Of a stretch of 64,000 nucleotides of DNA, positions 1 to 64,000 are shown piece after piece. The position numbers were made by a program, and so were the translations under genes. This DNA comes from a virus: positions 1 through 64,000 of the IMG/VR virus record IMGVR_UViG_3300046804_003617. The stretch is one strand, 5' to 3'. The notes beneath the pieces were generated by a model, which was not told the DNA's origin, ran no database searches, and saw nothing but the letters and a program-made list of their open reading frames with translations. Positions within the stretch are counted from its first letter, which is position 1. Each line of letters starts with the position of its first letter.

Positions 1-1037
1 AGGTTGGTCTGCTTGAACAGCTTGTTCGTGTAGAGCAACTTTGCATTGAGCAGGTTGATTTCATTGATCTGGTCCCGTAGATAGCTGATAGCGCTACGGT
101 ATTCTTCATTTTCCTTCTTCAACGAAAGATTTTCATTGACGATTGACTCGTTGGTTTCATCCTTCTTGTCATCGTGTTTTTCTTCTTTTTCAGCCTTTTC
201 CTTTTGGTACTTGGCTAGGCCAGGAGGAAGTTTGCCTTCATCGACTTTTTCTTCTTCTTTTTCTTCTTTTTCTTCCTTCTCTTCGCCTTCGGACAGAAGT
301 TCGTCAAGGTTGATTTCTTCGTCAACTTGTTCTGCTGCTGGAGCGGCTGTTTCTTCCATTCCAACTTCATTGACGGAGGCTTCTAGTTCCTTGAGGATCT
401 CGTCGAGGGATGCTTCATCGACTTCTTCGCTTTCTTCGAGAGCAACCTGATCATTGGCTGGACCTTGTGGATCCTGTGTCTTGTGACCGGCTGTTGTCTT
501 CTCGTAATCGTCGGAAGCTTTTTCTGTTCCCTTTGTGGCAGGAATTGAACCGGATGTTGACAACTTGTCGCCGTCAACTACCATCTTCTTGCCTGGATCT
601 TCTGTCTTGTGACCCTTGGTGGTCTTCTTGTAATCAGGAGAAGCTTTGTCTCCTTCTTGAATGTTTGATGTAGCAAGTGTTGGATCGAGTTCAGCACCGA
701 TTGTTCCACGGATTGCTTCTTCGTCCATTGCTTCTTCTTCCATTGCTTCTTCTGCGGCTGGAGCGGCTTCTGGAGCAGGAGCAGCAGCCATAGCGGCATC
801 TTGTGCAGCGTCGGCGTGAACTTCTGGTGCAGGAGCGGCTTCTGGAGCAGGAGCGGCTGGTACTTCATCGGCTACTGGAAGTTCTGCTTCACCTTCAACT
901 TCTTGCTTTAGCTTTTCAGCCAACATGCTTTGAATTTTTGGTGTGAATGCTTCTTCCAAAGCAGCCTTGGCATTAGCGAGGGCGGTAGCACGTACTGCCT
1001 TAGCGTCTGCGATAGCTTGTTTTAGTAGATCTGACAT
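1..1037 (-). CDS. Prohead core/scaffolding protein (T4 gp22-like position), 3' end runs off the window
   Basis: Not in the ORF track. Hand translation from ATG at 1037 gives MSDLLKQAIADAKAVRATALANAKAALEEAFTPKIQSMLAEKLKQE, a very acidic Ala/Pro/Glu middle, and coiled-coil ...LRDQINEINLLNAKLLYTNKLF open to base 1. Lies downstream of the protease in the head module. Confidence 0.7.
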   Translation of the reverse strand, partial: MSDLLKQAIADAKAVRATALANAKAALEEAFTPKIQSMLAEKLKQEVEGEAELPVADEVPAAPAPEAAPAPEVHADAAQDAAMAAAPAPEAAPAAEEAMEEEAMDEEAIRGTIGAELDPTLATSNIQEGDKASPDYKKTTKGHKTEDPGKKMVVDGDKLSTSGSIPATKGTEKASDDYEKTTAGHKTQDPQGPANDQVALEESEEVDEASLDEILKELEASVNEVGMEETAAPAAEQVDEEINLDELLSEGEEKEEKEEKEEEKVDEGKLPPGLAKYQKEKAEKEEKHDDKKDETNESIVNENLSLKKENEEYRSAISYLRDQINEINLLNAKLLYTNKLFKQTN

Positions 1038-1130
1038 AATAGTTTTATCTTTGTGTTGATGAAACTATTAAGAGTTTCAAGATGGTTGTTATTTTAGCTT
1101 CGCATCAAAGAATGACGCATTTTATAATAA

Positions 1131-1141
1131 ATAAATATATA
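1131..1141 (-). promoter_or_regulatory. Late-type motif upstream of scaffold
   Basis: Coding strand TATATATTTAT. Confidence 0.55.
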
Positions 1142-1180
1142 CGTATTTACAAAAACGTATATATTATTTACTTTTTATAT

Positions 1181-1627
1181 TTATTCTGCCTTCTTAATCT
1201 TTGATACTGCTGGACCCGCACCTTCGTTAAGATCTTTGATTTCGAAATAACGACTTAGTACGTGACCACCATCTTCATAAAGAGCTTCCATACGCTGTTG
1301 CATTGTATGTGCTTCTTTTGCGAGTTTGTTGAACTCTTCTGATACTCTGCGAAGCTGTTTCATGTTTTCAGAAACTGTCTTTTTATCAAACCAGTCTTCT
1401 GTTTCTGTCATTGTGAATTTTTCAGCAGCTTCTGTAATCTTTGCTAGTGTATGAGCAATTTCCATCAAGTTATGTTCACGGCGAAGCTGACCACCATATT
1501 CATTATATTTACCAATGGCTTCGAGTGCCATCTTCTTTTCTTCTACAGACCAACCTTCTTGCTGGACAACTTCTTCCATCTTGGTCTCAAATCCTTCTAG
1601 TAATTTTCTTAGTTTTATTGATTTCAT
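1181..1627 (-). CDS. Hypothetical helical head-module protein
   Basis: 148-aa ORF, tightly packed, leader MKSIKLRKLLE. Confidence 0.7.
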   Translation of the reverse strand: MKSIKLRKLLEGFETKMEEVVQQEGWSVEEKKMALEAIGKYNEYGGQLRREHNLMEIAHTLAKITEAAEKFTMTETEDWFDKKTVSENMKQLRRVSEEFNKLAKEAHTMQQRMEALYEDGGHVLSRYFEIKDLNEGAGPAVSKIKKAE

Positions 1628-1638
1628 AATTGTATAAT

Positions 1639-2340
1639 TTATGCGGCTGGTTCTTCTGCTGGAGCTTCCGGCTGCTTTGTAGCAAGAGCTTTCATACTTG
1701 AAAGTAATTCAGGCATACCAGGTATGGTCATATATGTTGCCATATCTTCTGAGAAACTTGACATATCTTCTGGAGTTTGAATCTTCAATTTTTCGACCAT
1801 TTCTCCTGCCAATGCGTCAATGGCATTTGTCTTGAATGCTTGGTCTAGAATTTTTCCAAGAAGAAATTGTGTTCCACCAGAAGAAGCCAGTTTTACATAT
1901 TGATGCTTTTCAATTTCTTTTTCGGCTTGGTCTTTTTCAGCTTTTGCTTTGGCCAACTTTGCCTTTGCTTCAGCAGCATCTGCTTCTGCTTTATCGGCAT
2001 CTTCTTCTCCTCCTGCATCAGGAGCAGCATCTGCTTTTGGAGCGTCTCCACCTTCTGGTGCTTTAGTATCTTTTGGTTTTTCATCTGCTCCTCCTAGTGG
2101 TGGCAAATCTTTACCAGCATCTGCGCCTTTATCTCCGCCAGCATCCAATGGTGGTAAATCTCCACCTTTATCATCTGCTGGTTTTTCGTCCTTTTTTTCG
2201 TCAGCTTCTTTGATTTTTTTCTTTTTCTTAGCTTCGTCAATTAATCCCCAAGAAACACCAGTAATACGACCTTGCGTTGTTTTGCTGGCAATTTCGGATA
2301 TAAGCTGCTTGAGATATGGATTGGAGACTTTGTTGTTCAT
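1639..2340 (-). CDS. Hypothetical head-module protein with acidic Gly/Ala/Pro linker
   Basis: 233-aa ORF with the late-type motif 4 nt upstream. Confidence 0.7.
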   Translation of the reverse strand: MNNKVSNPYLKQLISEIASKTTQGRITGVSWGLIDEAKKKKKIKEADEKKDEKPADDKGGDLPPLDAGGDKGADAGKDLPPLGGADEKPKDTKAPEGGDAPKADAAPDAGGEEDADKAEADAAEAKAKLAKAKAEKDQAEKEIEKHQYVKLASSGGTQFLLGKILDQAFKTNAIDALAGEMVEKLKIQTPEDMSSFSEDMATYMTIPGMPELLSSMKALATKQPEAPAEEPAA

Positions 2341-2344
2341 ATGT

Positions 2345-2356
2345 TATAAATATATA
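2345..2356 (-). promoter_or_regulatory. Late-type motif TATATATTTATA
   Basis: 4 nt before ATG 2340; one of about 15 copies. Confidence 0.7.
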
Positions 2357-2373
2357 CGTCTTATTATAAAATG

Positions 2374-2556
2374 TTATTTCATGATCTGCTTCACCAGTTC
2401 GCTTAGTTTGATTGGCTGTTCGACTTCTTCATTTTTTGCGTCAGGAACATTTGCGTGTAGTGCGGCTAGATATTTCTTTACTGGTCCTTTAGTGCATCCC
2501 ACCTTTTCACCAGTGTCTGCTTTGTATACGCATTTTCCTTTTGCTTTATATGGCAT
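2374..2556 (-). CDS. Small basic hypothetical protein
   Basis: 60-aa ORF filling the gap immediately after the protease. Confidence 0.55.
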   Translation of the reverse strand: MPYKAKGKCVYKADTGEKVGCTKGPVKKYLAALHANVPDAKNEEVEQPIKLSELVKQIMK

Positions 2557-2560
2557 AAGT

Positions 2561-3190
2561 TTATCTTACTTCTGACAAGATATCGCGGATGATATTTTCT
2601 ATCTTCAGATATTTGTTGATGTCATTAGCTCCAACAGACGCAATTACTTGACCACGATTTACACTTTCATTGATTGCGCCAGGTGACATATAAGCGCCAC
2701 GTGTTGATGGAGAACTTACAAGGTCAAAGCAAAGTAGCTCAAAGTCATCTTGAACTTCTACGGTGTTTTCATTCATTTGACGAACACTACCAAGACCACG
2801 GCTGCTGATGCCAAGACGAACATTGTTCTTGATAAGTTCACGAGCAATATTACCCGATGGTGTTGTCAATAGTTCAATCTTACCAACGACTGTATCACCT
2901 TCCCAATGGCATTCTACAACATTGTGCGATACATTCTTTAAATTGATGATGGAACTATCTGGATGGTCAAGTTCTCCAAGAGCACGGCGTTCACTTATGA
3001 TTTGTTGATATTTTTCAACTTCGCGAGCAAGCACTTCTTTTGGATACACACGACCATTGTGGTTCTTTTCTCCTGCCTTCTGCAATGGACCGGACAATAC
3101 GAGTGGTGCATTTGGATTAGCACGTGCTTCTGTGAGCATCTGTGGGGTGATGTCAAATGGTATAAAATCTACTAGTAGTTGCTTGCTCAT
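2561..3190 (-). CDS. Prohead protease, T4 gp21-like
   Basis: Motifs NHNGRVYP, ALGELDHP, VSH, LGISSRGLGS and FDLVSSPS are typical of gp21-family proteases. Confidence 0.93.
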   Translation of the reverse strand: MSKQLLVDFIPFDITPQMLTEARANPNAPLVLSGPLQKAGEKNHNGRVYPKEVLAREVEKYQQIISERRALGELDHPDSSIINLKNVSHNVVECHWEGDTVVGKIELLTTPSGNIARELIKNNVRLGISSRGLGSVRQMNENTVEVQDDFELLCFDLVSSPSTRGAYMSPGAINESVNRGQVIASVGANDINKYLKIENIIRDILSEVR

Positions 3191-3193
3191 ATT

Positions 3194-3730
3194 TTATCCT
3201 TGTGGAAGTATGTTCTTGGCAACAGGTGCTCCTGCCGGTGTTGGTTTTAGTGGAACAATTCCACCAACATTCTTTAGTCCAGATTGTGGAGCAGAAGAAG
3301 TTGGTGGATTTACCTGTATTTGAGAATCGTCAAGATAATATTCTGATTGTGAGGCATTGCCTTCTTTACCAACAAACACGACATAATACTTGTCTTTCAT
3401 ATAACGAGTTTGTACATCGCTTACGGTGATAGTATATTCTTTTTCTATCTGACCAACCGACCCTTTGGAGGCATTTACGGTAACGGTCTTCTTTAAGAAT
3501 TGTTTCTTGAGTTCTTCACTAAACTTTTTAACAGCAGCGTCTTCTTGCTTTTCAAGATTCAACTTGAAGTTTCTAAATGATTGGGAAATATCTACAACAT
3601 TTCCACTTTGTGATGGTGGCGGTGTGGTAGCGGTAGGAGCACGACCTGGTGACATACCACCGGCAGCAGATGGGTTATTTCCCCAAGTATCTTCGTTCAA
3701 TATCTTTTTGGCTATACTTGTTAGATTCAT
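3194..3730 (-). CDS. Hypothetical protein
   Basis: 178-aa ORF in the head operon, leader MNLTSIAKKILNE. Confidence 0.7.
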   Translation of the reverse strand: MNLTSIAKKILNEDTWGNNPSAAGGMSPGRAPTATTPPPSQSGNVVDISQSFRNFKLNLEKQEDAAVKKFSEELKKQFLKKTVTVNASKGSVGQIEKEYTITVSDVQTRYMKDKYYVVFVGKEGNASQSEYYLDDSQIQVNPPTSSAPQSGLKNVGGIVPLKPTPAGAPVAKNILPQG

Positions 3731-3733
3731 AGT

Positions 3734-4234
3734 TTATTGTTTTCCCATTCTATTGATTCTCTTGGCAATTTCCTTTAAGCGACCGTGAATTTCCTTCATG
3801 TCAGGCTGAGTTCTTGCCCACAGATTATCGTTGCTATATCCACACTCCGACTTTAGTCTTTCGCAGATGCTTACAAGATATTCAACTTCACCGAGCATCT
3901 TCTTGGCTTGATTGATGCCATAAGAAATCTTGGCGTGATTTTTCATCATATCACTTTCCTTGAAATTTCTATAGCGGCTGCGAGCTTCCATTATATTCAA
4001 ATCACGACGTACTGTTGGCAGGTTTTCATTTTCTGATTCGCCTATTGTGGTATCATCCGTGTCTTCCTTACCAACAACCTTGCCACCAGGCATGCTTTTT
4101 GCAGCAACTTTCTTTTTGCTCTTGTGACCACGAAATGCTGCTGGGGTCATATAACCAGCAACAGCACCAGTGCCTGTCATTTCTTCAATGACTTCTTCAA
4201 CAAGTTCGCGGATGATTTGCTTGGCGTCTTTCAT
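3734..4234 (-). CDS. Hypothetical head-module protein (start revised to 4234)
   Basis: ATG at 4234 overlaps the upstream TAA (TAATG). Begins MKDAKQIIRELVEEVIEE, then TGTGAVAGYMTPAAF. Confidence 0.7.
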   Translation of the reverse strand: MKDAKQIIRELVEEVIEEMTGTGAVAGYMTPAAFRGHKSKKKVAAKSMPGGKVVGKEDTDDTTIGESENENLPTVRRDLNIMEARSRYRNFKESDMMKNHAKISYGINQAKKMLGEVEYLVSICERLKSECGYSNDNLWARTQPDMKEIHGRLKEIAKRINRMGKQ

Positions 4235-4518
4235 TACGTGTAAAGTTGGTCGTCGTGGATTTTGCTGTTCACCCACTCATATGCCATATCATTTAGTTGA
4301 TCAACCGCCTTGTCATCCAATGGAGTACCATCGGTATACTGTGCGGCGCTGATATATGCATCTGAAAAATCAGGATAGTCATTGCGGTCGATGCCGTCGA
4401 TTTCAATGCTCGCCACATCAACCTGTTTACCATTTACAACGAAATTTCCAGTATCTTGCTGACCCATAACTTCTTCAATGGTTTCTCTGATAAGCTGTTT
4501 GAGTTCTTTGCGTGTCAT
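4234..4518 (-). CDS. Small protein with shared N-terminal leader (candidate internal head protein)
   Basis: MTRKELKQLIRETIEE leader followed by an acidic domain containing DYPDFSDAYI. Confidence 0.7.
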   Translation of the reverse strand: MTRKELKQLIRETIEEVMGQQDTGNFVVNGKQVDVASIEIDGIDRNDYPDFSDAYISAAQYTDGTPLDDKAVDQLNDMAYEWVNSKIHDDQLYT

Positions 4519-4522
4519 ATGT

Positions 4523-4786
4523 TTATTTTTTTAGTAGTTGTGCCGTCACATTTGATACAGAATCAAGAATATCTCGTTCATATCCAATAAGGTCCGCTTC
4601 GTGTGTTGCTACATATCTTTTTCCATTGCTTATGGCGGCTTGCTGATTCGCTCCGCGAACAACTATAGAAAACTCTTCATTTCCCATCCGACCACCAAAA
4701 AATGTAACAACCCATTGTGGAGAAGTTGATACGGCCATTTCTTCGATTGTTTCTCTGATCAGTTGTTTTAGTTCTCCGCGTGTCAT
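4523..4786 (-). CDS. Small protein with shared N-terminal leader (candidate internal head protein)
   Basis: MTRGELKQLIRETIEE leader; the body is unrelated to the neighbouring gene. Confidence 0.7.
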   Translation of the reverse strand: MTRGELKQLIRETIEEMAVSTSPQWVVTFFGGRMGNEEFSIVVRGANQQAAISNGKRYVATHEADLIGYERDILDSVSNVTAQLLKK

Positions 4787-5655
4787 ATGTTTTTTAGTTC
4801 CTTTATGAGTTCATAGCTCAACATTAGAGCCATAATTTGGTTTTCCTTAACCAATGTGCCTTTGGTAATCTTATCCAATTGATTGAGTGTTTCATCGATC
4901 TTAATCTTCACAACATCATTGCTGATTTTGGTCTTAAGTTCGCTAATTTGCTTTCTAACTTCAGGAACTTCGGCGTTGATATATTGACGAAGTGAGTTGG
5001 TGTTGCTGATATTGTTGATATATTCGCGGATAAGAACCTTCTGCTTTTCATCGAGGCTCTTGTATTTTTCGTTGAACGAATCGACCAGCAACTTGTAAGC
5101 CAGCAAACGAACATCTTCATTTTGCTGTTGATATACCTTGATAAGATCCTTCTTTTCTTCTTCACTAACAATGCGAGTTGGTGTCTTTGCTGCCGCGATG
5201 CTTTCAACGATGCAGTTTCTTGCCTTGAACATTTCACGAGGATCACTTTGAACTTCATTCACGGCATCATCAAATACTTTGTATATGCTGGCAAGAAGCT
5301 TGTAGTTTGATATGCTTCCCTTCAAAAAGTCTTCAAGTGGATAATACTGCTTAATTTCCTTAATTAGCTCATACTTCTGCAAGTTTAGTGATTTTTCATT
5401 CAACTTTTTACGGCTACGAACGACTGTTTCAAGCAAGCGATCAGCAGAAGCTTGGTCCTTGGTTTTCTCTTCTAATACCACACGATATAATGCATTCTCC
5501 TTACCTAGTTCAGTGGACTCCGAAAAGTACTTACGCAAAATATTATTTGCTTTAGAGTCTTCGTTTCCATTTAGTATGTCGGCGGTGACTTGACGAACGA
5601 GTAGTTCGAATAAAATGCCCGCGTTCTTATACTTGGAGTGTTTAAGCTTCTTCAT
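4783..5655 (-). CDS. Helical head-assembly-associated hypothetical protein
   Basis: 290-aa ORF directly downstream of portal, late-type motif upstream. Confidence 0.7.
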   Translation of the reverse strand: MKKLKHSKYKNAGILFELLVRQVTADILNGNEDSKANNILRKYFSESTELGKENALYRVVLEEKTKDQASADRLLETVVRSRKKLNEKSLNLQKYELIKEIKQYYPLEDFLKGSISNYKLLASIYKVFDDAVNEVQSDPREMFKARNCIVESIAAAKTPTRIVSEEEKKDLIKVYQQQNEDVRLLAYKLLVDSFNEKYKSLDEKQKVLIREYINNISNTNSLRQYINAEVPEVRKQISELKTKISNDVVKIKIDETLNQLDKITKGTLVKENQIMALMLSYELIKELKNI

Positions 5656-5669
5656 ACAATTTTATTATT

Positions 5670-5678
5670 TATAAATAT
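5670..5678 (-). promoter_or_regulatory. Late-type motif
   Basis: ATATTTATA upstream of 5655. Confidence 0.65.
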
Positions 5679-5704
5679 GTTCTTCTATGATAAAAACTCC
5701 ATTT

Positions 5705-7576
5705 TTACTGCTGTTTGTCTTCTTGAATGATGTTTGATTCATCAAGTATAGACTTTTTTTCGGTTATGACCTGCTTGTGCTTATTATTATATTTAGCTTG
5801 CAGTGCCTTTTTTATGCTTTTCAGGTCTTCATCCATCGATAATGGACTTCCCCTGTATATATGGCGAGTTGATCGTTCTGTCTTTGATTTCTCTTTGTTT
5901 TCTTTGTCGCCAAGAACATCTTCGCCAAAGTTCTTTTCGTGGGATGATGTGTATTTTTCCTTGTTTCCTGTTTGATCGCGGTTTCCGCGTTCACGATCTT
6001 TGCGAGTTTCTTCTTCAAGCGGAGGCAATCCTCCTTCACCTTCACCGCCACCAGCTTCACCACCGGTCTCTCCGCCGCCTCCAAGATCCTCTGGTCCACC
6101 AGCGCCCATCTTTTGATTGCTGGTCGCCGGGTCATTTCCTTCATCGGTGATCTGCTGAATTCTCCACATTTCTTTTTTATCTTTTATGACTTGCTGCTTA
6201 AGCTCTTCGGCCTCATCGTCGGACATATTGAATATCTTGTTATACATCCAGTCTCTGCTGAACATATTGCTTTCTGCCATATCCGATGCAAGACTGATCT
6301 TACTCTGCCATATTTCGAGTTTCTCCTGTTCAAAGATTGTAGAAGGATTACTTAGTTCCAGTTCAAAATCAACAAGTGATGCGTCCTGATAGCCTTGGAC
6401 ATACAAGTGAACAATGGCAATCTTGGTTAATTCGGATACGATGATGCGCTGAATACGACCGATTGTGCGAGCAAATCTTACATCTTCGGCGGCGAGTGTT
6501 GCTTTACCAGACAGTCCTTCTTCATATCCAAGAAATGCTTTTGGAATCTTAAGCGCAGACATCATCTTGTTACGGATATATTCAAGGTCATCTATGCCGG
6601 TGAAATCCATACCAGGCAGTGTATCAATCTTTGTACCGCTATCACTGCCACGAACAGGCAGATAGAAATCTTCCACCATATTGTTCAAGTTAAAGCGAAG
6701 ATTATAATCGCCAGTGCGTTCGTCGATATATGGAACCTTTTTGACCTGACTGATGATTTTTTGCATCGCCGCATCAATGTCGGCAGGAGGAATGTTTCCA
6801 ACGTCAACAGAGAAGATACGCTTTTCTGGAGCACGCATGATGCGATGGATTAACATCGCATCTTCCATCAAGCTCAGTTGCTTCCAAACACGGCGTGCCG
6901 GTTCTACCATCGATTTACCATATGGTAGAAAATTACTGTCGCTTAATAGACGGAAGTGTGCGATTTCAAAATTTTCATATTCCATTCCGCCACCCATACC
7001 ATCGTGCTGGTATTTGACATAGTTGATGTTGTTTGGATCGCTTCCTTCTATGCGAGTGATTTCATATGGGCTGATTGGATGAACAAGGAATACTCCATAT
7101 TCCGGAGAAATTTCCATACGCAAAAAGAAATCTCCGTATTTGCACATATTGCGTGTCCAACTCCACATATTGAACTCGACGTTCAAGATGTCATAGAAAA
7201 GGTTTTCAAGTATCTTCTTGATGTTTTCATTGTTGCTGCGGATAGTAAGCACTTTTCCAAATTCACTTGGTACCAGACACTCGTCGCTATAGATATCAAG
7301 GGCGGATGCGATGATAGGATCCATATCCATAACGTCATAATCTCTGAACAATTCAAGACGGCTTGCCTGATAAGCCATACTTAAATCGCGGTTATGAAGG
7401 TTGAATGTGCTGCTTCTTAAACGATTAAAACGATCACGCAAGCTGTTTCTGTCTGTTGCGTATTGTATTTCATCTGTATCAACGATCTTAAGATTTTTGC
7501 CACCCACATTACGAACGATAACGTCCGTGCTGAACATTTTTTTCAGTCTACTGAATAAGTCTTTTGTTTCTGCCAT
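5705..7576 (-). CDS. Portal protein, T4 gp20-like
   Basis: Motifs LMEDAMLIHRIMRAPEKRIF, DVGNIP, EDFYLPVRG, TKIDTLPG and ALKIPKAFL. Confidence 0.95.
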   Translation of the reverse strand: MAETKDLFSRLKKMFSTDVIVRNVGGKNLKIVDTDEIQYATDRNSLRDRFNRLRSSTFNLHNRDLSMAYQASRLELFRDYDVMDMDPIIASALDIYSDECLVPSEFGKVLTIRSNNENIKKILENLFYDILNVEFNMWSWTRNMCKYGDFFLRMEISPEYGVFLVHPISPYEITRIEGSDPNNINYVKYQHDGMGGGMEYENFEIAHFRLLSDSNFLPYGKSMVEPARRVWKQLSLMEDAMLIHRIMRAPEKRIFSVDVGNIPPADIDAAMQKIISQVKKVPYIDERTGDYNLRFNLNNMVEDFYLPVRGSDSGTKIDTLPGMDFTGIDDLEYIRNKMMSALKIPKAFLGYEEGLSGKATLAAEDVRFARTIGRIQRIIVSELTKIAIVHLYVQGYQDASLVDFELELSNPSTIFEQEKLEIWQSKISLASDMAESNMFSRDWMYNKIFNMSDDEAEELKQQVIKDKKEMWRIQQITDEGNDPATSNQKMGAGGPEDLGGGGETGGEAGGGEGEGGLPPLEEETRKDRERGNRDQTGNKEKYTSSHEKNFGEDVLGDKENKEKSKTERSTRHIYRGSPLSMDEDLKSIKKALQAKYNNKHKQVITEKKSILDESNIIQEDKQQ

Positions 7577-7601
7577 AGTCTATATATATGAGCGGTTACT
7601 A

Positions 7602-7613
7602 TATAAATATATA
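7602..7613 (-). promoter_or_regulatory. Late-type motif upstream of portal
   Basis: TATATATTTATA. Confidence 0.7.
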
Positions 7614-7637
7614 CCTCTGTTATTTTTATAAAATATA

Positions 7638-9287
7638 TTAACGTAACAGCCAAGTTAGGTCTTCTGGCTTATTTCCGTGCATACCTGGTCCACCAACATG
7701 CATTTGCCACGGATTATTATGCACGCCGAACGGATTCACTCCTTTACCCTGACTGAGCAAATTTATATTGTGTTGTATTTGTTGGGCGGATGTTGACCCT
7801 ATTCTGTCTATTATCGTGCGTGTAACGCTGTCTGATTCTTTTCTAAGACGCAACGCGACATCTCTGATCCATAATCCTATTCCCATCGCCAGCACAAGGT
7901 CATCGTTATATCCTTCCATAGCTTCTGCTTTTGCGGATACTGCCCCGCTTTTCCATATAAAAACTTGTAGTTCTTCCAATAACCGCTTGCTATGAACTAT
8001 AACTTCTTTGTTTCTGAAATAACTTTCCAATTTTGATATGACCAGTGGACGAGTTTTGCTTGATGTTGTAAATCCCGGCGTCATCTTCTTTTCTTCTCTA
8101 TTCAACTTGTTGGTCATTTGATTTTCCACATCAACATACTGAAGATCGGCTGAACTATAAAATAGATTATCGTAGTTGCTATCCAACACTTCCTGTATTA
8201 CTGCCCAACCAACATTAGCGTTTTCTATAACAAGCAATGCCTTGTTGTATTCTGTTGCCATCGTCATAAGTGCTCGCGCATATTCTTTTGTTGGCAGCTT
8301 GCCTTTATATTCTGCAACTTGTTCCATCGTTTCTATTTCAAGTATCTGAGCGGCACTGAAATCTGACGCATCTCCACGAGCAACGTCGGCGGTGACCATA
8401 TATGATTTACCAGGTTCGGGATATTTGAATATCCAATATCCTTTGTCTATTCCTCGTTTTTCTATTGGTTCACAGGCGTGAGTCTTAGTATACCATTCCA
8501 GTATCGGAATATCGATGACGGTATTACCGGATGTGCTAAATTCACAATCACATTCCTGCGCTGCTCCTCTTTCACCGGACAACTTGGTTTGCTCGTCGCG
8601 CCACTTCTGGTCACGTTCTGGGTGAAGATGCCAAGGCAAACTGATACGGTTCATACCGTTCAAACCTTCTTCGGACTCTGTCCACATTTTATGAAACCAG
8701 TTACCAACACCGTTTGGCGTGGATAGAATGATCGCTTTACCACCTGTTGACAATGTGTATTGTGCCGACAGCCAGATTTCCTCGATGTTGTCAATGAATG
8801 CCGCTTCGTCAACCACCAGCAACGAAAGTGCGCTTGAACGACCAGATGTGCCAGCACTGCTTGCGGCTTTGATTTCAGAACCATTCTTCAGTTTCAGTGA
8901 TAGTCTATTGTCTTCCACGGCTGGAACCTTTAGCCAACTTGGTAGATTGTCATTTGCAAACCGAACCTTGGTAACAATAGCCTTGGATGTTTCCTGCGTG
9001 ATACTTAAGCACAAGATTTGCTTGTCCGTAAAGAATGTCATTAGCCATATGGCATATCCGGATACAAGCGTTGTAATACCCATCTGGCGACTCTTTAGAA
9101 TGATATTCTGGTCGTTCTTTACAAAATCTTCAAGCGCCTTGTCTTGGAATGGGTATGTGAGAAATGGCAGTGTGCCTTTTGTTGGGTGCTGAATCTTGAC
9201 ATACTTCTTCATAAAGTATATCGGGTCTTTGGCACACTTGGCGTATTCCAACTTTATAACATCTTTTAGATTTTGCGTGCTTGCCAT
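7638..9287 (-). CDS. Terminase large subunit, T4 gp17-like
   Basis: KSRQMGIT (Walker A), LLVVDEAAF (Walker B), STPNG, nuclease motifs ADVARG..D and NDDLV. Confidence 0.95.
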   Translation of the reverse strand: MASTQNLKDVIKLEYAKCAKDPIYFMKKYVKIQHPTKGTLPFLTYPFQDKALEDFVKNDQNIILKSRQMGITTLVSGYAIWLMTFFTDKQILCLSITQETSKAIVTKVRFANDNLPSWLKVPAVEDNRLSLKLKNGSEIKAASSAGTSGRSSALSLLVVDEAAFIDNIEEIWLSAQYTLSTGGKAIILSTPNGVGNWFHKMWTESEEGLNGMNRISLPWHLHPERDQKWRDEQTKLSGERGAAQECDCEFSTSGNTVIDIPILEWYTKTHACEPIEKRGIDKGYWIFKYPEPGKSYMVTADVARGDASDFSAAQILEIETMEQVAEYKGKLPTKEYARALMTMATEYNKALLVIENANVGWAVIQEVLDSNYDNLFYSSADLQYVDVENQMTNKLNREEKKMTPGFTTSSKTRPLVISKLESYFRNKEVIVHSKRLLEELQVFIWKSGAVSAKAEAMEGYNDDLVLAMGIGLWIRDVALRLRKESDSVTRTIIDRIGSTSAQQIQHNINLLSQGKGVNPFGVHNNPWQMHVGGPGMHGNKPEDLTWLLR

Positions 9288-9290
9288 AAC

Positions 9291-9662
9291 TTAAACGTGT
9301 TTGTATCTGCTGTATAACGGAGATGTATGATTGATATGCACAATGTCTGGTACATTGTCACCAACATATTTGCGAAACATCTTGGCTGAAATGTCAAGTA
9401 TCTTACCCTCGTGCTCCAACCAGTCGTGCGGAACTTCATATTCATCGTCATATTGCGTGATGAACTTTCCCGCATATGGACCGTCCAATACAAACAATCC
9501 CTCGACCTTTCTGGTTTTTATGCCATATTTTTCAAGTTCCTTTTTAAGTTCATTGGTCATAGCGGCGCAATGTCCCTGCGGATTGCTTGGATATTTTCCT
9601 TGTATTCTTTGACATAACGCAAGTAACAAGTCTGGCTGTGATATGGCAGTGCGTAGTTCCAT
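9291..9662 (-). CDS. Small papain/transglutaminase-like fold protein (start revised to 9662)
   Basis: GHCAAM...PHDWLE...ILDIS gives a Cys-His-Asp triad order. The track start at 9761 overlaps the upstream gene. Confidence 0.55.
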   Translation of the reverse strand: MELRTAISQPDLLLALCQRIQGKYPSNPQGHCAAMTNELKKELEKYGIKTRKVEGLFVLDGPYAGKFITQYDDEYEVPHDWLEHEGKILDISAKMFRKYVGDNVPDIVHINHTSPLYSRYKHV

Positions 9663-9679
9663 AGTAATATATATGGACT

Positions 9680-11797
9680 TTATACTATTTTGTCTATCAT
9701 TTTTATAACGTCGCCCGAACTTATCTGCTTGGTGCACTCGAAATCTTTGCCTCTGGGACACCAGTTCCAGTTTCCTTTGTCAAATGTGTGACTGACATCG
9801 TTCCAACATCCGTGGCATACATTCTTGTTTATTACTCTGTAGTCTGTATTGAATTCGGCAAACTCTTCGCTGAAGCCGCTGATAAGTATTACCTTTTGTC
9901 CAGCAGCCCAAGATAGCCAACTTAGTCCAGAACCAAGTCCAATGAAAAACTCAGCACCTTTTATCTGCGAAAGCCTTTCTTCCAGATGTAGATCTCCGGT
10001 TTTATCGATGGCTCCTTCTGGAATATAGTTCATCTTGTCCTTGCCTCCATATGAACTATGTCTGTCTATGCACCATACTTCATATCCTTTTTTGTTTAGA
10101 TAGTTTATGACTTCTTTCCATCCATCTGGGTTATTCCAATATTTTGCCTGCGCTGTGCTTTGGGTTGCTATGCAAACATATTTCTTGTCGTGCTTGACCG
10201 GAACAATTTCCAATTTTGGCTTATATTCAACAAGTGGCAGTCCAAGTATGTTTGGTGCAATCAATGCGAGAGAAGTTTTCTTTGGATCAACCGGTATGTT
10301 TCCGTTCCAATTGTTCTGGTCGAAATATCCGATGGAATATGCGGCATAATAGTTGTCATCGCTGTCGTTTGTTCTGGAGAATTTTATATCTTTGTAGTTC
10401 TTGGAGAATATTTCCAGAAATTGATCGTTGTATACCACGCAAGTGAGATCGCAGCCGTGAATTTGCCTGAACTTTTCAGCGGAACCAATATACGCCAATA
10501 TGTCTCCCATACTGTTGGTGTCAAATATCAGTTTTACCTTTTTGTTTTTTAGGTCAAAAGTGTGTGACTCCACCAAAATTTCCTCATTATCATTCATCTC
10601 ATATACCTCAACCACCCAATTTCTGAAATATCTTGGGATAGAAGAACTCCACATATTGTTTGTTATTGTGGTTTCATATGTGACGGTATTAACATCCGTG
10701 TCTGTGAATTTTATTTTGTATTTTTTGCTCACTGGACCAAGTATTTCAACCTTGGGTCCGGATGGAAACCATATCTTGATGTTGTTTTTTACTTCTTTGT
10801 GCGTCTTTTCGCAATTGATATAGTGGTTTATGATTCTGTTGGCAAATATGGTTTCACGATATTCGCTGTATATCTTCACCAAATCGTATACTCGTGAATC
10901 ATATGAGTTCTCGGCGGCGTTTTCCAACGCATCCTTTCTGAATTGATCGTAGTTTTGATCCACCAAACTGATAGCCGCTTCTGCTTCGGTGATGTCTCGT
11001 TTGCAAACAGCCATCCCCTTATATGAGGATTCTTCAAATGTTCCAATGACCGGCAGTCCGCAAGCCATAGCTTCCAGCAATGTAAGATTTGGGTGACCGG
11101 CTTCAAGTTCCGACAAATGAACAAATGCGTCGTGCTCATTATACAGATGGACCAGCCACTTTTCATCCAAATCATACAGCTTGGTCAGATTGGAATAGTT
11201 GTTCAATTTTGGATCAAGCGTCTTGAAGAAATTATTGTTGTTGCTTGGTCCGGCGATTGTGATCTGCATATCAAGATTCATCGCCGCTTGTATCGCAAGA
11301 CCAAATCCTTTTCTGTCAACGCTCTGGTTGTATGCATAACCATTGTTGGCCACACACAACAGTTTCAATTTTTTGTGTCTTACACGTTCGTTACATTTAA
11401 ATACGCTCGTGTTGACCGCGTGGCTGAAATAACGAAGTTTCTTGCTGCCGAAATATGGAATAAGATATTTGCACGGAGAAAGAGAAATTACGCTATTTTC
11501 AATCGCTTGTAGATTTTGCTTGAATAAATCAGAGTCTTTTCCATACAAATAGGCATGATGATCGTGAATGGTGAATATATAAGGTATTCCTCGTTCGTGA
11601 CACATATTCGCCAAATTGGCAACGTGAACGTGAACGATCATACTATCATCATACTTTATATCATTAAGATACAATATCTCGTTGTTGACCCCGATATTTT
11701 CCAGCGACAAATGATAATCCCAGATGATTTTTTCAACGGCACCCCATCCATTCGGTGGAATGGCGATTAGACCTGGAGTTACATTGATTACTTTCAT
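9680..11797 (-). CDS. GT4 glycosyltransferase fused to an Aah/TibC-type (autotransporter) protein O-heptosyltransferase
   Basis: N-terminal GT4 (GWGAVEK, EAGHPNLTLLEAMACGLPVI). C-terminal SMGD, STAQAKYWNNPDGW, FIGLGSGLSWLSWA, VILISGFS and the four-Cys CHGCWN..WCP..FECT motif. Confidence 0.85.
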   Translation of the reverse strand: MKVINVTPGLIAIPPNGWGAVEKIIWDYHLSLENIGVNNEILYLNDIKYDDSMIVHVHVANLANMCHERGIPYIFTIHDHHAYLYGKDSDLFKQNLQAIENSVISLSPCKYLIPYFGSKKLRYFSHAVNTSVFKCNERVRHKKLKLLCVANNGYAYNQSVDRKGFGLAIQAAMNLDMQITIAGPSNNNNFFKTLDPKLNNYSNLTKLYDLDEKWLVHLYNEHDAFVHLSELEAGHPNLTLLEAMACGLPVIGTFEESSYKGMAVCKRDITEAEAAISLVDQNYDQFRKDALENAAENSYDSRVYDLVKIYSEYRETIFANRIINHYINCEKTHKEVKNNIKIWFPSGPKVEILGPVSKKYKIKFTDTDVNTVTYETTITNNMWSSSIPRYFRNWVVEVYEMNDNEEILVESHTFDLKNKKVKLIFDTNSMGDILAYIGSAEKFRQIHGCDLTCVVYNDQFLEIFSKNYKDIKFSRTNDSDDNYYAAYSIGYFDQNNWNGNIPVDPKKTSLALIAPNILGLPLVEYKPKLEIVPVKHDKKYVCIATQSTAQAKYWNNPDGWKEVINYLNKKGYEVWCIDRHSSYGGKDKMNYIPEGAIDKTGDLHLEERLSQIKGAEFFIGLGSGLSWLSWAAGQKVILISGFSEEFAEFNTDYRVINKNVCHGCWNDVSHTFDKGNWNWCPRGKDFECTKQISSGDVIKMIDKIV

Positions 11798-12630
11798 GCC
11801 TTGCCTCCGACATCCAACAAATAATTCATTGTCTGATATGCCAGCTTTCTGTCCTTGAAGCCGTGATACATTATTATTTGTGTAGAGTCATATACATATT
11901 CCCAGTCCGCGCCTAACGAATCTATATTCATTCCGATGCGCTGATCCTTGATGACTTCTGTTTCCACCTTCTTGACCAGTTCCGGGTTGTGAGTATTCAG
12001 GAATGCATATCCAAGATTCTGCGTGGCGTTTCTCTTGAACAAGCATACATTGAACCCTGTTTCATCTTGGAATGGAAAATATACCTTCTTTCTTGGTATG
12101 AGGTATTCGTTCTTGCACATCGAAGTATATTCTTCGAAGAAGTCTCTGCAATTGCGATTGAATGAATATATACAAGACCATACATATCTCATGGTGCGTT
12201 GTGGCACACCAAAGTATTTCATCAATGCGCTTTCGTCGTATACGATTCTATTGCCATCTATGACTTCATAAATAAAAGGATATTCGTGTGGTCCCATACT
12301 CGCCAACGGATATGAATGTGTATGCTCTATGGCGGCAGGATTGAACCGACGAGAATACAGCACATCCGTGTCAGTGAACATAAAATGCTGTTCGTCTGGG
12401 AACATATCCATAGTAAGAAGCGATAGTTCCGCCTTATAGAAATGAAAACTGGGATAAGACGGAATAGGTGCCAAGCGCACTTTCTTTACCTTGTTAAACT
12501 CATATACCGAATCAAACCCGATGGTATAGTATACTATGCGGTCATTTTCGCGCAGCCTTGGCAACAAGGTCTGTATGCAGGAAAACGCCTGATATTCGCA
12601 GTTCTTGTCTGTGTATAAAAATATGATCAT
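11794..12630 (-). CDS. Putative GT-A glycosyltransferase
   Basis: FMFTDTDVL (DxD), FQDE and C-terminal YHG; translationally coupled within the GT cluster. Confidence 0.6.
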   Translation of the reverse strand: MIIFLYTDKNCEYQAFSCIQTLLPRLRENDRIVYYTIGFDSVYEFNKVKKVRLAPIPSYPSFHFYKAELSLLTMDMFPDEQHFMFTDTDVLYSRRFNPAAIEHTHSYPLASMGPHEYPFIYEVIDGNRIVYDESALMKYFGVPQRTMRYVWSCIYSFNRNCRDFFEEYTSMCKNEYLIPRKKVYFPFQDETGFNVCLFKRNATQNLGYAFLNTHNPELVKKVETEVIKDQRIGMNIDSLGADWEYVYDSTQIIMYHGFKDRKLAYQTMNYLLDVGGKA

Positions 12631-14612
12631 AACTTTGTGGCAAATATTGATTCGCTGGATCCGGCATATTCTTCCACCGGCTTGTTGATAGCTTCTTCCA
12701 CCTTGTATCCCATAGACTCGACACGTTCGATGAGCTTGCGATACTTTTCCTTATAATCTTTTTCAAAGAAATGGCATTCTATGAACATGGTGTCTATATG
12801 CTCCGCCAATGCGGGGTCCATATTCTCGATGACATTATATTCCGATCCTTCAACGTCTATTTTAAGCAGATTGATGTGCTTCAGTCTATCAACCAGATCC
12901 TTTATGGTGATGGTTTCCACGATTGTCTTTTGACTTGGAAGCAATCCAGCACGATGCTGTGCTATATTTTCTGGTGGTATGGCGCTGCTGATGATTGAAT
13001 TCTCTGGGCAATTATAAAACGTGATTGGCTCATTATTATGACTCAGCGCCTTGTCTATCACTGTCACATTGTCGTTGAATTCATAATTGCGTCTTAAATC
13101 GGCCACGGCTTCGGCGTTGCATTCCACGGAAGTGATCTTTCTTGAAATCTTGCTGCGAATCAAGAATTCTGTGAATACTCCGATATTTGCACCAATATCC
13201 ACGGCAACCGGATATTTGGTATTTTTATTCAGCCATTTGGCGTATTTTCCAAGCACAAAATATTCCGAATAATTATACCAGTAAGGTGCACGATTGCTCA
13301 GTGATATGGTCGGAACATTCACAAATTTTCTGAAGAATGGTTCCTCATACAATTGTTCTTGTGTATCTTTTTTATACACGCAAAACTTTATACCGGCAAC
13401 GTGCTCATCTTTTTCATAGTCTCTGGTCTGCTTTGCGATTGGGATCATCCAATAATAGCAGTTGGCTGGAAAAGATGGATATTCCGTTGACCATAGTATG
13501 GCGTCGGACTTGTATTCTCGCAATGCCACGATGATAGGGAAATCAACCCCACGACCAGAACTATATGTCATTTTTTGCTCGTTGATGTCCCAAGTCGCCT
13601 GAAACAGATAATCGTTGTGCAATATGGTATGAGGTGTAGAAGATTTTGTTTCCATTTGTTTTATTCCTAATTTATTTAAAATTTTGTTTATATTGGCATC
13701 TTTTGATCCGAAATCAAGATATTCTATGTTTTCGTATTTGTCATACATTCCGAGATATACTGGAAGGTTGTATATCAATGATGGTATATTATATGATATG
13801 GCTTCTCGGATTACAAGCGGACTTGTTTCCTTGTCGTGCACGGTTCCACGCGATGTGAAAAGGAATAGATCCGCTGCTTGATAAAAATTCTCGACATCTT
13901 TTCTTTCATCCCACCATTTACAATTGCTTGGGAAGTTTTTCATTATAGGTTGCCAATAATCCCTGAAATTGTCCGCTTGGTTTCCCACGAAATGAAATTG
14001 TATCGGCTGTCCAAGCAAGCTTCTGGCATATTCCACTATTTCCAATTGGTTCTTGCGTGGAGTAAATAGCCCGACGTTAATCACGTGCTTCAGCTTTGGA
14101 TCCAATCCCAACACCTTCAACGCCTCTTCACGTGGCTTGCGTGGATTTATCACGATTGGATATTCATATACATCCATCGGAATATCCAAAGATTTCAACG
14201 ACTCCAATTGATATCTGCTTACGAACAGTATCTTGTCGGGAAAGAACACTTTGTTTTTTGGATCAAAGCTGCTGTCGTGGGATGTTTCGATGAGTTTGTA
14301 TGGACGATCCTTGCGATATAGTTTCTTGGCAATTTCGCCGTCCATAAAATATTCCGGCATTTCTTCAAGATGCACCACTTCCGGATTTATCTTTTCTATA
14401 TGGTCGAGTAGCTTTGGTCTGTCGTAATTCACAGATATGAATCTGTCTTTCAACAGTTCAATTATCTGGTTCTTTTGGATGGTGAATCTGCCGTGGTCTG
14501 CGTATTCTATGCAATATACTTCGTGTTCTTTGTTCAACACTTGTATCTTCTTCAATAGAAACTGTGGACACCCACCTGTAGAAAGATGGGGAGCAATATA
14601 AAGAATACGCAT
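12627..14612 (-). CDS. GT4 glycosyltransferase fused to an FkbM-family methyltransferase
   Basis: N-terminal HLSTGGCPQ, VGLFTPRKNQ, ETSPLVIREAI; C-terminal VDIGANIGVF and LKIDVEGSE. Confidence 0.85.
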   Translation of the reverse strand: MRILYIAPHLSTGGCPQFLLKKIQVLNKEHEVYCIEYADHGRFTIQKNQIIELLKDRFISVNYDRPKLLDHIEKINPEVVHLEEMPEYFMDGEIAKKLYRKDRPYKLIETSHDSSFDPKNKVFFPDKILFVSRYQLESLKSLDIPMDVYEYPIVINPRKPREEALKVLGLDPKLKHVINVGLFTPRKNQLEIVEYARSLLGQPIQFHFVGNQADNFRDYWQPIMKNFPSNCKWWDERKDVENFYQAADLFLFTSRGTVHDKETSPLVIREAISYNIPSLIYNLPVYLGMYDKYENIEYLDFGSKDANINKILNKLGIKQMETKSSTPHTILHNDYLFQATWDINEQKMTYSSGRGVDFPIIVALREYKSDAILWSTEYPSFPANCYYWMIPIAKQTRDYEKDEHVAGIKFCVYKKDTQEQLYEEPFFRKFVNVPTISLSNRAPYWYNYSEYFVLGKYAKWLNKNTKYPVAVDIGANIGVFTEFLIRSKISRKITSVECNAEAVADLRRNYEFNDNVTVIDKALSHNNEPITFYNCPENSIISSAIPPENIAQHRAGLLPSQKTIVETITIKDLVDRLKHINLLKIDVEGSEYNVIENMDPALAEHIDTMFIECHFFEKDYKEKYRKLIERVESMGYKVEEAINKPVEEYAGSSESIFATKL

Positions 14613-14642
14613 AACCTTATATTAAAACATTTACGCCACTCG

Positions 14643-15284
14643 TCAATCTTTTTTATTCAATACTTTGCTGATTTCCGCGTTGACTTTCTTTAATTCTTTT
14701 TCAGCTGCCTTGATTTTCTTCAAGCAAGTTACCCAGTCCTTCTGAACATGTTCTTTCAATTCTCCGCGAGCTTCATTGCTCCATTCTTCGACCATACCGG
14801 TTGAATTTGCCCAAGTCATCGTCTTTGATTCTTCGCTTTCCAGATAGTCTTTGCTTTCTCTGAGCTTTTGCTTGATATCGCCCAGATATGCTAATTCGTT
14901 TTCAAGAAGCTTCTTTGTTTCATACAGCTTGAATTGACCCTTGGCTCTCAGATCAGTCTCTTCATTTGAAATGCAATCCAAGCATTTCTTGGTACGATAA
15001 AACATCTTGCGGTCCTGCTTTGTTCCCCAACGTATTTCTCTACCGCAGCACTCACACTTATCGTTGACTTCTTCACGTATGATATCCATAACACGAGTGA
15101 CTGCTTGTGGACCACTCGCGGTCTGCACCCAATTCTTTCCGCTGGCATCTGTCCAAGTTTCGCCTTCTTTGCGAATAATATACTTGTCCTTGTCCCCAGT
15201 ATATCCCACTTGGATGAATGGCCGTTCTCCAGCCAGATAACCTTTTACAATATCAATGTTGCTTTTACCTTGTGCTCTCTTCAT
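14643..15284 (-). CDS. Hypothetical protein with putative Zn site and coiled coil
   Basis: CECC...CLDC; 213 aa. Confidence 0.65.
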   Translation of the reverse strand: MKRAQGKSNIDIVKGYLAGERPFIQVGYTGDKDKYIIRKEGETWTDASGKNWVQTASGPQAVTRVMDIIREEVNDKCECCGREIRWGTKQDRKMFYRTKKCLDCISNEETDLRAKGQFKLYETKKLLENELAYLGDIKQKLRESKDYLESEESKTMTWANSTGMVEEWSNEARGELKEHVQKDWVTCLKKIKAAEKELKKVNAEISKVLNKKD

Positions 15285-15316
15285 AGTGTATAACCTTTGT
15301 TGGTTATATATATGAC

Positions 15317-18211
15317 TCAGTCGGCAGTTTCTGCTCCGGACTTTATTCTTTTATCTATAAAAAGACGCAAAAGATACACGATATATGCCTCACCGGCATA
15401 TTTGTTGGTAAGAACAGCCTGAGTGACATTATTCAGCTTTTGCTGCAAGAAAGCCAGCTGACTCTCCGTCTTTGCTGTGCTGTCTGGATCAACTTCTCCG
15501 CTGGCTTTGATCTCGTTCCACTTTGCCTGTATTTCCTTAAGTTCCTTTTGTGCGGATGCCAATACTTCATTTGCGCGAGTTCTTACTGCTTCGGGTGAAG
15601 CATCAATTCCTTGTGCTTTCAATGAATTATATACTTCGAGTGTAACTTTGTTTGCGGAAGCATCGTCTGTGACATCTCCCACCTTTGCTTTTGCGGCGGC
15701 GATGGTTTTATTAAGTGTGGCGGCGTGAGCGGTTGTCATACCAAGAACCTTGGTAAGAAATGCACCATCAAGAACCTTTTCAGCATTTCCAACTGCCTTA
15801 CGAGTTCCCCAAGTCTTTTCAGCAATCTTGTGAAATATTTCAGAAGTGCCCTTGATAAAAACAGGCTCATCGGGAAGATTGATTTTCAACACAACGCCTT
15901 CAACTGGATATTTACGAGAAGCGTCTGAACTTAGGAACGTATTGATGCGTTCGGCATACTTGTTGAGCACTCCTTGCATCTGATCCTTGACCTTGCGGAT
16001 GATCTTTTTTAAAGCGTCCTTCTCGGGACTTTCTTTGCGAGTTTTCAACAATGCTGCTGCTTGTGATAGTTTGGCTGGGTCGCCAACGAGCTTTTGAATT
16101 CCGGAAAGATTAAATACCAATCCTTCTCTGCTCAGTGATCCGTGCTTGCTGATATTGTACACTTTCCATTCTGGATCACTTGTGCTTTCAACCATATCCA
16201 ATATTTCTTCGGACGATTCTTCTCCGTGCTTTTCACAGGTTGCTCCAAAGCACACAAACGCTCCCCTGTTTCCAAGTTTGGATTTGTTGTATTTGGTGGA
16301 AGCAAACACGATATCACCAAGCTCATCGCCCTTATGGGTCAATACAGGAAACATTTCAGATGTGATCTTGAATGCGCCGTGTTTCTTTTTTATTGCCTGC
16401 AACTTTGTTTGCAATGGCTTGTATCCGTTCAGGAACTTCAGTGCCTCATAGAAATGAACGGTGAATGGATTATTCAGCTTTTCCGCGTTGGATATGGTTA
16501 CTTCTCCGCTGTTGGCGGATTCTACAAAGAATTGACCAGACGCATTCAATCCCCATTTGCAGGGAGAGCCATCAAGTTTTTCAGTGACTGATGCATTATT
16601 GGCTACGCTCAGATCCATTTTACCCTGTTTTACCAGTGGCTGGATACGGCGTAGAAAGTCCAAGAATTCAGCGTCGGTCATTTCATTTGCACCTGAGAAA
16701 CGCTGGATGGAAAGTTTGTTTGCTTCTTCAAGCCTTGGATGTAGCAGATCCGGCTCCGCCGCTTGGCTCTTTGCCATATTTTCCTTATATGCGTCGATGA
16801 TCTCTTTTCTGAATTGCGGGAACTTGAAATCCTTGGACTTGAACAAAGCATACACTTTTTCAAATGTATCAATGTCCGCGAATGTCTTGTCTTCACCAAA
16901 CAGGAACTTTGCCACAAAATCCATATCCGTGGACTTTAGCTCTCTGCTAACTTCCTTGCGCTTGCCCTTGGCATCAACCGTGAACTTTTGCAGGAAGAAT
17001 CCTTCTGCCGGTGAAAGCATATATTTCTGCTTCAAACCATTTGGTCCAGCGTCTTCAATGATCTTGGAAAGTATTTCAGATATCAGCAGGTTTCTGAATT
17101 TTGCCTTGTATTGACTTTCGGGGGCACCGGAATAAAACTTTTCTCTCCAGCTTCTCACACCAAGCATAACATCAACCTGCACATATGGCTCTTTGTTTGG
17201 ATCTTCACTGCCGTCCTTGTTTACAAATGGCTGGTTGACAGCCTTTCCAAGCAAATGAAACTGAAACAGTCCTTTTGCCGGTTTTCCTGCCGGAAACTTC
17301 TTTGATAATGCATCAAACAGAGCATCCTTGTCAGCCGTAGGAGGCAGCTTCAAGAACTTAAGCATATCTTTTGTATCAACTGCGATGTCTATATCTCCCA
17401 GCAATGGCTTGCTGAAGTTTCCTATTTTGGAGTATTGGATCTTGCCGAGACCATTGTCTTTCAGTACTTGTGTTATTGTTGGGTCAAGGTTTTCACGCCT
17501 CACCGCAGAGACTTCGACATCAAACATTTCTCCACCTTCTTTGAGCTTCTTCTTGGCTGGTTTTTCCGGTGGAACATATCCGGCGGCTTCCTTGAATTTA
17601 TCAGAGAGCAGCTTTGCTATCTTAGGATCATACCAACCGAAGATCTTATCAAATGTTTCCTTGCTTGGATTTGACGCGATCATACCACGGATTTCGGTTC
17701 CGCTAAGTTCCTTGCCGTCAACTTTAAGGGAAAAATGTGGAATAACAATCAGATATCCGTGCTTTGTGAAATCTTCAAGGTTGTTCTTGTTCTTTTCATA
17801 AAACTGTAAGTATGCTGGAGAACCATCTTTCTTTACGCCGCCAACGTTGAATCTTTCAGCGTCTTTCTTTCCGAATCCAAATACTATGGCGGAGTTTTCG
17901 GGAAGCATATCCAATACTTCCGTTGCAATATATGGGTTCTTCACTTGAACAATCTTGTCAGCGGGAACTCCATACTTTACCCACACTGCTTTCTTTTCAG
18001 CAAAGCTTAATGGGCTATCTGGCAATTCTACCTTATCGGATGTGACAACGAAAGTTTTATCTACACCAAACTTGTCGGCCAAATACTTGTATGCCTGATA
18101 ATGGTGCGGTCCTGCTGGATGGAAACGGCCAGGATAGATGGCGTATACTTGATTGCTGTTTACGATTTCGTTATATAACTGTTCAATGATTTGCTCGGTA
18201 AGTTTGTCCAT
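15317..18211 (-). CDS. Three-domain protein: HIGH-type cytidylyltransferase-like + Pol-beta-type nucleotidyltransferase + ATP-dependent (RNA) ligase-like
   Basis: YPGRFHPAGPHH and SGTEIR; GDIDIAVD...VQVD; TEKLDG...EMF...EGVVLK...FIK. Confidence 0.65.
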   Translation of the reverse strand: MDKLTEQIIEQLYNEIVNSNQVYAIYPGRFHPAGPHHYQAYKYLADKFGVDKTFVVTSDKVELPDSPLSFAEKKAVWVKYGVPADKIVQVKNPYIATEVLDMLPENSAIVFGFGKKDAERFNVGGVKKDGSPAYLQFYEKNKNNLEDFTKHGYLIVIPHFSLKVDGKELSGTEIRGMIASNPSKETFDKIFGWYDPKIAKLLSDKFKEAAGYVPPEKPAKKKLKEGGEMFDVEVSAVRRENLDPTITQVLKDNGLGKIQYSKIGNFSKPLLGDIDIAVDTKDMLKFLKLPPTADKDALFDALSKKFPAGKPAKGLFQFHLLGKAVNQPFVNKDGSEDPNKEPYVQVDVMLGVRSWREKFYSGAPESQYKAKFRNLLISEILSKIIEDAGPNGLKQKYMLSPAEGFFLQKFTVDAKGKRKEVSRELKSTDMDFVAKFLFGEDKTFADIDTFEKVYALFKSKDFKFPQFRKEIIDAYKENMAKSQAAEPDLLHPRLEEANKLSIQRFSGANEMTDAEFLDFLRRIQPLVKQGKMDLSVANNASVTEKLDGSPCKWGLNASGQFFVESANSGEVTISNAEKLNNPFTVHFYEALKFLNGYKPLQTKLQAIKKKHGAFKITSEMFPVLTHKGDELGDIVFASTKYNKSKLGNRGAFVCFGATCEKHGEESSEEILDMVESTSDPEWKVYNISKHGSLSREGLVFNLSGIQKLVGDPAKLSQAAALLKTRKESPEKDALKKIIRKVKDQMQGVLNKYAERINTFLSSDASRKYPVEGVVLKINLPDEPVFIKGTSEIFHKIAEKTWGTRKAVGNAEKVLDGAFLTKVLGMTTAHAATLNKTIAAAKAKVGDVTDDASANKVTLEVYNSLKAQGIDASPEAVRTRANEVLASAQKELKEIQAKWNEIKASGEVDPDSTAKTESQLAFLQQKLNNVTQAVLTNKYAGEAYIVYLLRLFIDKRIKSGAETAD

Positions 18212-18216
18212 ATTCT

Positions 18217-18228
18217 TATAAATATATA
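18217..18228 (-). promoter_or_regulatory. Late-type motif upstream of the 964-aa tri-domain gene
   Basis: TATATATTTATA 5 nt before ATG. Confidence 0.7.
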
Positions 18229-18253
18229 CAAAACTCGCATTATAGACGAGTTT

Positions 18254-19138
18254 TTATAGAGCAAGATTCAATTGTCTAAGCTTTTTATAATATGGTATAG
18301 ACCAAGCAAATTCCGCAGGAAAATTTTCTATATTGGCTTCAAAGTCGTAGGTATATTCCTTGATTGCGGAAAGATAATGGTCTTTGATTGTTATCTTATC
18401 CGATTTAAGAGTGTTATATAGAGTTATATTGGCGGCGTGCTTTACATATATACCAAAAAATTTCTTGGTTATTGTTTCTCCGTCTTGGAATAAATCCTTA
18501 TATTCTTTTTTTCTTGCCAATATTCGTGGCATAGTATGTCTTAGCAAAAACATATCCGCATCTTCCTCGTTTCGTCGAAGCATTTCTTTGATGATTTTTG
18601 CTCGGAATCCGTAGCAATTCGAAAGCAGCCCTCTTGCAACTCTTTCGCTATACATATCCAACTTTGCTGGCAACTGCGGATGCCTGTAACAATAGCAGGT
18701 TCTGGTAGAATCCACACCTATAGAAACCGCATCCCAAAGAATAAGACTGTTTTTTGGAAAATCCAATTCTGATATTTCTGGAGACAACCAATCGTCATCA
18801 TCCAATGGTATGATAATATCGTCATCGCGCAATGCCATCAATTCCTCTCTGGCAGAATCTTGGATATGAACATATGGCAGCTTCCACGTGCTTTTTATTT
18901 TTTTGTCCACGTGGTTATAAATGATACGATCAGATATGTTTTTGATGCAGCTTAGTTGTATTTGATGAACCTTTTTCCGGTAATCGTGTATAGAAATCTT
19001 GAATAATTTATCGAATTCTTCCGCACATTGTCTGGCATCCACTGCCATACTTCCGTGACCAACTTCCGGCATCATACTTTCTTTGAATAGTGCTCGTATA
19101 AAAAATACAATTTTGTGGTTCTTTTTATTTTCGGTCAT
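18254..19138 (-). CDS. Putative GT-A glycosyltransferase-like protein (start revised to 19138)
   Basis: IIIPLDDDDWL motif; ATGA overlap with the upstream gene. Confidence 0.5.
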   Translation of the reverse strand: MTENKKNHKIVFFIRALFKESMMPEVGHGSMAVDARQCAEEFDKLFKISIHDYRKKVHQIQLSCIKNISDRIIYNHVDKKIKSTWKLPYVHIQDSAREELMALRDDDIIIPLDDDDWLSPEISELDFPKNSLILWDAVSIGVDSTRTCYCYRHPQLPAKLDMYSERVARGLLSNCYGFRAKIIKEMLRRNEEDADMFLLRHTMPRILARKKEYKDLFQDGETITKKFFGIYVKHAANITLYNTLKSDKITIKDHYLSAIKEYTYDFEANIENFPAEFAWSIPYYKKLRQLNLAL

Positions 19139-20307
19139 GGCAACAGATATTTGTAATACTTTTTGATATGACCAAGCTTTCCTCCAGTATTCGCTATACT
19201 TCCCATATAATGAACGGTTACAGAATCCGGATTGGTAACTGTGCGAGTTTCTTCGGTATTTACCGGTATAAAACAAAATTGGTCTTTAAATTTAAATATA
19301 TTAGATATCATTAATATGTTAAAGTACGTATTCATGAAACTTTGTTCGAAAAAGTATTGACCCGGCCACTTCTGGGCAAATTCGTAAATGTTTTTGAAAT
19401 GTTTGATCATGGTCGAAGTATTCATAAAGAAAAACTGACCAGCATTGAACGCAAATATACATTTGAAATCTAGCACTGCTATATGAACATCCGAGTATTG
19501 TTGTATCGTGTGATATACGGACCTGTGCAATGTCTTGTCAATTCTGTGAGATGCGCTGTAAAATACGTTTGGTCTGACTCTTTCTTCAAAAATTTTGGAA
19601 AGATCTCCCACGATCAATATGTCCAAATCCAAAAACAATATTTTCTTATAATCGTTTATTTTCTCAAACTCATAGATTTTTAGCTTCTGCATAGATGCTT
19701 CAACTGTATCCACAATCTTGTGCATTATGAGATAATGAACGTTGAAATGCTTGATGAGGGGCATTTTTTCTATTAATTTTTTGGTACGCTTGTCTGTTAT
19801 GAACAACAGATCAAAGTTCTGATAGGGCTGTTTCTTGAGACCCTTAAGCAAGTATTTCAATAATTCTATATACCCAGAATCTCCGAAAGCTGAAAAATAT
19901 ATCAAATTCTTTTCGCCTTTAATGTTGTCATCTATCTTTATATCTACGCCTCGTTTTATCCACTTCTTCAGCATTTTTAGCGATTTTTCATCGCCAAGTT
20001 TATCTGGATTTTTGATGAATTCTAGACCTCCATTAATAACGGAAAATTCTTTGTCTTTTTTTCTAAGCGCTATTCTTCGTCTCCAAGTTTTGTCTCTTGA
20101 AAATGGACAAAATTCAACAGAATCGCAAGATTCATATACATCATCGGGTATGATAATAAATTCCTGTGCATTGTGATTAAGCACCATCATTTCCTGCTTT
20201 GATATTTCACGTGTATAAATTGCCTTGTTATTTTTAACGGCAACAACCAATACGTGCAATATTTCGTTGAGATTTCCTATATGCGTATAGGGTATTTTTA
20301 TATTCAT
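19135..20307 (-). CDS. GT8-like glycosyltransferase
   Basis: KLKIY...ILFLDLDILI...FNAG...EQSFMN...VHYMG. Confidence 0.75.
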   Translation of the reverse strand: MNIKIPYTHIGNLNEILHVLVVAVKNNKAIYTREISKQEMMVLNHNAQEFIIIPDDVYESCDSVEFCPFSRDKTWRRRIALRKKDKEFSVINGGLEFIKNPDKLGDEKSLKMLKKWIKRGVDIKIDDNIKGEKNLIYFSAFGDSGYIELLKYLLKGLKKQPYQNFDLLFITDKRTKKLIEKMPLIKHFNVHYLIMHKIVDTVEASMQKLKIYEFEKINDYKKILFLDLDILIVGDLSKIFEERVRPNVFYSASHRIDKTLHRSVYHTIQQYSDVHIAVLDFKCIFAFNAGQFFFMNTSTMIKHFKNIYEFAQKWPGQYFFEQSFMNTYFNILMISNIFKFKDQFCFIPVNTEETRTVTNPDSVTVHYMGSIANTGGKLGHIKKYYKYLLP

Positions 20308-20318
20308 ATAACCTTTTT

Positions 20319-20347
20319 ATTAGATACTAAATCGATTGTTTTGTCAA
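20319..20347 (-). promoter_or_regulatory. Sigma70-like promoter for the GT8 operon
   Basis: TTGACA-17 nt-TCTAAT. Confidence 0.45.
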
Positions 20348-20356
20348 ATTAAAACT

Positions 20357-20611
20357 TTAAGCGTAGTTGATATTCACAAATATATACCTCAAGTCGGTAT
20401 TTCCACCACCATTCCAGCTACCAGCAATGAGCTTTGTGTCAAAACTTATTTCCTGCGCTGGAGAATATTGAATTTTTTCATATAGCTGCGCCAAGTCTGT
20501 ACCATTGCTCTTAAAGCCAGTGTTTGCCGTAGCAGAGGACGTTCTCGGCTTAAATATACTATCCAAATCTGTGTCTACTCCACTTATTCTAACTTTGAAT
20601 CCGGATGCCAT
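20357..20611 (-). CDS. Small tail-fibre-associated protein, paralog 2
   Basis: 84 aa; shares KSNGTDLAQLYEKIQYSPAQEI and DLRYIFVNINYA with 20643..20879. Confidence 0.75.
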   Translation of the reverse strand: MASGFKVRISGVDTDLDSIFKPRTSSATANTGFKSNGTDLAQLYEKIQYSPAQEISFDTKLIAGSWNGGGNTDLRYIFVNINYA

Positions 20612-20642
20612 ATATGTTTAAATATTAAACCATTATTAGTTT

Positions 20643-20879
20643 TTAAGCGTAGTTGATATTTACGAATATATATCTGAGATCCACGCCTCCGGTTTTGAAC
20701 CCCGTATTGAAATTTATCTCTTGTGCTGGAGAATATTGAATTTTTTCATATAACTGTGCCAAGTCTGTGCCATTGCTTTTTATTCCGACATTTGCTCGCG
20801 CCGCACTGGTTCTTGCTTTAAACACGCTGTCCAAGTCGGTGGGCGTTCCGTTTATTTTTACTGTATAATTGGAAGCCAT
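20643..20879 (-). CDS. Small tail-fibre-associated protein, paralog 1
   Basis: 78 aa; starts 3 nt after the tail fibre stop. Confidence 0.75.
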   Translation of the reverse strand: MASNYTVKINGTPTDLDSVFKARTSAARANVGIKSNGTDLAQLYEKIQYSPAQEINFNTGFKTGGVDLRYIFVNINYA

Positions 20880-20882
20880 ACA

Positions 20883-23800
20883 TTATTTATTCTTCAGCTC
20901 CAATAATTGCGATTTGACTTCTTTTAATTCTGCTGATAGTTCTTTTACTGCGGCAATAAGTGCGGCGGTTAATTTACCATATTCCAATCCAGAAATATTA
21001 CCATCTTTGTCTTTGTTGACGATTGTTGGTATCAGTTCATTTACTTCTTCTGCGATCATGCCTATGTCGTTGGTTACATCCTTATTTTTCCAATCGAATG
21101 TGACTGGACGCAACTTTTGTATCATATCCATACCATTTGTCAAATCTTTAATATTTGTCTTGAATCTTCTGGATGATGTGCTGTTAAATGATACTGCGGT
21201 AACTGCTCCGCTTGAATCAAGAACAATGTTTCCTCCACCAACTCCCACTGTTCCGCTGAATGATCCTCCACCGGTACAATCAAATCCTCCGGTTCCTACT
21301 TCCGCTCTTCCGCAAACAATAGTGGAGGCTCCTCCACCAAACTGGAATTTGCTACTTGCATATTTGAATTCTGCACCAGCAAGTGTAAGTACTCCTAGAT
21401 CATTTAGTTTTGTAGAATACCCAGATCCAAGTTGAATAGAGGCGGCGGCACCTCCTCCGGTCAATAGAAGAGGATACGAACCGGTCAATCCAATCGTTGC
21501 TTGGTTTGTTGATGCATCGATACTCAACCCATTTCCTGTTATCTTTGCTGCGGAATTTGTTGCGCTCGATAATCCCCCCGCTCCTATGTTCCATCCGGCA
21601 ATAGTTCCTGAATTTGTCGCGGTCAACGACGTTGCCGTGACAGTTCCCGATATTGTTGCTGATGTGGCGGTCAATGCGCCTCCAGAAGTGACTTGGAATG
21701 TTCCGCTGTTTATATTCAATGTTCCACCAGTTATGGAAACATCCGCACAGCTTATGTTTCCGTTACTATTCAACGTCGTAGAACCGGCAGTCAATGTTGT
21801 GGACCCAATGGTCCATCCACCAATACTGCCGCCGCTATTGGCGTTTAAGGTAGAAACCGTCAGAGTACCATTACTGTTTAGTGTGGTAGAGCCGCCGGTC
21901 AAGCTGCTTGCGCCTATGGTCCATCCACCAATACTACCACCACTGCTTGCGTTTAATGTTGAAACTGTAAGCGTTCCGTTGCTATTTAGAGTCGTGGAAC
22001 CGCCCGTCAACGTACTTGCACCAATAGTCCACCCACCGATACTACCAGCACCGGCGGTAACGGTGCCACTTACAGTAGCAGATGACAAATTCGCCGAAGT
22101 CGCAGTCAATATTCCAGACGGACTTACACTGAAATTCGTAGAACCTGTGATAGAACCATTACTATTTAATGTCAATGCGCCTCCAGTTATGGTACTACTT
22201 CCAATAGTCCATCCACCAATAGTACCGCTTGTTGAAGTTATCTTTCCGGAAATATCCGCCGCACTCGCGGTTACACGGCCATTTGAATCAACTCTAAACG
22301 CCCCGCTTCCTATATTTAATGTACCACCAGTGATAGTACCTCCGCTTATGGTTGGAGAATTTATTGTGAGTGCAGCGTTTATTGTTCCGGCATTGATCTT
22401 GTTTGCATCCAAATTGCGAATATATGCCTGATCCATATACACTCCACTAATGTCAACGAGGAATGGAGTAATAACACTTCCTTCATCTCCCAGAGTATTC
22501 ACAACCTTAAACGTATCCGCTTGTATTATAAATGAAGAGGACGCGACGCTCGATGCTATTTTATATCCAGCAACTCTGTTTCCGGCTGTGACTGCCAGTA
22601 CATACTGGGCTTTCAAACTTACTACAGAACCGGATACCGCCGCTGATGTGGTCTGTGTCGTTGATATACTTGCGCTTAAATTTGATCCACTTATATTAAG
22701 TGCGCTTGTCAAGTTGTTGATGCTAGTTGCGGCTGACGAACTGTTGTTCGTGACTGTGTTGCTGAGACTATTAATGTTTGATTGTAAAGTAGAGCCGCTC
22801 GTATTAAGAGCGCTCGTCAAGTTGTTGATGCTGGTCGCGGCTGAAGCACTATTTGTGGTAAGAGTACTGTTTGTCGTGGTAATGCTCGAAGCCAGAGACG
22901 AACTGTTTGTGGTGATCGAACTACCCAGGCTGTCCATGCGGGTCGCCGCAGACGAACTGTTCGTGGTGACCGTGGTGCTCAGGCTATTGATGTTCCCCTG
23001 CAAGGTCGAACCGCTTGTGTTGAGGGCGCTCGTCAAGTTGTTGATGCTGGTCGCGGCTGAAGCACTATTTGTTGTGATAGTACTGTTTGTCGTGGTGATA
23101 CTTGATGCCAACGACGAGCTATTTGTCGTGATTGAACTACTTAAACTGTCCATTCTAGTAGCCGCAGACGAACTGTTATTTGTGACAGTGTTATTAACAG
23201 TGTTTATATTGGACTGCAACGTTGACCCGCTGGTATTAAGAGCACTGGTCAAGTTATTGATGCTGGTCGCCGCTGAGGCACTATTCGTGGTAACGGTGCT
23301 ATTCGTTGTTGTTATGCTGGAGGCTAGAGAAGAACTGTTTGTTGTAATTGAACTACTCAGACTATCCATACGAGTAGCAGCCGAAGAACTGTTGTTTGTG
23401 ACAGTTGTGCTCAGACTATTGATGTTCGATTGTAATGTCGAACCACTTGTATTCAACGCGCTTGTTAAATTATTTATGCTGGTCGCAGCAGATGCGCTGT
23501 TTGTCGTGAGAGTGCTATTAGTTGTTGTGATACTGGATGCCAACGAAGAACTGTTTGTGGTGATCGAACTGCTCAGAGTATCCATCCGAGTAGCTGCGCT
23601 TGAACTGTTATTCGTGACCGTGGTACTTAGACTATTAATATTCGATTGCAATGTCGAACCACTGGTATTCAACGCACTCGTCAGATTATTGATACTGGTT
23701 GCTGCGGACGAACTGTTCGTCGTCACGGTACTATTTGTCGTTGTGATGCTGGATGCGAGTGAAGCGCTATTTGTAGTAATAGAACTATTCAAGCTGTCCA

Positions 23801-26800
23801 TTCTTGTGGCTGCTGAAGAGCTATTATTCGTGACGGTTGTACTTAAGCTGTTAATATTTGACTGAAGAGTCGAACCACTGGTATTCAGCGCACTTGTTAG
23901 ATTATTCAAGCTCGTAGCAGCAGATGCGCTATTTGTGGTAACAGTACTATTCGTCGTTGTTATGCTGCTTGCCAAAGAAGCGCTGTTGTTTGTAATTGAA
24001 CTGCTTAAGCTATCTATACGAGTTGCCGCTGAGGCGCTATTGTTTGTAACTGTAGTACTGAGAGTATTGATGTTGGACTGCAACGTAGAGCCGCTTGTGT
24101 TCAATGCGCTCGTAAGATTGGTTATACTGGTTGCGGCAGAAGCACTGTTGGTTGTAACCGTGCTGTTTGTTGTCGTGATACTAGAAGCCAGCGAAGCACT
24201 GTTGGTTGTGATGGAACTTCCGAGGCTATCCATACGTGTGGCGGCGGATGAACTGTTTGTCGTGACCGTTGTGCTTAACGTATTAATATTCGACTGAAGA
24301 GTTGAACCACTAGTATTTAGAGCACTGGTTAGGTTATTGATGCTTGTTGCTGCCGATGAGCTATTTGTTGTAACCGTGCTGTTTGTTGTCGTGATGCTGG
24401 ACGCAAGAGAAGCACTATTGTTGGTAATAGAGCTGTTCAACGTGTCCATCCTTGTAGCCGCAGACGAACTGTTATTTGTGACGGTCGTGCTAAGAGTATT
24501 AATATTTGACTGTAAACTTGAACCACTTGTATTCAACGCACTGGTTAGGTTATTAATACTTGTTGCTGCCGATGAACTATTGGTCGTTATTGTGCTGTTT
24601 GTGGTGGTAATACTACTTGCCAAGGATGCACTGTTCGTTGTAATCGAACTGCTGAGACTATCCATTCTGGTCGCAGCAGATGAACTGTTATTAGTTACAG
24701 TGTTGCTCAGTGAAGTGATGTTTGATTGCAACGTAGACCCGCTGGTATTCAAAGCACTTGTGAGATTGTTTATACTTGTTGCAGCAGATGAACTGTTTGT
24801 TGTAACCGTACTGTTTGTTGTTGTGATGCTTGACGCCAGCGATGAACTATTGGTTGTGATTGCGCTGTTCAAACTGTCCATACGAGTTGCGGCGGAAGAA
24901 CTGTTTGATGTGACCGTGTTGCTTAACGATGTAATATTTGACTGCAACGTTGAACCGCTTGTGTTTAAAGCGCTTGTGAGATTGTTGATACTTGTGGCAG
25001 CGGACGAACTGTTTGTCGTTACCGTGTTCTGAACCGATGTGATATTCGACTGTAATGTGGAGCCACTGGTATTAAGAGCACTCGTTAGATTATTTATTGA
25101 TGTTGCCGCTGATGAGCTATTCGTTGTAACTGTATTGTTTACTGTTGTGATACTTGAAGCCAGCGACGAACTGTTATTGGTGATTGAACTATTTAAAGTG
25201 TCCATCCGCGTTGCTGCCGATGAACTGTTGCTGGTTACCGTATTGCTTAGTGAGGTGATATTTGATTGTAATGTGGATCCACTTGTATTCAACGCACTTG
25301 TCAGATTATTGATGCTGGTCGCGGCGGATGAGCTATTTGTGGTAACCGTGCTATTTGTGCTGGTAATGCTGCTTGCCAACGACGCGCTATTGTTAGTAAT
25401 AGAACTTGATAGAGTATCAATCTTTGTTGCCGCAGATGAACTGTTTGTAGTTACAGTGTTACTTAAAGATGTTATGTTTGACTGTAGTGTAGATCCACTT
25501 TGATTCAGTGCGCTGGTCAAGTTGTTTATACTTGTGGCTGCGGATGAACTGTTTGTCGTGATGGTGCTATTTGTGCTGGTAATACTCGATGCCAAAGAAG
25601 AACTGTTGTTCGTGATGGAACTATTAAGCGTATCCATACGTGTTGCAGCAGATGAACTGTTTGTGGTAACAGTATTGCTCAACGATGTAATATTGCTTTG
25701 TAGAGTAGATCCACTGGTATTTAGTGCAGCCGTTAAATTATTAATGCTTGTTGCCGCCGAAGCACTGTTTGTTGTTATCGTGCTCTGGGTTGATGTGATC
25801 GAAGCATTTAGCGAGGCGGAGGCGTTGGTATAAGAAGAACTCAGAGTCGTCAACTGTAGTGCGAGGGACGAGCTTGCGGTTGTCAACGAACTTCTCACAT
25901 CGGTGATAGATGCCGCCAATGATGCGCTGTCCAATGAACTGGATTGACCAGCCGATATAGAATCAATTCTTCCGGCAAATGACGAGGATGTATTGGTAAA
26001 TGTGGTATTCGCCGTTGTTATAGATGCCGCCAATGAAGCACTGTTGTTTGTTATAGAACTGGACAGCGTGTCGATCTTTGTTGCGGCAGACGAACTGTTG
26101 TTGGTGACAGTTGTGCTCAGAGTATTGATGTTGGACTGCAACGTAGATCCACTGGTGTTCAGCGCCGATGTCAAATTATTGATACTCACCGCAGCAGAAG
26201 AACTATTCGTTGTTATGGTTGACTGCGTGCTTGTGATAGAAGAGGCGAGAGAAGCACTTGCGTTAGTAATGTTGGTGGATACAGTGTCAACTCTACCGGC
26301 CAGAGATGAACTGGCTGTGGTCAAGGTATTGTTTGTTGTTGTAATGCTTGCCGCAAGAGAAGAACTGTTGGTTGTTATAGAACTGCTGAGTCCATCCATT
26401 CTCGTTGCTGCGGATGAGCTATTGGTTGTCACCGTTCCTTGCAACGTCGTCAGTGAACTTGCGAGAGAAGAACTGTTTGTTGTAACATTTGAAGAAATGG
26501 TATCAACTTTGGAAGCGAGTGATGAACTTGCATTTGTCAATGTTGTATTTACTGACGAAATTGATGAAGCAAGTGAAGCGCTGTTACTGGTAACTGTACT
26601 TGACAGGTTGTTTACTGCCGTGGCAGCAGATGCGCTGTTTGTAGTAACGGTGGATTGTGTGCTGGTGATGGAAGCGGCAAGAGAAGAACTTGCATCAGTA
26701 AATCCGGATGATATACTATCAACCTTAGCAGCAAGAGAAGAACTTGTATTGGTTAAAGTAGTGCTTGTGCTAGTTATTGATGCGGCAAGTGACGAGCTAT

Positions 26801-28556
26801 TAGTATTAATGCTGCTTTGCAATCCATCCATTCTCAATGCTGCGGATGAACTATTTGTAGTAACTGTTGTGCTTAACGATCCTATATTTGATGAAAGCGA
26901 AGAAGATGCGTCTAAGTAAGACGAACTTAATGTAGTCAGCTTTGCCGCTAAAGATGAGCTTGTGGTTGCCAGCGTGTTGTTTACTTGGGTTATGGAAGCA
27001 GCGAGAGAAGCACTGTCCAGTGATCCTGTTCCACCAGCCATTGCAGCAATAACATCTATTCTATTGGCAAATGACGAGGATGTATTGGTAAATGTCGTGT
27101 TTGTGGTGGTGATACTTGCAGCCAATGATGCGCTGTTGTTTGTGATCGCACTTGACAGTGTATCTATTTTTTGTGCGGCGCTGGAACTGTTTGTTGTTAT
27201 TGTTCCCTGAACAGAAGTTATTGTGGACGCAAGAGATGAGCTATTAGTTGTGACCGTACTGGACAGAGTATCCATTCTTGTAGCCGCCGACGAACTGTTT
27301 GTTGTCACAGTGCTACTTAACGTATTGATATTTGACTGTAAACTTGAACCACTTGTATTTAAAGCACTTGTCAAATTGTTTATACTTACTGCTGCCGAAG
27401 AACTGTTGGTGGTGATTGTTCCGTTGGTGGTGGTGATGCTGGAAGCCAATGATGCACTGTTTGTGGTTACTGTGCTGCTAACCGTATCTATTTTGGCAGC
27501 AAACGAGGAAGAGTCGGTGGTCACTGTTGCATATACACTTTGTATGGATGATGCCAGTGAAGCGGAATCTTGGGTGACTCTGTTGCTCACGCTGCTTAAG
27601 CTTGAAGAAAATGATGCCGAATTTAAAGTTATTGCCGAAGCAAGAGAAGCGGAAGCATCGGTAACAGAAGAACGTATTGAAGTAGAAACAGATGCGGCGG
27701 ACGCAGAGTTTGCGTTTATGCTTGCATACGCAGCGGAAATATTGCTATTGATGGACTGCGATACAATATACAAAGAAGAAGAAACCGTCTGTATGCTGGC
27801 GGATATTGCAGCTATGCTGCTGGAAGTTGATGATACAAGAGAAGAGGAAACTGAATTTATTGTGCTATACAAAGATGCGGTGGCAGAATTCAAGTTTTCA
27901 AATACCTGAGAAACGGATGCCGAGTTCTGAGTCACCGCCGATGCCAAAGATGAAGATGCGGTGTTTATTGCCGAATAAACTGCTACCAAACTTTGGGTTA
28001 TTGATTGATCTATGGAAGCGGACGTAGATGCTAAAATTTGCGGGACTATATCTTGAATACTCTGGGATACTATACTTGAAATTGAAGAAGAGATTACAGT
28101 GTTTACATCTCCCAGACTTTGTGATATTTGATTATTAAGGGATTGTGATACTGCATTTAATTGTGAAATACTAACCGAAGATGTTGGTAGTCCAATAACG
28201 GCCCCAGCACCATATTGTATACTTAATGTGCCGTCATCTTGGTCGGTGAGTCTTATATTTCCAACGTAAATACTACCAGAACTTACATACAAGTCTTTCC
28301 ATCTGTTTGAGGGACTGCCCAGATCATATATAGCATCTGTTATAGGAACCAAACTTTGGGATATTTGAGACCCATCAAATGTTCCTCCCGTGGTATATGC
28401 CAAACTGTTCCAAGCAGTAGCTCCATTGCCTATCTTCAATTTTCCAGTATCGGTCTCGAATCCAGCTTCACCACTCGAAAGTGTCGGGTTTACAAACGAC
28501 CAGTTTGCTGCCGTGTCTCTTCTTAGCTGTATTTTTTGGATTGCGATGGTTGACAT
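20883..28556 (-). CDS. Giant tail fibre (Mtd_N-like N-terminus, Ser/Thr/Asn coiled-coil stalk, DUF1983-like region, Gly-rich repeats, S74 intramolecular chaperone)
   Basis: IQLRRDTAANW..NPTL..GE.GFETDTGKLKIGNG; 18-aa repeats; AGYKIA..FIIQADTF..PF; IGGWTIG repeats; SSRRFKTNI...LRPVTFDWK...GMIAEEV...YGKL. Confidence 0.9.
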   Translation of the reverse strand: MSTIAIQKIQLRRDTAANWSFVNPTLSSGEAGFETDTGKLKIGNGATAWNSLAYTTGGTFDGSQISQSLVPITDAIYDLGSPSNRWKDLYVSSGSIYVGNIRLTDQDDGTLSIQYGAGAVIGLPTSSVSISQLNAVSQSLNNQISQSLGDVNTVISSSISSIVSQSIQDIVPQILASTSASIDQSITQSLVAVYSAINTASSSLASAVTQNSASVSQVFENLNSATASLYSTINSVSSSLVSSTSSSIAAISASIQTVSSSLYIVSQSINSNISAAYASINANSASAASVSTSIRSSVTDASASLASAITLNSASFSSSLSSVSNRVTQDSASLASSIQSVYATVTTDSSSFAAKIDTVSSTVTTNSASLASSITTTNGTITTNSSSAAVSINNLTSALNTSGSSLQSNINTLSSTVTTNSSSAATRMDTLSSTVTTNSSSLASTITSVQGTITTNSSSAAQKIDTLSSAITNNSASLAASITTTNTTFTNTSSSFANRIDVIAAMAGGTGSLDSASLAASITQVNNTLATTSSSLAAKLTTLSSSYLDASSSLSSNIGSLSTTVTTNSSSAALRMDGLQSSINTNSSSLAASITSTSTTLTNTSSSLAAKVDSISSGFTDASSSLAASITSTQSTVTTNSASAATAVNNLSSTVTSNSASLASSISSVNTTLTNASSSLASKVDTISSNVTTNSSSLASSLTTLQGTVTTNSSSAATRMDGLSSSITTNSSSLAASITTTNNTLTTASSSLAGRVDTVSTNITNASASLASSITSTQSTITTNSSSAAVSINNLTSALNTSGSTLQSNINTLSTTVTNNSSSAATKIDTLSSSITNNSASLAASITTANTTFTNTSSSFAGRIDSISAGQSSSLDSASLAASITDVRSSLTTASSSLALQLTTLSSSYTNASASLNASITSTQSTITTNSASAATSINNLTAALNTSGSTLQSNITSLSNTVTTNSSSAATRMDTLNSSITNNSSSLASSITSTNSTITTNSSSAATSINNLTSALNQSGSTLQSNITSLSNTVTTNSSSAATKIDTLSSSITNNSASLASSITSTNSTVTTNSSSAATSINNLTSALNTSGSTLQSNITSLSNTVTSNSSSAATRMDTLNSSITNNSSSLASSITTVNNTVTTNSSSAATSINNLTSALNTSGSTLQSNITSVQNTVTTNSSSAATSINNLTSALNTSGSTLQSNITSLSNTVTSNSSSAATRMDSLNSAITTNSSSLASSITTTNSTVTTNSSSAATSINNLTSALNTSGSTLQSNITSLSNTVTNNSSSAATRMDSLSSSITTNSASLASSITTTNSTITTNSSSAATSINNLTSALNTSGSSLQSNINTLSTTVTNNSSSAATRMDTLNSSITNNSASLASSITTTNSTVTTNSSSAATSINNLTSALNTSGSTLQSNINTLSTTVTTNSSSAATRMDSLGSSITTNSASLASSITTTNSTVTTNSASAATSITNLTSALNTSGSTLQSNINTLSTTVTNNSASAATRIDSLSSSITNNSASLASSITTTNSTVTTNSASAATSLNNLTSALNTSGSTLQSNINSLSTTVTNNSSSAATRMDSLNSSITTNSASLASSITTTNSTVTTNSSSAATSINNLTSALNTSGSTLQSNINSLSTTVTNNSSSAATRMDTLSSSITTNSSSLASSITTTNSTLTTNSASAATSINNLTSALNTSGSTLQSNINSLSTTVTNNSSSAATRMDSLSSSITTNSSSLASSITTTNSTVTTNSASAATSINNLTSALNTSGSTLQSNINTVNNTVTNNSSSAATRMDSLSSSITTNSSSLASSITTTNSTITTNSASAATSINNLTSALNTSGSTLQGNINSLSTTVTTNSSSAATRMDSLGSSITTNSSSLASSITTTNSTLTTNSASAATSINNLTSALNTSGSTLQSNINSLSNTVTNNSSSAATSINNLTSALNISGSNLSASISTTQTTSAAVSGSVVSLKAQYVLAVTAGNRVAGYKIASSVASSSFIIQADTFKVVNTLGDEGSVITPFLVDISGVYMDQAYIRNLDANKINAGTINAALTINSPTISGGTITGGTLNIGSGAFRVDSNGRVTASAADISGKITSTSGTIGGWTIGSSTITGGALTLNSNGSITGSTNFSVSPSGILTATSANLSSATVSGTVTAGAGSIGGWTIGASTLTGGSTTLNSNGTLTVSTLNASSGGSIGGWTIGASSLTGGSTTLNSNGTLTVSTLNANSGGSIGGWTIGSTTLTAGSTTLNSNGNISCADVSITGGTLNINSGTFQVTSGGALTATSATISGTVTATSLTATNSGTIAGWNIGAGGLSSATNSAAKITGNGLSIDASTNQATIGLTGSYPLLLTGGGAAASIQLGSGYSTKLNDLGVLTLAGAEFKYASSKFQFGGGASTIVCGRAEVGTGGFDCTGGGSFSGTVGVGGGNIVLDSSGAVTAVSFNSTSSRRFKTNIKDLTNGMDMIQKLRPVTFDWKNKDVTNDIGMIAEEVNELIPTIVNKDKDGNISGLEYGKLTAALIAAVKELSAELKEVKSQLLELKNK
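22650..27900 (-). repeat. 18-aa (54-bp) coding repeat organised into a 72-aa (216-bp) higher-order unit
   Basis: Unit TTNSSSAATSINNLTSAL / NTSGSTLQSNINSLSTTV / TNNSSSAATRMDSLSSSI / TTNSSSLASSITTTNSTV; most regular about 22700-26300. Boundaries approximate. Confidence 0.9.
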
Positions 28557-28586
28557 GATGTGTTATATGTGAATGCCTACCTATAA

Positions 28587-30674
28587 TTAGTAGTTTGCGC
28601 CAATTGGATCTATAAATATTCTAGATTTTAATGGAAAAAGCTGCTTATTATATGTAAAAGTATATGAATTGGTGCCATATGCCAGCTTCTGGGAACTGTC
28701 GTACAATTCTACCTCTATTTCATAATGTTCGTTGGGAATATGCGCAAAAATGGGGATTTTCACCAAAAAGCTGTCTATGGAATAATCCAAATCCTGATAT
28801 GGAGTTATTGATACAGATGATATATACCAAAATCCACTCATCGGAACAAACATTATGGTTCCATATTTTTCATCTTGGTTAAAAAATGTATTCTCGTATA
28901 ATTCATTTGCCCCATAGTTGTATGCGCTGTCTATATAGCCTATCATGGTTTTGATACCATTGCTTATTCCGTATATATACAATTTTGCATCTGCTGAGTT
29001 CCCGGCCGCCGCCTTTACTCTCATACTAAACTTATATAAAGTATTTTGGCGATACTTAATGGGATTACTGTCATGAATAGTTCCAGAAAGAACATTTTCT
29101 TGTGAAGTAGCATACGAAGATATACTTGGTATGTTTGTCAGTCCTATATATGAAGCGGTGGGATATATTGCACTGTTTAAAAATGCCTGTGTGTTGGCAT
29201 ACCAGTAGGATTTTGACCCAAATGAGTATGAAACATATTGAGCATTCTGAGAAGCCGCGTCTGTATTGTCTTTGTATATCACATAATCCGTTTCATTATA
29301 GTTTCCGGTGTGACCAATATATGCGCCGTCTATGAGAACAGAATTATCGTGAGAAAAAGTGCAGCTTCCATTCACAAACCAATGTGATGACATATGCTGC
29401 TGAGAATAAAAGTAACTTGGATTGTTATATACTCCACTGTCAAATTTTGTGGTGATTATGGCTTCGTCCGGACGAATATAACCCTGAGTAAGCAATGTTC
29501 TGTCGGCTGGAGTGTTCAGGCTGCGAGCATATATCTTATAAGATTCCAAATTACCACATAATGTTCTTATATTGTTGCATTCCACTCCCACAACTGAACG
29601 ATATTTTGTTGACGCGGATGTTGTGGCTCTTGGTAAATTTTGAGGTATTTCCCTATAGAATATTTCAAATTGACCATCTGATATGCTTAATATGTAGAAA
29701 TTTTTCTTGTGAAAAACGACTTGCTTGTCCGGATCGTCCTCTATTCTTACGTCCTTAAGTCTGACAAGATTGTTTTTTGAATATGGAGAATCCTCGTTTG
29801 ATCTGCTAATAAGCTCATATACAGTGGAAAATGGTATATCCAATAGCAATGATGTTTCATTTACAACCTTGCTTATTTTTGCAACAAAATCCGTGTTAAG
29901 AGTTCCCTGAAAAACTTCCTGATAATCGTTATAGCGAAATTGCGATACGGTTGGGTTTTTCAAACGAACATATTCGCCTTCCATCGAAGAACTAAATCTG
30001 GTTCCCGATTTAAGATGCAATTGATAAATTGCTGTATCAAACTGATAATCATAATCTCCATTTGTGTTATTTTTTGGACTTACCGCCGTAGCCGAGAAGC
30101 TTCCGGAAGCCAATCTGTATGAACCTGTTGGATATACCGGAGACTGATATATCTCCGCACGAGTTTTGATATATGGAGTATCAAAAAATCTTATTTCAGA
30201 ATCTGTTGGTTTAGTTGTATCTATGAGAACATTTCTCGTCCATATTACTTCCACACTTTGCAATTTGTTGCTTGCTGGAGGTTCTGTCGTAAGAGGTAAG
30301 CGTTCATCGTCCTTTATCTTGTATCCAGTGCCCTTATAAAAGGCAACGCTGCCACTATAATCCTCCACATTCAACCCGATTCCACGAACCTGTAATTTTC
30401 CAACGCCGTTGGTGGTGTCAATTGGAACAGTAACGTGATATAAATGACCAGTATTCGTTTCTTCGGCAAATCTGGCGTTATCTGGCATCACCTTATCACA
30501 CGCCAATTCATTGTTCAACACATCATAAACTTTGACAAATATTGGCTGACCGGGTACCAAATATGGTGACGGGTTTATCGTGAACGAGTTTTTTCCGGCA
30601 TAAAACCTATCACTATAGCCGGTGAGGAAAAAGTAAGTATTGGAGTTATAATCCGAATCGAATAGTTTAGCCAT
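28587..30674 (-). CDS. Putative tail/baseplate structural protein
   Basis: 695 aa, beta-rich and Tyr/Ser-rich, late-type motif upstream, adjacent to the tail fibre. Confidence 0.6.
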   Translation of the reverse strand: MAKLFDSDYNSNTYFFLTGYSDRFYAGKNSFTINPSPYLVPGQPIFVKVYDVLNNELACDKVMPDNARFAEETNTGHLYHVTVPIDTTNGVGKLQVRGIGLNVEDYSGSVAFYKGTGYKIKDDERLPLTTEPPASNKLQSVEVIWTRNVLIDTTKPTDSEIRFFDTPYIKTRAEIYQSPVYPTGSYRLASGSFSATAVSPKNNTNGDYDYQFDTAIYQLHLKSGTRFSSSMEGEYVRLKNPTVSQFRYNDYQEVFQGTLNTDFVAKISKVVNETSLLLDIPFSTVYELISRSNEDSPYSKNNLVRLKDVRIEDDPDKQVVFHKKNFYILSISDGQFEIFYREIPQNLPRATTSASTKYRSVVGVECNNIRTLCGNLESYKIYARSLNTPADRTLLTQGYIRPDEAIITTKFDSGVYNNPSYFYSQQHMSSHWFVNGSCTFSHDNSVLIDGAYIGHTGNYNETDYVIYKDNTDAASQNAQYVSYSFGSKSYWYANTQAFLNSAIYPTASYIGLTNIPSISSYATSQENVLSGTIHDSNPIKYRQNTLYKFSMRVKAAAGNSADAKLYIYGISNGIKTMIGYIDSAYNYGANELYENTFFNQDEKYGTIMFVPMSGFWYISSVSITPYQDLDYSIDSFLVKIPIFAHIPNEHYEIEVELYDSSQKLAYGTNSYTFTYNKQLFPLKSRIFIDPIGANY
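28611..28619 (-). promoter_or_regulatory. Late-type motif upstream of the tail fibre (inside the end of the previous CDS)
   Basis: ATATTTATA about 55 nt before ATG 28556. Confidence 0.5.
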
Positions 30675-30695
30675 AGGTTTTTATATTCCTATGAC

Positions 30696-30707
30696 TATAA
30701 ATATATA
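30696..30707 (-). promoter_or_regulatory. Late-type motif
   Basis: TATATATTTATA upstream of 30674. Confidence 0.7.
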
Positions 30708-33700
30708 TCAGACGCTATTATCTATCTTGCTGAACCCGTTTTCCTTCTTGACTTCAAGCTGCTTGTCTACCATATCACGCATAGCATCAAGATGGCTTAT
30801 TATAATGATAAACTCGAAATTGCGCTTCAAATAATCGAACAAAGCGTGCAACATAGGTATATTGCTACCGTCCAATGCACTGAAACCTTCATCTACCACA
30901 AGGAAGTTAGGTCTTGGGAGGTTACTTACGTTAATGAGTGCAACACGAAGTGCCAACCCAGATATAAACTTTTCCATACCAGAGCATAGTTCCAATGGCC
31001 ATTTGCGGTCTTCGTATTTGATATATACGTTGACGTTCTTGCCATCAGTTTCAATACCCATACTAAATTCAACGATATGAGATAGGATGTTGTTCACTTC
31101 CTGTTCAATCTTTGGGATGGCATCTGAGATGATCTGATATGGCACACCATCTTTGCCCACCGCTGATGTATAATATTGATATGCTCCAAGATCATCCTCA
31201 TATTGTTCAATTGTGGATAGTTGTTTTTCTGTTTCTTTCAGTTGATCGCCAAAGGATACCTTCTTGCTATATGCATCCATATACTCTTTTTCTATGTTCT
31301 TGAGTTTGGATGATACGTTTGACACCTTGATCTTCAGGTCCGTGACAATATCTTCAATGGCTTTGTTGCTTTCCACGATTTCCTTAGACTTTTCGTACAG
31401 TTCGATCTGATCCTGTAGTTCTTTGATGCGAACCGCGTTCTTTTCAACACCGGATTTAAGATTCGACTTTTCCAGTTCTTTCTTTGAAATGAACGCGGTA
31501 AGAGAATTTACGCGATCTTTCAATTCGACACTTTGTTCGTATTTAGACACATATTCGGCATATGTTTCCATCTCTGCTTTTACTTTGGATAATGCGTCCG
31601 AGAGATCCTTTGCTTCGGCTTTATCCGCCGCAAGACTTTCGCGTGTGGATATGGCATCCTTGACGAAGATATTATCACAGCAGTATTTGCAGTTGGGATC
31701 ATACTCGTGCTTGTCCAGATGAGCCAGCTTCTTCAGCTTCTCGCTCACAATGGCTTTCAGCTTATCCATTTCATTTTCTATGCGTTGCTTGCTTCTTGCC
31801 AGCGATTGATACTTGTCGTTCTTTTCCTTAAGATCGTCTGGAAATTCTTTCAATTTATTGGCGGCTTCGACATACTCGGGCTTTTTGGAAGACACATCAG
31901 CGTCGATCTTTTCAATGGTTTCCATCGCTTGCTTGTTTTTTAACACAAGACCATCACGCTCGCGCACGATGGGCATTATGTTGGTTGGAACATTTTCCAG
32001 TTTTACGATGTTGGCTTTTTGTGCATCGATCTGAGTATCCAATTCGTTCTTTTTTGTTGTATTTTCTTCCTTCTGAAAGTTCAGGTCCAGTAGCTTGGAT
32101 TCAAGCAATTCAACGTCGTTTTTGATCTGAGATATTTTCTTGAGGCCATTTTCTTTATTGAACAACTTTACCGCGCCAGATAGTTCTTTTGTCTTGTCGG
32201 CGGATAAGGAAGCAAGCTTATCGAACAAATTAAGACCGATGAATTGACTCAGTAGTTCTTTGCGTTCTGTCTGACCCATATCAATGAATGAGCCTTGATT
32301 GCCTTGTAGAGCGAGAGTGGTAAGAACAAAATCATCATAGTCGCCAAGATAATCGCGGATGATTTCATTAGTGCTGCGACGAGCCTCGCTATTTAGGCTT
32401 ACCTTGTTGTCTTTTTCGATTTTATAGAAATTAACATCAACCTTGACGTTGTTTTTCTTGTCACGCTTGCCTTCGCGTTCGATGACATATTGAATGTTAT
32501 TGATTTCAAACGTGAACTTGCCGCTAAACGACATTTTTTGAGAATTCATCACGTGAGTTGCCTTGAATGCTCTGGCGCTCTTGTCAAAAACAGTAAAGCA
32601 TAGCGCATCCATAAGCGAACTTTTGCCGCTGGCATTTGCCGCAAACAATCCATATACATCTTCAAGCTTGGTGAAATCAAGCACGTTCTTTTCACCATAG
32701 CTGAACATATTGCTGAATTCAAACTTGATCGGCTTCCATCGGATATTCCGCGATGTATCTTCTTTGGTCAACGACGCATTAAGTTCCTTGTTGATCTTGC
32801 AAACCGTCTCCACAGTTTCGTCGTCCATCACATCCACAAATTTCTTCTTCAGATACTCCGAGATGATCTTGTTCTGATAATCAATGTTGCCGATTTGATT
32901 CAGATTGGAAATATTCTGTGCTTGAGCAACCTTGGTGGCACCATCCGTGTCTACTCTAACATAAATAAGATCGCTGATTTCATACTTCTTGCGCAGTTCA
33001 TTGATGACTTTCTTTACCTCTGTTGCGACACTCTCTTTGCACCGAACTCGCAACTTTGGTTTCTTTGGCATATCAGTTATGTCAGTAATCAACTTGCCGT
33101 CATCAATCTCTATTGTAAAATATCCATAGTCATTCGGTATTTCAACGTGAGAATATGTTCTTTGCTTAATGTCCCATAGCGAGAATCCGTGACCAAGCAA
33201 TGCTTCGCCGTGGTTCTGCTGAATAAGTGAACCCGCATATCGTATGATTGGCTTTTCATTGGTCTTGTCATATGCTTGCAAGTCCTGAATCATATGAATA
33301 TCGCCAAGCATAGCCATATCGTGACCATCAAACAGTTCGTTTGTGATAGTCTTATCGGTAACAGCGTATCCTACATCGGTCTGAGCGTTAAGCACTCCAC
33401 CGTGGAATAATGCAATCTTATCATCAAAAGTCATCTTAATCTTTTTGGATACATTCTTCATACGAATGTATTTGGTAGGATCATCGAACACGCTCATATT
33501 GTTAATGAGCAAATTGGCCACACCATACAATCCTGTATTCTTCAAATAAAACAAACGCTTGTGCTTCAGGTTGTCAACGATAGGAGAAATACTGTCAAGT
33601 CGAGTGACGTTGGTGAGCAAGCAGTCGTGATTACCCGCAATAACAATTGTTGGACGAAGTTCCGCCAGTCGATGAAAGAATTCACTGGCAAGTTGAACTG

Positions 33701-33914
33701 CTTCCGGAGACAAATCTACCTTGCTATGCAACGTATCTCCGGTATTTATGATGACGGTATTCTCGGGAGTATTTAAAATTTCAGCATACAGCGTCTCGAA
33801 CGCCTCTCTATATTCCTCGTGGCGCTTTGTGAGACGAATATGAATGTCGGATATGTGCACAACATAATCAATTCTATCCAAGCCTATATCCAGTTTTTCA
33901 AATGTATCTACCAT
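30708..33914 (-). CDS. Mre11/SbcD nuclease - Rad50/SbcC ATPase fusion (T4 gp47+gp46-like)
   Basis: HISDIH, TGD, GNHD, LGDIH; Walker A ANASGKSS; zinc hook CKYC; signature CSGME; Walker B VVDEG; IISH. Confidence 0.92.
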   Translation of the reverse strand: MVDTFEKLDIGLDRIDYVVHISDIHIRLTKRHEEYREAFETLYAEILNTPENTVIINTGDTLHSKVDLSPEAVQLASEFFHRLAELRPTIVIAGNHDCLLTNVTRLDSISPIVDNLKHKRLFYLKNTGLYGVANLLINNMSVFDDPTKYIRMKNVSKKIKMTFDDKIALFHGGVLNAQTDVGYAVTDKTITNELFDGHDMAMLGDIHMIQDLQAYDKTNEKPIIRYAGSLIQQNHGEALLGHGFSLWDIKQRTYSHVEIPNDYGYFTIEIDDGKLITDITDMPKKPKLRVRCKESVATEVKKVINELRKKYEISDLIYVRVDTDGATKVAQAQNISNLNQIGNIDYQNKIISEYLKKKFVDVMDDETVETVCKINKELNASLTKEDTSRNIRWKPIKFEFSNMFSYGEKNVLDFTKLEDVYGLFAANASGKSSLMDALCFTVFDKSARAFKATHVMNSQKMSFSGKFTFEINNIQYVIEREGKRDKKNNVKVDVNFYKIEKDNKVSLNSEARRSTNEIIRDYLGDYDDFVLTTLALQGNQGSFIDMGQTERKELLSQFIGLNLFDKLASLSADKTKELSGAVKLFNKENGLKKISQIKNDVELLESKLLDLNFQKEENTTKKNELDTQIDAQKANIVKLENVPTNIMPIVRERDGLVLKNKQAMETIEKIDADVSSKKPEYVEAANKLKEFPDDLKEKNDKYQSLARSKQRIENEMDKLKAIVSEKLKKLAHLDKHEYDPNCKYCCDNIFVKDAISTRESLAADKAEAKDLSDALSKVKAEMETYAEYVSKYEQSVELKDRVNSLTAFISKKELEKSNLKSGVEKNAVRIKELQDQIELYEKSKEIVESNKAIEDIVTDLKIKVSNVSSKLKNIEKEYMDAYSKKVSFGDQLKETEKQLSTIEQYEDDLGAYQYYTSAVGKDGVPYQIISDAIPKIEQEVNNILSHIVEFSMGIETDGKNVNVYIKYEDRKWPLELCSGMEKFISGLALRVALINVSNLPRPNFLVVDEGFSALDGSNIPMLHALFDYLKRNFEFIIIISHLDAMRDMVDKQLEVKKENGFSKIDNSV

Positions 33915-33917
33915 AAA

Positions 33918-34889
33918 TTATTTCCCCAATCTTAACCGAGTTAATGCCTTGAAGTCAAGCATATCCGTTTCTTTAACCTGCTCCAATGTTTTTTCAAAGC
34001 CAAGCACGTTCGGATCCTTGCCTTCCAGTTTTACGAGCTTTGCAACCTTTCCGAGAGATTGAACAAACTGTGCTATTTTAACTGCACTAAACATAGCATC
34101 ATCGTCCAATACAATGTTTACTTCGGGGCATTTGCTGTTGGCAATCGCCGTTTTAAGTTTCTTGCTCATCGTCTTGCCAAATAATGGGATGGCGTTGCGT
34201 CTTAGTGAAATAGCATCAAGTGCTCCTTCGCACAAGTAAATGGGGAAGTCAAAGTCTACGAGGTTCTCGAATCCGATTATATCCTTCGACGCTTCGCTAT
34301 TCTTATACTTGTAGCCATCGTCATAATAGCTGCGGCAACTATAGAAGTTAAGATTATTGTCTTTGTCGTATGATGGAAATACAAGTCGGTTGGCGAACGG
34401 ACCCTTTACACAATATCCAATGTTGTATTTCACGATATCACAAAGAGTAAGTTTGCGCTTCTTGGCATAGTTCTTGGCAATTTTGTAATCTCGCGTTCCA
34501 TCGTCATAAGCGAGGCTGCGAAAATCATACGGCAACTCTATCACGATATGATCATCTGTCTCTTTCTCTCCAAGAGCATTAAGCAACTTGCTTTCAAAAA
34601 GTGAACTTAAACTTCTGCGTGGCTTTGACCCGCCAATCTTTTCAAGCGTAGCAAACATCTCCGGACCTGCCTTGACACGCTTGAACAATGAAAATATTCC
34701 ACGCCCCTTTGTTCCACACACCCAGCAGTTCCAAGGCTGTGGCTCATCAAGACATACTTCAAGTTTCCGCTTTCTGTGATGACAGAACGGACAATGATAT
34801 GTAAGATTATTGCCTTTGCGAAGCCTACCGTCTTCTTTCAACACTCTGTTGATAAGAGCAGTAAGTTCCGAAGTTTTGAGAGTAGACAT
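33918..34889 (-). CDS. DNA primase (Zn finger + TOPRIM)
   Basis: CPFCHH...WNCWVC; LCEGALDA; VLDDD; KDPN. Confidence 0.88.
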   Translation of the reverse strand: MSTLKTSELTALINRVLKEDGRLRKGNNLTYHCPFCHHRKRKLEVCLDEPQPWNCWVCGTKGRGIFSLFKRVKAGPEMFATLEKIGGSKPRRSLSSLFESKLLNALGEKETDDHIVIELPYDFRSLAYDDGTRDYKIAKNYAKKRKLTLCDIVKYNIGYCVKGPFANRLVFPSYDKDNNLNFYSCRSYYDDGYKYKNSEASKDIIGFENLVDFDFPIYLCEGALDAISLRRNAIPLFGKTMSKKLKTAIANSKCPEVNIVLDDDAMFSAVKIAQFVQSLGKVAKLVKLEGKDPNVLGFEKTLEQVKETDMLDFKALTRLRLGK

Positions 34890-34899
34890 TTACCCCATT

Positions 34900-34927
34900 A
34901 CTATAAGGATAACTTGCTATTAGTCAA
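34900..34927 (-). promoter_or_regulatory. Sigma70-like promoter for primase and Mre11-Rad50
   Basis: TTGACT-16 nt-TATAGT. Confidence 0.6.
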
Positions 34928-34936
34928 ACTATAAAA

Positions 34937-35428
34937 TCAACCCGCCAAACTGAGCACGATAGCATCTCTTACATCTTCCATTCGTTTTTCCTCATTGCCC
35001 TTTTTATTGAGAACTGTCCATTTGGTCATATCATACATTCTATCAATGCTTTCTTTAACAAATACTTTGGGTTTTACACCTTTGATTCTGGCGGCTCCAA
35101 GTGCCTTTTTACGAGCAGTTTGTGCGTGAATGCTCTCGACGGTCACACCATAATGATTTTCAAGTATAAAACCAACTACAGCCTTGTTTTTGACCAGTTT
35201 TATAATGACTTGTTGAGAAGTGCCGCCGCCAGCAAAGCCAAATAAACTTTCTTCTATCATTATTTTATCAAAACTATGACCAACCAGAGTTTTTATAATA
35301 AGGTCGGCTTTGTCTTTATACTTTTCAGCGTCTGAAATATCAATATAGCCGCAAGCTAATATTAGCTTATCTTCTGTTATCGCCCATCCACACGTAGTTG
35401 TGGATAAATCCAATCCCAACACTTTCAT
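34937..35428 (-). CDS. RuvC-like Holliday junction resolvase
   Basis: VLGLDLSTTTCGWA, IEE and C-terminal DVRDAI acidic residues. Confidence 0.8.
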   Translation of the reverse strand: MKVLGLDLSTTTCGWAITEDKLILACGYIDISDAEKYKDKADLIIKTLVGHSFDKIMIEESLFGFAGGGTSQQVIIKLVKNKAVVGFILENHYGVTVESIHAQTARKKALGAARIKGVKPKVFVKESIDRMYDMTKWTVLNKKGNEEKRMEDVRDAIVLSLAG

Positions 35429-35447
35429 ATAACCTTTTTATAATAAA

Positions 35448-35717
35448 TCAACCGTAATATTGGGTGTTGTTGTGTTTCAATACGTCTTTGGCGTAATTTT
35501 TTCCAGCGGAAGTAAAACCACCACGACCAAATTCGGCTGAATGCACATCGTTTCCGGTTATTCCACGCGCAGTGCCATTGATCATATCTGTTACGGCTCT
35601 ATCTGTTCCAACAAATTTGGCAGTTCCAATATCTCCACCCAATCTTGACGAAGATTCATATCTCGCTTGTAGATTGGTGGTCAGTGATGTTCTATTGATA
35701 GAAGGTAGTTGTGGCAT
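35448..35717 (-). CDS. Small hypothetical late protein
   Basis: 89-aa ORF with late-type motif upstream. Confidence 0.6.
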   Translation of the reverse strand: MPQLPSINRTSLTTNLQARYESSSRLGGDIGTAKFVGTDRAVTDMINGTARGITGNDVHSAEFGRGGFTSAGKNYAKDVLKHNNTQYYG

Positions 35718-35739
35718 ATATATTTCTCCTGTTATTTAT

Positions 35740-35750
35740 TATAAATATAT
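35740..35750 (-). promoter_or_regulatory. Late-type motif
   Basis: ATATATTTATA upstream of 35717. Confidence 0.65.
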
Positions 35751-35752
35751 TG

Positions 35753-38700
35753 TTAGGTGTCGAAACGAACGACAATATTGAGCGGCCAATCGATCAAATT
35801 CTTGACCGGTCTACCCATTTTACCAACGGCCACCAGTTCATTTCCCTGATATAGTCCAATCGTCGTTATGAATGGAGCCAGATATGAACCGGTTGGATCA
35901 TATGATGAACTATACTGGTATTCATTAAAGTATGGAAGTATCTTGTTGTAATCTGTGCGGCAGTATGGATTCAGATATTCGTTTATATCTTTGACATAAA
36001 TTCTGGTGGATGAAATAGACAGCAGGGGTTCCAATTTCTGCGGAATAAGTCTTTCTAGATAATACAGTGACAGTATGTTTCCGTCATTCATATTTATTTT
36101 TCCGTCACCATCTATGTCAAGAATTCCGGTGTCCACCAATTTTGTTTGGATATAATCAAATGCTTCTCTGGTAAAAGAATTAAATGAAGAACTTGCCAAA
36201 TATGCGGCTTCGAAGCTTTCTTGCAACAGCACATCCTCGGATTCCAATTGAAGTATGTCGTTATTCCACCAGCTATAGTCTGCTCTTGAATCTTGTTCGA
36301 GGACTATGCCGTTGTCGTCAAATACGAATTCTTCGAAGAATTTTTTCTTTTGAAGATATCGCATTATCAAATCCACATCCAAAAAGTCAAAAACTCCGTC
36401 TTGGTTTACGTCGAACAATAATTCAGTTTTTACCAATGTTGTTGGGTTTGTGCTATAATTGAATTCACCGGGACGGATTGAACACAGATATTCATGTTCG
36501 AATATCGTATGTCTTCCTTGATAGGTCATATCAAATCCAGATGATCCTGTACCGGTGAATATACTGGAATAATTTGATGCGGTAGTGGTTAGAACAAAAT
36601 AACCATTCTTATAAAATGAATTTCCAATCAACGGACTTTCTTCATAATCGGCAAGATGATACACGAAAACGGAACCAGAATAATTGGATGGAAAATCGAC
36701 AAGATTGTTTGGATCATACACGGACGCTGTAGCTTCCGGTGTAACTAGATTTACCACGGGAGAACCAACCACCAGAAAATCAGAACATACACACGTGGAA
36801 TAACCAAATAAATACGCAGGTTTGTTGGATTCTTTATTTCTCTTGACCATGCCAGTCAACTTCCAGTTTTCAGACACATCGTCGTATTTGTAAACATGAA
36901 CTCTTCCAAGAACCGCCCTTGGATCTTCTGAAGACGTTGTTTGATAGCTATAATCTTCTAGAATATATTGTCCATCATAATAGTCCACAGATCTTCCTAC
37001 TTTATCCGGCCAAGAAGTTACTGCCGCATATATTCCTCCAATCGACACCGCTTTTCCAAAATTGTTATTGTATGTATATTGTCTGTCTCCGAACGTCTTC
37101 AATACTTTGAAGTAGCCCAGTTCATTACACAAATATATATTTTTGTAAAGATATGCGGCACCAAGTATGTTGGCGGAGCCAGTATATGAAGAATATGGTA
37201 TGAATGCCTTGTCTCGTGGGCAGGAAATTATGGCATTGTCTCCGCTGATTGACACGGAGTTTCCAAATCCATCCTTTGTAACGGTGGCATTTGTTACATC
37301 TATCGCATACAAATTCGAAGACATATCCAAGTCTCCATATGTGGCGTCGCGAGTAACAATTCTATACTCGGACCAAGAAGCTGTGGGACATTCTCCATAT
37401 GACGCGGAGTAGTATGAACAAGTAAAGAATGCGGCATATCCATTTCCATTTTTGTTGGTTCCTACAAGCAGGCTGCTGGAATCCAATGACACCGACCATC
37501 CAAAATTGTCTCCGGTCGATAAAACGCTTGGAACTATGGTTGCTTCATATACCCAAGTGTAACTTGCCGACCAAGCGGCTGGAGGAAGTTCCGCCTCACC
37601 GTATAAATAATATGAGCCAGATTCAGATATAATATCTTCACAGAAGCTGTTCTGCGTCACCACACTCTGCCAGAAAGAACTGGTTTCTATGTTGTCGCAA
37701 CCGGTACTGAAATACTGTTTTCTTCTGTAAATGTATACTGCGCCAGACCCACTTACTTGTGGTGCTCCCACCGCCAGCAGATCTTTGTCGAGAGATACTG
37801 AATATCCGAATTTGTCTCCGTCACTGCCTCCCTGCAATATATTGATTAATCCCCAGTTGTCTGTTCCGCCCTTATATTTGTCATATACGAACACATAACC
37901 AGAGTATGAACTAGTGGTGAAGCAAAAAGAACCGGACGGTGATCCCACTGCCAAGAAATTATCCCTTACACATACTGAGTGACCAAATGTATCCGTGAAA
38001 TATGACGCACTAGCTTGTAAATCGTGTATTGTATACGGAAAAGTGTCATCTATATCAAGTCCATTAAGAACATCTTCTTGGTTTAAAGGACAATCAAACT
38101 TTTTCACCAACCTGTGACCATCAGTGTCGTCGTCATATTTGAATATAGCCGCATATCCTCTTCCGTGAGAAATCAAATTGGTGGAATCTATCGTAGATCC
38201 AACCGCGATATATTTGTACCATGAATTTACAGATTCACCAAAGTGTTCATTCTCCGGTTGGAATATTTCCACGACGGAACTTGTATCATACAAATATGCA
38301 GCCGAACCAGAATAAATAACATCCATTCCCAACGCATAATATTCTTTGGCCGTTGGTACGTTTATTTCAGTCAAACTTCCGTCAAGATTTCTGAGATAAT
38401 ACTGTACGCTGCCTGTATCCCAAAATGGTCTAGGATATACATTCCTTGGTGCACCCAGCATGACTTGATTTGAAAAATGAGACCCAGAAATGTAAAGATT
38501 GGTATATCCGTCGTCTTTTATTCTGTATTGTTCATGTATGTTAGAATTATCGACGATGTCTATCGTAAGCGGTCTAACTTTTTCTCCAAACGAATTATGA
38601 TTCAACGCCAAAGTCACCACTTTATCGTGTATATTTCTTATTTCTTTTTTACCAGAAACAGCACCGATGCCAGGATTTTCAACACCAAACAGTTCGGAAA

Positions 38701-38986
38701 AATTTGTGCTATTGCGATAAAACATCGCATCCGTCAAGCTGTATATGTTTCTATAATACTTTCCAGAAGAATTGATTGGTTCATATGAAGCCGAATAATA
38801 CGGACTCCCAGATGGATAGAAAATGGAAGTCAGTTTCTTGCCGTGGTTTATTTCGCACAGGTCTGAATAATAGGTATTATATCCATACAAATCGACCGAT
38901 CCAGAACTTATGCTCTGAACTCGCCAACTCTTGTAGGCATTAAACGGTCTTATTGTGATATCCCCTGCGGAGAACTGCTTTATCAT
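35753..38986 (-). CDS. Virion structural protein with FG-GAP beta-propeller repeats and dockerin/EF-hand-like loops
   Basis: Repeated FG.SV...LAVG(S/A)P..G.VY(I/V)Y; DVNQDGVFDFLD and DIDGDGKINMND; C-terminal ITTIGLY..ELVAVGK. Confidence 0.75.
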   Translation of the reverse strand: MIKQFSAGDITIRPFNAYKSWRVQSISSGSVDLYGYNTYYSDLCEINHGKKLTSIFYPSGSPYYSASYEPINSSGKYYRNIYSLTDAMFYRNSTNFSELFGVENPGIGAVSGKKEIRNIHDKVVTLALNHNSFGEKVRPLTIDIVDNSNIHEQYRIKDDGYTNLYISGSHFSNQVMLGAPRNVYPRPFWDTGSVQYYLRNLDGSLTEINVPTAKEYYALGMDVIYSGSAAYLYDTSSVVEIFQPENEHFGESVNSWYKYIAVGSTIDSTNLISHGRGYAAIFKYDDDTDGHRLVKKFDCPLNQEDVLNGLDIDDTFPYTIHDLQASASYFTDTFGHSVCVRDNFLAVGSPSGSFCFTTSSYSGYVFVYDKYKGGTDNWGLINILQGGSDGDKFGYSVSLDKDLLAVGAPQVSGSGAVYIYRRKQYFSTGCDNIETSSFWQSVVTQNSFCEDIISESGSYYLYGEAELPPAAWSASYTWVYEATIVPSVLSTGDNFGWSVSLDSSSLLVGTNKNGNGYAAFFTCSYYSASYGECPTASWSEYRIVTRDATYGDLDMSSNLYAIDVTNATVTKDGFGNSVSISGDNAIISCPRDKAFIPYSSYTGSANILGAAYLYKNIYLCNELGYFKVLKTFGDRQYTYNNNFGKAVSIGGIYAAVTSWPDKVGRSVDYYDGQYILEDYSYQTTSSEDPRAVLGRVHVYKYDDVSENWKLTGMVKRNKESNKPAYLFGYSTCVCSDFLVVGSPVVNLVTPEATASVYDPNNLVDFPSNYSGSVFVYHLADYEESPLIGNSFYKNGYFVLTTTASNYSSIFTGTGSSGFDMTYQGRHTIFEHEYLCSIRPGEFNYSTNPTTLVKTELLFDVNQDGVFDFLDVDLIMRYLQKKKFFEEFVFDDNGIVLEQDSRADYSWWNNDILQLESEDVLLQESFEAAYLASSSFNSFTREAFDYIQTKLVDTGILDIDGDGKINMNDGNILSLYYLERLIPQKLEPLLSISSTRIYVKDINEYLNPYCRTDYNKILPYFNEYQYSSSYDPTGSYLAPFITTIGLYQGNELVAVGKMGRPVKNLIDWPLNIVVRFDT

Positions 38987-38991
38987 ATAAG

Positions 38992-39002
38992 TATAAATAT
39001 AT
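38992..39002 (-). promoter_or_regulatory. Late-type motif
   Basis: ATATATTTATA 5 nt before ATG 38986. Confidence 0.7.
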
Positions 39003-39028
39003 TAACTGGGGGATATTCCACCACCAGC

Positions 39029-49958: not shown

Positions 49959-49971
49959 GTATTTTTGATAA

Positions 49972-50925
49972 TTAGCTGTTTGGAGGAAAGGTAAATGCCT
50001 TCAGATTCGATCCCACATTACTAACAGATTGGTTTACATTGCTGCTTGCGCTCTGTAGTATGCCCTGACCTTGATCGGATGATACTTTGATATCCGGAAA
50101 TCCGGACAAATCCGGTTTTGGTGCCGGTATTTCTATTGTGTTACCGTCCGGATCAGTTGTTGTTTGGGGAGGATTTGCTCGGTTGAACTGATCCACAAAA
50201 GAATCTTTTGCACTATCCACTACTCCACTCAATTGACCTTCCACACCCCCGACTTGGGATTTCAGATTATTGGCCCCCGTAGAATCCAATGCTCCTTTCA
50301 ATTGATCTCCGACCTGACTTTTTAGGTCATCGACCACGCCACTAAGTAGATGTTTTACCAATTCGCTTGGGTTTGCAGACATCGCTGCCTTCAGCACGGA
50401 AATAGCCGCTGCCGCCATTCCCATATTTATTTTCAATCCTGGTGCAAATGGCGGAACGATTGTTTTGTATTTTGCAATCTGTTCTCCTATGAATTTTGGT
50501 CCTGCCCCAAGATTTATTCCCGCCATATCTATACCAGGAAATTCTGGAAGTTTTGGGAATTGCAATCCTTGCAAATTGACATTCATTTGTGGAAGTGCTG
50601 CATTGAACGAGGGCAATGACGATGGAACCCCCAACGTATTTAGTGCTTGCCCCACCGGAGGCAATGAAGTTGGCATACCTATACCGGATGCAACCTGCCC
50701 AATGCTCGTAGGTGTTCCCAACTGCTGTCCAATTCCACTCAAATTCAAATTTGCTGCACTTGATACTGTTCCAGTGATATTGACCGTCGGAGAACTTATA
50801 GATTGTAGTGACAAATTTGGAGCAGAAACGGGATTTAAGAAACTTGGTCCAGATGTTCCTACACTTACGGATGGCGAGGATATGGATGGTGCTTGCGGAG
50901 CTTGTATTAATGGTATATCAGGCAT
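49972..50925 (-). CDS. Hypothetical Pro/Ser/Gly-rich protein next to the spike gene
   Basis: 317-aa ORF in the operon. Confidence 0.6.
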   Translation of the reverse strand: MPDIPLIQAPQAPSISSPSVSVGTSGPSFLNPVSAPNLSLQSISSPTVNITGTVSSAANLNLSGIGQQLGTPTSIGQVASGIGMPTSLPPVGQALNTLGVPSSLPSFNAALPQMNVNLQGLQFPKLPEFPGIDMAGINLGAGPKFIGEQIAKYKTIVPPFAPGLKINMGMAAAAISVLKAAMSANPSELVKHLLSGVVDDLKSQVGDQLKGALDSTGANNLKSQVGGVEGQLSGVVDSAKDSFVDQFNRANPPQTTTDPDGNTIEIPAPKPDLSGFPDIKVSSDQGQGILQSASSNVNQSVSNVGSNLKAFTFPPNS

Positions 50926-50928
50926 ATA

Positions 50929-52353
50929 TCATCCTCCCAAAAATACTCTACTGCTCATCAGTGAACTAAGCTGTGATCTCAAAGCGGTCAAACTCATCTG
51001 AGACGCATATAGAGATTGCATCTGTTCTCCCCACGCAATGATAGAGGGCGGCATTGTCGGCGTAGTTGGACCAAGCTTTGTGAAGTGGAAGTGTGCAATA
51101 AGTGCTGTCAGCATCTGTATTTGCGTGTTTACATTCAATAACATCCAATCGCACAATGCATACAACCACAATACCGTGGTTCTTCCAAGCAATGCCGGTT
51201 GATCATTCGCGCCTTCAGTGTTAAAATTCAGATATATCTTTGAAGCATTAAGGGTCATTATGCCCTTGTTTGATGTGATTGTTGTATTTCCATAAGAATT
51301 CAGGCTTAACACCTGATCCGTGGCGATTGTAAGCATTTTCTTGGAAAAGAACATCATTTCGTTTGCTCTGGATGAAAAGACAATTCTATCACTATTGATT
51401 ACAACCTGATCTCCATCAAATTTTGGCATAGGAATGCCTTTGGTGACATTCACCAAACCGGTAGTGGTAGTTGGAACAAACGATGATATAGTTTTTCCTG
51501 ATGTAATATGAATAGATGAGCCATCCTTGTTTATGTCTTCAAGCGTGTATCCTTTTCCAGTTTTTCCCTGAGATAATTTTACAGGAGCTTGGCGATTTCT
51601 TATCAAGATCATCGGATTTCCACCGTGGTCGGAATATTCTCCCAAGCCACTGTCATTTCCACGATTGTTATCGTATGCACCAAACCTTATGGAAGATCCA
51701 AATCTCGATTGCAGGATGGTATCTCCTTCATATGCCTTTAGTGAGCGAATCTTTGGATTAAACTTGAAATAGCTTCCAAGCACTCCGGTATAATCTTCTC
51801 CTCCCCCAAAGTTCATCTGAGATTTTGGTCCAGTATATGGTTGACCGGTATATTCATTTATGTTTTCATCGACGAATCCAGAGTTTCTTTCTGCGGAAAA
51901 ATCCGCGTTGGCGTTTATGGTGGAGTTTACATTAAGCTTTCTGGTATAAAAATACTTATCCATGTATTGACCAACCACTACTATTTCATTCATCAATGGA
52001 TATTCAACCACTCCGGTATTTTCCAATGGATAAGCCCAATATAACACTTCCTTCTCTGTATTTTTCTGGCTGTTCAGAAATCTGAATTTTATTCTGCCTA
52101 TCCAAGAAAAATTCTTGTCGTTTCCATCCGGTTTGCTGCCGTCTATGTTTGGGGGCCAAGTTTCACCATCCAATGTTGCATCTCTCATTATTGGATGATT
52201 TTCATCCATCACCACATCCAACACAACAGCTTCTTCCAATTCATAGAAAAACACGGAGTCCGGTTTTCTTTCAATCACAAAACGTTTTGACGCAAGCATA
52301 TCATCTTGCTTTGTGCTTTGCTCTCCGCGTTTCTCTACGATTTCGTAAGCCAT
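50929..52353 (-). CDS. Baseplate hub/central spike protein (gp5/gpV-like, no lysozyme domain)
   Basis: GRIKF..AYP..P..NEIV (OB-like); EGDTILQSRFGSSIRF; beta-repeats; C-terminal HFH..GPT. Confidence 0.65.
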   Translation of the reverse strand: MAYEIVEKRGEQSTKQDDMLASKRFVIERKPDSVFFYELEEAVVLDVVMDENHPIMRDATLDGETWPPNIDGSKPDGNDKNFSWIGRIKFRFLNSQKNTEKEVLYWAYPLENTGVVEYPLMNEIVVVGQYMDKYFYTRKLNVNSTINANADFSAERNSGFVDENINEYTGQPYTGPKSQMNFGGGEDYTGVLGSYFKFNPKIRSLKAYEGDTILQSRFGSSIRFGAYDNNRGNDSGLGEYSDHGGNPMILIRNRQAPVKLSQGKTGKGYTLEDINKDGSSIHITSGKTISSFVPTTTTGLVNVTKGIPMPKFDGDQVVINSDRIVFSSRANEMMFFSKKMLTIATDQVLSLNSYGNTTITSNKGIMTLNASKIYLNFNTEGANDQPALLGRTTVLWLYALCDWMLLNVNTQIQMLTALIAHFHFTKLGPTTPTMPPSIIAWGEQMQSLYASQMSLTALRSQLSSLMSSRVFLGG

Positions 52354-52356
52354 AAA

Positions 52357-52734
52357 TCACTTCTGTTTCTTGTCAGGAGCTTCCAATTTTGCCACTTGTT
52401 TGGCGGTTTCTTCAACGGTGGCCATGAGTTGCTTGCGTTCTTCTTCTGTAAGAAGCATGGATCCACCCTCTCCATCAGCACCCCCCTTACCGCTTATCAT
52501 TCTTTGAATAATAGCGGCAAGTTTCACCAACTGTTCATCGTTACGGATACCGACATCGAAATACTCCTTCAACAGCGGAACAATCATAGTGGCATCGTTG
52601 ACCGTTTTGATCATATCACGGAGATCTGTGATCAAAATATCAATCTGCTGCTTCTTCTCTTCACTGTTTTTCACTATGTCTTTGCATAGATCAGAGAAAT
52701 TCTTGCCCTTGAATATTTCGATGTCGTTATCCAT
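52357..52734 (-). CDS. Hypothetical helical late protein
   Basis: 125 aa; late-type motif 3 nt upstream. Confidence 0.65.
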   Translation of the reverse strand: MDNDIEIFKGKNFSDLCKDIVKNSEEKKQQIDILITDLRDMIKTVNDATMIVPLLKEYFDVGIRNDEQLVKLAAIIQRMISGKGGADGEGGSMLLTEEERKQLMATVEETAKQVAKLEAPDKKQK

Positions 52735-52737
52735 GAC

Positions 52738-52745
52738 TATAAATA
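52738..52745 (-). promoter_or_regulatory. Late-type motif
   Basis: TATTTATA 3 nt before ATG 52734. Confidence 0.6.
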
Positions 52746-52762
52746 GTCTTTATAATATATAT

Positions 52763-53677
52763 TTAGACTCTTGCCCCGCTGATTGTGCCACGGTTAAGAT
52801 ATTCTTCTGCGATGTTTTTCTGGGTAGACTTCATCTTGTTGATTACCTTGGTTATCTTCTGGGTCTGACAGTCTGCGATTTCTCGTATATACAGATACAA
52901 TGCTTTCTTATTATAAACATCAATTCTGTCGGCATTTCTGAAGATTTCGATTACGGCGTGGGCAATCTTAAGGTCTTTTTCCTTGGTAAACATCTTATGA
53001 ACATTTCTATCCCAGTATTCTACCATAAGTTCTATGAATTCACGAGTTTCGCTTTCCTGTTTCTCGTGTTCCGGTTCAATCACAAACTCGCCGGATTCGC
53101 CTGTTTGTTCGCATATTTCAACGTGCTTCTTGAAACGCTTGTATGTGGTGTTGTTGTCTAAAATAAACCAATTCTTGGCAACAATGCTGAAGTAGCTGAA
53201 TGCCTTACCTTTGCCTGGCTCATACTTGTCTATATTAGCCACCATATGTGATATAGCTTGCTTTTGAATTTCAAGGGGACTTACGTCAGCATAACTGAAT
53301 TTGAACGTGTTATAAACGTTTTCTGCTATCTTGAAAAAGGCTTGCTGAATATGCGCATTATAGATTTTGTCCTTTTCTCGCGGATCTTCGGACTTGTTGT
53401 ATGCGATGATGGCAGCTTCTGTTTCTGGAGTAAAATAAACATTTGAACCTCTTGATGGAGATCCTTCAGTTTTCTTGTTTTTTGCTCCCTTTGGTCTGCC
53501 TCTTGGTCTTTTTATTACGTCGTGAACTACTTCGGCTTGGTGTTGTAGCACCACTTTTTTTATCTTTTTATTGACCTTGTTCTTTTTCTTGGTCTTGATT
53601 ATCTTTTTGATTTTCTTGACTTTTTTGACTTTGGCTTGTTTTTTGATCTTTTTAAGAATTTTCTTCTTTTTCTTCAT
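52763..53677 (-). CDS. Phage late sigma factor (T4 gp55-like) with Lys-rich/AT-hook N-terminal extension
   Basis: YFT..TE.AI..YN; KIAEN; DKYEPGKGKAFSYFSIVAKN (sigma region 2-like); KRPRGRPKG. Confidence 0.7.
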   Translation of the reverse strand: MKKKKKILKKIKKQAKVKKVKKIKKIIKTKKKNKVNKKIKKVVLQHQAEVVHDVIKRPRGRPKGAKNKKTEGSPSRGSNVYFTPETEAAIIAYNKSEDPREKDKIYNAHIQQAFFKIAENVYNTFKFSYADVSPLEIQKQAISHMVANIDKYEPGKGKAFSYFSIVAKNWFILDNNTTYKRFKKHVEICEQTGESGEFVIEPEHEKQESETREFIELMVEYWDRNVHKMFTKEKDLKIAHAVIEIFRNADRIDVYNKKALYLYIREIADCQTQKITKVINKMKSTQKNIAEEYLNRGTISGARV

Positions 53678-53680
53678 ATT

Positions 53681-53935
53681 TTATTTGATTTTCTCGTCAA
53701 ACTCTTTGGTGATTCTTACGATTTCGGTGAATATAAATCCAACATCATCGTCCTTCTCGAACAGATTTCTGTCATCCACTGCCTTTATTCTTGTATACAC
53801 CTGATCTATTTCATTGCGAAACATATCAAGCCAATCCTCATATACTTCAATCTTTTTGACGAGATTGTAGCACGCATATCCCAGCGCGCAAGTCGCCAAG
53901 AAAAATATAACCATTAACGTCCATAGTATCCACAT
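53681..53935 (-). CDS. Small single-TM membrane protein
   Basis: Hydrophobic N-terminus followed by a coiled coil. Confidence 0.65.
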   Translation of the reverse strand: MWILWTLMVIFFLATCALGYACYNLVKKIEVYEDWLDMFRNEIDQVYTRIKAVDDRNLFEKDDDVGFIFTEIVRITKEFDEKIK

Positions 53936-53940
53936 AAATT

Positions 53941-54096
53941 TTATTCTTCGTCTTCTTCGTCGTCTTCCTCGACTTCATAACCAAGCTCCTCCTTGATTAT
54001 GTATAATGCTTCTTCGACGGATGGCCAACTGCGGCTATCAAGAGCATATTCCAATAGTTCTTTGACTTCTTCGATGTTATCTGGATCAATTTTCAT
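53941..54096 (-). CDS. Small acidic protein (51 aa, below the track cut-off)
   Basis: MKIDPDNIEEVKELLEYALDSRSWPSVEEALYIIKEELGYEVEEDDEEDEE; ATGA overlap with the def stop and fills the gap exactly. Confidence 0.7.
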   Translation of the reverse strand: MKIDPDNIEEVKELLEYALDSRSWPSVEEALYIIKEELGYEVEEDDEEDEE

Positions 54097-54710
54097 ACGA
54101 TTTTCCATCCTTGTTCTACGAGTTCAAGGGCTTTCTTGTATTTTATATATTGGGTCTCTCCGTTTTTTTCCACAATTACCTTATCATTTCTGCCGTGTTT
54201 GACCTTTTTTTCGACTTGCTTGATAAATTTGGTTCCTTCGTCGATCATAAGTTTCCCATTCAAGTGGTCTATTTCGTGCTGCACACAGATGGATTCCAGT
54301 ATTCCTACATCGTCATACACGCTTTCTTTTGTAGGAGGATTTGTGTCCGGACCAAATGGAATTGGATTGGCGTGATTAAGAGTGGATACTGTGACTCTCA
54401 TTCTACGCAATGTATTGCAGCTTTTACCGGGCAAGCTCAAGCAGCCCTCCAGATAAACAATCTTGTCTTCACTTGTCTCGGTTATGACGGGATTCATCAA
54501 AATAACAGGTGCTTGGCCTTTTCTGGCTCTGATCACAGAAACGCTTTTGGATATTCCAATTTGGTTGGCGGATAGTCCAACTCCGCCAAACGGCAAAGAA
54601 TCCAATGTTTCTATCAGCTTGTTTGCTATTTCTTGACCTTCTTCTATTGATGCAACCGGACTTGTCGGCTTGCGTAGATAATCCTTATCTTTGACTATTT
54701 TGTAACTCAT
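54093..54710 (-). CDS. def: Peptide deformylase (start revised to MSYKIV)
   Basis: GVGLSANQIG, EGCLS and QHEIDHLNG. Confidence 0.93.
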   Translation of the reverse strand: MSYKIVKDKDYLRKPTSPVASIEEGQEIANKLIETLDSLPFGGVGLSANQIGISKSVSVIRARKGQAPVILMNPVITETSEDKIVYLEGCLSLPGKSCNTLRRMRVTVSTLNHANPIPFGPDTNPPTKESVYDDVGILESICVQHEIDHLNGKLMIDEGTKFIKQVEKKVKHGRNDKVIVEKNGETQYIKYKKALELVEQGWKIV

Positions 54711-54741
54711 GTATGTGAATGATTTATAGATACAATTCACA

Positions 54742-54769
54742 TATATATCTATTTGTTTTACTTTGTCAA
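54742..54769 (-). promoter_or_regulatory. Sigma70-like promoter for the def-to-sigma operon
   Basis: TTGACA followed by an AT-rich -10 (TATATA). Confidence 0.45.
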
Positions 54770-54785
54770 ATTATAATAAAACAAA

Positions 54786-56327
54786 TTATGGCTGAGGACG
54801 GTTGAAATGTTCCTGTTCTCTAAGAATGGGGGATGGTGCTGGTGGTGGTTCTGGTATTGGTTCCATACGTTCTCTCAGTTCCGCATCATAGTCATCCTGT
54901 ATTTCGGGCTCTGAACTTGGTTGTGGAGTTTCTGATGGTATAGGAGTTGGTTCCGGAGTCGGGGTTGGTGTAAAAGTAGGTGTGGAAGTTGGAGTAGGAG
55001 TTGGTTCCGGAGTGGACGTTGGTGTGGGACTTGGAGTCAATGTTGGTGTTGGTGTCGGGGTAGGAGACGGAGCAGGTTCATCTTTCTTCTTTTTCTCCGC
55101 CAAAACATTATACGCGAGAATCAGACACACTGCGAGCGGATCAAATACCGCCATAATAGACCATATGAAATAGTTCACCGCTTTGTCCAAGGGAATACCA
55201 AGACTGTTTGCTATGAACTTGAATGTGCCTACATCGGTATGCACGATCTTCTCTTTCAGTCCAGTATTTTCATTTCTTAAGTTCTGTATATTGGTCTGGT
55301 ATTCTGTTATCTTCTTTTTTCCAGCCTCTTCCATATCTCCCTTTTTGCCGTTCAGAGAAGTAACTTTGTTGTCAGATTCTTTGTTGTATGCGTCTATGGA
55401 TGCTGTGATTTCCTGCACTTCGCTTTCCAGCTTCTTTACATTTGCTTCTATGTCTCCTCGCTGGCTTTTGCTTCTGTTTTCGATGGCGGAAACACGATCA
55501 TTATATTCCTTTACCTGTGTCGCGTATTGTCCACGCAGCTTTTCTATTCTGTCCTGAACAGCCTTGATCTGAGCATCGATGTCGCCGCGTTCTTTTGCCT
55601 GACCTTCCTTGACCGCTCTTGCTTTATCTAATCCATTTTTCTTAAACAGTCCGCCGGAACCTTCTTCCATCCATTTCTGAACTTCCTTGTCTAATATTTC
55701 CAAACGAGAGTTGTATAGCTTGATCTGTTCAAGCTCGCGTGCTATGTCGGTGTCAGTAGATGTTTTTGACAATTCGAGTGCTTGCTTTGCCGCCGCAATA
55801 TCCGTCGAAGCATCTTGATTTGTATTAGCAGATTTGCGGACGTTTTCTATTTGCCTGTTCTTCTGTTCTATCAGTTGAAGCTTTTGTTCTATGAACTTTT
55901 TTCTGTTTACATCCACCGCCGCTATTTCTTCTACGTTATAGTCCGATTTCTTTATCGTTTCTATTTCTTTCTCATACTCTTTTATCTTAACATTGTTGGC
56001 TTCTATATTCTGCTCATACCCTTGAACTGTTATGGATGTTGCATTGTATCCTGCACTTAAATACCCGTATATTCCAATGGATGTAATACCCATAAGGAAC
56101 AGTGTGGCAATCAACATATATGACTTCATCCACCATCCTATATCTTTCCACTTCTGCTTCAAAAATGTCGCGGTTATCAGTTTGCCTACTTCCAGTGCAG
56201 TTCCCATCACAACGATACTTATGCCTCCACCAACAAACAAAAGCTTAAGTCCTATAATGCTGAAATACGCACCGCATATCGATATTGCGATACCGCTTAA
56301 CAGCACTAAAATTGCCAATATATTCAT
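54786..56327 (-). CDS. Multi-TM membrane protein with long coiled coil and Pro-Thr repeat tail
   Basis: About three N-terminal TM helices, a coiled coil, a TM containing VFDPLAV, then a (PT)n tract. Start revised to MNILAIL. Confidence 0.75.
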   Translation of the reverse strand: MNILAILVLLSGIAISICGAYFSIIGLKLLFVGGGISIVVMGTALEVGKLITATFLKQKWKDIGWWMKSYMLIATLFLMGITSIGIYGYLSAGYNATSITVQGYEQNIEANNVKIKEYEKEIETIKKSDYNVEEIAAVDVNRKKFIEQKLQLIEQKNRQIENVRKSANTNQDASTDIAAAKQALELSKTSTDTDIARELEQIKLYNSRLEILDKEVQKWMEEGSGGLFKKNGLDKARAVKEGQAKERGDIDAQIKAVQDRIEKLRGQYATQVKEYNDRVSAIENRSKSQRGDIEANVKKLESEVQEITASIDAYNKESDNKVTSLNGKKGDMEEAGKKKITEYQTNIQNLRNENTGLKEKIVHTDVGTFKFIANSLGIPLDKAVNYFIWSIMAVFDPLAVCLILAYNVLAEKKKKDEPAPSPTPTPTPTLTPSPTPTSTPEPTPTPTSTPTFTPTPTPEPTPIPSETPQPSSEPEIQDDYDAELRERMEPIPEPPPAPSPILREQEHFNRPQP

Positions 56328-56350
56328 ATTAAAATAAATATCGTATATAC

Positions 56351-56384
56351 CAAAAAACAAAACCCCGAAACTTTGTCTTCGGAT
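56351..56384 (-). terminator. Intrinsic terminator after the papain-like gene
   Basis: CCGAAGAC-AAA-GTTTCGG hairpin followed by a U-rich tract. Confidence 0.5.
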
Positions 56385-56409
56385 ATCTTTTGTTCGTGCC
56401 GACTAAACA

Positions 56410-57231
56410 TCACGCGGTCGCAACGTCCAACAATTTTGCTTTTGATTTTATCAAATTAAACAGTTGTTGCGGATCTATTTCATCCGCAACTTTTAACTTT
56501 TCCAAATCAACTTCTTCGGCTACTTTTTGTGCGGAAACAAGCTCATCTACGCTAATTATACCGGCTCTCGCCAACAAATGTGCAACAAACTCCGAACAAA
56601 AAAACTGGTCTTGACCCGTCTCTTCGGCGTTTATTTTTGATTTTTTGAATCTATTGACCAAATTCCACATTTTCGGAAATTTTTCCTTAATCTGTCTGAT
56701 TATTCCCTTGCTATCATATCCCTCTTCACCGGCCTTTAGCATCGACTTCAATTGTTCATATGCTTTGATTATTTTTGACTCGTCGCCGCCGAGGTTGAAA
56801 ATTATATAATTTTGCGGGTTGTCTTTTATTTCACTTCCGTCTCTGAAACCAACTCCCGATGTTACCGCATCCAGTATTCTACCATCGCTCATAACAAATC
56901 CGGCGTGATTCACTCCTTGCAAATCGCCGTGGATAATTTTATTCACGATTTGTATACCGGATCCAAAACTGGTCTGTTTATCCGGATTTAATTTTTCCTG
57001 ACCCTTTTTAATTGCCCTCGCAACAATCGGAATATTTCCTCCCAATTTTGCAGCCAAATCCAAAAATATTACAGGCAGATTGAATTTTGTTATATCAAAA
57101 AATACTTTTATACCAGGAACTTCGGTCTTCCATTGCCCAGACTTGGCATCTTTAACGACGGGATCAATTTCTTGAAGATTTATTTCTTCGATAGCTTCTC
57201 GGATCAATGCTCTGAGTTCGGACTTCTTCAT
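56410..57231 (-). CDS. Permuted NlpC/P60 papain-like enzyme (YaeF/YiiX-like) with shared leader
   Basis: NHAGFV (His) precedes GYD and FFCSEFVA (Cys); leader MKKSELRALIREAIEE. Confidence 0.75.
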   Translation of the reverse strand: MKKSELRALIREAIEEINLQEIDPVVKDAKSGQWKTEVPGIKVFFDITKFNLPVIFLDLAAKLGGNIPIVARAIKKGQEKLNPDKQTSFGSGIQIVNKIIHGDLQGVNHAGFVMSDGRILDAVTSGVGFRDGSEIKDNPQNYIIFNLGGDESKIIKAYEQLKSMLKAGEEGYDSKGIIRQIKEKFPKMWNLVNRFKKSKINAEETGQDQFFCSEFVAHLLARAGIISVDELVSAQKVAEEVDLEKLKVADEIDPQQLFNLIKSKAKLLDVATA

Positions 57232-57254
57232 ATTATAATAAATGAGGTATACTC

Positions 57255-57265
57255 ATAAATATATA
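57255..57265 (-). promoter_or_regulatory. Late-type motif upstream of the permuted papain-like gene
   Basis: TATATATTTAT directly after a terminator. Confidence 0.65.
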
Positions 57266-57267
57266 TA

Positions 57268-57300
57268 AAAAACAAAAAACCCAGATTTTGCTCTGGGTTT
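57268..57300 (-). terminator. Intrinsic terminator after the DNA methyltransferase
   Basis: AAACCCAGA-loop-TCTGGGTTT followed by a U tract. Confidence 0.75.
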
Positions 57301-57304
57301 TATA

Positions 57305-58090
57305 TCAAGCTGTTACGTCAAAGAATTCCGTCTTTTCTTTGACAACCTTGTTGTCTTCGTGCCATTTGATTCTAGTTTGGCACTTCTCATAATACTCTGG
57401 ACTAATTTCCGAGCTATAGCAATTGCGGTTCAAGTGCTGACACGCGATGTATGTTGTAGCAGAGCCGCCAAATGGATCAACCACAACGTCGCCTTCGTTA
57501 GTATGCTTATTGATAAGCTCTTGGAACAGTTCGAGTGACTTCTGAGTGGGATGAATGCGATCAATTTCGCGCTTACCTTGATAAATAGGATATTCATAGA
57601 TACCATTGTCATACTCAGAATTGAATGTAGCCTTTCCTCCCTTTACACAAGATATGGCAATCTCACGAGCATTGCTAAGATATGTTGCCTTGGAATTGAT
57701 CGGCACAGGATTGGTCTTTACCCATTCGATGAAACGCAACTTGCCAAACTTGTGCTTTTCAAGCAGCTTGCTTAGTGTTTCAATCTTCCAAAGATCAAAG
57801 AAGATGATGCAAGATCCGCCATTCTTCAAGATGCGGCTGAACTCCTTGATAAACTCTTCAAGATTATCCAAAGTAAAGTTATTGTCCCAATCACCATAGT
57901 TTGTCTGGATGGCATACTTGGTTCCATACTTCGCCTTTGATTTCTCATCATCGCTGGCATTGAACAAAGCATCCATACCAGTCTTTTTGGAGATGATGTA
58001 TGGAGGATCAGTAAGCACAAGATCAACGGTCTTGCTCTTGATCTTTTTAAGCATTTCCAACCCGTCCATATGATGATATCCGTAATTCAT
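57305..58090 (-). CDS. DNA N6-adenine/N4-cytosine methyltransferase (beta class)
   Basis: LTDPPY, HPTQKS and VVDPFGGSATT. Confidence 0.92.
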   Translation of the reverse strand: MNYGYHHMDGLEMLKKIKSKTVDLVLTDPPYIISKKTGMDALFNASDDEKSKAKYGTKYAIQTNYGDWDNNFTLDNLEEFIKEFSRILKNGGSCIIFFDLWKIETLSKLLEKHKFGKLRFIEWVKTNPVPINSKATYLSNAREIAISCVKGGKATFNSEYDNGIYEYPIYQGKREIDRIHPTQKSLELFQELINKHTNEGDVVVDPFGGSATTYIACQHLNRNCYSSEISPEYYEKCQTRIKWHEDNKVVKEKTEFFDVTA

Positions 58091-58099
58091 ATGGATACA

Positions 58100-58127
58100 A
58101 CTATATGGTTATAGTATAAAATGTCAA
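58100..58127 (-). promoter_or_regulatory. Sigma70-like promoter for the DNA methyltransferase
   Basis: TTGACA-16 nt-TATAGT. Confidence 0.65.
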
Positions 58128-59653
58128 GCAGTTTTATTAATCTTTTTCTTGGTAGATATGAATCCTATTGGTCTATTCGAAGGATCGTTTGATAGTCCGT
58201 TCCAAGAAAATCTAAAACTCATATTTTGAAAATTTTCAGTTTTAATTTCTAAATTATTATTTTTTTGATCCATATCGATGGTAACTTGATATGCAAAGGA
58301 TCCATAATTTAATATACCGTTTAACAATTCCACTGCTTTGGCGTTTTTATTTAAAACTTTTACTATATATGATCCCATCGGATAGTAGATATATCCATTT
58401 AATTTTGAGTTTTTCTGGTCATACATCAAGCCCAGTGTTTTGTCTGACGTTTTTGACCCACCCAAAATTTGATATACAGAATTTAGCCCGGAAATAAAAG
58501 CATTCTTGTCAAGGTTGGCGACAACGAAGTTAAACCATTCGTTTAAATCATCCTGAGACAAAGATTTTAAAGTTGGTCCATTATTTGGAACTGACATATT
58601 ATTTAATAACCGTATAATCTCCGCTTTCTTATCTTGTAAACGAGTATTATAAAATTCTTCTATGTTTGATACAGTTGTTCTTATTTTGGATACATTCATC
58701 AAAGATTTAATAATTCTATATTCATCTATATTACGTTGTATTAATAGATTATTTGGCTCTCCGCTCACGTTGATGAATTTATCCAAAATAAAGTTTAAAT
58801 TCGCCATACCGGTGGAACTTCCTTCTTTGGATTTTACGCTAAAAAATGTTTCTGGAACAGTATCTATTTTATAATCCCAGAAAGGGGAATTTGATTCTGG
58901 AGAAAATGATATTTTCTTTGCCTTTTTATTAGTGGATAAACTATGCAATCCCGCTAAAACTTCTCCAAAATTTTTACTTAATATCGAGATGTCTTTAGAA
59001 TTAATTTTAAAATCTCCTTGAATTGAATAATTTTTACTATATTCTTGAAGAGGCTCTTCTAGAGGAACGTCAATCGTAATTCCTGATACCGCTTCTATAC
59101 ATTTGTGCAGATACTTTTTTATTTCGTTATATTCTGGCTCTGGATATACCGTCTTAATATTGTTGAACACAAAATATGCTAATTTTTCTTTACTATCAAA
59201 GCTTTGTCCTACCAGATCTAAACTGCTCGGTGCAAATTCTTTGGAATTTGTCCCGCCCGGAATCACTGCTCCTATTATCTCCGAAGAATCTTTTGGAGTT
59301 TCCGCGTCTGTCGGTTTTCTTATAGCATTTAAATTTAAAAGACCCTCCAATCCAGAATCTAACATTTTTACTTTGGCATATTTTCCACTTTTTATTGTTC
59401 CTTTCCTTTCCGTTCCAGAAGATTTTATTTCTATAAAATCGGGGTCAAGTATGTTCAATTCTTGCCGCATTGTCACAGAATCGATTGGATTATAATCTGT
59501 TCCAAATAATTGCGAATCTTTTTCTACTTTATATATTTTTTGGGGGTCATACACTCTCTTAACATACCAGTCCCAAGTAACGCCCTTAGAGCAATTTCCC
59601 ATCAAATTAACCTCGTTTTGGATACTTTCCAATATACTTTTCAGCTTTATCAT
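58124..59653 (-). CDS. Hypothetical protein, possible PD-(D/E)XK nuclease fold
   Basis: NFGEVLA...NSPFWDY...FSVKS spacing; leader MIKLKSILE; own late-type motif. Confidence 0.45.
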   Translation of the reverse strand: MIKLKSILESIQNEVNLMGNCSKGVTWDWYVKRVYDPQKIYKVEKDSQLFGTDYNPIDSVTMRQELNILDPDFIEIKSSGTERKGTIKSGKYAKVKMLDSGLEGLLNLNAIRKPTDAETPKDSSEIIGAVIPGGTNSKEFAPSSLDLVGQSFDSKEKLAYFVFNNIKTVYPEPEYNEIKKYLHKCIEAVSGITIDVPLEEPLQEYSKNYSIQGDFKINSKDISILSKNFGEVLAGLHSLSTNKKAKKISFSPESNSPFWDYKIDTVPETFFSVKSKEGSSTGMANLNFILDKFINVSGEPNNLLIQRNIDEYRIIKSLMNVSKIRTTVSNIEEFYNTRLQDKKAEIIRLLNNMSVPNNGPTLKSLSQDDLNEWFNFVVANLDKNAFISGLNSVYQILGGSKTSDKTLGLMYDQKNSKLNGYIYYPMGSYIVKVLNKNAKAVELLNGILNYGSFAYQVTIDMDQKNNNLEIKTENFQNMSFRFSWNGLSNDPSNRPIGFISTKKKINKTA

Positions 59654-59658
59654 ATTAC

Positions 59659-59670
59659 TATAAATATATA
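59659..59670 (-). promoter_or_regulatory. Late-type motif upstream of the nuclease-like gene
   Basis: TATATATTTATA 5 nt before ATG, directly after the dnaK terminator. Confidence 0.7.
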
Positions 59671-59678
59671 TAAACTAT

Positions 59679-59710
59679 AAAAAACAACCCCACATTTCTG
59701 TGGGGTTGTT
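59679..59710 (-). terminator. Intrinsic terminator after dnaK
   Basis: AACAACCCCACA-GAAA-TGTGGGGTTGTT followed by a U tract. Confidence 0.85.
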
Positions 59711-59772
59711 AGGGGTGACTGAACTCATATCACCCTCCACCAGTCAGCATAATGGCTGACACATATAACCTT

Positions 59773-61629
59773 TTAGTTTACTACCTCTGCATCTACCGTT
59801 TCGCCGTCCTTAGCTGGCTTTGGTCCCTTGTCTTTATATACAAGTTCGCCAAGCTTGCTAAGTTCGGAAATAGCATCTTTCATCTTTGACACATCATCGC
59901 TTTCAAGGGATTTCTTAGCATTTGATATACCTTCGTTGACCTTGGTCACGATGCTGTCTTCATACTTGTTGTCTTTTAGCTGCTTCTCCCAGCCATAGAT
60001 CATATTATCAAGACTGTTCTTGGTTTCAAACTTTTCCTTTGTAACCTTGTCTTTGTCGGCATTGGCTTCAGCATCGGCTTTCATCTTTTCAATTTCATCC
60101 TTGGATAGACCAGAGGAATTCTGAATTGTGATGTTCTGCACCTTGCCTGTGCCAAGATCTTTGGCGGACACGTGCAGAATGCCGTTGGCATCAATATCAA
60201 ATGTGACTTCGATCTGAGGAGTGCCACGAGGGGCAGGCGGAATGCCGTCCAGCTTGAAGTTGCCAAGACGCTTGTTGTCGTTGGACATAGGACGCTCTCC
60301 CTGCAACACAACAATGTCAACGGACGGCTGATTATCGCTGTATGTCGAGAATACTTGTGATTTCTTGGCGGGGATGGTCGTGTTTCTTGGGATCATTGGT
60401 GTCGCCACGTTACCAGCAGTTTCAATTGCAAGTGTGAGTGGAGTAACGTCGAGCAATAATACATTATTGACTTCACCCTTCAACACGCCACCTTGCACGG
60501 CGGCTCCAACTGCCACAACTTCGTCTGGATTTACACCTTGATTTGGAACCTTGCCACCAAACTTCTTGGCATAATCAACAACCTTTGGCATTCTGGTCAT
60601 ACCACCAACAAGAACAAGCTCGTTCAGTTCTGAATTGGACATACCGGCGTCTTTAAGACAGTTCTTGTATGGAGCATCCATACGTTCAAATAACTTTTCA
60701 CAGATCTGCTCCATCTTTGAACGAGAAATGTTCAAGTTCATATGTTTTGGACCAGATGCGTCGGCTGTTATGAACGGAAGGTTGACATCGTATGATGTAG
60801 CTGATGACAATGCTATCTTTGTCTTTTCTGCTTCTTCACGCAAACGCTGAATAGCCATATTGTCCTTGGACAAATCAACGCCGCTGTCCTTCTTGAACTC
60901 GGCAATCATATAATCCATGATAGCCTTGTCCCAATCATCGCCACCAAGGTGTGTATCACCGTTGGTTGCCTTCACCTCAAATACACCGTCCCCGATTTCG
61001 AGGACGGTAACGTCAAACGTACCACCGCCAAGGTCGAATACGGCAATCTTTTCGTCCTTCTTTTTGTCCAGACCATAGGCTAAGGATGCTGCGGTGGGTT
61101 CGTTGATGATACGCAGAACTTCCAAACCAGCAATAGTGCCAGCATCCTTGGTAGCTTGACGTTGAGAATCATTGAAATATGCGGGAACGGTGATGACAGC
61201 CTTCTTTACAGGCTGACCAAGATATGCTTCGGCATCCGCCTTGATCTTACCAAGCACAAACGCGCCAATCTGCTGTGGAGAGTATTTCTTTGCTTCGCCA
61301 TTCTCTGTAACTTCAATCCAAGCATCTCCATTCGGACCTTCCACAACCTTGTATGGAAGGTTTTTGATTTCTTCCTGAACTTCGCTGAACTTTCTGCCAA
61401 TAAGTCTCTTGGCAGAGAAAATAGTATTTTTAGGATTAGTAACAGCCTGTCTTTTAGCAGCCTGACCAACCAATCTTTCTCCAGTCTTTGTGAAAGCAAC
61501 AACCGATGGAGTCGTGCGAGCACCTTCGGAGTTGGTGATTACTGTGGCTTCACCTGCTTGCCAGACCGCCACGCACGAATTCGTCGTGCCAAGGTCAATA
61601 CCAATAACAATGTCATTTGATTTACTCAT
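59773..61629 (-). CDS. dnaK: Hsp70 chaperone DnaK (start revised to MSKSND)
   Basis: [57 protein letters not shown]. Confidence 0.98.
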
Positions 61630-61690
61630 AAATTTGGTTGTTGAGCCATATACATTGGCATATGGCCCAACATTTGTCAACTTTTATTTT

Positions 61691-62143
61691 TTATAGGAGT
61701 TTTATTTTTTGTGCCTTCTTTTCTTCAACGGTGACACGCGGAAGTGTGACCTTCAGTGTGCCGTTTGTAAAGTCGGCTTTGATTTTATTCTTATCAATTC
61801 CTTCACCGACAGTGAAAGAACGTGTGAAGCTGGAACGCTTGATTTCCTTGTAGATATAGCGACCTCTGCTGCCATTCACAGACTCGGGAGCCTGCTTTTT
61901 GCCGCCACGAATAACAAGTGTATCTCCTTCCAGTTCAACTGAAACATCATTCTTGTCAAGACCGGCAAGATCGGCTTCAAGTTCATATTTGTCGTCATAT
62001 TCAACAACATCAACTTTTGGATAGCTGACCTTGTTATAAGACCCGGCGAACGGTGTTACGCCGAAGTTATTGAAAACATCGTCAAATAGACGATCAAATG
62101 GGGTGAGAAACTCATCCCGTGTGTATTTTGTTAGTGTACTCAT
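61691..62143 (-). CDS. Small heat-shock protein (Hsp20/alpha-crystallin)
   Basis: PKVDVVE...ADLAG...SFTRSF...ADFTNGTLKVTLP. Confidence 0.92.
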   Translation of the reverse strand: MSTLTKYTRDEFLTPFDRLFDDVFNNFGVTPFAGSYNKVSYPKVDVVEYDDKYELEADLAGLDKNDVSVELEGDTLVIRGGKKQAPESVNGSRGRYIYKEIKRSSFTRSFTVGEGIDKNKIKADFTNGTLKVTLPRVTVEEKKAQKIKLL

Positions 62144-62249
62144 ATTTTATATCCTTTTGTTTATATCGGCTCCATTATGGACACCGACATATACACTATA
62201 TCACGTTTCGTGCCAGAGGTTTTGACACACCTCTTCCCTCTAAAGACAC

Positions 62250-62275
62250 AAAAAAGGGCACCATTTTGGTGCCCC
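62250..62275 (-). terminator. Intrinsic terminator after the HD gene
   Basis: GGGCACCA-AAA-TGGTGCCC followed by TTTTTT. Confidence 0.8.
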
Positions 62276-62304
62276 ATTTTGTCACACGCCTGAGACGCCT
62301 TGTC

Positions 62305-62982
62305 TCAGCCTTCTCGCTTCGCAACATCGTGTTCAGCATTGCAAGACAGATAGTCCGCAACGTGAATAAGACGAGCAAGATTATTTCTCAGACCCTTTTC
62401 AGGATCGTAAGTCTTTAGATAAGAAGCAGATGCTTCGTCATACATTCCATCCGACAGCTTGATGGCAAGAGTTTCTTTCCAAGTTAGAGCAATACCAAAA
62501 CGCTGTAGATTATACAATGCTCTGTCTGTAACTTTCCAAAATTGGTTCTTGGTGTTATGCTTAAACAACAACCCTTGCTTGTTCATAGACCATTCATCTG
62601 TATTTGGAAGATAATATGGTCCGGTTTCGTCACCAAGCTTGCCAAGATCGTGGTGAATAGCAGCCATAATGCGCTCTTCATCGGTATAATCAATCTCTCC
62701 ACCAATGGTCTCGTATAGCTTCTGTACACCTCTACTGGTCTTTTCTACATCCAATACGTGCTGTAGATATCCACCAGTATGAGCGTTATGATAATGCTTC
62801 TTTCCAGAAGCAGGAGCAGTGGCAAGCTGCAATCCAAGATTATCCTCGGAATACATCACCAACAATCTTTCCAATCTTTCGCCGCTGAACTTTTCTTTCA
62901 AGAAATCGATGAAATAATCATAGTTTTCTTGGATCTGACTTTCGTTTAAATCTGAACCGTGTCTAAATGTTTTATCACTCAT
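62305..62982 (-). CDS. HD-domain phosphohydrolase
   Basis: APAS...HNAHTGGYLQH...HHDLGK...HVAD. Confidence 0.85.
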   Translation of the reverse strand: MSDKTFRHGSDLNESQIQENYDYFIDFLKEKFSGERLERLLVMYSEDNLGLQLATAPASGKKHYHNAHTGGYLQHVLDVEKTSRGVQKLYETIGGEIDYTDEERIMAAIHHDLGKLGDETGPYYLPNTDEWSMNKQGLLFKHNTKNQFWKVTDRALYNLQRFGIALTWKETLAIKLSDGMYDEASASYLKTYDPEKGLRNNLARLIHVADYLSCNAEHDVAKREG

Positions 62983-62991
62983 AATGACGAC

Positions 62992-63020
62992 ACTTTATCA
63001 AAGATATATGTGCCAGTCAA
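62992..63020 (-). promoter_or_regulatory. Sigma70-like promoter for the HD gene
   Basis: TTGACT-17 nt-TAAAGT. Confidence 0.55.
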
Positions 63021-63030
63021 ATTATAAGAA

Positions 63031-64000
63031 TCAACATTCTTTTCTTATTTCTTTAGCGTAATGATGTACTCGGTTGTGATTGACAAGCGATGCCATAAGC
63101 ACGGCGCTGCGCAATCTTCCTTTTTTCATCGTCTGGTATGCCTGACTCATTATGGTCTGCTCGAAAGGTGCGGCGAAAATGGTTTCAAGGAATATCTTGT
63201 AGTTTCCTGCCTTGGTCATAACGCTTGGCCAATTGCTGTAATATACATCTCCGACCAAATAACTGAGACCATCAATGCAACCGGATTCTTTCCAACGCAT
63301 ACGATGCTTACCATCTGGGAAATATTTGTTCTTCACAGTTTGCGGAACATTGTGCCAAGCCCATTGCTTATGATGATCACCAAAGAACTCGCTGAATGAG
63401 ATCTTGATGAAATCCAGTTTTTCCTCCTCGACTATCTTGATGCATTTTTCCAGCCAGTTATCACAATGCATATTAAGTCCATTCTTGCACAATATGTTCT
63501 TATCCTGCATAAGCATATCGTCTTCAAACCACACGATATATTTGGCTCCACTGTCGTGGAAATGCTTTGCTGCCCATTGACGAGCACCACATACTCCCAT
63601 ATTACCCTTGCGTATGACTTCAAATCCATACTTCTTGGCAATCTCATCAAATTTAATCATCGCGTTCTCGTCTATGCTGTTGTCGATGAGATATTTGTTT
63701 GTTCCGTTAAGCAGTTCCGGATTATATTTCTCCATACTGTCAATAAGCAGCATAAGCTGGTCCGGAATGTTGAAACAAGTGATATACAAATTTACTCCCT
63801 TGCCGGATTTGTTCAATGCAACCTCTTCCTCGCTTTGAAAATATTCGACATCGTCTGGTATATTCGTCTTTGATATGCTTATTTCCTGCTTTGGCAAAGG
63901 CATTTGCTTTACTCTTTCGAAAAATGTGGATACCAATCCATCGCTGTTGATCATCTCGACATTTGTAAGCTCCGGATGCAAATACGTAATCAGTGTGAAT
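63031..64000 (-). CDS. Glycosyltransferase (GT-A domain), 5' end outside the window
   Basis: LIDNS, NMGVCGARQ and WFEDD; the frame stays open to the window end. Confidence 0.7.
   Translation of the reverse strand, partial: FTLITYLHPELTNVEMINSDGLVSTFFERVKQMPLPKQEISISKTNIPDDVEYFQSEEEVALNKSGKGVNLYITCFNIPDQLMLLIDSMEKYNPELLNGTNKYLIDNSIDENAMIKFDEIAKKYGFEVIRKGNMGVCGARQWAAKHFHDSGAKYIVWFEDDMLMQDKNILCKNGLNMHCDNWLEKCIKIVEEEKLDFIKISFSEFFGDHHKQWAWHNVPQTVKNKYFPDGKHRMRWKESGCIDGLSYLVGDVYYSNWPSVMTKAGNYKIFLETIFAAPFEQTIMSQAYQTMKKGRLRSAVLMASLVNHNRVHHYAKEIRKEC

Follow-up and report, generated by a model that had tools for sequence, protein, structure and literature searches.

Why should several proteins of one uncultured T4-like phage, unrelated in their bodies, begin with the same short amphipathic segment? 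The question is raised by a stretch of 64,000 nucleotides of viral DNA (the window), in which an earlier note had pointed out such N-termini and proposed a modular tag that loads diverse effectors into the prohead for injection. All the N-termini quoted there were found in the DNA, position for position, on the minus strand. In our reading of the sequences, the common N-terminus is probably a lineage-specific capsid-targeting propeptide of the T4 kind, most likely a lengthened form of the tag by which T4 loads proteins into its capsid for injection. The features of the locus are collected in Table 1.

Table 1. Features of the leader locus in the window.
Feature	Position	Strand	Remarks
Scaffold-like acidic protein	3..1037	-	cut off by contig end
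148-aa conserved head-cluster protein, diverged leader MKSIKLRKLLE	1181..1627	-	
Prohead protease, Peptidase_S77 (T4 gp21 family)	2561..3190	-	phrog_207 9e-54; PF03420 8.9e-26
178-aa conserved head-cluster protein, weak leader MNLTSIAKKILNE (L-N-E)	3194..3730	-	
166-aa conserved head-cluster protein, shifted leader core MKDAKQIIRELVEEVIEE then conserved EEMTGTGAVAGY	3734..4234	-	
94-aa protein, canonical leader MTRKELKQLIRETIEE	4234..4518	-	leader HMM 35.4 bits
87-aa protein, canonical leader MTRGELKQLIRETIEE	4523..4786	-	leader HMM 34.1 bits, E 1.5e-9
290-aa conserved protein	4783..5655	-	just past portal gene; first in operon with leader genes and protease
Structural-gene promoter motif TATTTATA	5670..5677	-	heads operon of 290-aa gene, leader genes and protease
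Portal protein (gp20-like)	5705..7576	-	
964-aa multi-enzyme protein, N-terminal 22-residue extension MDKLTEQIIE...	15317..18211	-	
149-aa protein, leader-like N-terminus MKKNELVDIIRTLVKEE without K7 and E12	49480..49929	-	upstream of gp25-like wedge gene
273-aa permuted papain-like (YiiX/TseH-like) cysteine hydrolase, canonical leader MKKSELRALIREAIEE then NLQE-IDP	56410..57231	-	
Promoter motif variant TATTTATG	57254-57261		upstream of 57231 cassette
Second terminator hairpin	57276-57301		upstream of 57231 cassette
509-aa protein, short-class leader MIKLKSILESIQNE	58124..59653	-	SH3b-like N-domain, conserved D260/S272/K274 core
Terminator hairpin	59683..59710	-	directly upstream of 59653 cassette
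Further TATTTATA motif copies	59659-59666, 49947-49954, 18217-18224, 7602-7609, 2345-2352		

The proteins starting at 4786, 4518 and 57231 share the N-terminus M-x-x-x-E-L-K/R-x-L-I-R-E-x-I-E-E, and the protein at 4234 has the same core shifted two residues toward Met1. When the 76-kb contig was scanned in six frames with ELKQLIRETIEE and the BLOSUM62 matrix, four outliers were obtained, with scores of 56, 56, 42 and 39, the next unrelated match scoring 26. Each of the four (4786, 4518, 57231 and 4234) begins an ORF exactly, which bears out the claim of a common leader. The N-terminus of the primase, which had been said to resemble the leader loosely, scored 23, within noise. A profile hidden Markov model (HMM) trained on 34 leaders from related phages matched 4518, 4786 and 57231 with E values of 6e-10 to 4e-7. 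In the complete 297-kb genome of a relative (G002), matches to a DNA pattern of the leader fell at Met plus 3 residues in 10 of 11 cases and were all on the gene strand, while a reversed-pattern control gave none.

The dominant leader type is the 16-residue MKKSELKQLIREVIEE, and information content drops to background beyond residue 17, so that the leader spans ∼16-17 residues. In a set of 32 leaders taken from different bodies, M1, L6 and E12 never vary, and the conservation of K7, L9 and I10 exceeds 90% at each position; E16 is nearly invariant among variable cargo, and I/V14-x-E16 is frequent. The consensus is thus M1, three variable residues, then (E/Q)5-L6-K7-x-L9-I10-(R/K)11-E12-x-(I/V)14-x-E16. 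This pattern of conservation is that of a predicted amphipathic helix ending in Glu, and AF2 models draw the leader as a free N-terminal helix of low confidence. Both I10-x-E12 and I14-x-E16 conform to the (L/I)-x-E rule of T4 gp21.

In T4, according to Mullaney and Black (1996) as cited in PMC9026906, PMC3012670 and PMC5694885, a capsid-targeting sequence (CTS) is carried by IPI, IPII, IPIII and Alt, and the gp21 prohead protease cleaves it off. Processing of IPIII is governed by its residues 8 and 10, I and E (PMC9026906), and the T4 record reads MKTYQEFIAE|A. The two systems have in common N-terminal propeptides of 10-20 residues on otherwise unrelated proteins, with a hydrophobic, amphipathic pattern ending in (L/I)-x-E; an S77 protease is encoded in each genome, genes for core proteins lie between those for portal and protease, and the cargo genes are scattered and vary between relatives. 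However, the leader described here has 16-17 residues instead of 10, a different sequence and two nested I-x-E sites, and it is borne by ∼5-14 proteins per genome instead of four, and by at least 613 metagenomic protein clusters. Its cargo includes enzymes (papain-like in the window, NUDIX and exonuclease in the relative), a second, shorter leader class is present in the same genome, and tandem internal copies occur in some ORFs. Loading is established for T4 and is predicted here from sequence. The likeness to the CTS MKTYQEFIAE appears to be one of pattern and not of demonstrable homology, these peptides being too short for a statistical test. The giant phages phiKZ, 201phi2-1 and SPN3US, in which a gp21-like protease cuts long propeptides from ejection proteins at (S/A/G)-x-E (PMC5694885), also process many head-internal proteins at an x-E motif with an S77-related protease, and their paralogues gp53 and gp54 have an identical 15-residue N-terminus. 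By contrast, most of their propeptides exceed 100 residues and do not form one portable short tag, and the P3 residue is small, not Leu or Ile.

The bodies behind the leader are diverse. A profile search of 1.84 billion protein clusters returned at least 613 carriers, and in 136 of the best 150 of the 613 matches the leader lies exactly at Met1. The 105 leader proteins of the fetched loci fall into ∼33 body families, and no pairwise BLAST match better than E 0.01 joins the bodies in the window, and those of 87 and 94 aa give none with each other, in agreement with the claim that the bodies are unrelated; in all, the leader is joined to dozens to hundreds of unrelated bodies. Individual genomes have ∼5-14 carriers, G002 having 12-14. 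A short leader class (MIKLKSILE here, MIKLKDLL in G002) coexists with the 16-residue class in one genome, and its carriers in G002 include NUDIX, DEDD-exonuclease and HAD-like enzymes; to our knowledge, such enzymes are not packaged in T4. Some ORFs contain tandem internal copies of the leader, and three neighbouring leaders of G002 are identical in DNA. The canonical leader was not found in any cultured member, Flavobacterium phage immuto and Microcystis phage Mel-JY01 having weaker versions only.

In the window, the likely cargo comprises the 87-aa and 94-aa orphans, the 273-aa hydrolase and, with the shorter leader class, the 509-aa SH3b-domain protein. The start codon of the 87-aa gene and the stop codon of the 290-aa gene overlap in ATGA, and residues 26-93 of the 94-aa protein match an internal segment of a 375-aa protein of G002 with 65% identity. 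The 273-aa protein gave no Pfam or PDB sequence match, and its description as papain-like was upheld by residue order and fold: His109 precedes Cys212 (in CSEFV), both are invariant in 15 homologues, and a model with a pLDDT of only 63 aligned (VIA-align) with 3kw0 (Z 9.1), YiiX 2if6 (Z 8.6), TseH 6v98 (Z 7.8) and RID 5xn7 (Z 6.9). These features place the body among the permuted papain-like NlpC/P60 hydrolases (YiiX/C92, TseH, LRAT-like). The canonical leader is kept in 12 of its 14 aligned homologues.

The 509-aa family exposes the junction between leader and body. Its looser leader had been listed in the earlier note, and MIKLK(D/S)(I/L)L.E indeed recurs on four different body families. Homologues carry 0-19 residues ahead of the conserved body, and 40 of 46 such extensions end in E-(A/T/V/S)-x. 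In some, the leader is replaced by T4-type ones ending in E|A (for example MKSFKTFVKE|AN), with spacing identical to that of the T4 CTS; in others it is absent, and three homologues start at MAS|L.G. Leaders of this family thus seem to be swapped or missing at the predicted cut site.

The remaining looser versions listed in that note fared unequally. That of the 148-aa protein holds, its orthologue in G002 reading MNTLKLKYLIERIVDE and its family being found in 29 sequence sources. The N-terminus at 49929 scores weakly against the profile (4.6 bits, E 2.9), yet the orthologue in the 297-kb relative has exactly the same one, and the protein is rich in (L/I)-x-E (7 observed versus 2.2 expected). 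At 3730 only I-L-x-E is retained. The 964-aa protein at 18211 matches no leader profile; what stands is an N-terminal extension, optional among homologues, with a hydrophobic residue 4, I8 and E10, the spacing of T4. These last three (49929, 3730 and 18211) are the weak ones among the nine leaders listed. Density of (L/I)-x-E is highest in the head-cluster proteins and peaks for the contig in the 166-aa protein (8 observed versus 1.9 expected), whose gene stands where T4 has gp67/gp68. This protein and the 148-aa one, both conserved, are more probably components of the prohead core with the same docking helix than cargo.

In a rival reading, prohead core and scaffold-associated proteins would use the helix permanently, for docking or oligomerisation, without its ever being removed, and the bodies would be structural and not injected. 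Leader-like N-termini on three conserved head-cluster proteins (166, 148 and 178 aa) agree with it. So do the N-terminus of the scaffold-like protein, MSDLLKQAIAD, and the conserved C-terminal tail of the protease, DINKYLKIENIIRDILSEVR (2564-2623), which holds IIRDILSE (taken alone a weak resemblance, score 23, within noise): both resemble the leader core with D where cleavage needs E, and Asp at that position blocks T4 processing yet permits targeting (PMC9026906). The motif in the protease tail also counts in favour of the propeptide reading. However, docking alone needs neither the invariant E12 nor the nearly invariant E16 of variable cargo, the papain-like hydrolase and other enzymes would make improbable structural parts, and in the 509-aa family the leader boundary is an E|A junction just past which some homologues start. 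We therefore regard permanent docking as unlikely.

The genomic setting bears on where the leader would send its cargo. In most of 65 related loci, leader genes occupy the interval from portal to protease or follow directly on the protease. Among 120 loci chosen by the leader alone, 50 have a head-module gene within ∼9 kb, and leader genes outside the head module are in the majority. S77 is encoded by five of the 10 largest contigs retrieved with leader DNA alone, where the sum of their completeness values predicts 5.4, and the sole complete one encodes it; the leader co-occurs with S77 as often as contig completeness predicts. The ORF at the contig end had also been considered as the major capsid protein, a candidate rejected in favour of a scaffold-like protein.

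Expression signals are also shared. The late-type motif said to precede the distant enzyme genes is present (TATATATTTATA at 59659-59666 and 18217-18224, TATATATTTATG at 57254-57261), as are the terminators ahead of two of them (hairpins 59710-59683 and 57301-57276), so that the 57231 and 59653 genes form stand-alone cassettes of terminator, motif and gene. The motif here is TATTTATA, not the TATAAATA of T4; it is linked to leader genes and precedes structural genes, and its timing is presumed. In G002, 7 of 11 leader transcription units have an exact TATTTATA upstream, versus 22 of 314 other genes (Fisher p 5.6e-6, in regular-expression tests designed after the data were seen). The outcome that the earlier note named as refuting the tag, an association of the leader profile with early genes as often as with late ones, was not borne out.

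The scatter of leader genes would also fit a destination other than the capsid, such as a membrane, a chaperone (phage DnaK or Hsp20), a degradation system or another late assembly; DnaK-like and Hsp20-like proteins are encoded beside two cassettes of the window, and amphipathic helices serve generically for binding. Yet in G002, with its 12-14 leader proteins, BLAST gave no counterpart of the DnaK-like gene present in the window, the leader goes with S77 phages and is over-represented at the head block, and the invariant I-x-E would be left unexplained, all of which makes such a destination quite improbable. Conservation at the nucleotide level, as a translation-initiation or regulatory element or a cassette recombination site with a functionless peptide, has in its favour the DNA identity of three adjacent G002 leaders and the mobile look of the cassettes. 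Conserved leader residues nevertheless use 3-6 synonymous codons each (five for Leu6, six for Leu9, both TCN and AGC for Ser4), which indicates that selection acts at the protein level, and conservation tracks the amphipathic helix and stops on Glu; we give this reading very little credence. A RiPP-like recognition sequence for a modifying enzyme is just as hard to credit, since PF04055 (radical SAM) was not found in G000, G001 or the complete G002 (a control search was positive in 14 of 14 genomes) and the S77 protease is the only enzyme found consistently with the leader.

Taken together, all computational tests agree with a propeptide of the T4 type (position at Met1, I-x-E, S77 protease, unrelated bodies), in support of the modular capsid-loading tag first proposed. 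In the mechanism that we infer, from docking through cleavage and packaging to injection, the leader helix would dock each fresh translation product onto the scaffolding core while the prohead assembles; after shell closure, the S77 protease would cut behind E12 and/or E16, and the mature body would remain in the head and enter the host with the DNA. The word effectors for these bodies is part of the same interpretation. More tentatively, the leader could address a huge and rapidly evolving arsenal of injected proteins. It would number more than 600 carrier families, of which most are small orphans and some are enzymes, and there are hints of anti-restriction functions. Cargo might be plugged in as terminator-late promoter-leader-gene cassettes or as tandem leader-body polyproteins cut by the head protease, and the two or three leader classes per genome may set docking sites or copy numbers.

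Testable predictions of the protease cut sites follow from the leader swaps among homologues of the 509-aa protein and from the tandem copies inside ORFs. If the capsid-targeting reading is true, the leader would offer a second, longer portable tag to pack foreign proteins into phage heads, and a simple sequence handle to list candidate injected proteins in metagenomes, with hundreds of families here. If the leader acts like the T4 CTS, a widespread uncultured lineage would pre-load its capsids with a changeable set of proteins, and this cargo would reach the host at injection, before phage gene expression, when counter-defence matters most.

The earlier note's observation of a common N-terminal leader, a helix of about 16 residues on otherwise unrelated proteins, is confirmed and greatly extended. 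All the N-termini that it quoted were found in the sequence. When the leader query ELKQLIRETIEE was run over every frame of the contig, four outliers emerged (scores of 56, 56, 42 and 39), each of them an ORF start (4786, 4518, 57231 and 4234). The top unrelated match in the same scan scored 26 and the leader at 49929 scored 25; a primase-like start, the N-terminus of a 233-aa protein (start 2340) and the C-terminus of the protease scored 23 each. The primase N-terminus, whose loose resemblance had been raised as a caveat, was rejected as a leader because it falls below the out-of-frame noise of 26. The bodies are indeed unrelated, no carriers in the window giving a pairwise BLAST match better than E 0.01, and the small leader proteins had no Pfam or PHROGs match.

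The looser versions fared unequally. The leader at 1627 heads a conserved head-cluster family, whose orthologue in the related phage genome G002 (297 kb, CheckV 100% complete) reads MNTLKLKYLIERIVDE. That at 59653 is one of a short class, MIKLK(D/S)(I/L)L.E, in which the core L-K-x-(L/I)-(L/I)-x-E is retained; the 59653 orthologue (74% identity) also has a short-class leader, as do a NUDIX protein and a DEDD exonuclease of G002 and one homologue of the papain-like protein. The leader at 49929 is kept in the orthologue but has neither K7 nor E12, and that at 3730 keeps L-N-E but nothing else of the leader. The one at 18211 gave no profile match, but forms an optional extension, with T4 spacing, before a Rossmann strand.

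Short leaders of the MIKLK/MHILLK type are found on nucleotide-metabolism enzymes of G002 at 89998 (NUDIX), 100571 (RNase_T-type exonuclease) and 19047 (HAD-like DxDxV start), the last two being cassettes in which a terminator and a TATTTATA motif precede the gene. The N-terminus of the 233-aa protein holds YLKQLISEI, the leader core moved to residue 10, and the Glu of this stretch is not kept in the G002 orthologue. Residues 26-93 of the 94-aa leader protein, in its body, share 65% identity with residues 217-284 in a 375-aa G002 protein (276386-277513), which directly follows the protease and has no canonical leader, a pattern that suggests domain shuffling between head-cluster genes.

In an alignment of 32 leaders on different bodies, M1, L6 and E12 were invariant and K7, L9 and I10 were more than 90% conserved, while past residue 17 the information content was that of background. 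Both AF2 models present the leader as a free, low-confidence N-terminal helix.

The window covers 64 kb of a 76-kb metagenomic contig, has all its real genes on the minus strand, and contains the structural-gene module of a myovirus distantly related to T4. Among cultured phages it is nearest to Microcystis phage Mel-JY01 and Flavobacterium phage vB_FspM_immuto (portal identity about 52%). By megablast the head region had no match in cultured phages, and the canonical leader is absent from the closest cultured relatives. Comparison with immuto identifies the ORF at the contig end as the acidic scaffold-like protein and not the capsid protein; its immuto homologue, a 413-aa protein annotated 'DNA polymerase phi-like', is encoded before the major capsid gene. 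The 290-aa protein, encoded just after the portal, found nothing in the ESM Atlas. Mel-JY01 has, between its prohead protease and the head genes further downstream, a gene whose annotation is ribosomal protein S21 (9749-9976 of locus L105); in the window this slot is occupied by a 60-aa basic ORF. DnaK/Hsp70-like and Hsp20-like phage genes adjoin both leader cassettes, and G002 keeps the Hsp20-like gene.

Positions of structural genes, promoter-motif sites and neighbouring ORFs in the window
Feature	Position (strand)	Remarks
Terminase	7638-9287	
Portal	5705-7576	phrog_213, 3.5e-66
Prohead protease	2561-3190	phrog_207, 9e-54; Pfam Peptidase_S77, 8.9e-26
gp25-like and gp6-like baseplate wedge proteins	within window	
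TATTTATA site (example)	7602-7609	
TATTTATA site (example)	5670-5677	heads operon: 290-aa gene, leader genes, protease
TATTTATA site (example)	2345-2352	
Acidic scaffold-like ORF	3-1037 (-)	contig end falls inside
233-aa protein	1639-2340 (-)	own late motif
60-aa basic ORF	2374-2556	
94-aa leader protein	4234-4518	
DnaK/Hsp70-like gene	59773-61680 (-)	
Hsp20-like gene	61691-62143 (-)	

The structural genes are preceded by the motif (TATA)TATTTATA, which on the gene strand reads as T4's late TATAAATA in reverse complement; the contig has 15 copies, of which 14 stand 5-55 nt before a gene start. T4 TATAAATA itself was discarded as the promoter motif (2 copies on the gene strand versus 15 of TATTTATA). 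As claimed for the distant enzyme genes, TATTTATA stands before 59653 and 18211 and a one-base variant before 57231, with terminator hairpins directly upstream in the 57231 and 59653 cassettes; it also precedes 49929. The earlier note had proposed that profile hits falling as often on early as on late genes would count against the leader. The exact motif occurs at 7/11 leader transcription units of G002 versus 22/314 other genes (p 5.6e-6), and because of this enrichment the early/late comparison does not refute the leader reading.

To what extent relatives share the leader was seen in 65 related loci collected via the protease. Nearly all carry 1-4 small leader ORFs, in the portal-protease interval or directly after the protease, of the form M-x-x-x-(E/Q)-L-K-x-L-I-(R/K)-E-x-(I/V), the downstream sequence varying by locus; within the fetched loci the leader is present on about 33 body families. 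A degenerate DNA pattern of the core had 20 matches in 5 large relatives, all on the gene strand (reversed-pattern control, 0). In G002, 10 of 11 matches lay exactly 3 residues past Met or a likely non-ATG start, and an HMM of 34 leaders recovered 12-14 carriers spread from 23 kb to 275 kb. When a profile of 32 leaders was run on 1.84 billion representative proteins, 613 clusters matched at E of 0.001 or better, and the core stood at residue 5 after Met1 in 136 of the best 150 matches. The library carriers (median 115 aa) are nearly all orphans, their few weak Pfam matches including Lar restriction alleviation, a RelB-like antitoxin and a type I specificity domain. Viral contigs yielded no relative of protein P0235. 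Low-threshold single-linkage clustering of N-termini was uninformative, since it chained through Lys-rich starts.

Among the best 150 of the 613, a few ORFs contain a second true internal leader copy without Met, in a tandem leader-body-leader-body arrangement. Internal second copies were noted in P0021, P0026, P0052, P0072, P0139 and P0150 (several without Met) and in single ORFs of G002 at 24101-25156 (L090:4201-5256) and 50931-52307. Such ORFs may be cargo polyproteins split by the head protease, or fused gene calls.

The description of the 57231 product (273 aa) as papain-like holds: the best structural matches of its model (pLDDT 63) are permuted papain-like enzymes, among them 3kw0 (Z 9.1), YiiX (8.6), TseH, a T6SS effector (7.8), and the RID domain of MARTX (6.9). 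His109 and Cys212 are invariant in this family of 17 homologues, and 12 of the 14 aligned have the canonical leader, with a conserved NLQE-IDP after it. PDB sequence searches returned none for the 273-aa profile or the 509-aa protein (59653), and Foldseek nothing significant for either model. The 509-aa model (pLDDT 84) shows an SH3b-like N-domain and a further conserved core; a nuclease was not accepted, one weak PD-(D/E)xK homing endonuclease row (Z 5.5) being seen besides the SH3-like N-domain. Its 46 homologues have 0-19 residues ahead of a conserved L.G.SRSGG..NW body. Forty of the family's extensions end E-(A/T/V/S)-x, some with exact T4 spacing (MKSFKTFVKE|AN, MKDFEQIFE|AG), and 3 homologues start MAS|L.G. 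Since the extensions vary or are missing there, the leader of this family can be swapped or dispensed with at the predicted cut.

The (L/I)-x-E rule of T4 gp21 fits both I10-x-E12 and I/V14-x-E16 of the leader; in the T4 record, IPII and IPIII begin MKTYQEFIAE|A. T-even internal proteins are a diverse set with the CTS as their only common feature (PMC3012670). Their propeptides have 10-19 residues; in IPIII, targeting is the role of residues 4 and 7 and processing that of residues 8 and 10, and an Asp at position 10 prevents processing while leaving targeting intact (PMC9026906). The C-terminal tail of the protease, DINKYLKIENIIRDILSE(V/T)R, is conserved clade-wide, while the preceding linker is variable. 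The pattern hydrophobic-(I/V)-(R/K)-(E/D)-x-hydrophobic-x-(E/D) occurs 8 times in the contig: in 4 leaders, the protease tail and 3 internal sites. The 166-aa protein is the densest in (L/I)-x-E (8 observed, 1.9 expected), followed by the 149-aa protein, with the 290-aa and 148-aa proteins fourth and fifth.

As a non-circular test of linkage, viral contigs were scanned by the leader DNA pattern alone (at least 120 loci). Among the matches listed, Peptidase_S77 was present in 5 of the 10 largest leader-selected contigs (5.4 predicted by summed completeness), including the only complete one of the ten, and a T4-like head-module gene in 50 of 120 loci (mean 8.8 kb); by a rough estimate, loci placed at random in a genome of about 200 kb would show such a gene in roughly 9% of cases.

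For the conserved core proteins, the leader could possibly act as a permanent docking helix. A chaperone tag is unlikely, as the DnaK-like gene of the window has no counterpart in G002 by BLAST. A nucleotide-level element was rejected on codon diversity at the conserved residues: Leu6 uses five synonymous codons, Leu9 six and Ile10 three, and position 4 both serine codon families, so that the peptide, and not RNA or DNA, is under selection. A radical-SAM recognition tag is rejected, PF04055 being absent from the related genomes G000 and G001 and from the complete G002. The leader is probably a capsid-targeting signal, a reading well supported by indirect evidence.

What the first reader, a model, noticed from the sequence alone, without database searches (positions are those of the whole stretch)
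9680..28556. Candidate phage-encoded virion protein glycosylation system: TibC/Aah-type protein heptosyltransferase plus a GT cluster next to a giant Ser-rich tail fibre
Seen: five GT-containing genes (GT4+heptosyltransferase, GT-A, GT4+FkbM, GT-A-like, GT8) lie between terminase and the tail fibre, and another GT sits at 63031. The 705-aa protein keeps a TibC-like GD catalytic position (SMGD) and a four-Cys site (CHGC..WCP..FEC). Established: Aah/TibC enzymes transfer heptose from ADP-heptose to Ser residues of repetitive autotransporter passengers (AIDA-I, TibA), and virion glycosylation has been shown in some mycobacteriophages. Inference: this phage primes Ser/Thr of its own repetitive structural proteins, extends the glycan with GT4/GT8/GT-A enzymes and methyl-caps it with FkbM, giving a glycan-coated tail.
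Basis: partly seen in the sequence, partly recalled or inferred. Interest (0 to 1): 0.88.

Follow-up and report, generated by a model that had tools for sequence, protein, structure and literature searches.

The report
Phage TibC-type glycosyltransferase cluster beside serine-rich fibre
An uncultured T4-like phage carries a true relative of TibC, the enzyme E. coli uses to sugar-coat an adhesin, within a group of other sugar-adding enzymes next to a giant serine/threonine-coated tail fibre, so the phage probably sugar-coats its own fibre, although no sugar has been seen.

Summary
ORF 9680-11797(-) is a GT4 domain fused to a genuine TibC/Aah-family (BAHT) domain: TIGR04414 358 bits (cut-off 200), TibC PDB E 7e-74, model TM 0.85 to TibC against 0.45-0.51 to the LPS enzymes WaaC/WaaF. 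The catalytic Asp, the ADP-heptose contacts and four iron-finger Cys are kept. GT4-FkbM and GT8 are Pfam-confirmed. The 278-aa and 340-aa ORFs are GT-A-like by weaker evidence. The 964-aa (nucleotidyltransferase/ligase-like) and 213-aa ORFs are not GTs. The 2557-aa ORF is a real fibre (Mtd_N, S74 chaperone).

Viral TibC-like domains form their own clade (47 against 52 cellular, SH-aLRT 100). They are mostly fused to GT4/GT2/FkbM and lie near Ser/Thr-rich fibre genes. 13 of 47 viral records picked only for (GTSGSS)n repeats carry the enzyme, against 0 of 49 random records. Cellular homologues sit beside AIDA-type autotransporters.

This window is atypical. Its fibre is an uncharged alpha-helical Ser/Thr/Asn rod, not collagen-like, and lies 9 kb from the enzyme. 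Acceptor, sugar and reaction order remain inferences. This scan has met the same theme on other DNA (at least 122 genomes). I found no paper describing it.

The parts
9680..11797 (-). 705-aa GT4 + TibC/Aah-type (BAHT) protein O-glycosyltransferase fusion. GT4 covers about res 1-320 (nt 10838-11797); the TibC-like domain covers res 334-705 (nt 9683-10798).
   Evidence: TIGR04414 358 bits. TM 0.85 to TibC. D432, T548, K552, R608, W627 and C661/664/680/688 are conserved.
11794..12630 (-). 278-aa virus-specific module, probably GT-A (GT8-like). Its start overlaps the stop of the upstream gene and its stop overlaps the start of the downstream gene.
   Evidence: Atlas: the same fold is embedded in viral GT9 and GT4-FkbM multidomain proteins; GT8 in 20-27% of members of neighbouring clusters. 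(homologous segment inside the TibC fusions of L023/L030). No Pfam hit.
12627..14612 (-). 661-aa GT4 + FkbM-family methyltransferase fusion.
   Evidence: PF00534 E 7.7e-11; PF05050 E 1.4e-17. (TIGR01444, 83.9 bits).
14643..15284 (-). 213-aa conserved Cys-cluster protein with a charged C-terminal tail. Not a GT. It keeps its place near TerL in relatives.
   Evidence: No family hit.
15317..18211 (-). 964-aa nucleotidyltransferase-like N-terminal domain plus a ligase-like C-terminal half (KxDG at 545, EGVVLK at 771). Not a glycan enzyme. It is the first gene after a late-type motif.
18230..18254 (-). Terminator-like hairpin (9 pairs plus a T-rich tail) between the GT2-like gene and the 964-aa gene.
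   Evidence: Terminator-like sites in the region are not above chance overall.
18254..19138 (-). GT2-like (GT-A fold) protein of about 294 aa. The longest ORF runs to 19276, but the likely start at 19138 overlaps the GT8 stop codon.
19135..20307 (-). 390-aa GT8-family glycosyltransferase.
   Evidence: PF01501, 25.4 bits, cut-off 24.3.
20357..20879 (-). Two paralogous small ORFs (84 and 78 aa) directly downstream of the fibre gene. Function unknown.
20883..28556 (-). 2557-aa tail fibre: Mtd_N N-terminus; a 1860-residue uncharged Ser/Thr/Asn/Ala alpha-helical repeat core (res 131-1990; DNA period 216 bases, 72 aa); a Gly-rich beta-type repeat region (res about 1991-2460); and an S74 intramolecular chaperone. 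Candidate glycan acceptor.
28587..30674 (-). 695-aa conserved protein directly upstream of the fibre, preceded by a late-type motif. Homologues precede the same fibre type in L399 and precede GT4-FkbM in sister phage G042.
63031..64000 (-). C-terminal half of a 565-aa HtrL/YibB-family protein (record 63031-64728). It is the last gene of a second glycan locus outside the window: (PT)n proteins, a GT60-like PF11397 protein, a 224-aa ORF and a carbamoyltransferase.

Best explanation
The cluster is a phage-encoded, cytoplasmic protein O-glycosylation system that acts on a virion protein. The most likely acceptor is the 2557-aa Ser/Thr-coated tail fibre. SHOWN: the C-terminal domain of the 705-aa protein belongs to the TibC/Aah family of protein O-heptosyltransferases, with every catalytic, donor-contact and iron-finger residue intact. 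It belongs to a virus-specific clade whose members are usually fused to GT4, GT2 or FkbM domains, and whose presence tracks hyper-Ser/Thr fibre genes. INFERRED: late in infection the TibC-like domain transfers a first sugar to fibre Ser/Thr hydroxyls. That sugar may be a heptose from host ADP-heptose, because this enzyme keeps the adenine-reading Arg. The fused GT4, the GT4 of the GT4-FkbM protein, the 278-aa GT8-like module, and possibly the GT8 and GT2-like proteins next to the fibre gene would extend the glycan, and FkbM would O-methylate it. The product would be a glycan-sheathed rod about 280 nm long.
For: Family identity: TIGR04414 358 bits against a cut-off of 200, while the LPS heptosyltransferase I model scores 18.5 against 185. 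TibC PDB E 7e-74. AF2 model pLDDT 86. Foldseek TM 0.84-0.85 to TibC against 0.45-0.51 to WaaC/WaaF. Residues D110, T226, K230, R286, W305 and Cys339/342/358/370, defined in PMC4358343, are all conserved here.

Viral clade: 47 non-redundant viral and 52 cellular domains are split by one branch with SH-aLRT 100. 39 of 47 viral enzymes are fusions, against 2 of 52 cellular; architectures seen are GT4-TibC, GT4-TibC-FkbM, GT2-GT4-TibC-FkbM and GT4-GT2-TibC.

Acceptor association: a fibre-like ORF (>=400 aa, Ser/Thr-rich) lies within 10 kb in 26 of 47 non-redundant viral loci, with a median gap of about 1.5 kb. In the reverse test, 13 of 47 viral records selected only for (GTSGSS)x4 coding repeats carry TIGR04414, against 0 of 49 random records (Fisher p = 3.5e-5). 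Cellular homologues instead sit upstream of AIDA-type autotransporters in 6 of 7 tested, so gene proximity tracks the substrate in the characterised branch.

This phage: the fibre is the only hyper-Ser/Thr protein in 76 kb (42% against <=22%) and the record has no Gly-X-Y tract. None of the cluster proteins has a transmembrane-like segment. The promoter-like motif that precedes the portal and baseplate-region genes also precedes the 695-aa gene (-29), the fibre gene (-62) and the 964-aa gene that heads the block ending GT4-TibC -> TerL. It is absent before the sbcCD, primase and Hsp70 genes. The record also encodes a GT60-like polypeptide GlcNAc-transferase family protein (PF11397, 253 bits) next to (PT)n proteins, so protein glycosylation seems to be a theme of this phage.
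Against: There is no experimental evidence of sugar on any such fibre. In this window the fibre is 9086 bp from the enzyme gene, the largest gap among 26 loci. Strict adjacency across loci is not above random placement within the flank (5 observed, 4.3 expected). All 25 other fibre-like neighbours contain Gly-X-Y tracts and this one has none. The fibre is predicted alpha-helical, unlike TibA's beta-helix. Sister phage G042 keeps the enzymes but has an unrelated collagen-like fibre elsewhere, and this record is only about 36% complete, so an unseen fibre could be the true acceptor. No ADP-heptose synthesis genes are in the record, and they are rare in 13 large enzyme-carrying phage records. The host is unknown. 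The random control was not matched for phage lineage or habitat. The thumb-tip residues needed for TibC's dodecamer (F265/V266) are D/K here.
Confidence: 0.55

Rival explanations
1. The system does glycosylate virions, but the acceptor is a different structural protein. It could be a Gly-Ser/Thr-Ser collagen-like fibre encoded in the missing ~64% of the genome (as in sister phage G042), or the tail and baseplate-region proteins that carry many [S/T]-[G/A/S]-S tripeptides.
For: Every other fibre-like neighbour of a viral TibC-like gene has Gly-X-Y tracts. G042 (TerL 86% identical) has a 3410-aa collagen-like fibre with 45% Ser+Thr. The record is about 36% complete. [ST][GAS]S is enriched beyond composition in ORFs 35753-38986 (26 against 4.8 expected, z 9.6), 45711-47054 (z 5.9) and 40817-45496 (z 5.5), but only mildly in the fibre (z 2.7).
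Against: No Gly-X-Y tract exists anywhere in the 76 kb available. The 2557-aa fibre offers about 900 Ser/Thr hydroxyls and lies in the same co-directional gene run. The tripeptide enrichment may simply reflect structural repeats, such as the FG-GAP repeats.
Confidence: 0.22
2. The enzymes remodel the host envelope during infection to block superinfection or alter adsorption. Targets would be LPS or O-antigen, capsule, or a host surface protein such as an autotransporter adhesin. This is how glycosyltransferases in the tail-fibre regions of marine myophages have been interpreted.
For: GT4, GT8 and GT2 are typical LPS and polysaccharide families. PMC7029224 reads GTs plus rfaE in pelagimyophage fibre regions as O-chain modification. 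Cellular BAHTs act on bacterial adhesins.
Against: The TibC family is protein-specific, and the LPS heptosyltransferase models are not matched. No membrane-spanning partner, flippase, polymerase or ligase is found among the cluster proteins. The enzyme's presence tracks phage fibre genes, not host type. The gene blocks carry the motif shared with virion genes. The phage looks lytic and T4-like, which leaves little time for surface conversion to matter.
Confidence: 0.15
3. The glycosyltransferases modify phage DNA, as in T4 hydroxymethylcytosine glucosylation.
For: T4-like phages are the classic case of DNA glucosylation (general knowledge). The cluster lies next to the packaging genes.
Against: None of the GTs matches a DNA glucosyltransferase family in Pfam, PHROGs or NCBIfam. 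The lead enzyme is a protein O-glycosyltransferase family member with an acceptor-binding beta-barrel and iron finger.
Confidence: 0.02

Closest known systems
TibC-TibA and Aah-AIDA-I of E. coli (bacterial autotransporter heptosyltransferases, BAHT; TIGR04414; PDB 4RAP/4RB4; PMC4358343)
   Same: The fold is the same: N-terminal beta-barrel, GT-B core, thumb and Cys4 iron finger (TM 0.85). The catalytic Asp, the beta-phosphate Thr/Lys, the adenine Arg, the heptose Trp and four Cys are kept. Both are soluble cytoplasmic enzymes encoded close to a long, repetitive, hydroxyl-rich rod-like protein.
   Different: The viral enzymes form a separate clade. This one is fused to a GT4 domain. There is no autotransporter; the nearby repeat protein is a phage fibre, alpha-helical here and collagen-like in most relatives, rather than a beta-helix passenger. 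The thumb-tip residues for dodecamer contacts are not conserved, and position 300 is Gly (Pro in TibC, Ser in Aah). Most viral members have lost the adenine-contacting Arg (9 of 47 keep it), so the donor may differ across the clade.
Virion glycosylation in mycobacteriophages (capsid and tail-tube subunits glycosylated by phage-encoded GTs; the primary paper is recalled from memory and only seen cited in library papers such as PMC11256854)
   Same: Phage-encoded glycosyltransferase genes sit beside structural genes and are proposed or shown to decorate the phage's own virion proteins.
   Different: Those are siphoviruses of Actinobacteria, with different GT families as far as the annotations show. 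No TibC-type enzyme, multi-domain GT fusions or giant Ser/Thr fibres have been described there. Here nothing has been shown experimentally.
LPS inner-core heptosyltransferases WaaC/WaaF (GT9)
   Same: They share the distant GT9 GT-B superfamily, and TibC shares their ADP-heptose donor chemistry.
   Different: The LPS models are far below threshold (18.5 against 185 bits, 16.4 against 437) and TM is only 0.45-0.51. They lack the beta-barrel, thumb and iron finger.
GT clusters in tail-fibre hypervariable regions of pelagimyophages and cyanomyophages (PMC7029224)
   Same: Glycosyltransferases (GT8 the most common), sometimes with rfaE, are embedded among tail-fibre genes of aquatic T4-like phages, alongside collagen-repeat and Mtd-domain fibre proteins.
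   Different: That paper interprets them as host O-antigen modification and does not report TibC-type enzymes. The data here favour the phage's own fibres as the target.

Membership tests
BAHT / TibC-Aah protein O-heptosyltransferases (TIGR04414) | Scores above the curated equivalog cut-off of the family model over its full length | tested here: met
   358.1 bits against a cut-off of 200; profile positions 6-374 of 374; 360 bits in the six-frame search.
BAHT / TibC-Aah protein O-heptosyltransferases (TIGR04414) | Protomer architecture: N-terminal beta-barrel, atypical GT-B core, beta-hairpin thumb, iron-finger insertion | tested here: met
   AF2 model pLDDT 86, pTM 0.87. Foldseek TM 0.84-0.85 and E 9e-39 to 4rap/4rb4 over about 375 columns.
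BAHT / TibC-Aah protein O-heptosyltransferases (TIGR04414) | Catalytic base Asp110 and donor contacts Thr226, Lys230, Arg286, Trp305 | tested here: met
   D432, T548, K552, R608 and W627 align. Arg286 is kept in only 9 of 47 viral members but is kept here.
BAHT / TibC-Aah protein O-heptosyltransferases (TIGR04414) | Four Cys coordinating Fe (Cys339/342/358/370) | tested here: met
   C661, C664, C680 and C688 align; 46 of 47 viral and 52 of 52 cellular sequences keep all four. Metal binding itself cannot be tested here.
BAHT / TibC-Aah protein O-heptosyltransferases (TIGR04414) | Ring dodecamer built by thumb-mediated contacts (Phe265/Val266) and iron-finger dimerisation | tested here: inconclusive
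   The thumb-tip residues are Asp587/Lys588 here and vary in both clades. The oligomeric state cannot be tested with these tools.
BAHT / TibC-Aah protein O-heptosyltransferases (TIGR04414) | Acceptor is an AIDA-type autotransporter passenger encoded next to the enzyme | tested here: not met
   No autotransporter is found in the window or the viral loci. 6 of 7 neighbours of cellular homologues are AIDA/Autotransporter proteins. Viral neighbours are Ser/Thr-rich fibres.
BAHT / TibC-Aah protein O-heptosyltransferases (TIGR04414) | Transfers heptose from ADP-heptose to Ser | not testable with these tools
   Only residue conservation is available. No ADP-heptose genes are in the 76-kb record.
BAHT / TibC-Aah protein O-heptosyltransferases (TIGR04414) | Groups inside the cellular BAHT radiation on a tree | tested here: not met
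   Viral sequences form one side of a branch with SH-aLRT 100 (47 against 52). The root is unknown.
LPS heptosyltransferases WaaC/WaaF (GT9) | Matches the LPS heptosyltransferase equivalog models or fold better than TibC | tested here: not met
   TIGR02193 18.5 bits (cut-off 185.3); NF008204 16.4 bits (cut-off 437); TM 0.45-0.51.
FkbM-family methyltransferase | Scores above the curated cut-offs of the family models | tested here: met
   PF05050 64.8 bits (cut-off 22.7); TIGR01444 83.9 bits (cut-off 37.7), in the 661-aa protein.
GT60-like polypeptide GlcNAc-transferase family (PF11397), second locus | Scores above the Pfam gathering threshold | tested here: met
   253 bits against 21, for the 434-aa ORF at L062 2999-4303 (record 66999-68303). 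Activity not tested.

The most novel reading that the evidence does not exclude
A virus-specific branch of the TibC/Aah family has been retargeted from bacterial beta-helix adhesins to phage fibres. It recognises long hydroxyl-coated rods whatever their fold: proline-free Gly-Ser/Thr-Ser triple helices in most phages, and here an uncharged alpha-helical coiled coil of about 1860 residues. The multi-domain GT/methyltransferase fusions would then build a methylated glycan sheath on the fibre. This phage would also run a second, GT60-based mucin-type system on Pro-Thr linkers, giving two separate protein O-glycosylation systems in one bacteriophage.
Probability: 0.3. Interest if true: 0.85.

Novelty: new variant of a known kind. 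Interest (0 to 1): 0.68.

Why it matters
Protein glycosylation of bacteriophage virions has been shown experimentally only in mycobacteriophages. TibC/Aah enzymes are known only as modifiers of virulence adhesins in Proteobacteria.

A large virus-specific clade of these enzymes tied to Ser/Thr-rich fibres would mean that many aquatic large phages carry glycan-coated fibres. Glycan coats could affect host recognition, resistance to proteases and grazing, adhesion to mucus or particles, and antigenicity.

It would also revise the usual annotation of glycosyltransferases in fibre hypervariable regions as host LPS modifiers. The multi-domain fusions could be useful as compact glyco-engineering enzymes. 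The idea can be tested directly in a cultured system: Microcystis phage Mel-JY01 carries a 1226-aa fusion of this kind near an open frame (my own ORF call; the record annotates other genes over this stretch) with a Gly-Ser/Thr-Ser collagen-like tract.

Tried and rejected
- **Complex prediction:** TibC-like domain against fibre residues 2085-2330 (beta-type repeats) gave no verdict (score 0.00, controls not run). It counts neither for nor against.
- **megablast of portal and TerL against phage records:** no match; only protein-level relatives were found.
- **ADP-heptose pathway models in the own record:** SIS_2, PF01467 and PfkB all negative, but the record is a fragment.
- **The same question in 13 large TibC-carrying phage records:** only 3 sub-threshold small nucleotidyltransferases and 1 GmhA-like SIS protein. 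The phages do not generally supply the donor.
- **964-aa protein as an ADP-heptose synthase:** rejected. There is no PDB relative, and the ligase motifs make it a nucleotidyltransferase/ligase fusion.
- **213-aa ORF as a GT:** no support.
- **Viral contigs with this window's own fibre type:** one hit (L399) with the same synteny, but the contig ends before any GT cluster and has no TIGR04414 match. Uninformative.
- **Sigma-70 promoter and terminator scans:** not above chance.
- **Strict gene adjacency of enzyme and fibre across loci:** not above random placement within the 10-kb flanks. The association holds at the 10-kb and whole-record scales, not at the immediate-neighbour scale.
- **tRNA scan:** none.
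- **Literature searches for any phage TibC/BAHT report:** nothing relevant.
Full report
**What the window is.** All long ORFs lie on the minus strand. A T4-type portal (PF07230, E 2e-69) and large terminase (PF03237) sit at 5705-9287. The nearest portal relatives, at 52-53% identity, are Microcystis phage Mel-JY01 and the Flavobacterium 'immuto' phages. The window is the first 64 kb of a 76,167-base IMG/VR record rated about 36% complete. The rest of the record was read as L062.

**Checking the observation.** In the 705-aa ORF (9680-11797), Pfam finds GT4 (res 160-253) and GT9 (res 536-639). NCBIfam places residues 334-704 in TIGR04414 'autotransporter strand-loop-strand O-heptosyltransferase' at 358 bits (cut-off 200), whereas LPS heptosyltransferase I scores 18.5 (cut-off 185). 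Against PDB sequences the only strong hit is TibC (4rb4/4rap, E 7e-74, res 350-704 to TibC 32-386).

The TibC paper (PMC4358343) names Asp110 as catalytic base. It names Thr226/Lys230 (beta-phosphate), Arg286 (adenine N1) and Trp305 (heptose O4) as donor contacts, Cys339/342/358/370 as the iron finger, and Phe265/Val266 as the thumb tip. In this protein these positions are D432, T548, K552, R608, W627 and C661/664/680/688, all conserved. The thumb tip is D587/K588, and Pro300 is G622.

An AlphaFold2 model of the domain (pLDDT 86) superposes on TibC at TM 0.84-0.85 (E 9e-39), against 0.45-0.51 for WaaC/WaaF. The enzyme is TibC-type.

GT4-FkbM (661 aa) and GT8 (390 aa, just over threshold) are confirmed by Pfam and NCBIfam. 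The 278-aa and 340-aa ORFs have no profile hit. The Atlas places the 278-aa ORF in a virus-only family whose fold is also embedded in viral GT9 and GT4-FkbM fusions, with a weak GT8 signal. It places the 340-aa ORF, from residue 47 on, next to GT2 families. I treat both as probable GT-A enzymes.

Two genes inside the cluster are not glycan enzymes. The 964-aa protein has a nucleotidyltransferase-like N-terminus and ligase motifs. The 213-aa protein has a Cys cluster and a charged C-terminal tail. The 'GT at 63031' is the C-terminal half of a 565-aa HtrL/YibB-family ORF that crosses the window's end.

**The fibre.** The 2557-aa ORF has Mtd_N at its N-terminus and a Peptidase_S74 intramolecular chaperone at its C-terminus, so it is a genuine fibre. 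Its core (res 131-1990) is 29% Ser, 20% Thr, 12% Asn and 11% Ala, with 3.5% charged residues and one Pro. It shows a 3.6-residue hydrophobic period and a DNA repeat period of 216 bases, i.e. 72 aa. The best of five AF2 models of a 301-residue piece is a single helix (pLDDT 80), but the other four models are poor. I read it as an uncharged, hydroxyl-coated coiled coil roughly 280 nm long. It is the only hyper-Ser/Thr protein in the 76 kb (42% against <=22%), and there is no Gly-X-Y tract anywhere in the record.

**Relatives and context.** One pattern-limited scan of IMG/VR returned 57 loci with a TibC-like domain at 32-68% identity. The large protein database holds 2123 hits at E <= 1e-10, many carrying FkbM, FtsJ or GT4 domains. 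Among deposited phages, Mel-JY01 and three 'huge phage' assemblies have it.

I called ORFs and clustered neighbours. In 26 of 47 non-redundant viral loci, a Ser/Thr-rich ORF of at least 400 aa lies within 10 kb, with a median gap of about 1.5 kb. These are fibre-like proteins with hundreds to about 2000 residues of proline-free (Gly-Ser/Thr-Ser/Thr/Asn)n tracts. Several carry S74 chaperones.

Strict adjacency is not above random placement within the flank (5 against 4.3). The signal is therefore at the 10-kb and whole-genome scale.

As a reverse test I fetched viral loci selected only by a DNA pattern encoding (GTSGSS)x4. Of their parent records, 13 of 47 contain a TIGR04414 match, and 4 of the 6 that are at least 80% complete do. 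In 7 of the 13 the repeat protein lies within about 10 kb of the enzyme gene. None of 49 random viral records of similar total length has a match (Fisher p = 3.5e-5). That control is not matched for lineage or habitat.

**Viral against cellular enzymes.** A profile scan of 185,579 species genomes found more than 550 cellular relatives, in Burkholderiaceae, Negativicutes, Lentisphaerae, Alphaproteobacteria and Enterobacterales.

| Feature | Viral (47 non-redundant) | Cellular (52 non-redundant) |
|---|---|---|
| Tree position | one side of a branch with SH-aLRT 100 | the other side |
| Fused (>=550 aa) | 39 of 47 | 2 of 52 |
| Typical neighbour | Ser/Thr-rich fibre | AIDA-type autotransporter (6 of 7 tested) |
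| Arg286 kept | 9 of 47 | 52 of 52 |

The window lies in a five-member viral subclade with L005, L006, L010 and L187. Cellular enzymes are stand-alone proteins of 390-470 aa, often in tandem pairs. Viral fusions combine GT4, GT2 and FkbM domains with the TibC-like domain in several orders. This window has the same parts split across two genes.

The catalytic Asp, Lys230, Trp305 and the four Cys are essentially invariant in both clades. The 9 viral enzymes that keep Arg286 include the window's whole subclade. An ADP-linked donor is therefore more plausible here than for most viral members.

**What is special, and weak, about this window.** All 25 other fibre-like neighbours contain Gly-X-Y tracts, and this fibre has none. 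It is also the most distant from its enzyme gene, at 9086 bp. Sister phage G042 (TerL 86% and portal 83% identical) keeps GT4-TibC and GT4-FkbM but has an unrelated 3410-aa collagen-like fibre elsewhere. One other contig (L399) has this window's fibre type in the same synteny, but it ends before any GT genes could appear. Either the enzymes accept Ser/Thr-coated rods of different folds, or this phage's true acceptor lies in the unsequenced two-thirds of its genome.

**Supporting context in this phage.** None of 17 cluster proteins has a transmembrane-like segment. That argues against lipid-linked polysaccharide assembly or export encoded by the phage.

The octamer TATAAATA is enriched (14 against 4.4 expected), but 13 of the 14 copies lie on the strand opposite the genes. 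On the coding strand it reads ATA-TATTTATA, 12-33 nt upstream of 10 minus-strand genes, including the portal, baseplate-region genes, the 695-aa gene and the 964-aa gene, and 62 nt upstream of the fibre gene. It is absent before the sbcCD, primase and Hsp70 genes.

On that basis the likely transcription units are:
- 695 aa -> fibre -> two small paralogues -> GT8 -> GT2-like, followed by a terminator-like hairpin.
- 964 aa -> 213 aa -> GT4-FkbM -> 278 aa -> GT4-TibC -> 156 aa -> TerL.

Both units carry the motif found before virion genes.

Just past the window, the record encodes three proteins with (PT)n tracts. Downstream of them come a GT60-like PF11397 protein (253 bits), a 224-aa ORF, an O-carbamoyltransferase and the HtrL/YibB protein. 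PF11397 and HtrL/YibB genes also neighbour TibC-like genes in other phages.

**Donor.** No ADP-heptose synthesis genes occur in the record. They are rare in 13 large enzyme-carrying phage genomes. The donor, whatever it is, would come from the unknown host.

**Literature and earlier notes.** Library searches found no report of a phage TibC/BAHT enzyme. PMC7029224 describes GTs and rfaE among pelagimyophage fibre genes and reads them as host O-antigen modification. This scan's earlier follow-ups on other genomes reached the same family-level reading as mine. I derived it independently before looking. Notes on this genome gave three leads that I checked, on the (PT)n proteins, the ligase motifs and the tripeptide motif.

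**Verdict.** The acceptor in this phage, the sugar and the reaction order are inferences.

Noticed in passing
record 64729-71933 (L062 730-7933), just past the window's end; the last gene of the locus starts in the window at 63031: A second candidate protein-glycosylation locus. Three proteins with short (PT)n tracts (816, 105 and 265 aa) are followed by a GT60-like PF11397 protein (434 aa, 253 bits), a 224-aa ORF, an O-carbamoyltransferase (533 aa) and a 565-aa HtrL/YibB-family protein. All are co-directional.
   Followed up: partly
window 59773-62143 (-): The phage encodes a full-length Hsp70/DnaK-like chaperone (635 aa, PF00012 at 863 bits) next to an Hsp20/alpha-crystallin protein (150 aa).
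   Followed up: no
window 2345, 5670, 7602, 18217, 28611, 30696, 35740, 38992, 47073, 49947, 59659 (+ strand coordinates): The motif ATA-TATTTATA on the coding (minus) strand lies 12-33 nt upstream of 10 genes and 62 nt upstream of the fibre gene. It is the reverse complement of the T4 late-promoter octamer TATAAATA. TATAAATA occurs 14 times in the window against 4.4 expected, 13 of them on the + strand. The motif precedes virion-type genes and is absent before the sbcCD, primase and Hsp70 genes.
   Followed up: partly
window 15317-18211 (-): The 964-aa protein combines a nucleotidyltransferase-like N-terminal domain, which is widespread in aquatic phage proteins of 550-1550 aa, with a ligase-like half (KxDG at residue 545, EGVVLK at 771). 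It may be an RNA or DNA end-repair fusion and interrupts the GT cluster.
   Followed up: partly
window 35753-38986, 40817-45496, 45711-47054 (-): The tripeptide [S/T]-[G/A/S]-S is enriched well beyond composition in three unrelated tail or baseplate-region proteins (26 against 4.8, 16 against 4.4, and 13 against 3.0 expected; z 9.6, 5.5, 5.9). It is absent from non-structural proteins. It could be a modification site or simply a structural repeat.
   Followed up: partly
window 20357-20879 (-): Two tandem paralogous small ORFs (84 and 78 aa, sharing long identical stretches) lie directly downstream of the fibre gene. No family match.
   Followed up: no
alignment of 47 viral and 52 cellular TibC-like domains (loci L002-L061, L187-L199, L319-L398): The adenine-contacting Arg (TibC R286) is invariant in cellular enzymes but replaced by Val, Thr, Leu or Ile in 38 of 47 viral ones. 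Much of the viral clade may therefore use a different nucleotide sugar.
   Followed up: partly
window 30708-33914 (-) and 35753-38986 (-): A single 1068-aa ORF fuses an Mre11-like phosphoesterase with a Rad50/SMC-like ATPase; in T4 these are the separate gp47 and gp46. A 1077-aa protein carries FG-GAP repeats and a dockerin-like segment.
   Followed up: no
window 22000-28000: GC skew flips to +0.07 to +0.23 only across the fibre repeat region. This is a side effect of the Ser/Thr/Asn codon-rich repeats on the minus strand, not a replication signal.
   Followed up: no

What the first reader, a model, noticed from the sequence alone, without database searches (positions are those of the whole stretch)
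15317..18211. Tri-enzyme polyprotein (HIGH nucleotidyltransferase + Pol-beta NTase + KxDG ligase-like) with L-x-E sites at the domain junctions
Seen: domain 1 (about 17550-18150) GRFHPAGPHH..SGTEIR; domain 2 (about 16740-17540) GDID..QVD; domain 3 (15317 to about 16730) TEKLDG..E..EGVVLK..K. These are three mechanistically distinct nucleotidyl-transfer folds in one chain. The linkers read KKKLKE/GG and PRLEE/A, matching gp21-type cleavage sites, and the gene has a late-type motif and a leader. Inference: it is packaged and cut into three enzymes. These could be an injected RNA/tRNA repair kit (end addition plus ligation) or a nucleotide/NAD-salvage counter-defence. Alternatively domain 1 makes the NDP-sugar (HldE/RfaE-like) for the flanking GTs.
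Basis: partly seen in the sequence, partly recalled or inferred. Interest (0 to 1): 0.8.

Follow-up and report, generated by a model that had tools for sequence, protein, structure and literature searches.

The report
Phage three-enzyme cargo polyprotein
A distant T4-like phage makes one late 964-residue protein that strings together an NMNAT-like enzyme, a miniature polymerase-X-like enzyme and an RNA-ligase-like enzyme, joined by linkers that look like cutting sites for the phage's head protease, so it is probably loaded into the capsid, cut in three and injected as a nucleic-acid repair kit, although no experiment has shown this.

Summary
ORF 15317-18211 (-) encodes a 964-aa protein with three independently folding nucleotidyl-transfer modules:
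- M1 (aa 20-213): NadM/archaeal-NMNAT-like HIGH-motif adenylyltransferase.
- M2 (aa 226-492): minimal Pol X-like Pol-beta NTase.
- M3 (aa 497-958): Rnl2/REL1-like KxDG ligase plus a helical domain.

The two AF2-disordered linkers carry the only fully conserved (L/I)xE tripeptides, E225 and E496.

Across about 1,900 related protein clusters the modules are shuffled, duplicated or split into adjacent genes. The joint h-x-E|GG is about 10-fold over-represented and precedes unrelated folds. The most distant standalone M2 genes have Met directly before GG.

The gene lies in a conserved block: p213, TerL, portal, core-position proteins, Peptidase_S77 (T4 gp21-type) protease. It shares a late promoter-like motif with structural genes. 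Its N-terminal leader resembles those on core-position proteins.

Capsid loading and cutting into three enzymes is therefore the best reading, at about 0.55, and is unproven.

Relatives are fused to a CCA-adding enzyme, a P-loop kinase and cRec, which points to RNA end repair. DNA gap repair remains a rival. NDP-sugar supply for the flanking GTs is disfavoured, because the GT cluster is a lineage-specific insertion.

The scan noted the same architecture earlier on other DNA (e1-6000035).

The parts
15317..18211 (-). Gene for the 964-aa tri-modular protein (P0001)
   Evidence: ORF list and translation; 24 full-length homologues of 38-90% identity
18217..18226 (-). Late promoter-like motif TATATTTATA, ending 5 nt before the ATG
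   Evidence: 9 copies in the window against 0.25 expected. All are on the - strand just upstream of ORFs, including portal, baseplate-region and leader-bearing genes
18230..18254 (-). Terminator-like hairpin (9 bp stem) closing the upstream gene
   Evidence: sequence read
18167..18211 (-). N-terminal leader, aa 1-15 (MDKLTEQIIE|QLYNE|), with candidate cleavage after E10 or E15
   Evidence: AF2 helix 2-17, then pLDDT <50 at 12-19. IIE10 is kept in 68-73% of the family. Comparable Glu-terminated leaders occur on about half of M1-first relatives and on other late proteins of this phage
17573..18154 (-). Module 1, aa 20-213: HIGH-motif adenylyltransferase, NadM/archaeal NMNAT-like (motif GRFHPAGPHH, SGTEIR175)
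17534..17572 (-). Linker 1, aa 214-226, with LKE225|GG (codons 17537-17545)
   Evidence: pLDDT <50. E225 is invariant and [LIVM]xE is 100% conserved
16736..17536 (-). Module 2, aa 226-492: minimal Pol X-like Pol-beta-superfamily nucleotidyltransferase (G264-N, D273, D275, D347)
16712..16735 (-). Linker 2, aa 493-500, with LEE496|A (codons 16724-16732)
   Evidence: pLDDT <50 at 495-500. E496 is invariant and [LIVM]xE is 100% conserved. Standalone M2 proteins end, and M3-first proteins begin, at this point
15824..16723 (-). Module 3 nucleotidyltransferase domain, aa 497-796: Rnl2/REL1-like covalent ligase fold (K545 in EKLDG, E619, EGVVLK 771-776, K787)
15338..15823 (-). Module 3 C-terminal all-helical domain, aa 797-958
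14643..15284 (-). p213, the conserved downstream neighbour. In relatives it lies directly between the module protein and TerL (possible small terminase; function not shown)
   Evidence: Synteny in L001-L005, L014-L033; no Pfam or PHROG hit
2561..3190 (-). Prohead protease, T4 gp21 type: the candidate processing enzyme
   Evidence: Pfam Peptidase_S77 at 8.9e-26, 91 bits against cutoff 27; phrog_207 at 9e-54
4234..4786 (-). Two small tandem paralogues (87 and 94 aa) between portal and protease, both starting MTR(G/K)ELKQLIRETIEE
   Evidence: They occupy the position of T4 gp67/gp68 core proteins (positional inference)
56410..57231 (-). Unrelated 273-aa late protein with the same leader type (MKKSELRALIREAIEE)
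49480..49929 (-). 149-aa late protein with a related leader (MKKNELVDIIRTLVKEE), preceded by the late motif

Best explanation
The gene encodes a late-expressed cargo polyprotein of a distant T4-like myovirus.

Shown:
- It consists of three autonomous enzyme modules: an NMNAT-like HIGH-motif adenylyltransferase, a minimal Pol X-like nucleotidyltransferase, and an Rnl2-like ATP-type ligase with a helical C-terminal domain.
- The modules are joined by two disordered linkers.

Inferred:
- The protein is made together with head proteins.
- It enters the prohead core through its Glu-terminated N-terminal leader, as T4 Alt and the internal proteins do.
- The Peptidase_S77 prohead protease cuts it after the leader (E10 or E15), after LKE225 and after LEE496.
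- This releases three enzymes of about 24, 31 and 52 kDa, which are ejected with the DNA.

Inferred function: pre-made repair of broken nucleic-acid ends, most likely host or phage tRNA/RNA cut by defence nucleases. M2 would restore one or a few 3' nucleotides and M3 would seal the break.

M1's role is the least certain. It transfers AMP from ATP to a phosphate-bearing acceptor. The best guess is NMN, giving NAD+.
For: Modules and folds.

Modularity and functional linkage:
- The same three module types recur in the orders M1-M2-M3, M3-HIGH, M2-M3-HIGH and M1..M2, and with doubled M1.
- P0036 repeats the M1 / Pol-beta / ligase order with a different ligase family, DUF6267.
- Relatives split the protein into adjacent genes.

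Processing:
- Only E225 and E496 are 100%-conserved [LIVM]xE sites, and both lie in pLDDT<50 linkers.
- [LIVM]xEGG occurs 83 times in 165 non-redundant homologues, against 8.6 expected and a maximum of 20 in 200 shuffles.
- It starts 31 of 32 M2 modules and also about 35 copies of an unrelated ligase-like module.
- Internal M3 modules start (L/I/M)xE-G.
- The most distant standalone M2 genes have Met directly before GG, one of them (L035) as the called start. The domain's N-terminus is therefore GG whether or not a leader precedes it.
- Standalone M2 genes in relatives carry ..RKLIREEI..LLLE|GG leaders. These are of the same type as the leaders on the small proteins encoded between portal and protease in this phage.

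Protease and context:
- A Peptidase_S77 protease is present.
- The synteny module protein, p213, TerL, portal, p290, p178, protease is conserved.
- The late motif is shared with structural genes.

Precedent: T4 Alt is cut by gp21 at ITE-6 and LTE-619, and a roughly 10-aa capsid-targeting sequence loads proteins into the core (PMC5694885; PMC9958956).

RNA repair:
- M3 is closest to nick-sealing RNA ligases.
- Relatives fuse M1 to a class II CCA-adding/poly(A) polymerase head (P0127, 2e-30) and to an AAA_33/Zeta-type P-loop kinase (P0158). P0030 and one other relative carry a cRec cyclic-phosphate-processing domain; in P0030 it follows M2.
- Pol-beta NTases that add 1-2 nt to damaged RNA 3' ends beside RNA ligases are an established theme (RlaP: PMC7824862, bioRxiv 10.64898/2025.12.29.696909).
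Against: - There is no proteomic, structural or biochemical data for any member, so packaging and cleavage are inferred only.
- The conserved Glu before M3 is kept even in proteins that start MPRE-/MARE-, where P3 is not L/I and a 4-residue propeptide is unlikely to be a signal. It may therefore have a structural role.
- The GG after E225 belongs to the M2 domain, so part of the 'EGG' conservation is domain-intrinsic.
- About half of M1-first relatives have no leader.
- In the P0001 clade, P3 of the E15 site is Tyr, not L/I.
- The cleavage specificity of this S77 protease has not been measured.
- This protein contains no end-healing kinase or phosphatase, and the window holds no tRNA genes.
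- M2's best structural matches are DNA polymerases of family X, at only middling Z (7.4-7.9).
- M1 lacks the first His of HxGH; it has GxHH instead.
Confidence: 0.45

Rival explanations
1. The protein has the same three enzymes and may also be packaged, but the substrate is DNA. The Pol X-like module fills short gaps or adds a (ribo)nucleotide at breaks, and the ligase seals them. This would repair nicks or gaps in the injected phage genome, or join its ends.
Against: M3's best matches are RNA ligases, and it has a helical C-terminal domain instead of the OB domain of DNA ligases. M2 lacks the 8-kDa dRP-lyase and helix-hairpin-helix DNA-binding parts: the alignment covers Pol beta 142-338 only. 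The accessory domains in relatives (CCA-adding enzyme, cRec) are RNA-end enzymes.
Confidence: 0.2
2. The protein is an ordinary cytoplasmic multi-enzyme fusion that is neither packaged nor cleaved. The hxE-GG segments are flexible linkers or N-terminal capping motifs of the domains, and the position next to head genes is historical.
For: The GG is part of M2. The Glu before M3 persists in MPRE-type starts. Many M1-first proteins have no leader. T4's own RNA repair enzymes are not virion proteins (established knowledge). There is no proteomic evidence.
Against: The same joint motif precedes three unrelated folds and is about 10-fold enriched. The joints lie in linkers that AF2 cannot order. The leader type is shared with proteins encoded at the prohead-core position. 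Synteny with TerL, portal and the S77 protease is conserved across distant relatives even when the domain content changes. The gene has the late motif.
Confidence: 0.25
3. The main role is NAD+ replenishment against NAD-depleting defences. M1 is a true NMNAT, and the other modules are accessory.
For: M1 is closest in sequence and structure to NadM/archaeal NMNAT. R29, H37 and R175 are at the spacing of R11, H19 and R136 (my inference), the residues whose mutants of M. thermautotrophicum NMNAT appear in the list (1m8f R11A, 1m8k H19A, 1m8j R136A). Phages are known to carry NadM/NadV salvage genes (PMC9503650). One relative carries an ART-like segment at the Pfam cutoff (P0068).
Against: No NadV/Nampt or Nudix partner is fused or adjacent. 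In the survey read, every NadM-bearing phage also had NadV. M1's constant partners are ligase-like and Pol-beta modules. NMN-binding residues could not be assessed.
Confidence: 0.08
4. M1 makes a nucleotide-activated sugar or polyol (HldE/RfaE- or TagD-like) for the neighbouring glycosyltransferases.
Against: The GT cluster between p213 and TerL is present only here and in L001-L004. In L005 and L014-L032 the module protein and p213 abut TerL with no GTs. NMNAT and PPAT score higher than the sugar/polyol enzymes. M1 is persistently fused to ligase-like modules in about 1,900 clusters.
Confidence: 0.03

Closest known systems
Phage T4 Alt and internal proteins IPI-III (capsid-targeting sequence, gp21 processing, ejection with the DNA)
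   Same: A short Glu-terminated N-terminal leader. (L/I)xE sites: Alt is cut at ITE-6 and LTE-619 (PMC5694885). A gp21-family (Peptidase_S77) protease is present in the genome. The gene is expressed late. An enzyme is delivered ready-made.
   Different: Here three unrelated enzymes sit in one chain with internal joints, so the protease would act as a polyprotein-processing enzyme. The cargo is nucleotidyltransferases, not an ADP-ribosyltransferase or a nuclease inhibitor. Nothing has been shown experimentally.
Polyvalent proteins of phages and conjugative elements (Iyer et al. 2017, PMC5512222)
   Same: Large multidomain phage proteins that combine unrelated enzymes. They are encoded near virion genes and are predicted to be packaged, processed and injected. 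Pol-beta NTases are among their domains.
   Different: The marker domains (MuF, ART, MPTase/zincin peptidase, ParB-like) are absent. Processing would be by the prohead protease at a shared joint motif, not by a built-in peptidase. That paper reports that its 2H domains were never seen with RNA ligases, whereas ligase-like modules are the core here.
T4 Pnkp + Rnl1/Rnl2 tRNA repair, and RlaP (RNA-ligase-associated Pol-beta NTase) systems
   Same: An RNA-ligase fold combined with a template-independent or short-patch 3' nucleotide adder. Relatives add a kinase, cRec or a CCA-adding enzyme. The logic is 'heal, refill, seal'.
   Different: M2 has no Pfam RlaP (PF10127) match and resembles Pol X structurally. 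M3 matches no Pfam RNA-ligase model. The enzymes are fused, late-expressed and encoded in the head-gene block. A HIGH-motif adenylyltransferase is the constant partner, which is not part of known RNA repair systems.
ASFV Pol X + ligase / bacterial LigD (polymerase-ligase fusion for break repair)
   Different: The LigD polymerase has the AEP fold, not Pol X. The ligases there have OB domains and act on DNA. Neither is packaged or has a HIGH-motif partner.
NadM / archaeal NMN adenylyltransferase
   Different: The first His of HxGH is replaced and a His appears two positions later (GxHH). There is no Nudix domain and no NadV partner. The protein itself is below all curated thresholds, and the substrate is unknown.

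Membership tests
HIGH-signature nucleotidyltransferases (Pfam CTP_transf_like PF01467), NMNAT branch | Rossmann-like nucleotidyltransferase fold | tested here: met
HIGH-signature nucleotidyltransferases (Pfam CTP_transf_like PF01467), NMNAT branch | (H/T)xGH motif after GxFxP | tested here: inconclusive
   The motif reads GRFHPAGPHH. The last His (H37) is invariant, the first is Gly, and a His sits at the Gly position. Across relatives 95 modules read x.HH, 33 read H.GH and none reads x.GH. This looks like a relocated His, but its activity is untested.
HIGH-signature nucleotidyltransferases (Pfam CTP_transf_like PF01467), NMNAT branch | Second signature ISxTxxR | tested here: met
   SGTEIR with R175 invariant
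HIGH-signature nucleotidyltransferases (Pfam CTP_transf_like PF01467), NMNAT branch | Curated sequence-model threshold | tested here: not met
   P0001 gives no Pfam or NCBIfam hit. Relatives pass PF01467. NadM/NMNAT equivalog cutoffs are never reached.
HIGH-signature nucleotidyltransferases (Pfam CTP_transf_like PF01467), NMNAT branch | NMN + ATP -> NAD+ activity | not testable with these tools
   Needs an enzyme assay
Family X DNA polymerases (Pol beta-like) | G[SN]..GDxD plus a third Asp in the palm | tested here: met
   G264 (N265 >=90%), D273, D275 and D347 invariant
Family X DNA polymerases (Pol beta-like) | Palm + thumb architecture | tested here: inconclusive
Family X DNA polymerases (Pol beta-like) | 8-kDa dRP-lyase and HhH DNA-binding domains | tested here: not met
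   M2 starts at G226. The alignment covers Pol beta residues 142-338 only, and the extent equals the minimal ASFV Pol X.
RlaP (PF10127) RNA-ligase-associated Pol-beta NTases | Match to the family model | tested here: not met
   No Pfam hit for P0001 or for 39 relatives. Only the association with ligases is shared.
Covalent nucleotidyltransferases (ATP-dependent ligases/capping enzymes), Rnl2-like | Motif I KxDG lysine and motifs III, IV, V | tested here: met
   EK545LDG, E619, E771G..K776 and K787. Conserved at >=90% in 40 diverse homologues, apart from the K/R at 776.
Covalent nucleotidyltransferases (ATP-dependent ligases/capping enzymes), Rnl2-like | Adenylyltransferase domain fold | tested here: met
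Covalent nucleotidyltransferases (ATP-dependent ligases/capping enzymes), Rnl2-like | Family-specific C-terminal domain / curated sequence model | tested here: inconclusive
   The C-terminal domain is all-helical, as in Rnl2, but matches only generic bundles. There is no Pfam RNA-ligase or DUF6267 hit for P0001.
Covalent nucleotidyltransferases (ATP-dependent ligases/capping enzymes), Rnl2-like | Lys-AMP formation and nick sealing | not testable with these tools
   Needs an enzyme assay
T4-type capsid-targeted, gp21-processed internal proteins | gp21-family prohead protease in the genome | tested here: met
   Peptidase_S77 at 8.9e-26; phrog_207 at 9e-54
T4-type capsid-targeted, gp21-processed internal proteins | Exposed (L/I)xE cleavage sites | tested here: met
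   LKE225 and LEE496 lie in pLDDT<50 linkers and are 100% conserved. The joint motif is enriched about 10-fold in the superfamily.
T4-type capsid-targeted, gp21-processed internal proteins | N-terminal targeting leader | tested here: inconclusive
   A Glu-terminated helical leader is present and resembles those of other late proteins. A targeting function cannot be tested in silico.
T4-type capsid-targeted, gp21-processed internal proteins | Presence in virions as processed fragments | not testable with these tools
   No proteome is available. The papers search for the closest cultured phage found nothing.
Polyvalent proteins (Iyer et al. 2017) | Two or more unrelated effector or enzyme domains in one phage polypeptide near virion genes | tested here: met
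Polyvalent proteins (Iyer et al. 2017) | Hallmark domains (MuF, ART, MPTase and others) | tested here: not met
   None is found in P0001. One borderline ART hit occurs in relative P0068.

The most novel reading that the evidence does not exclude
The h-x-E|GG joint is a general 'cargo grammar' of this large group of aquatic T4-like phages. Under this reading, any enzyme module flanked by the joint (and headed by a KLIREEI-type leader) is loaded into the prohead and released by the head protease. A dsDNA phage would then use its maturation protease as a polyprotein-processing enzyme, much as RNA viruses do. Modules (NMNAT-like, Pol X-like, three ligase-like families, CCA-adding enzyme, kinase, cRec) would be shuffled as cassettes into injected RNA-repair kits that work before any phage gene is translated.
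Probability: 0.35. Interest if true: 0.85.

Novelty: new variant of a known kind. Interest (0 to 1): 0.72.

Why it matters
If true, this would add a new class of injected phage cargo. Ready-made nucleic-acid repair enzymes would solve the problem that translation-blocking defences, such as anticodon nucleases, also block synthesis of the phage's own repair proteins.

It would also show a prohead protease working as a polyprotein processor at a recognisable joint motif. That motif would give a sequence rule for predicting virion cargo in uncultured phages.

Independently of packaging, the work defines a very large uncharacterised enzyme superfamily: 1,876 clusters at 50% identity, almost without Pfam coverage. 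In it, an NMNAT-like adenylyltransferase is constantly coupled to RNA-ligase-like and Pol-beta modules, a coupling with no described biochemical rationale.

Tried and rejected
- **P0001 against curated libraries:** Pfam, PHROGs, NCBIfam and PDB sequences gave no significant hit.
- **Profiles against PDB sequences:** profiles of the whole family (A1) and of M2 (A5) found nothing for M2 or M3.
- **Cultured phages:** megablast gave no match. tblastn found only two records, both covering M1 only.
- **The look-up of encoding contigs:** Genomic context came from IMG/VR loci instead.
- **Cluster look-up:** it gave no names.
- **Papers:** there are none on DUF6267 or on Microcystis phage Mel-JY01.
- **tRNA genes:** none in the window.
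- **Sigma-70 promoter scan:** fewer matches than in shuffles, so uninformative.
- **Other Pol-beta families for M2:** CCA-adding enzymes, poly(A) polymerases, cGAS/OAS-like and MNT/KNT-type NTases did not appear among M2's structural matches. This is an absence in the lists, not an exclusion.
- **Double-glycine bacteriocin-type leader (cut after GG):** considered for ..LLLEGG. Set aside because the GG is retained at the start of leaderless M2 copies. I also saw no C39-type peptidase among the roughly 30 window proteins that I scanned.
- **Steps not run:** Complex prediction, sequencing-run look-ups and read mapping. None would decide packaging.


Full report
**Observation.** The window is a phage structural region with all genes on the minus strand. 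It holds:
- a portal gene (5705-7576)
- a T4-type large terminase (7638-9287)
- glycosyltransferases
- a 2557-aa fibre
- a baseplate wedge protein
- an SbcCD fusion
- a primase

ORF 15317-18211 (-) encodes 964 aa. The protein itself matches nothing in Pfam, PHROGs, NCBIfam or PDB sequences. It has 24 full-length homologues of 38-90% identity in metagenomes.

- M1: G28 R29 F30 x P32 ... H37 and R175 of SGTEIR.
- M2: G264 N265, D273 x D275, Q345 x D347.
- M3: E544 K545 x D547, E619, E771 G772, K787 G T S.

**Three domains, three folds.** AlphaFold2 on this alignment gives three compact domains. The segments with pLDDT below 50 fall at 1-3, 12-19, 214-226, 495-500, 624-641 and the C-terminal tail.

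**The modules are evolutionary cassettes.** A search of 1.84 billion cluster representatives finds 1,876 relatives at E <= 1e-3. Matches break exactly at query positions 20-210, 221-483 and 497-958. Module HMMs applied to the 186 retrieved proteins give many architectures:
- M1-X (70)
- M1-M2-M3 (24)
- M3-X (20)
- M1..M2
- M2-M1
- doubled M1
- each module alone

In the M3-X proteins, X is another HIGH-motif domain with a classical HxGH. P0057 has the order M2-M3-HIGH. P0036 repeats HIGH / Pol-beta / ligase but with a different ligase family, DUF6267.

A third ligase-like module is common in the 'X' regions. It reads EGGAAGHMxHPFD, then TEKxDGQN about 40 residues later, and ends PxEGxVFxYxGKxYKxTG.

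This persistent, order-independent co-occurrence argues that the HIGH-motif enzyme, the ligase and (less constantly) the Pol-beta enzyme work together.

**Split genes in relatives.** In IMG/VR loci L006-L013 and L032, one gene encodes leader + M1 + a ligase-like module. The next gene, starting within a few bases, encodes a 290-370-aa standalone M2. Standalone M2 proteins end where linker 2 begins in this protein, and M3-first proteins begin there.

**The joints.**
- Of the 70 Glu residues in the protein, 11 have L/I/V/M at P3. Only two of those are 100% conserved as [LIVM]xE, E225 and E496. Both lie in the two disordered linkers.
- Across 165 non-redundant relatives, [LIVM]xEGG occurs 83 times, against 8.6 expected and a maximum of 20 in 200 shuffles.
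- It opens 31 of 32 M2 modules and about 35 copies of the unrelated EGGAAGHM ligase-like module.
- Internal M3 modules open with (L/I/M)xE-G.
- Many proteins start MLLLE-GG, MFLTE-GG or MMILE-GG. T4 Alt loses MELITE in the same manner (PMC5694885).
- The most distant standalone M2 genes have Met directly before GG; in L035 that Met is the called start. The mature N-terminus of M2 would therefore be GG whether it is produced by Met removal or by cutting after Glu.
- A joint shared by three unrelated folds, sitting in unstructured linkers, is best explained as a processing signal.

Caveats:
- The GG is part of M2.
- The Glu before M3 persists in MPRE-type starts, where no L/I is at P3.
- About half of M1-first proteins have no leader.

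**Protease, leaders, context.** The phage encodes a Peptidase_S77 (T4 gp21-type) prohead protease at 2561-3190.

Between portal and protease lie two small paralogues that both start MTR(G/K)ELKQLIRETIEE. The same leader type heads unrelated late proteins at 56410-57231 and 49480-49929. In relatives it heads the standalone M2 genes (..RKLIREEIKR..LLLE-GG).

P0001 starts MDKLTEQIIEQLYNE, a predicted helix followed by disorder. This is a more divergent member of the same style.

Gene order is conserved over distant relatives: module protein(s), p213, TerL, portal, p290, p178/p180, protease. The cultured Microcystis phage Mel-JY01 keeps a 639-aa M1 + ligase-like protein at the same place, with the joint IIAE-GG.

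The motif TATATTTATA occurs 9 times in the window against 0.25 expected. It is always on the coding strand, 5-40 nt upstream of an ORF start (5-7 nt in five of the nine). It precedes the portal gene, other structural-region genes, two leader-bearing genes and this gene (18217-18226). A terminator-like hairpin lies just upstream.

In T4, a roughly 10-aa capsid-targeting sequence loads IPs into the scaffolding core. gp21 then removes N-terminal peptides from IPs and Alt (PMC9958956; PMC5694885). Packaging and cleavage are thus a coherent inference, but they remain an inference.

**Function.**
- M3 looks like a nick-sealing RNA ligase.
- M2 is a minimal Pol X-like enzyme with an intact catalytic triad.
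- Pol-beta-superfamily enzymes that add one or two nucleotides to damaged RNA 3' ends next to RNA ligases are known as RlaP (PMC7824862; bioRxiv 10.64898/2025.12.29.696909). M2 is not a member of that family by sequence.
- In place of M2, or in addition to it, relatives carry a class II CCA-adding/poly(A) polymerase head (P0127, 2e-30), an AAA_33/Zeta-type P-loop kinase (P0158) and the cRec cyclic-phosphate-processing domain (P0030 and one other relative). All of these are RNA end-healing components.

RNA repair is therefore my preferred reading. A pre-packed kit would still work when a defence nuclease has already stopped translation; this rationale is my inference.

A DNA gap-filling and sealing role for the injected genome is the main rival, because M2's structural neighbours are DNA polymerases.

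M1's role is open. It has the NadM-type GRFxP..H and SGTEIR motifs. R29, H37 and R175 lie at the spacing of R11, H19 and R136 of M. thermautotrophicum NMNAT, whose R11A, H19A and R136A mutant structures are in the list (the residue mapping is my inference). However, it has no NadV or Nudix partner.

The NDP-sugar alternative is disfavoured. The GT cluster between p213 and TerL exists only in this phage and in L001-L004.

**Comparison and novelty.** The closest concepts are T4 Alt and the IPs (targeting, gp21 cuts, ejection) and the 'polyvalent proteins' of Iyer et al. (PMC5512222). The differences are:
- internal joints cut by the head protease rather than by a built-in peptidase
- the absence of the hallmark polyvalent domains
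- a cargo of nucleotidyltransferases centred on ligase-like modules
- the unexplained constant partnership with an NMNAT-like enzyme

I found no paper on these families. I rate it a new variant of a known kind.

The scan had already noted the same architecture in another genome, and a follow-up there reached a similar reading (e1-6000035). That is an AI note, not independent evidence.

**Limits.**
- The major capsid protein lies beyond the contig end, so known cleavage sites of this protease could not be read.

Noticed in passing
window 17573-18154 (M1) and relatives P0026-P0186: The HIGH motif shows a clean either/or pattern. 33 modules read H.GH (classical), 95 read x.HH (first His lost, a His at the Gly position) and none reads x.GH. 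This suggests a relocated catalytic His.
   Followed up: partly
window 9680-14612 compared with L005, L014-L032: The glycosyltransferase/FkbM cluster between p213 and TerL is an insertion specific to this phage and its closest relatives (L001-L004). In the other relatives p213 directly precedes TerL.
   Followed up: partly
window 14643-15284: The 213-aa protein has no family hit but is conserved immediately upstream of TerL in distant relatives, often overlapping the module gene by 4 nt. It is a candidate small terminase subunit.
   Followed up: no
window 2345-2354, 7602-7611, 18217-18226, 30696-30705, 35740-35749, 38992-39001, 47073-47082, 49947-49956, 59659-59668: In five of its nine copies the late-like motif TATATTTATA ends only 5-7 nt before the start codon, with no Shine-Dalgarno sequence. 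This suggests leaderless or near-leaderless late mRNAs.
   Followed up: partly
window 4234-4786: Two tandem small paralogues (94 and 87 aa) have identical 11-residue leader cores (ELKQLIRETIEE) but different bodies. They lie between portal and protease, at the position of T4 core proteins gp67/gp68.
   Followed up: partly
window 3-1037: A very acidic, Ala/Pro/Glu-rich, low-complexity protein is cut by the contig end. It lies downstream of the protease and looks like a scaffold protein rather than the major capsid protein.
   Followed up: no
window 30708-33914: A single 1068-aa ORF combines an SbcD-like phosphoesterase (N-terminal) with an SbcC-like ATPase.
   Followed up: no
relatives P0034, P0039, P0045, P0078 and others; L039:9001-10920: A widespread second ligase-like module begins EGGAAGHMxHPFD, has TEKxDGQN 39-40 residues later, and ends PxEGxVFxYxGKxYKxTGxFAPxN. 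Pfam DUF6267 is a third ligase-like type with KWDGSP.
   Followed up: partly
window 18254-20307: ORFs 18254-19276 (TTG start, 340 aa) and 19135-20307 (GT8-like) overlap by 142 nt as called. The start of the 340-aa ORF is probably further downstream.
   Followed up: no
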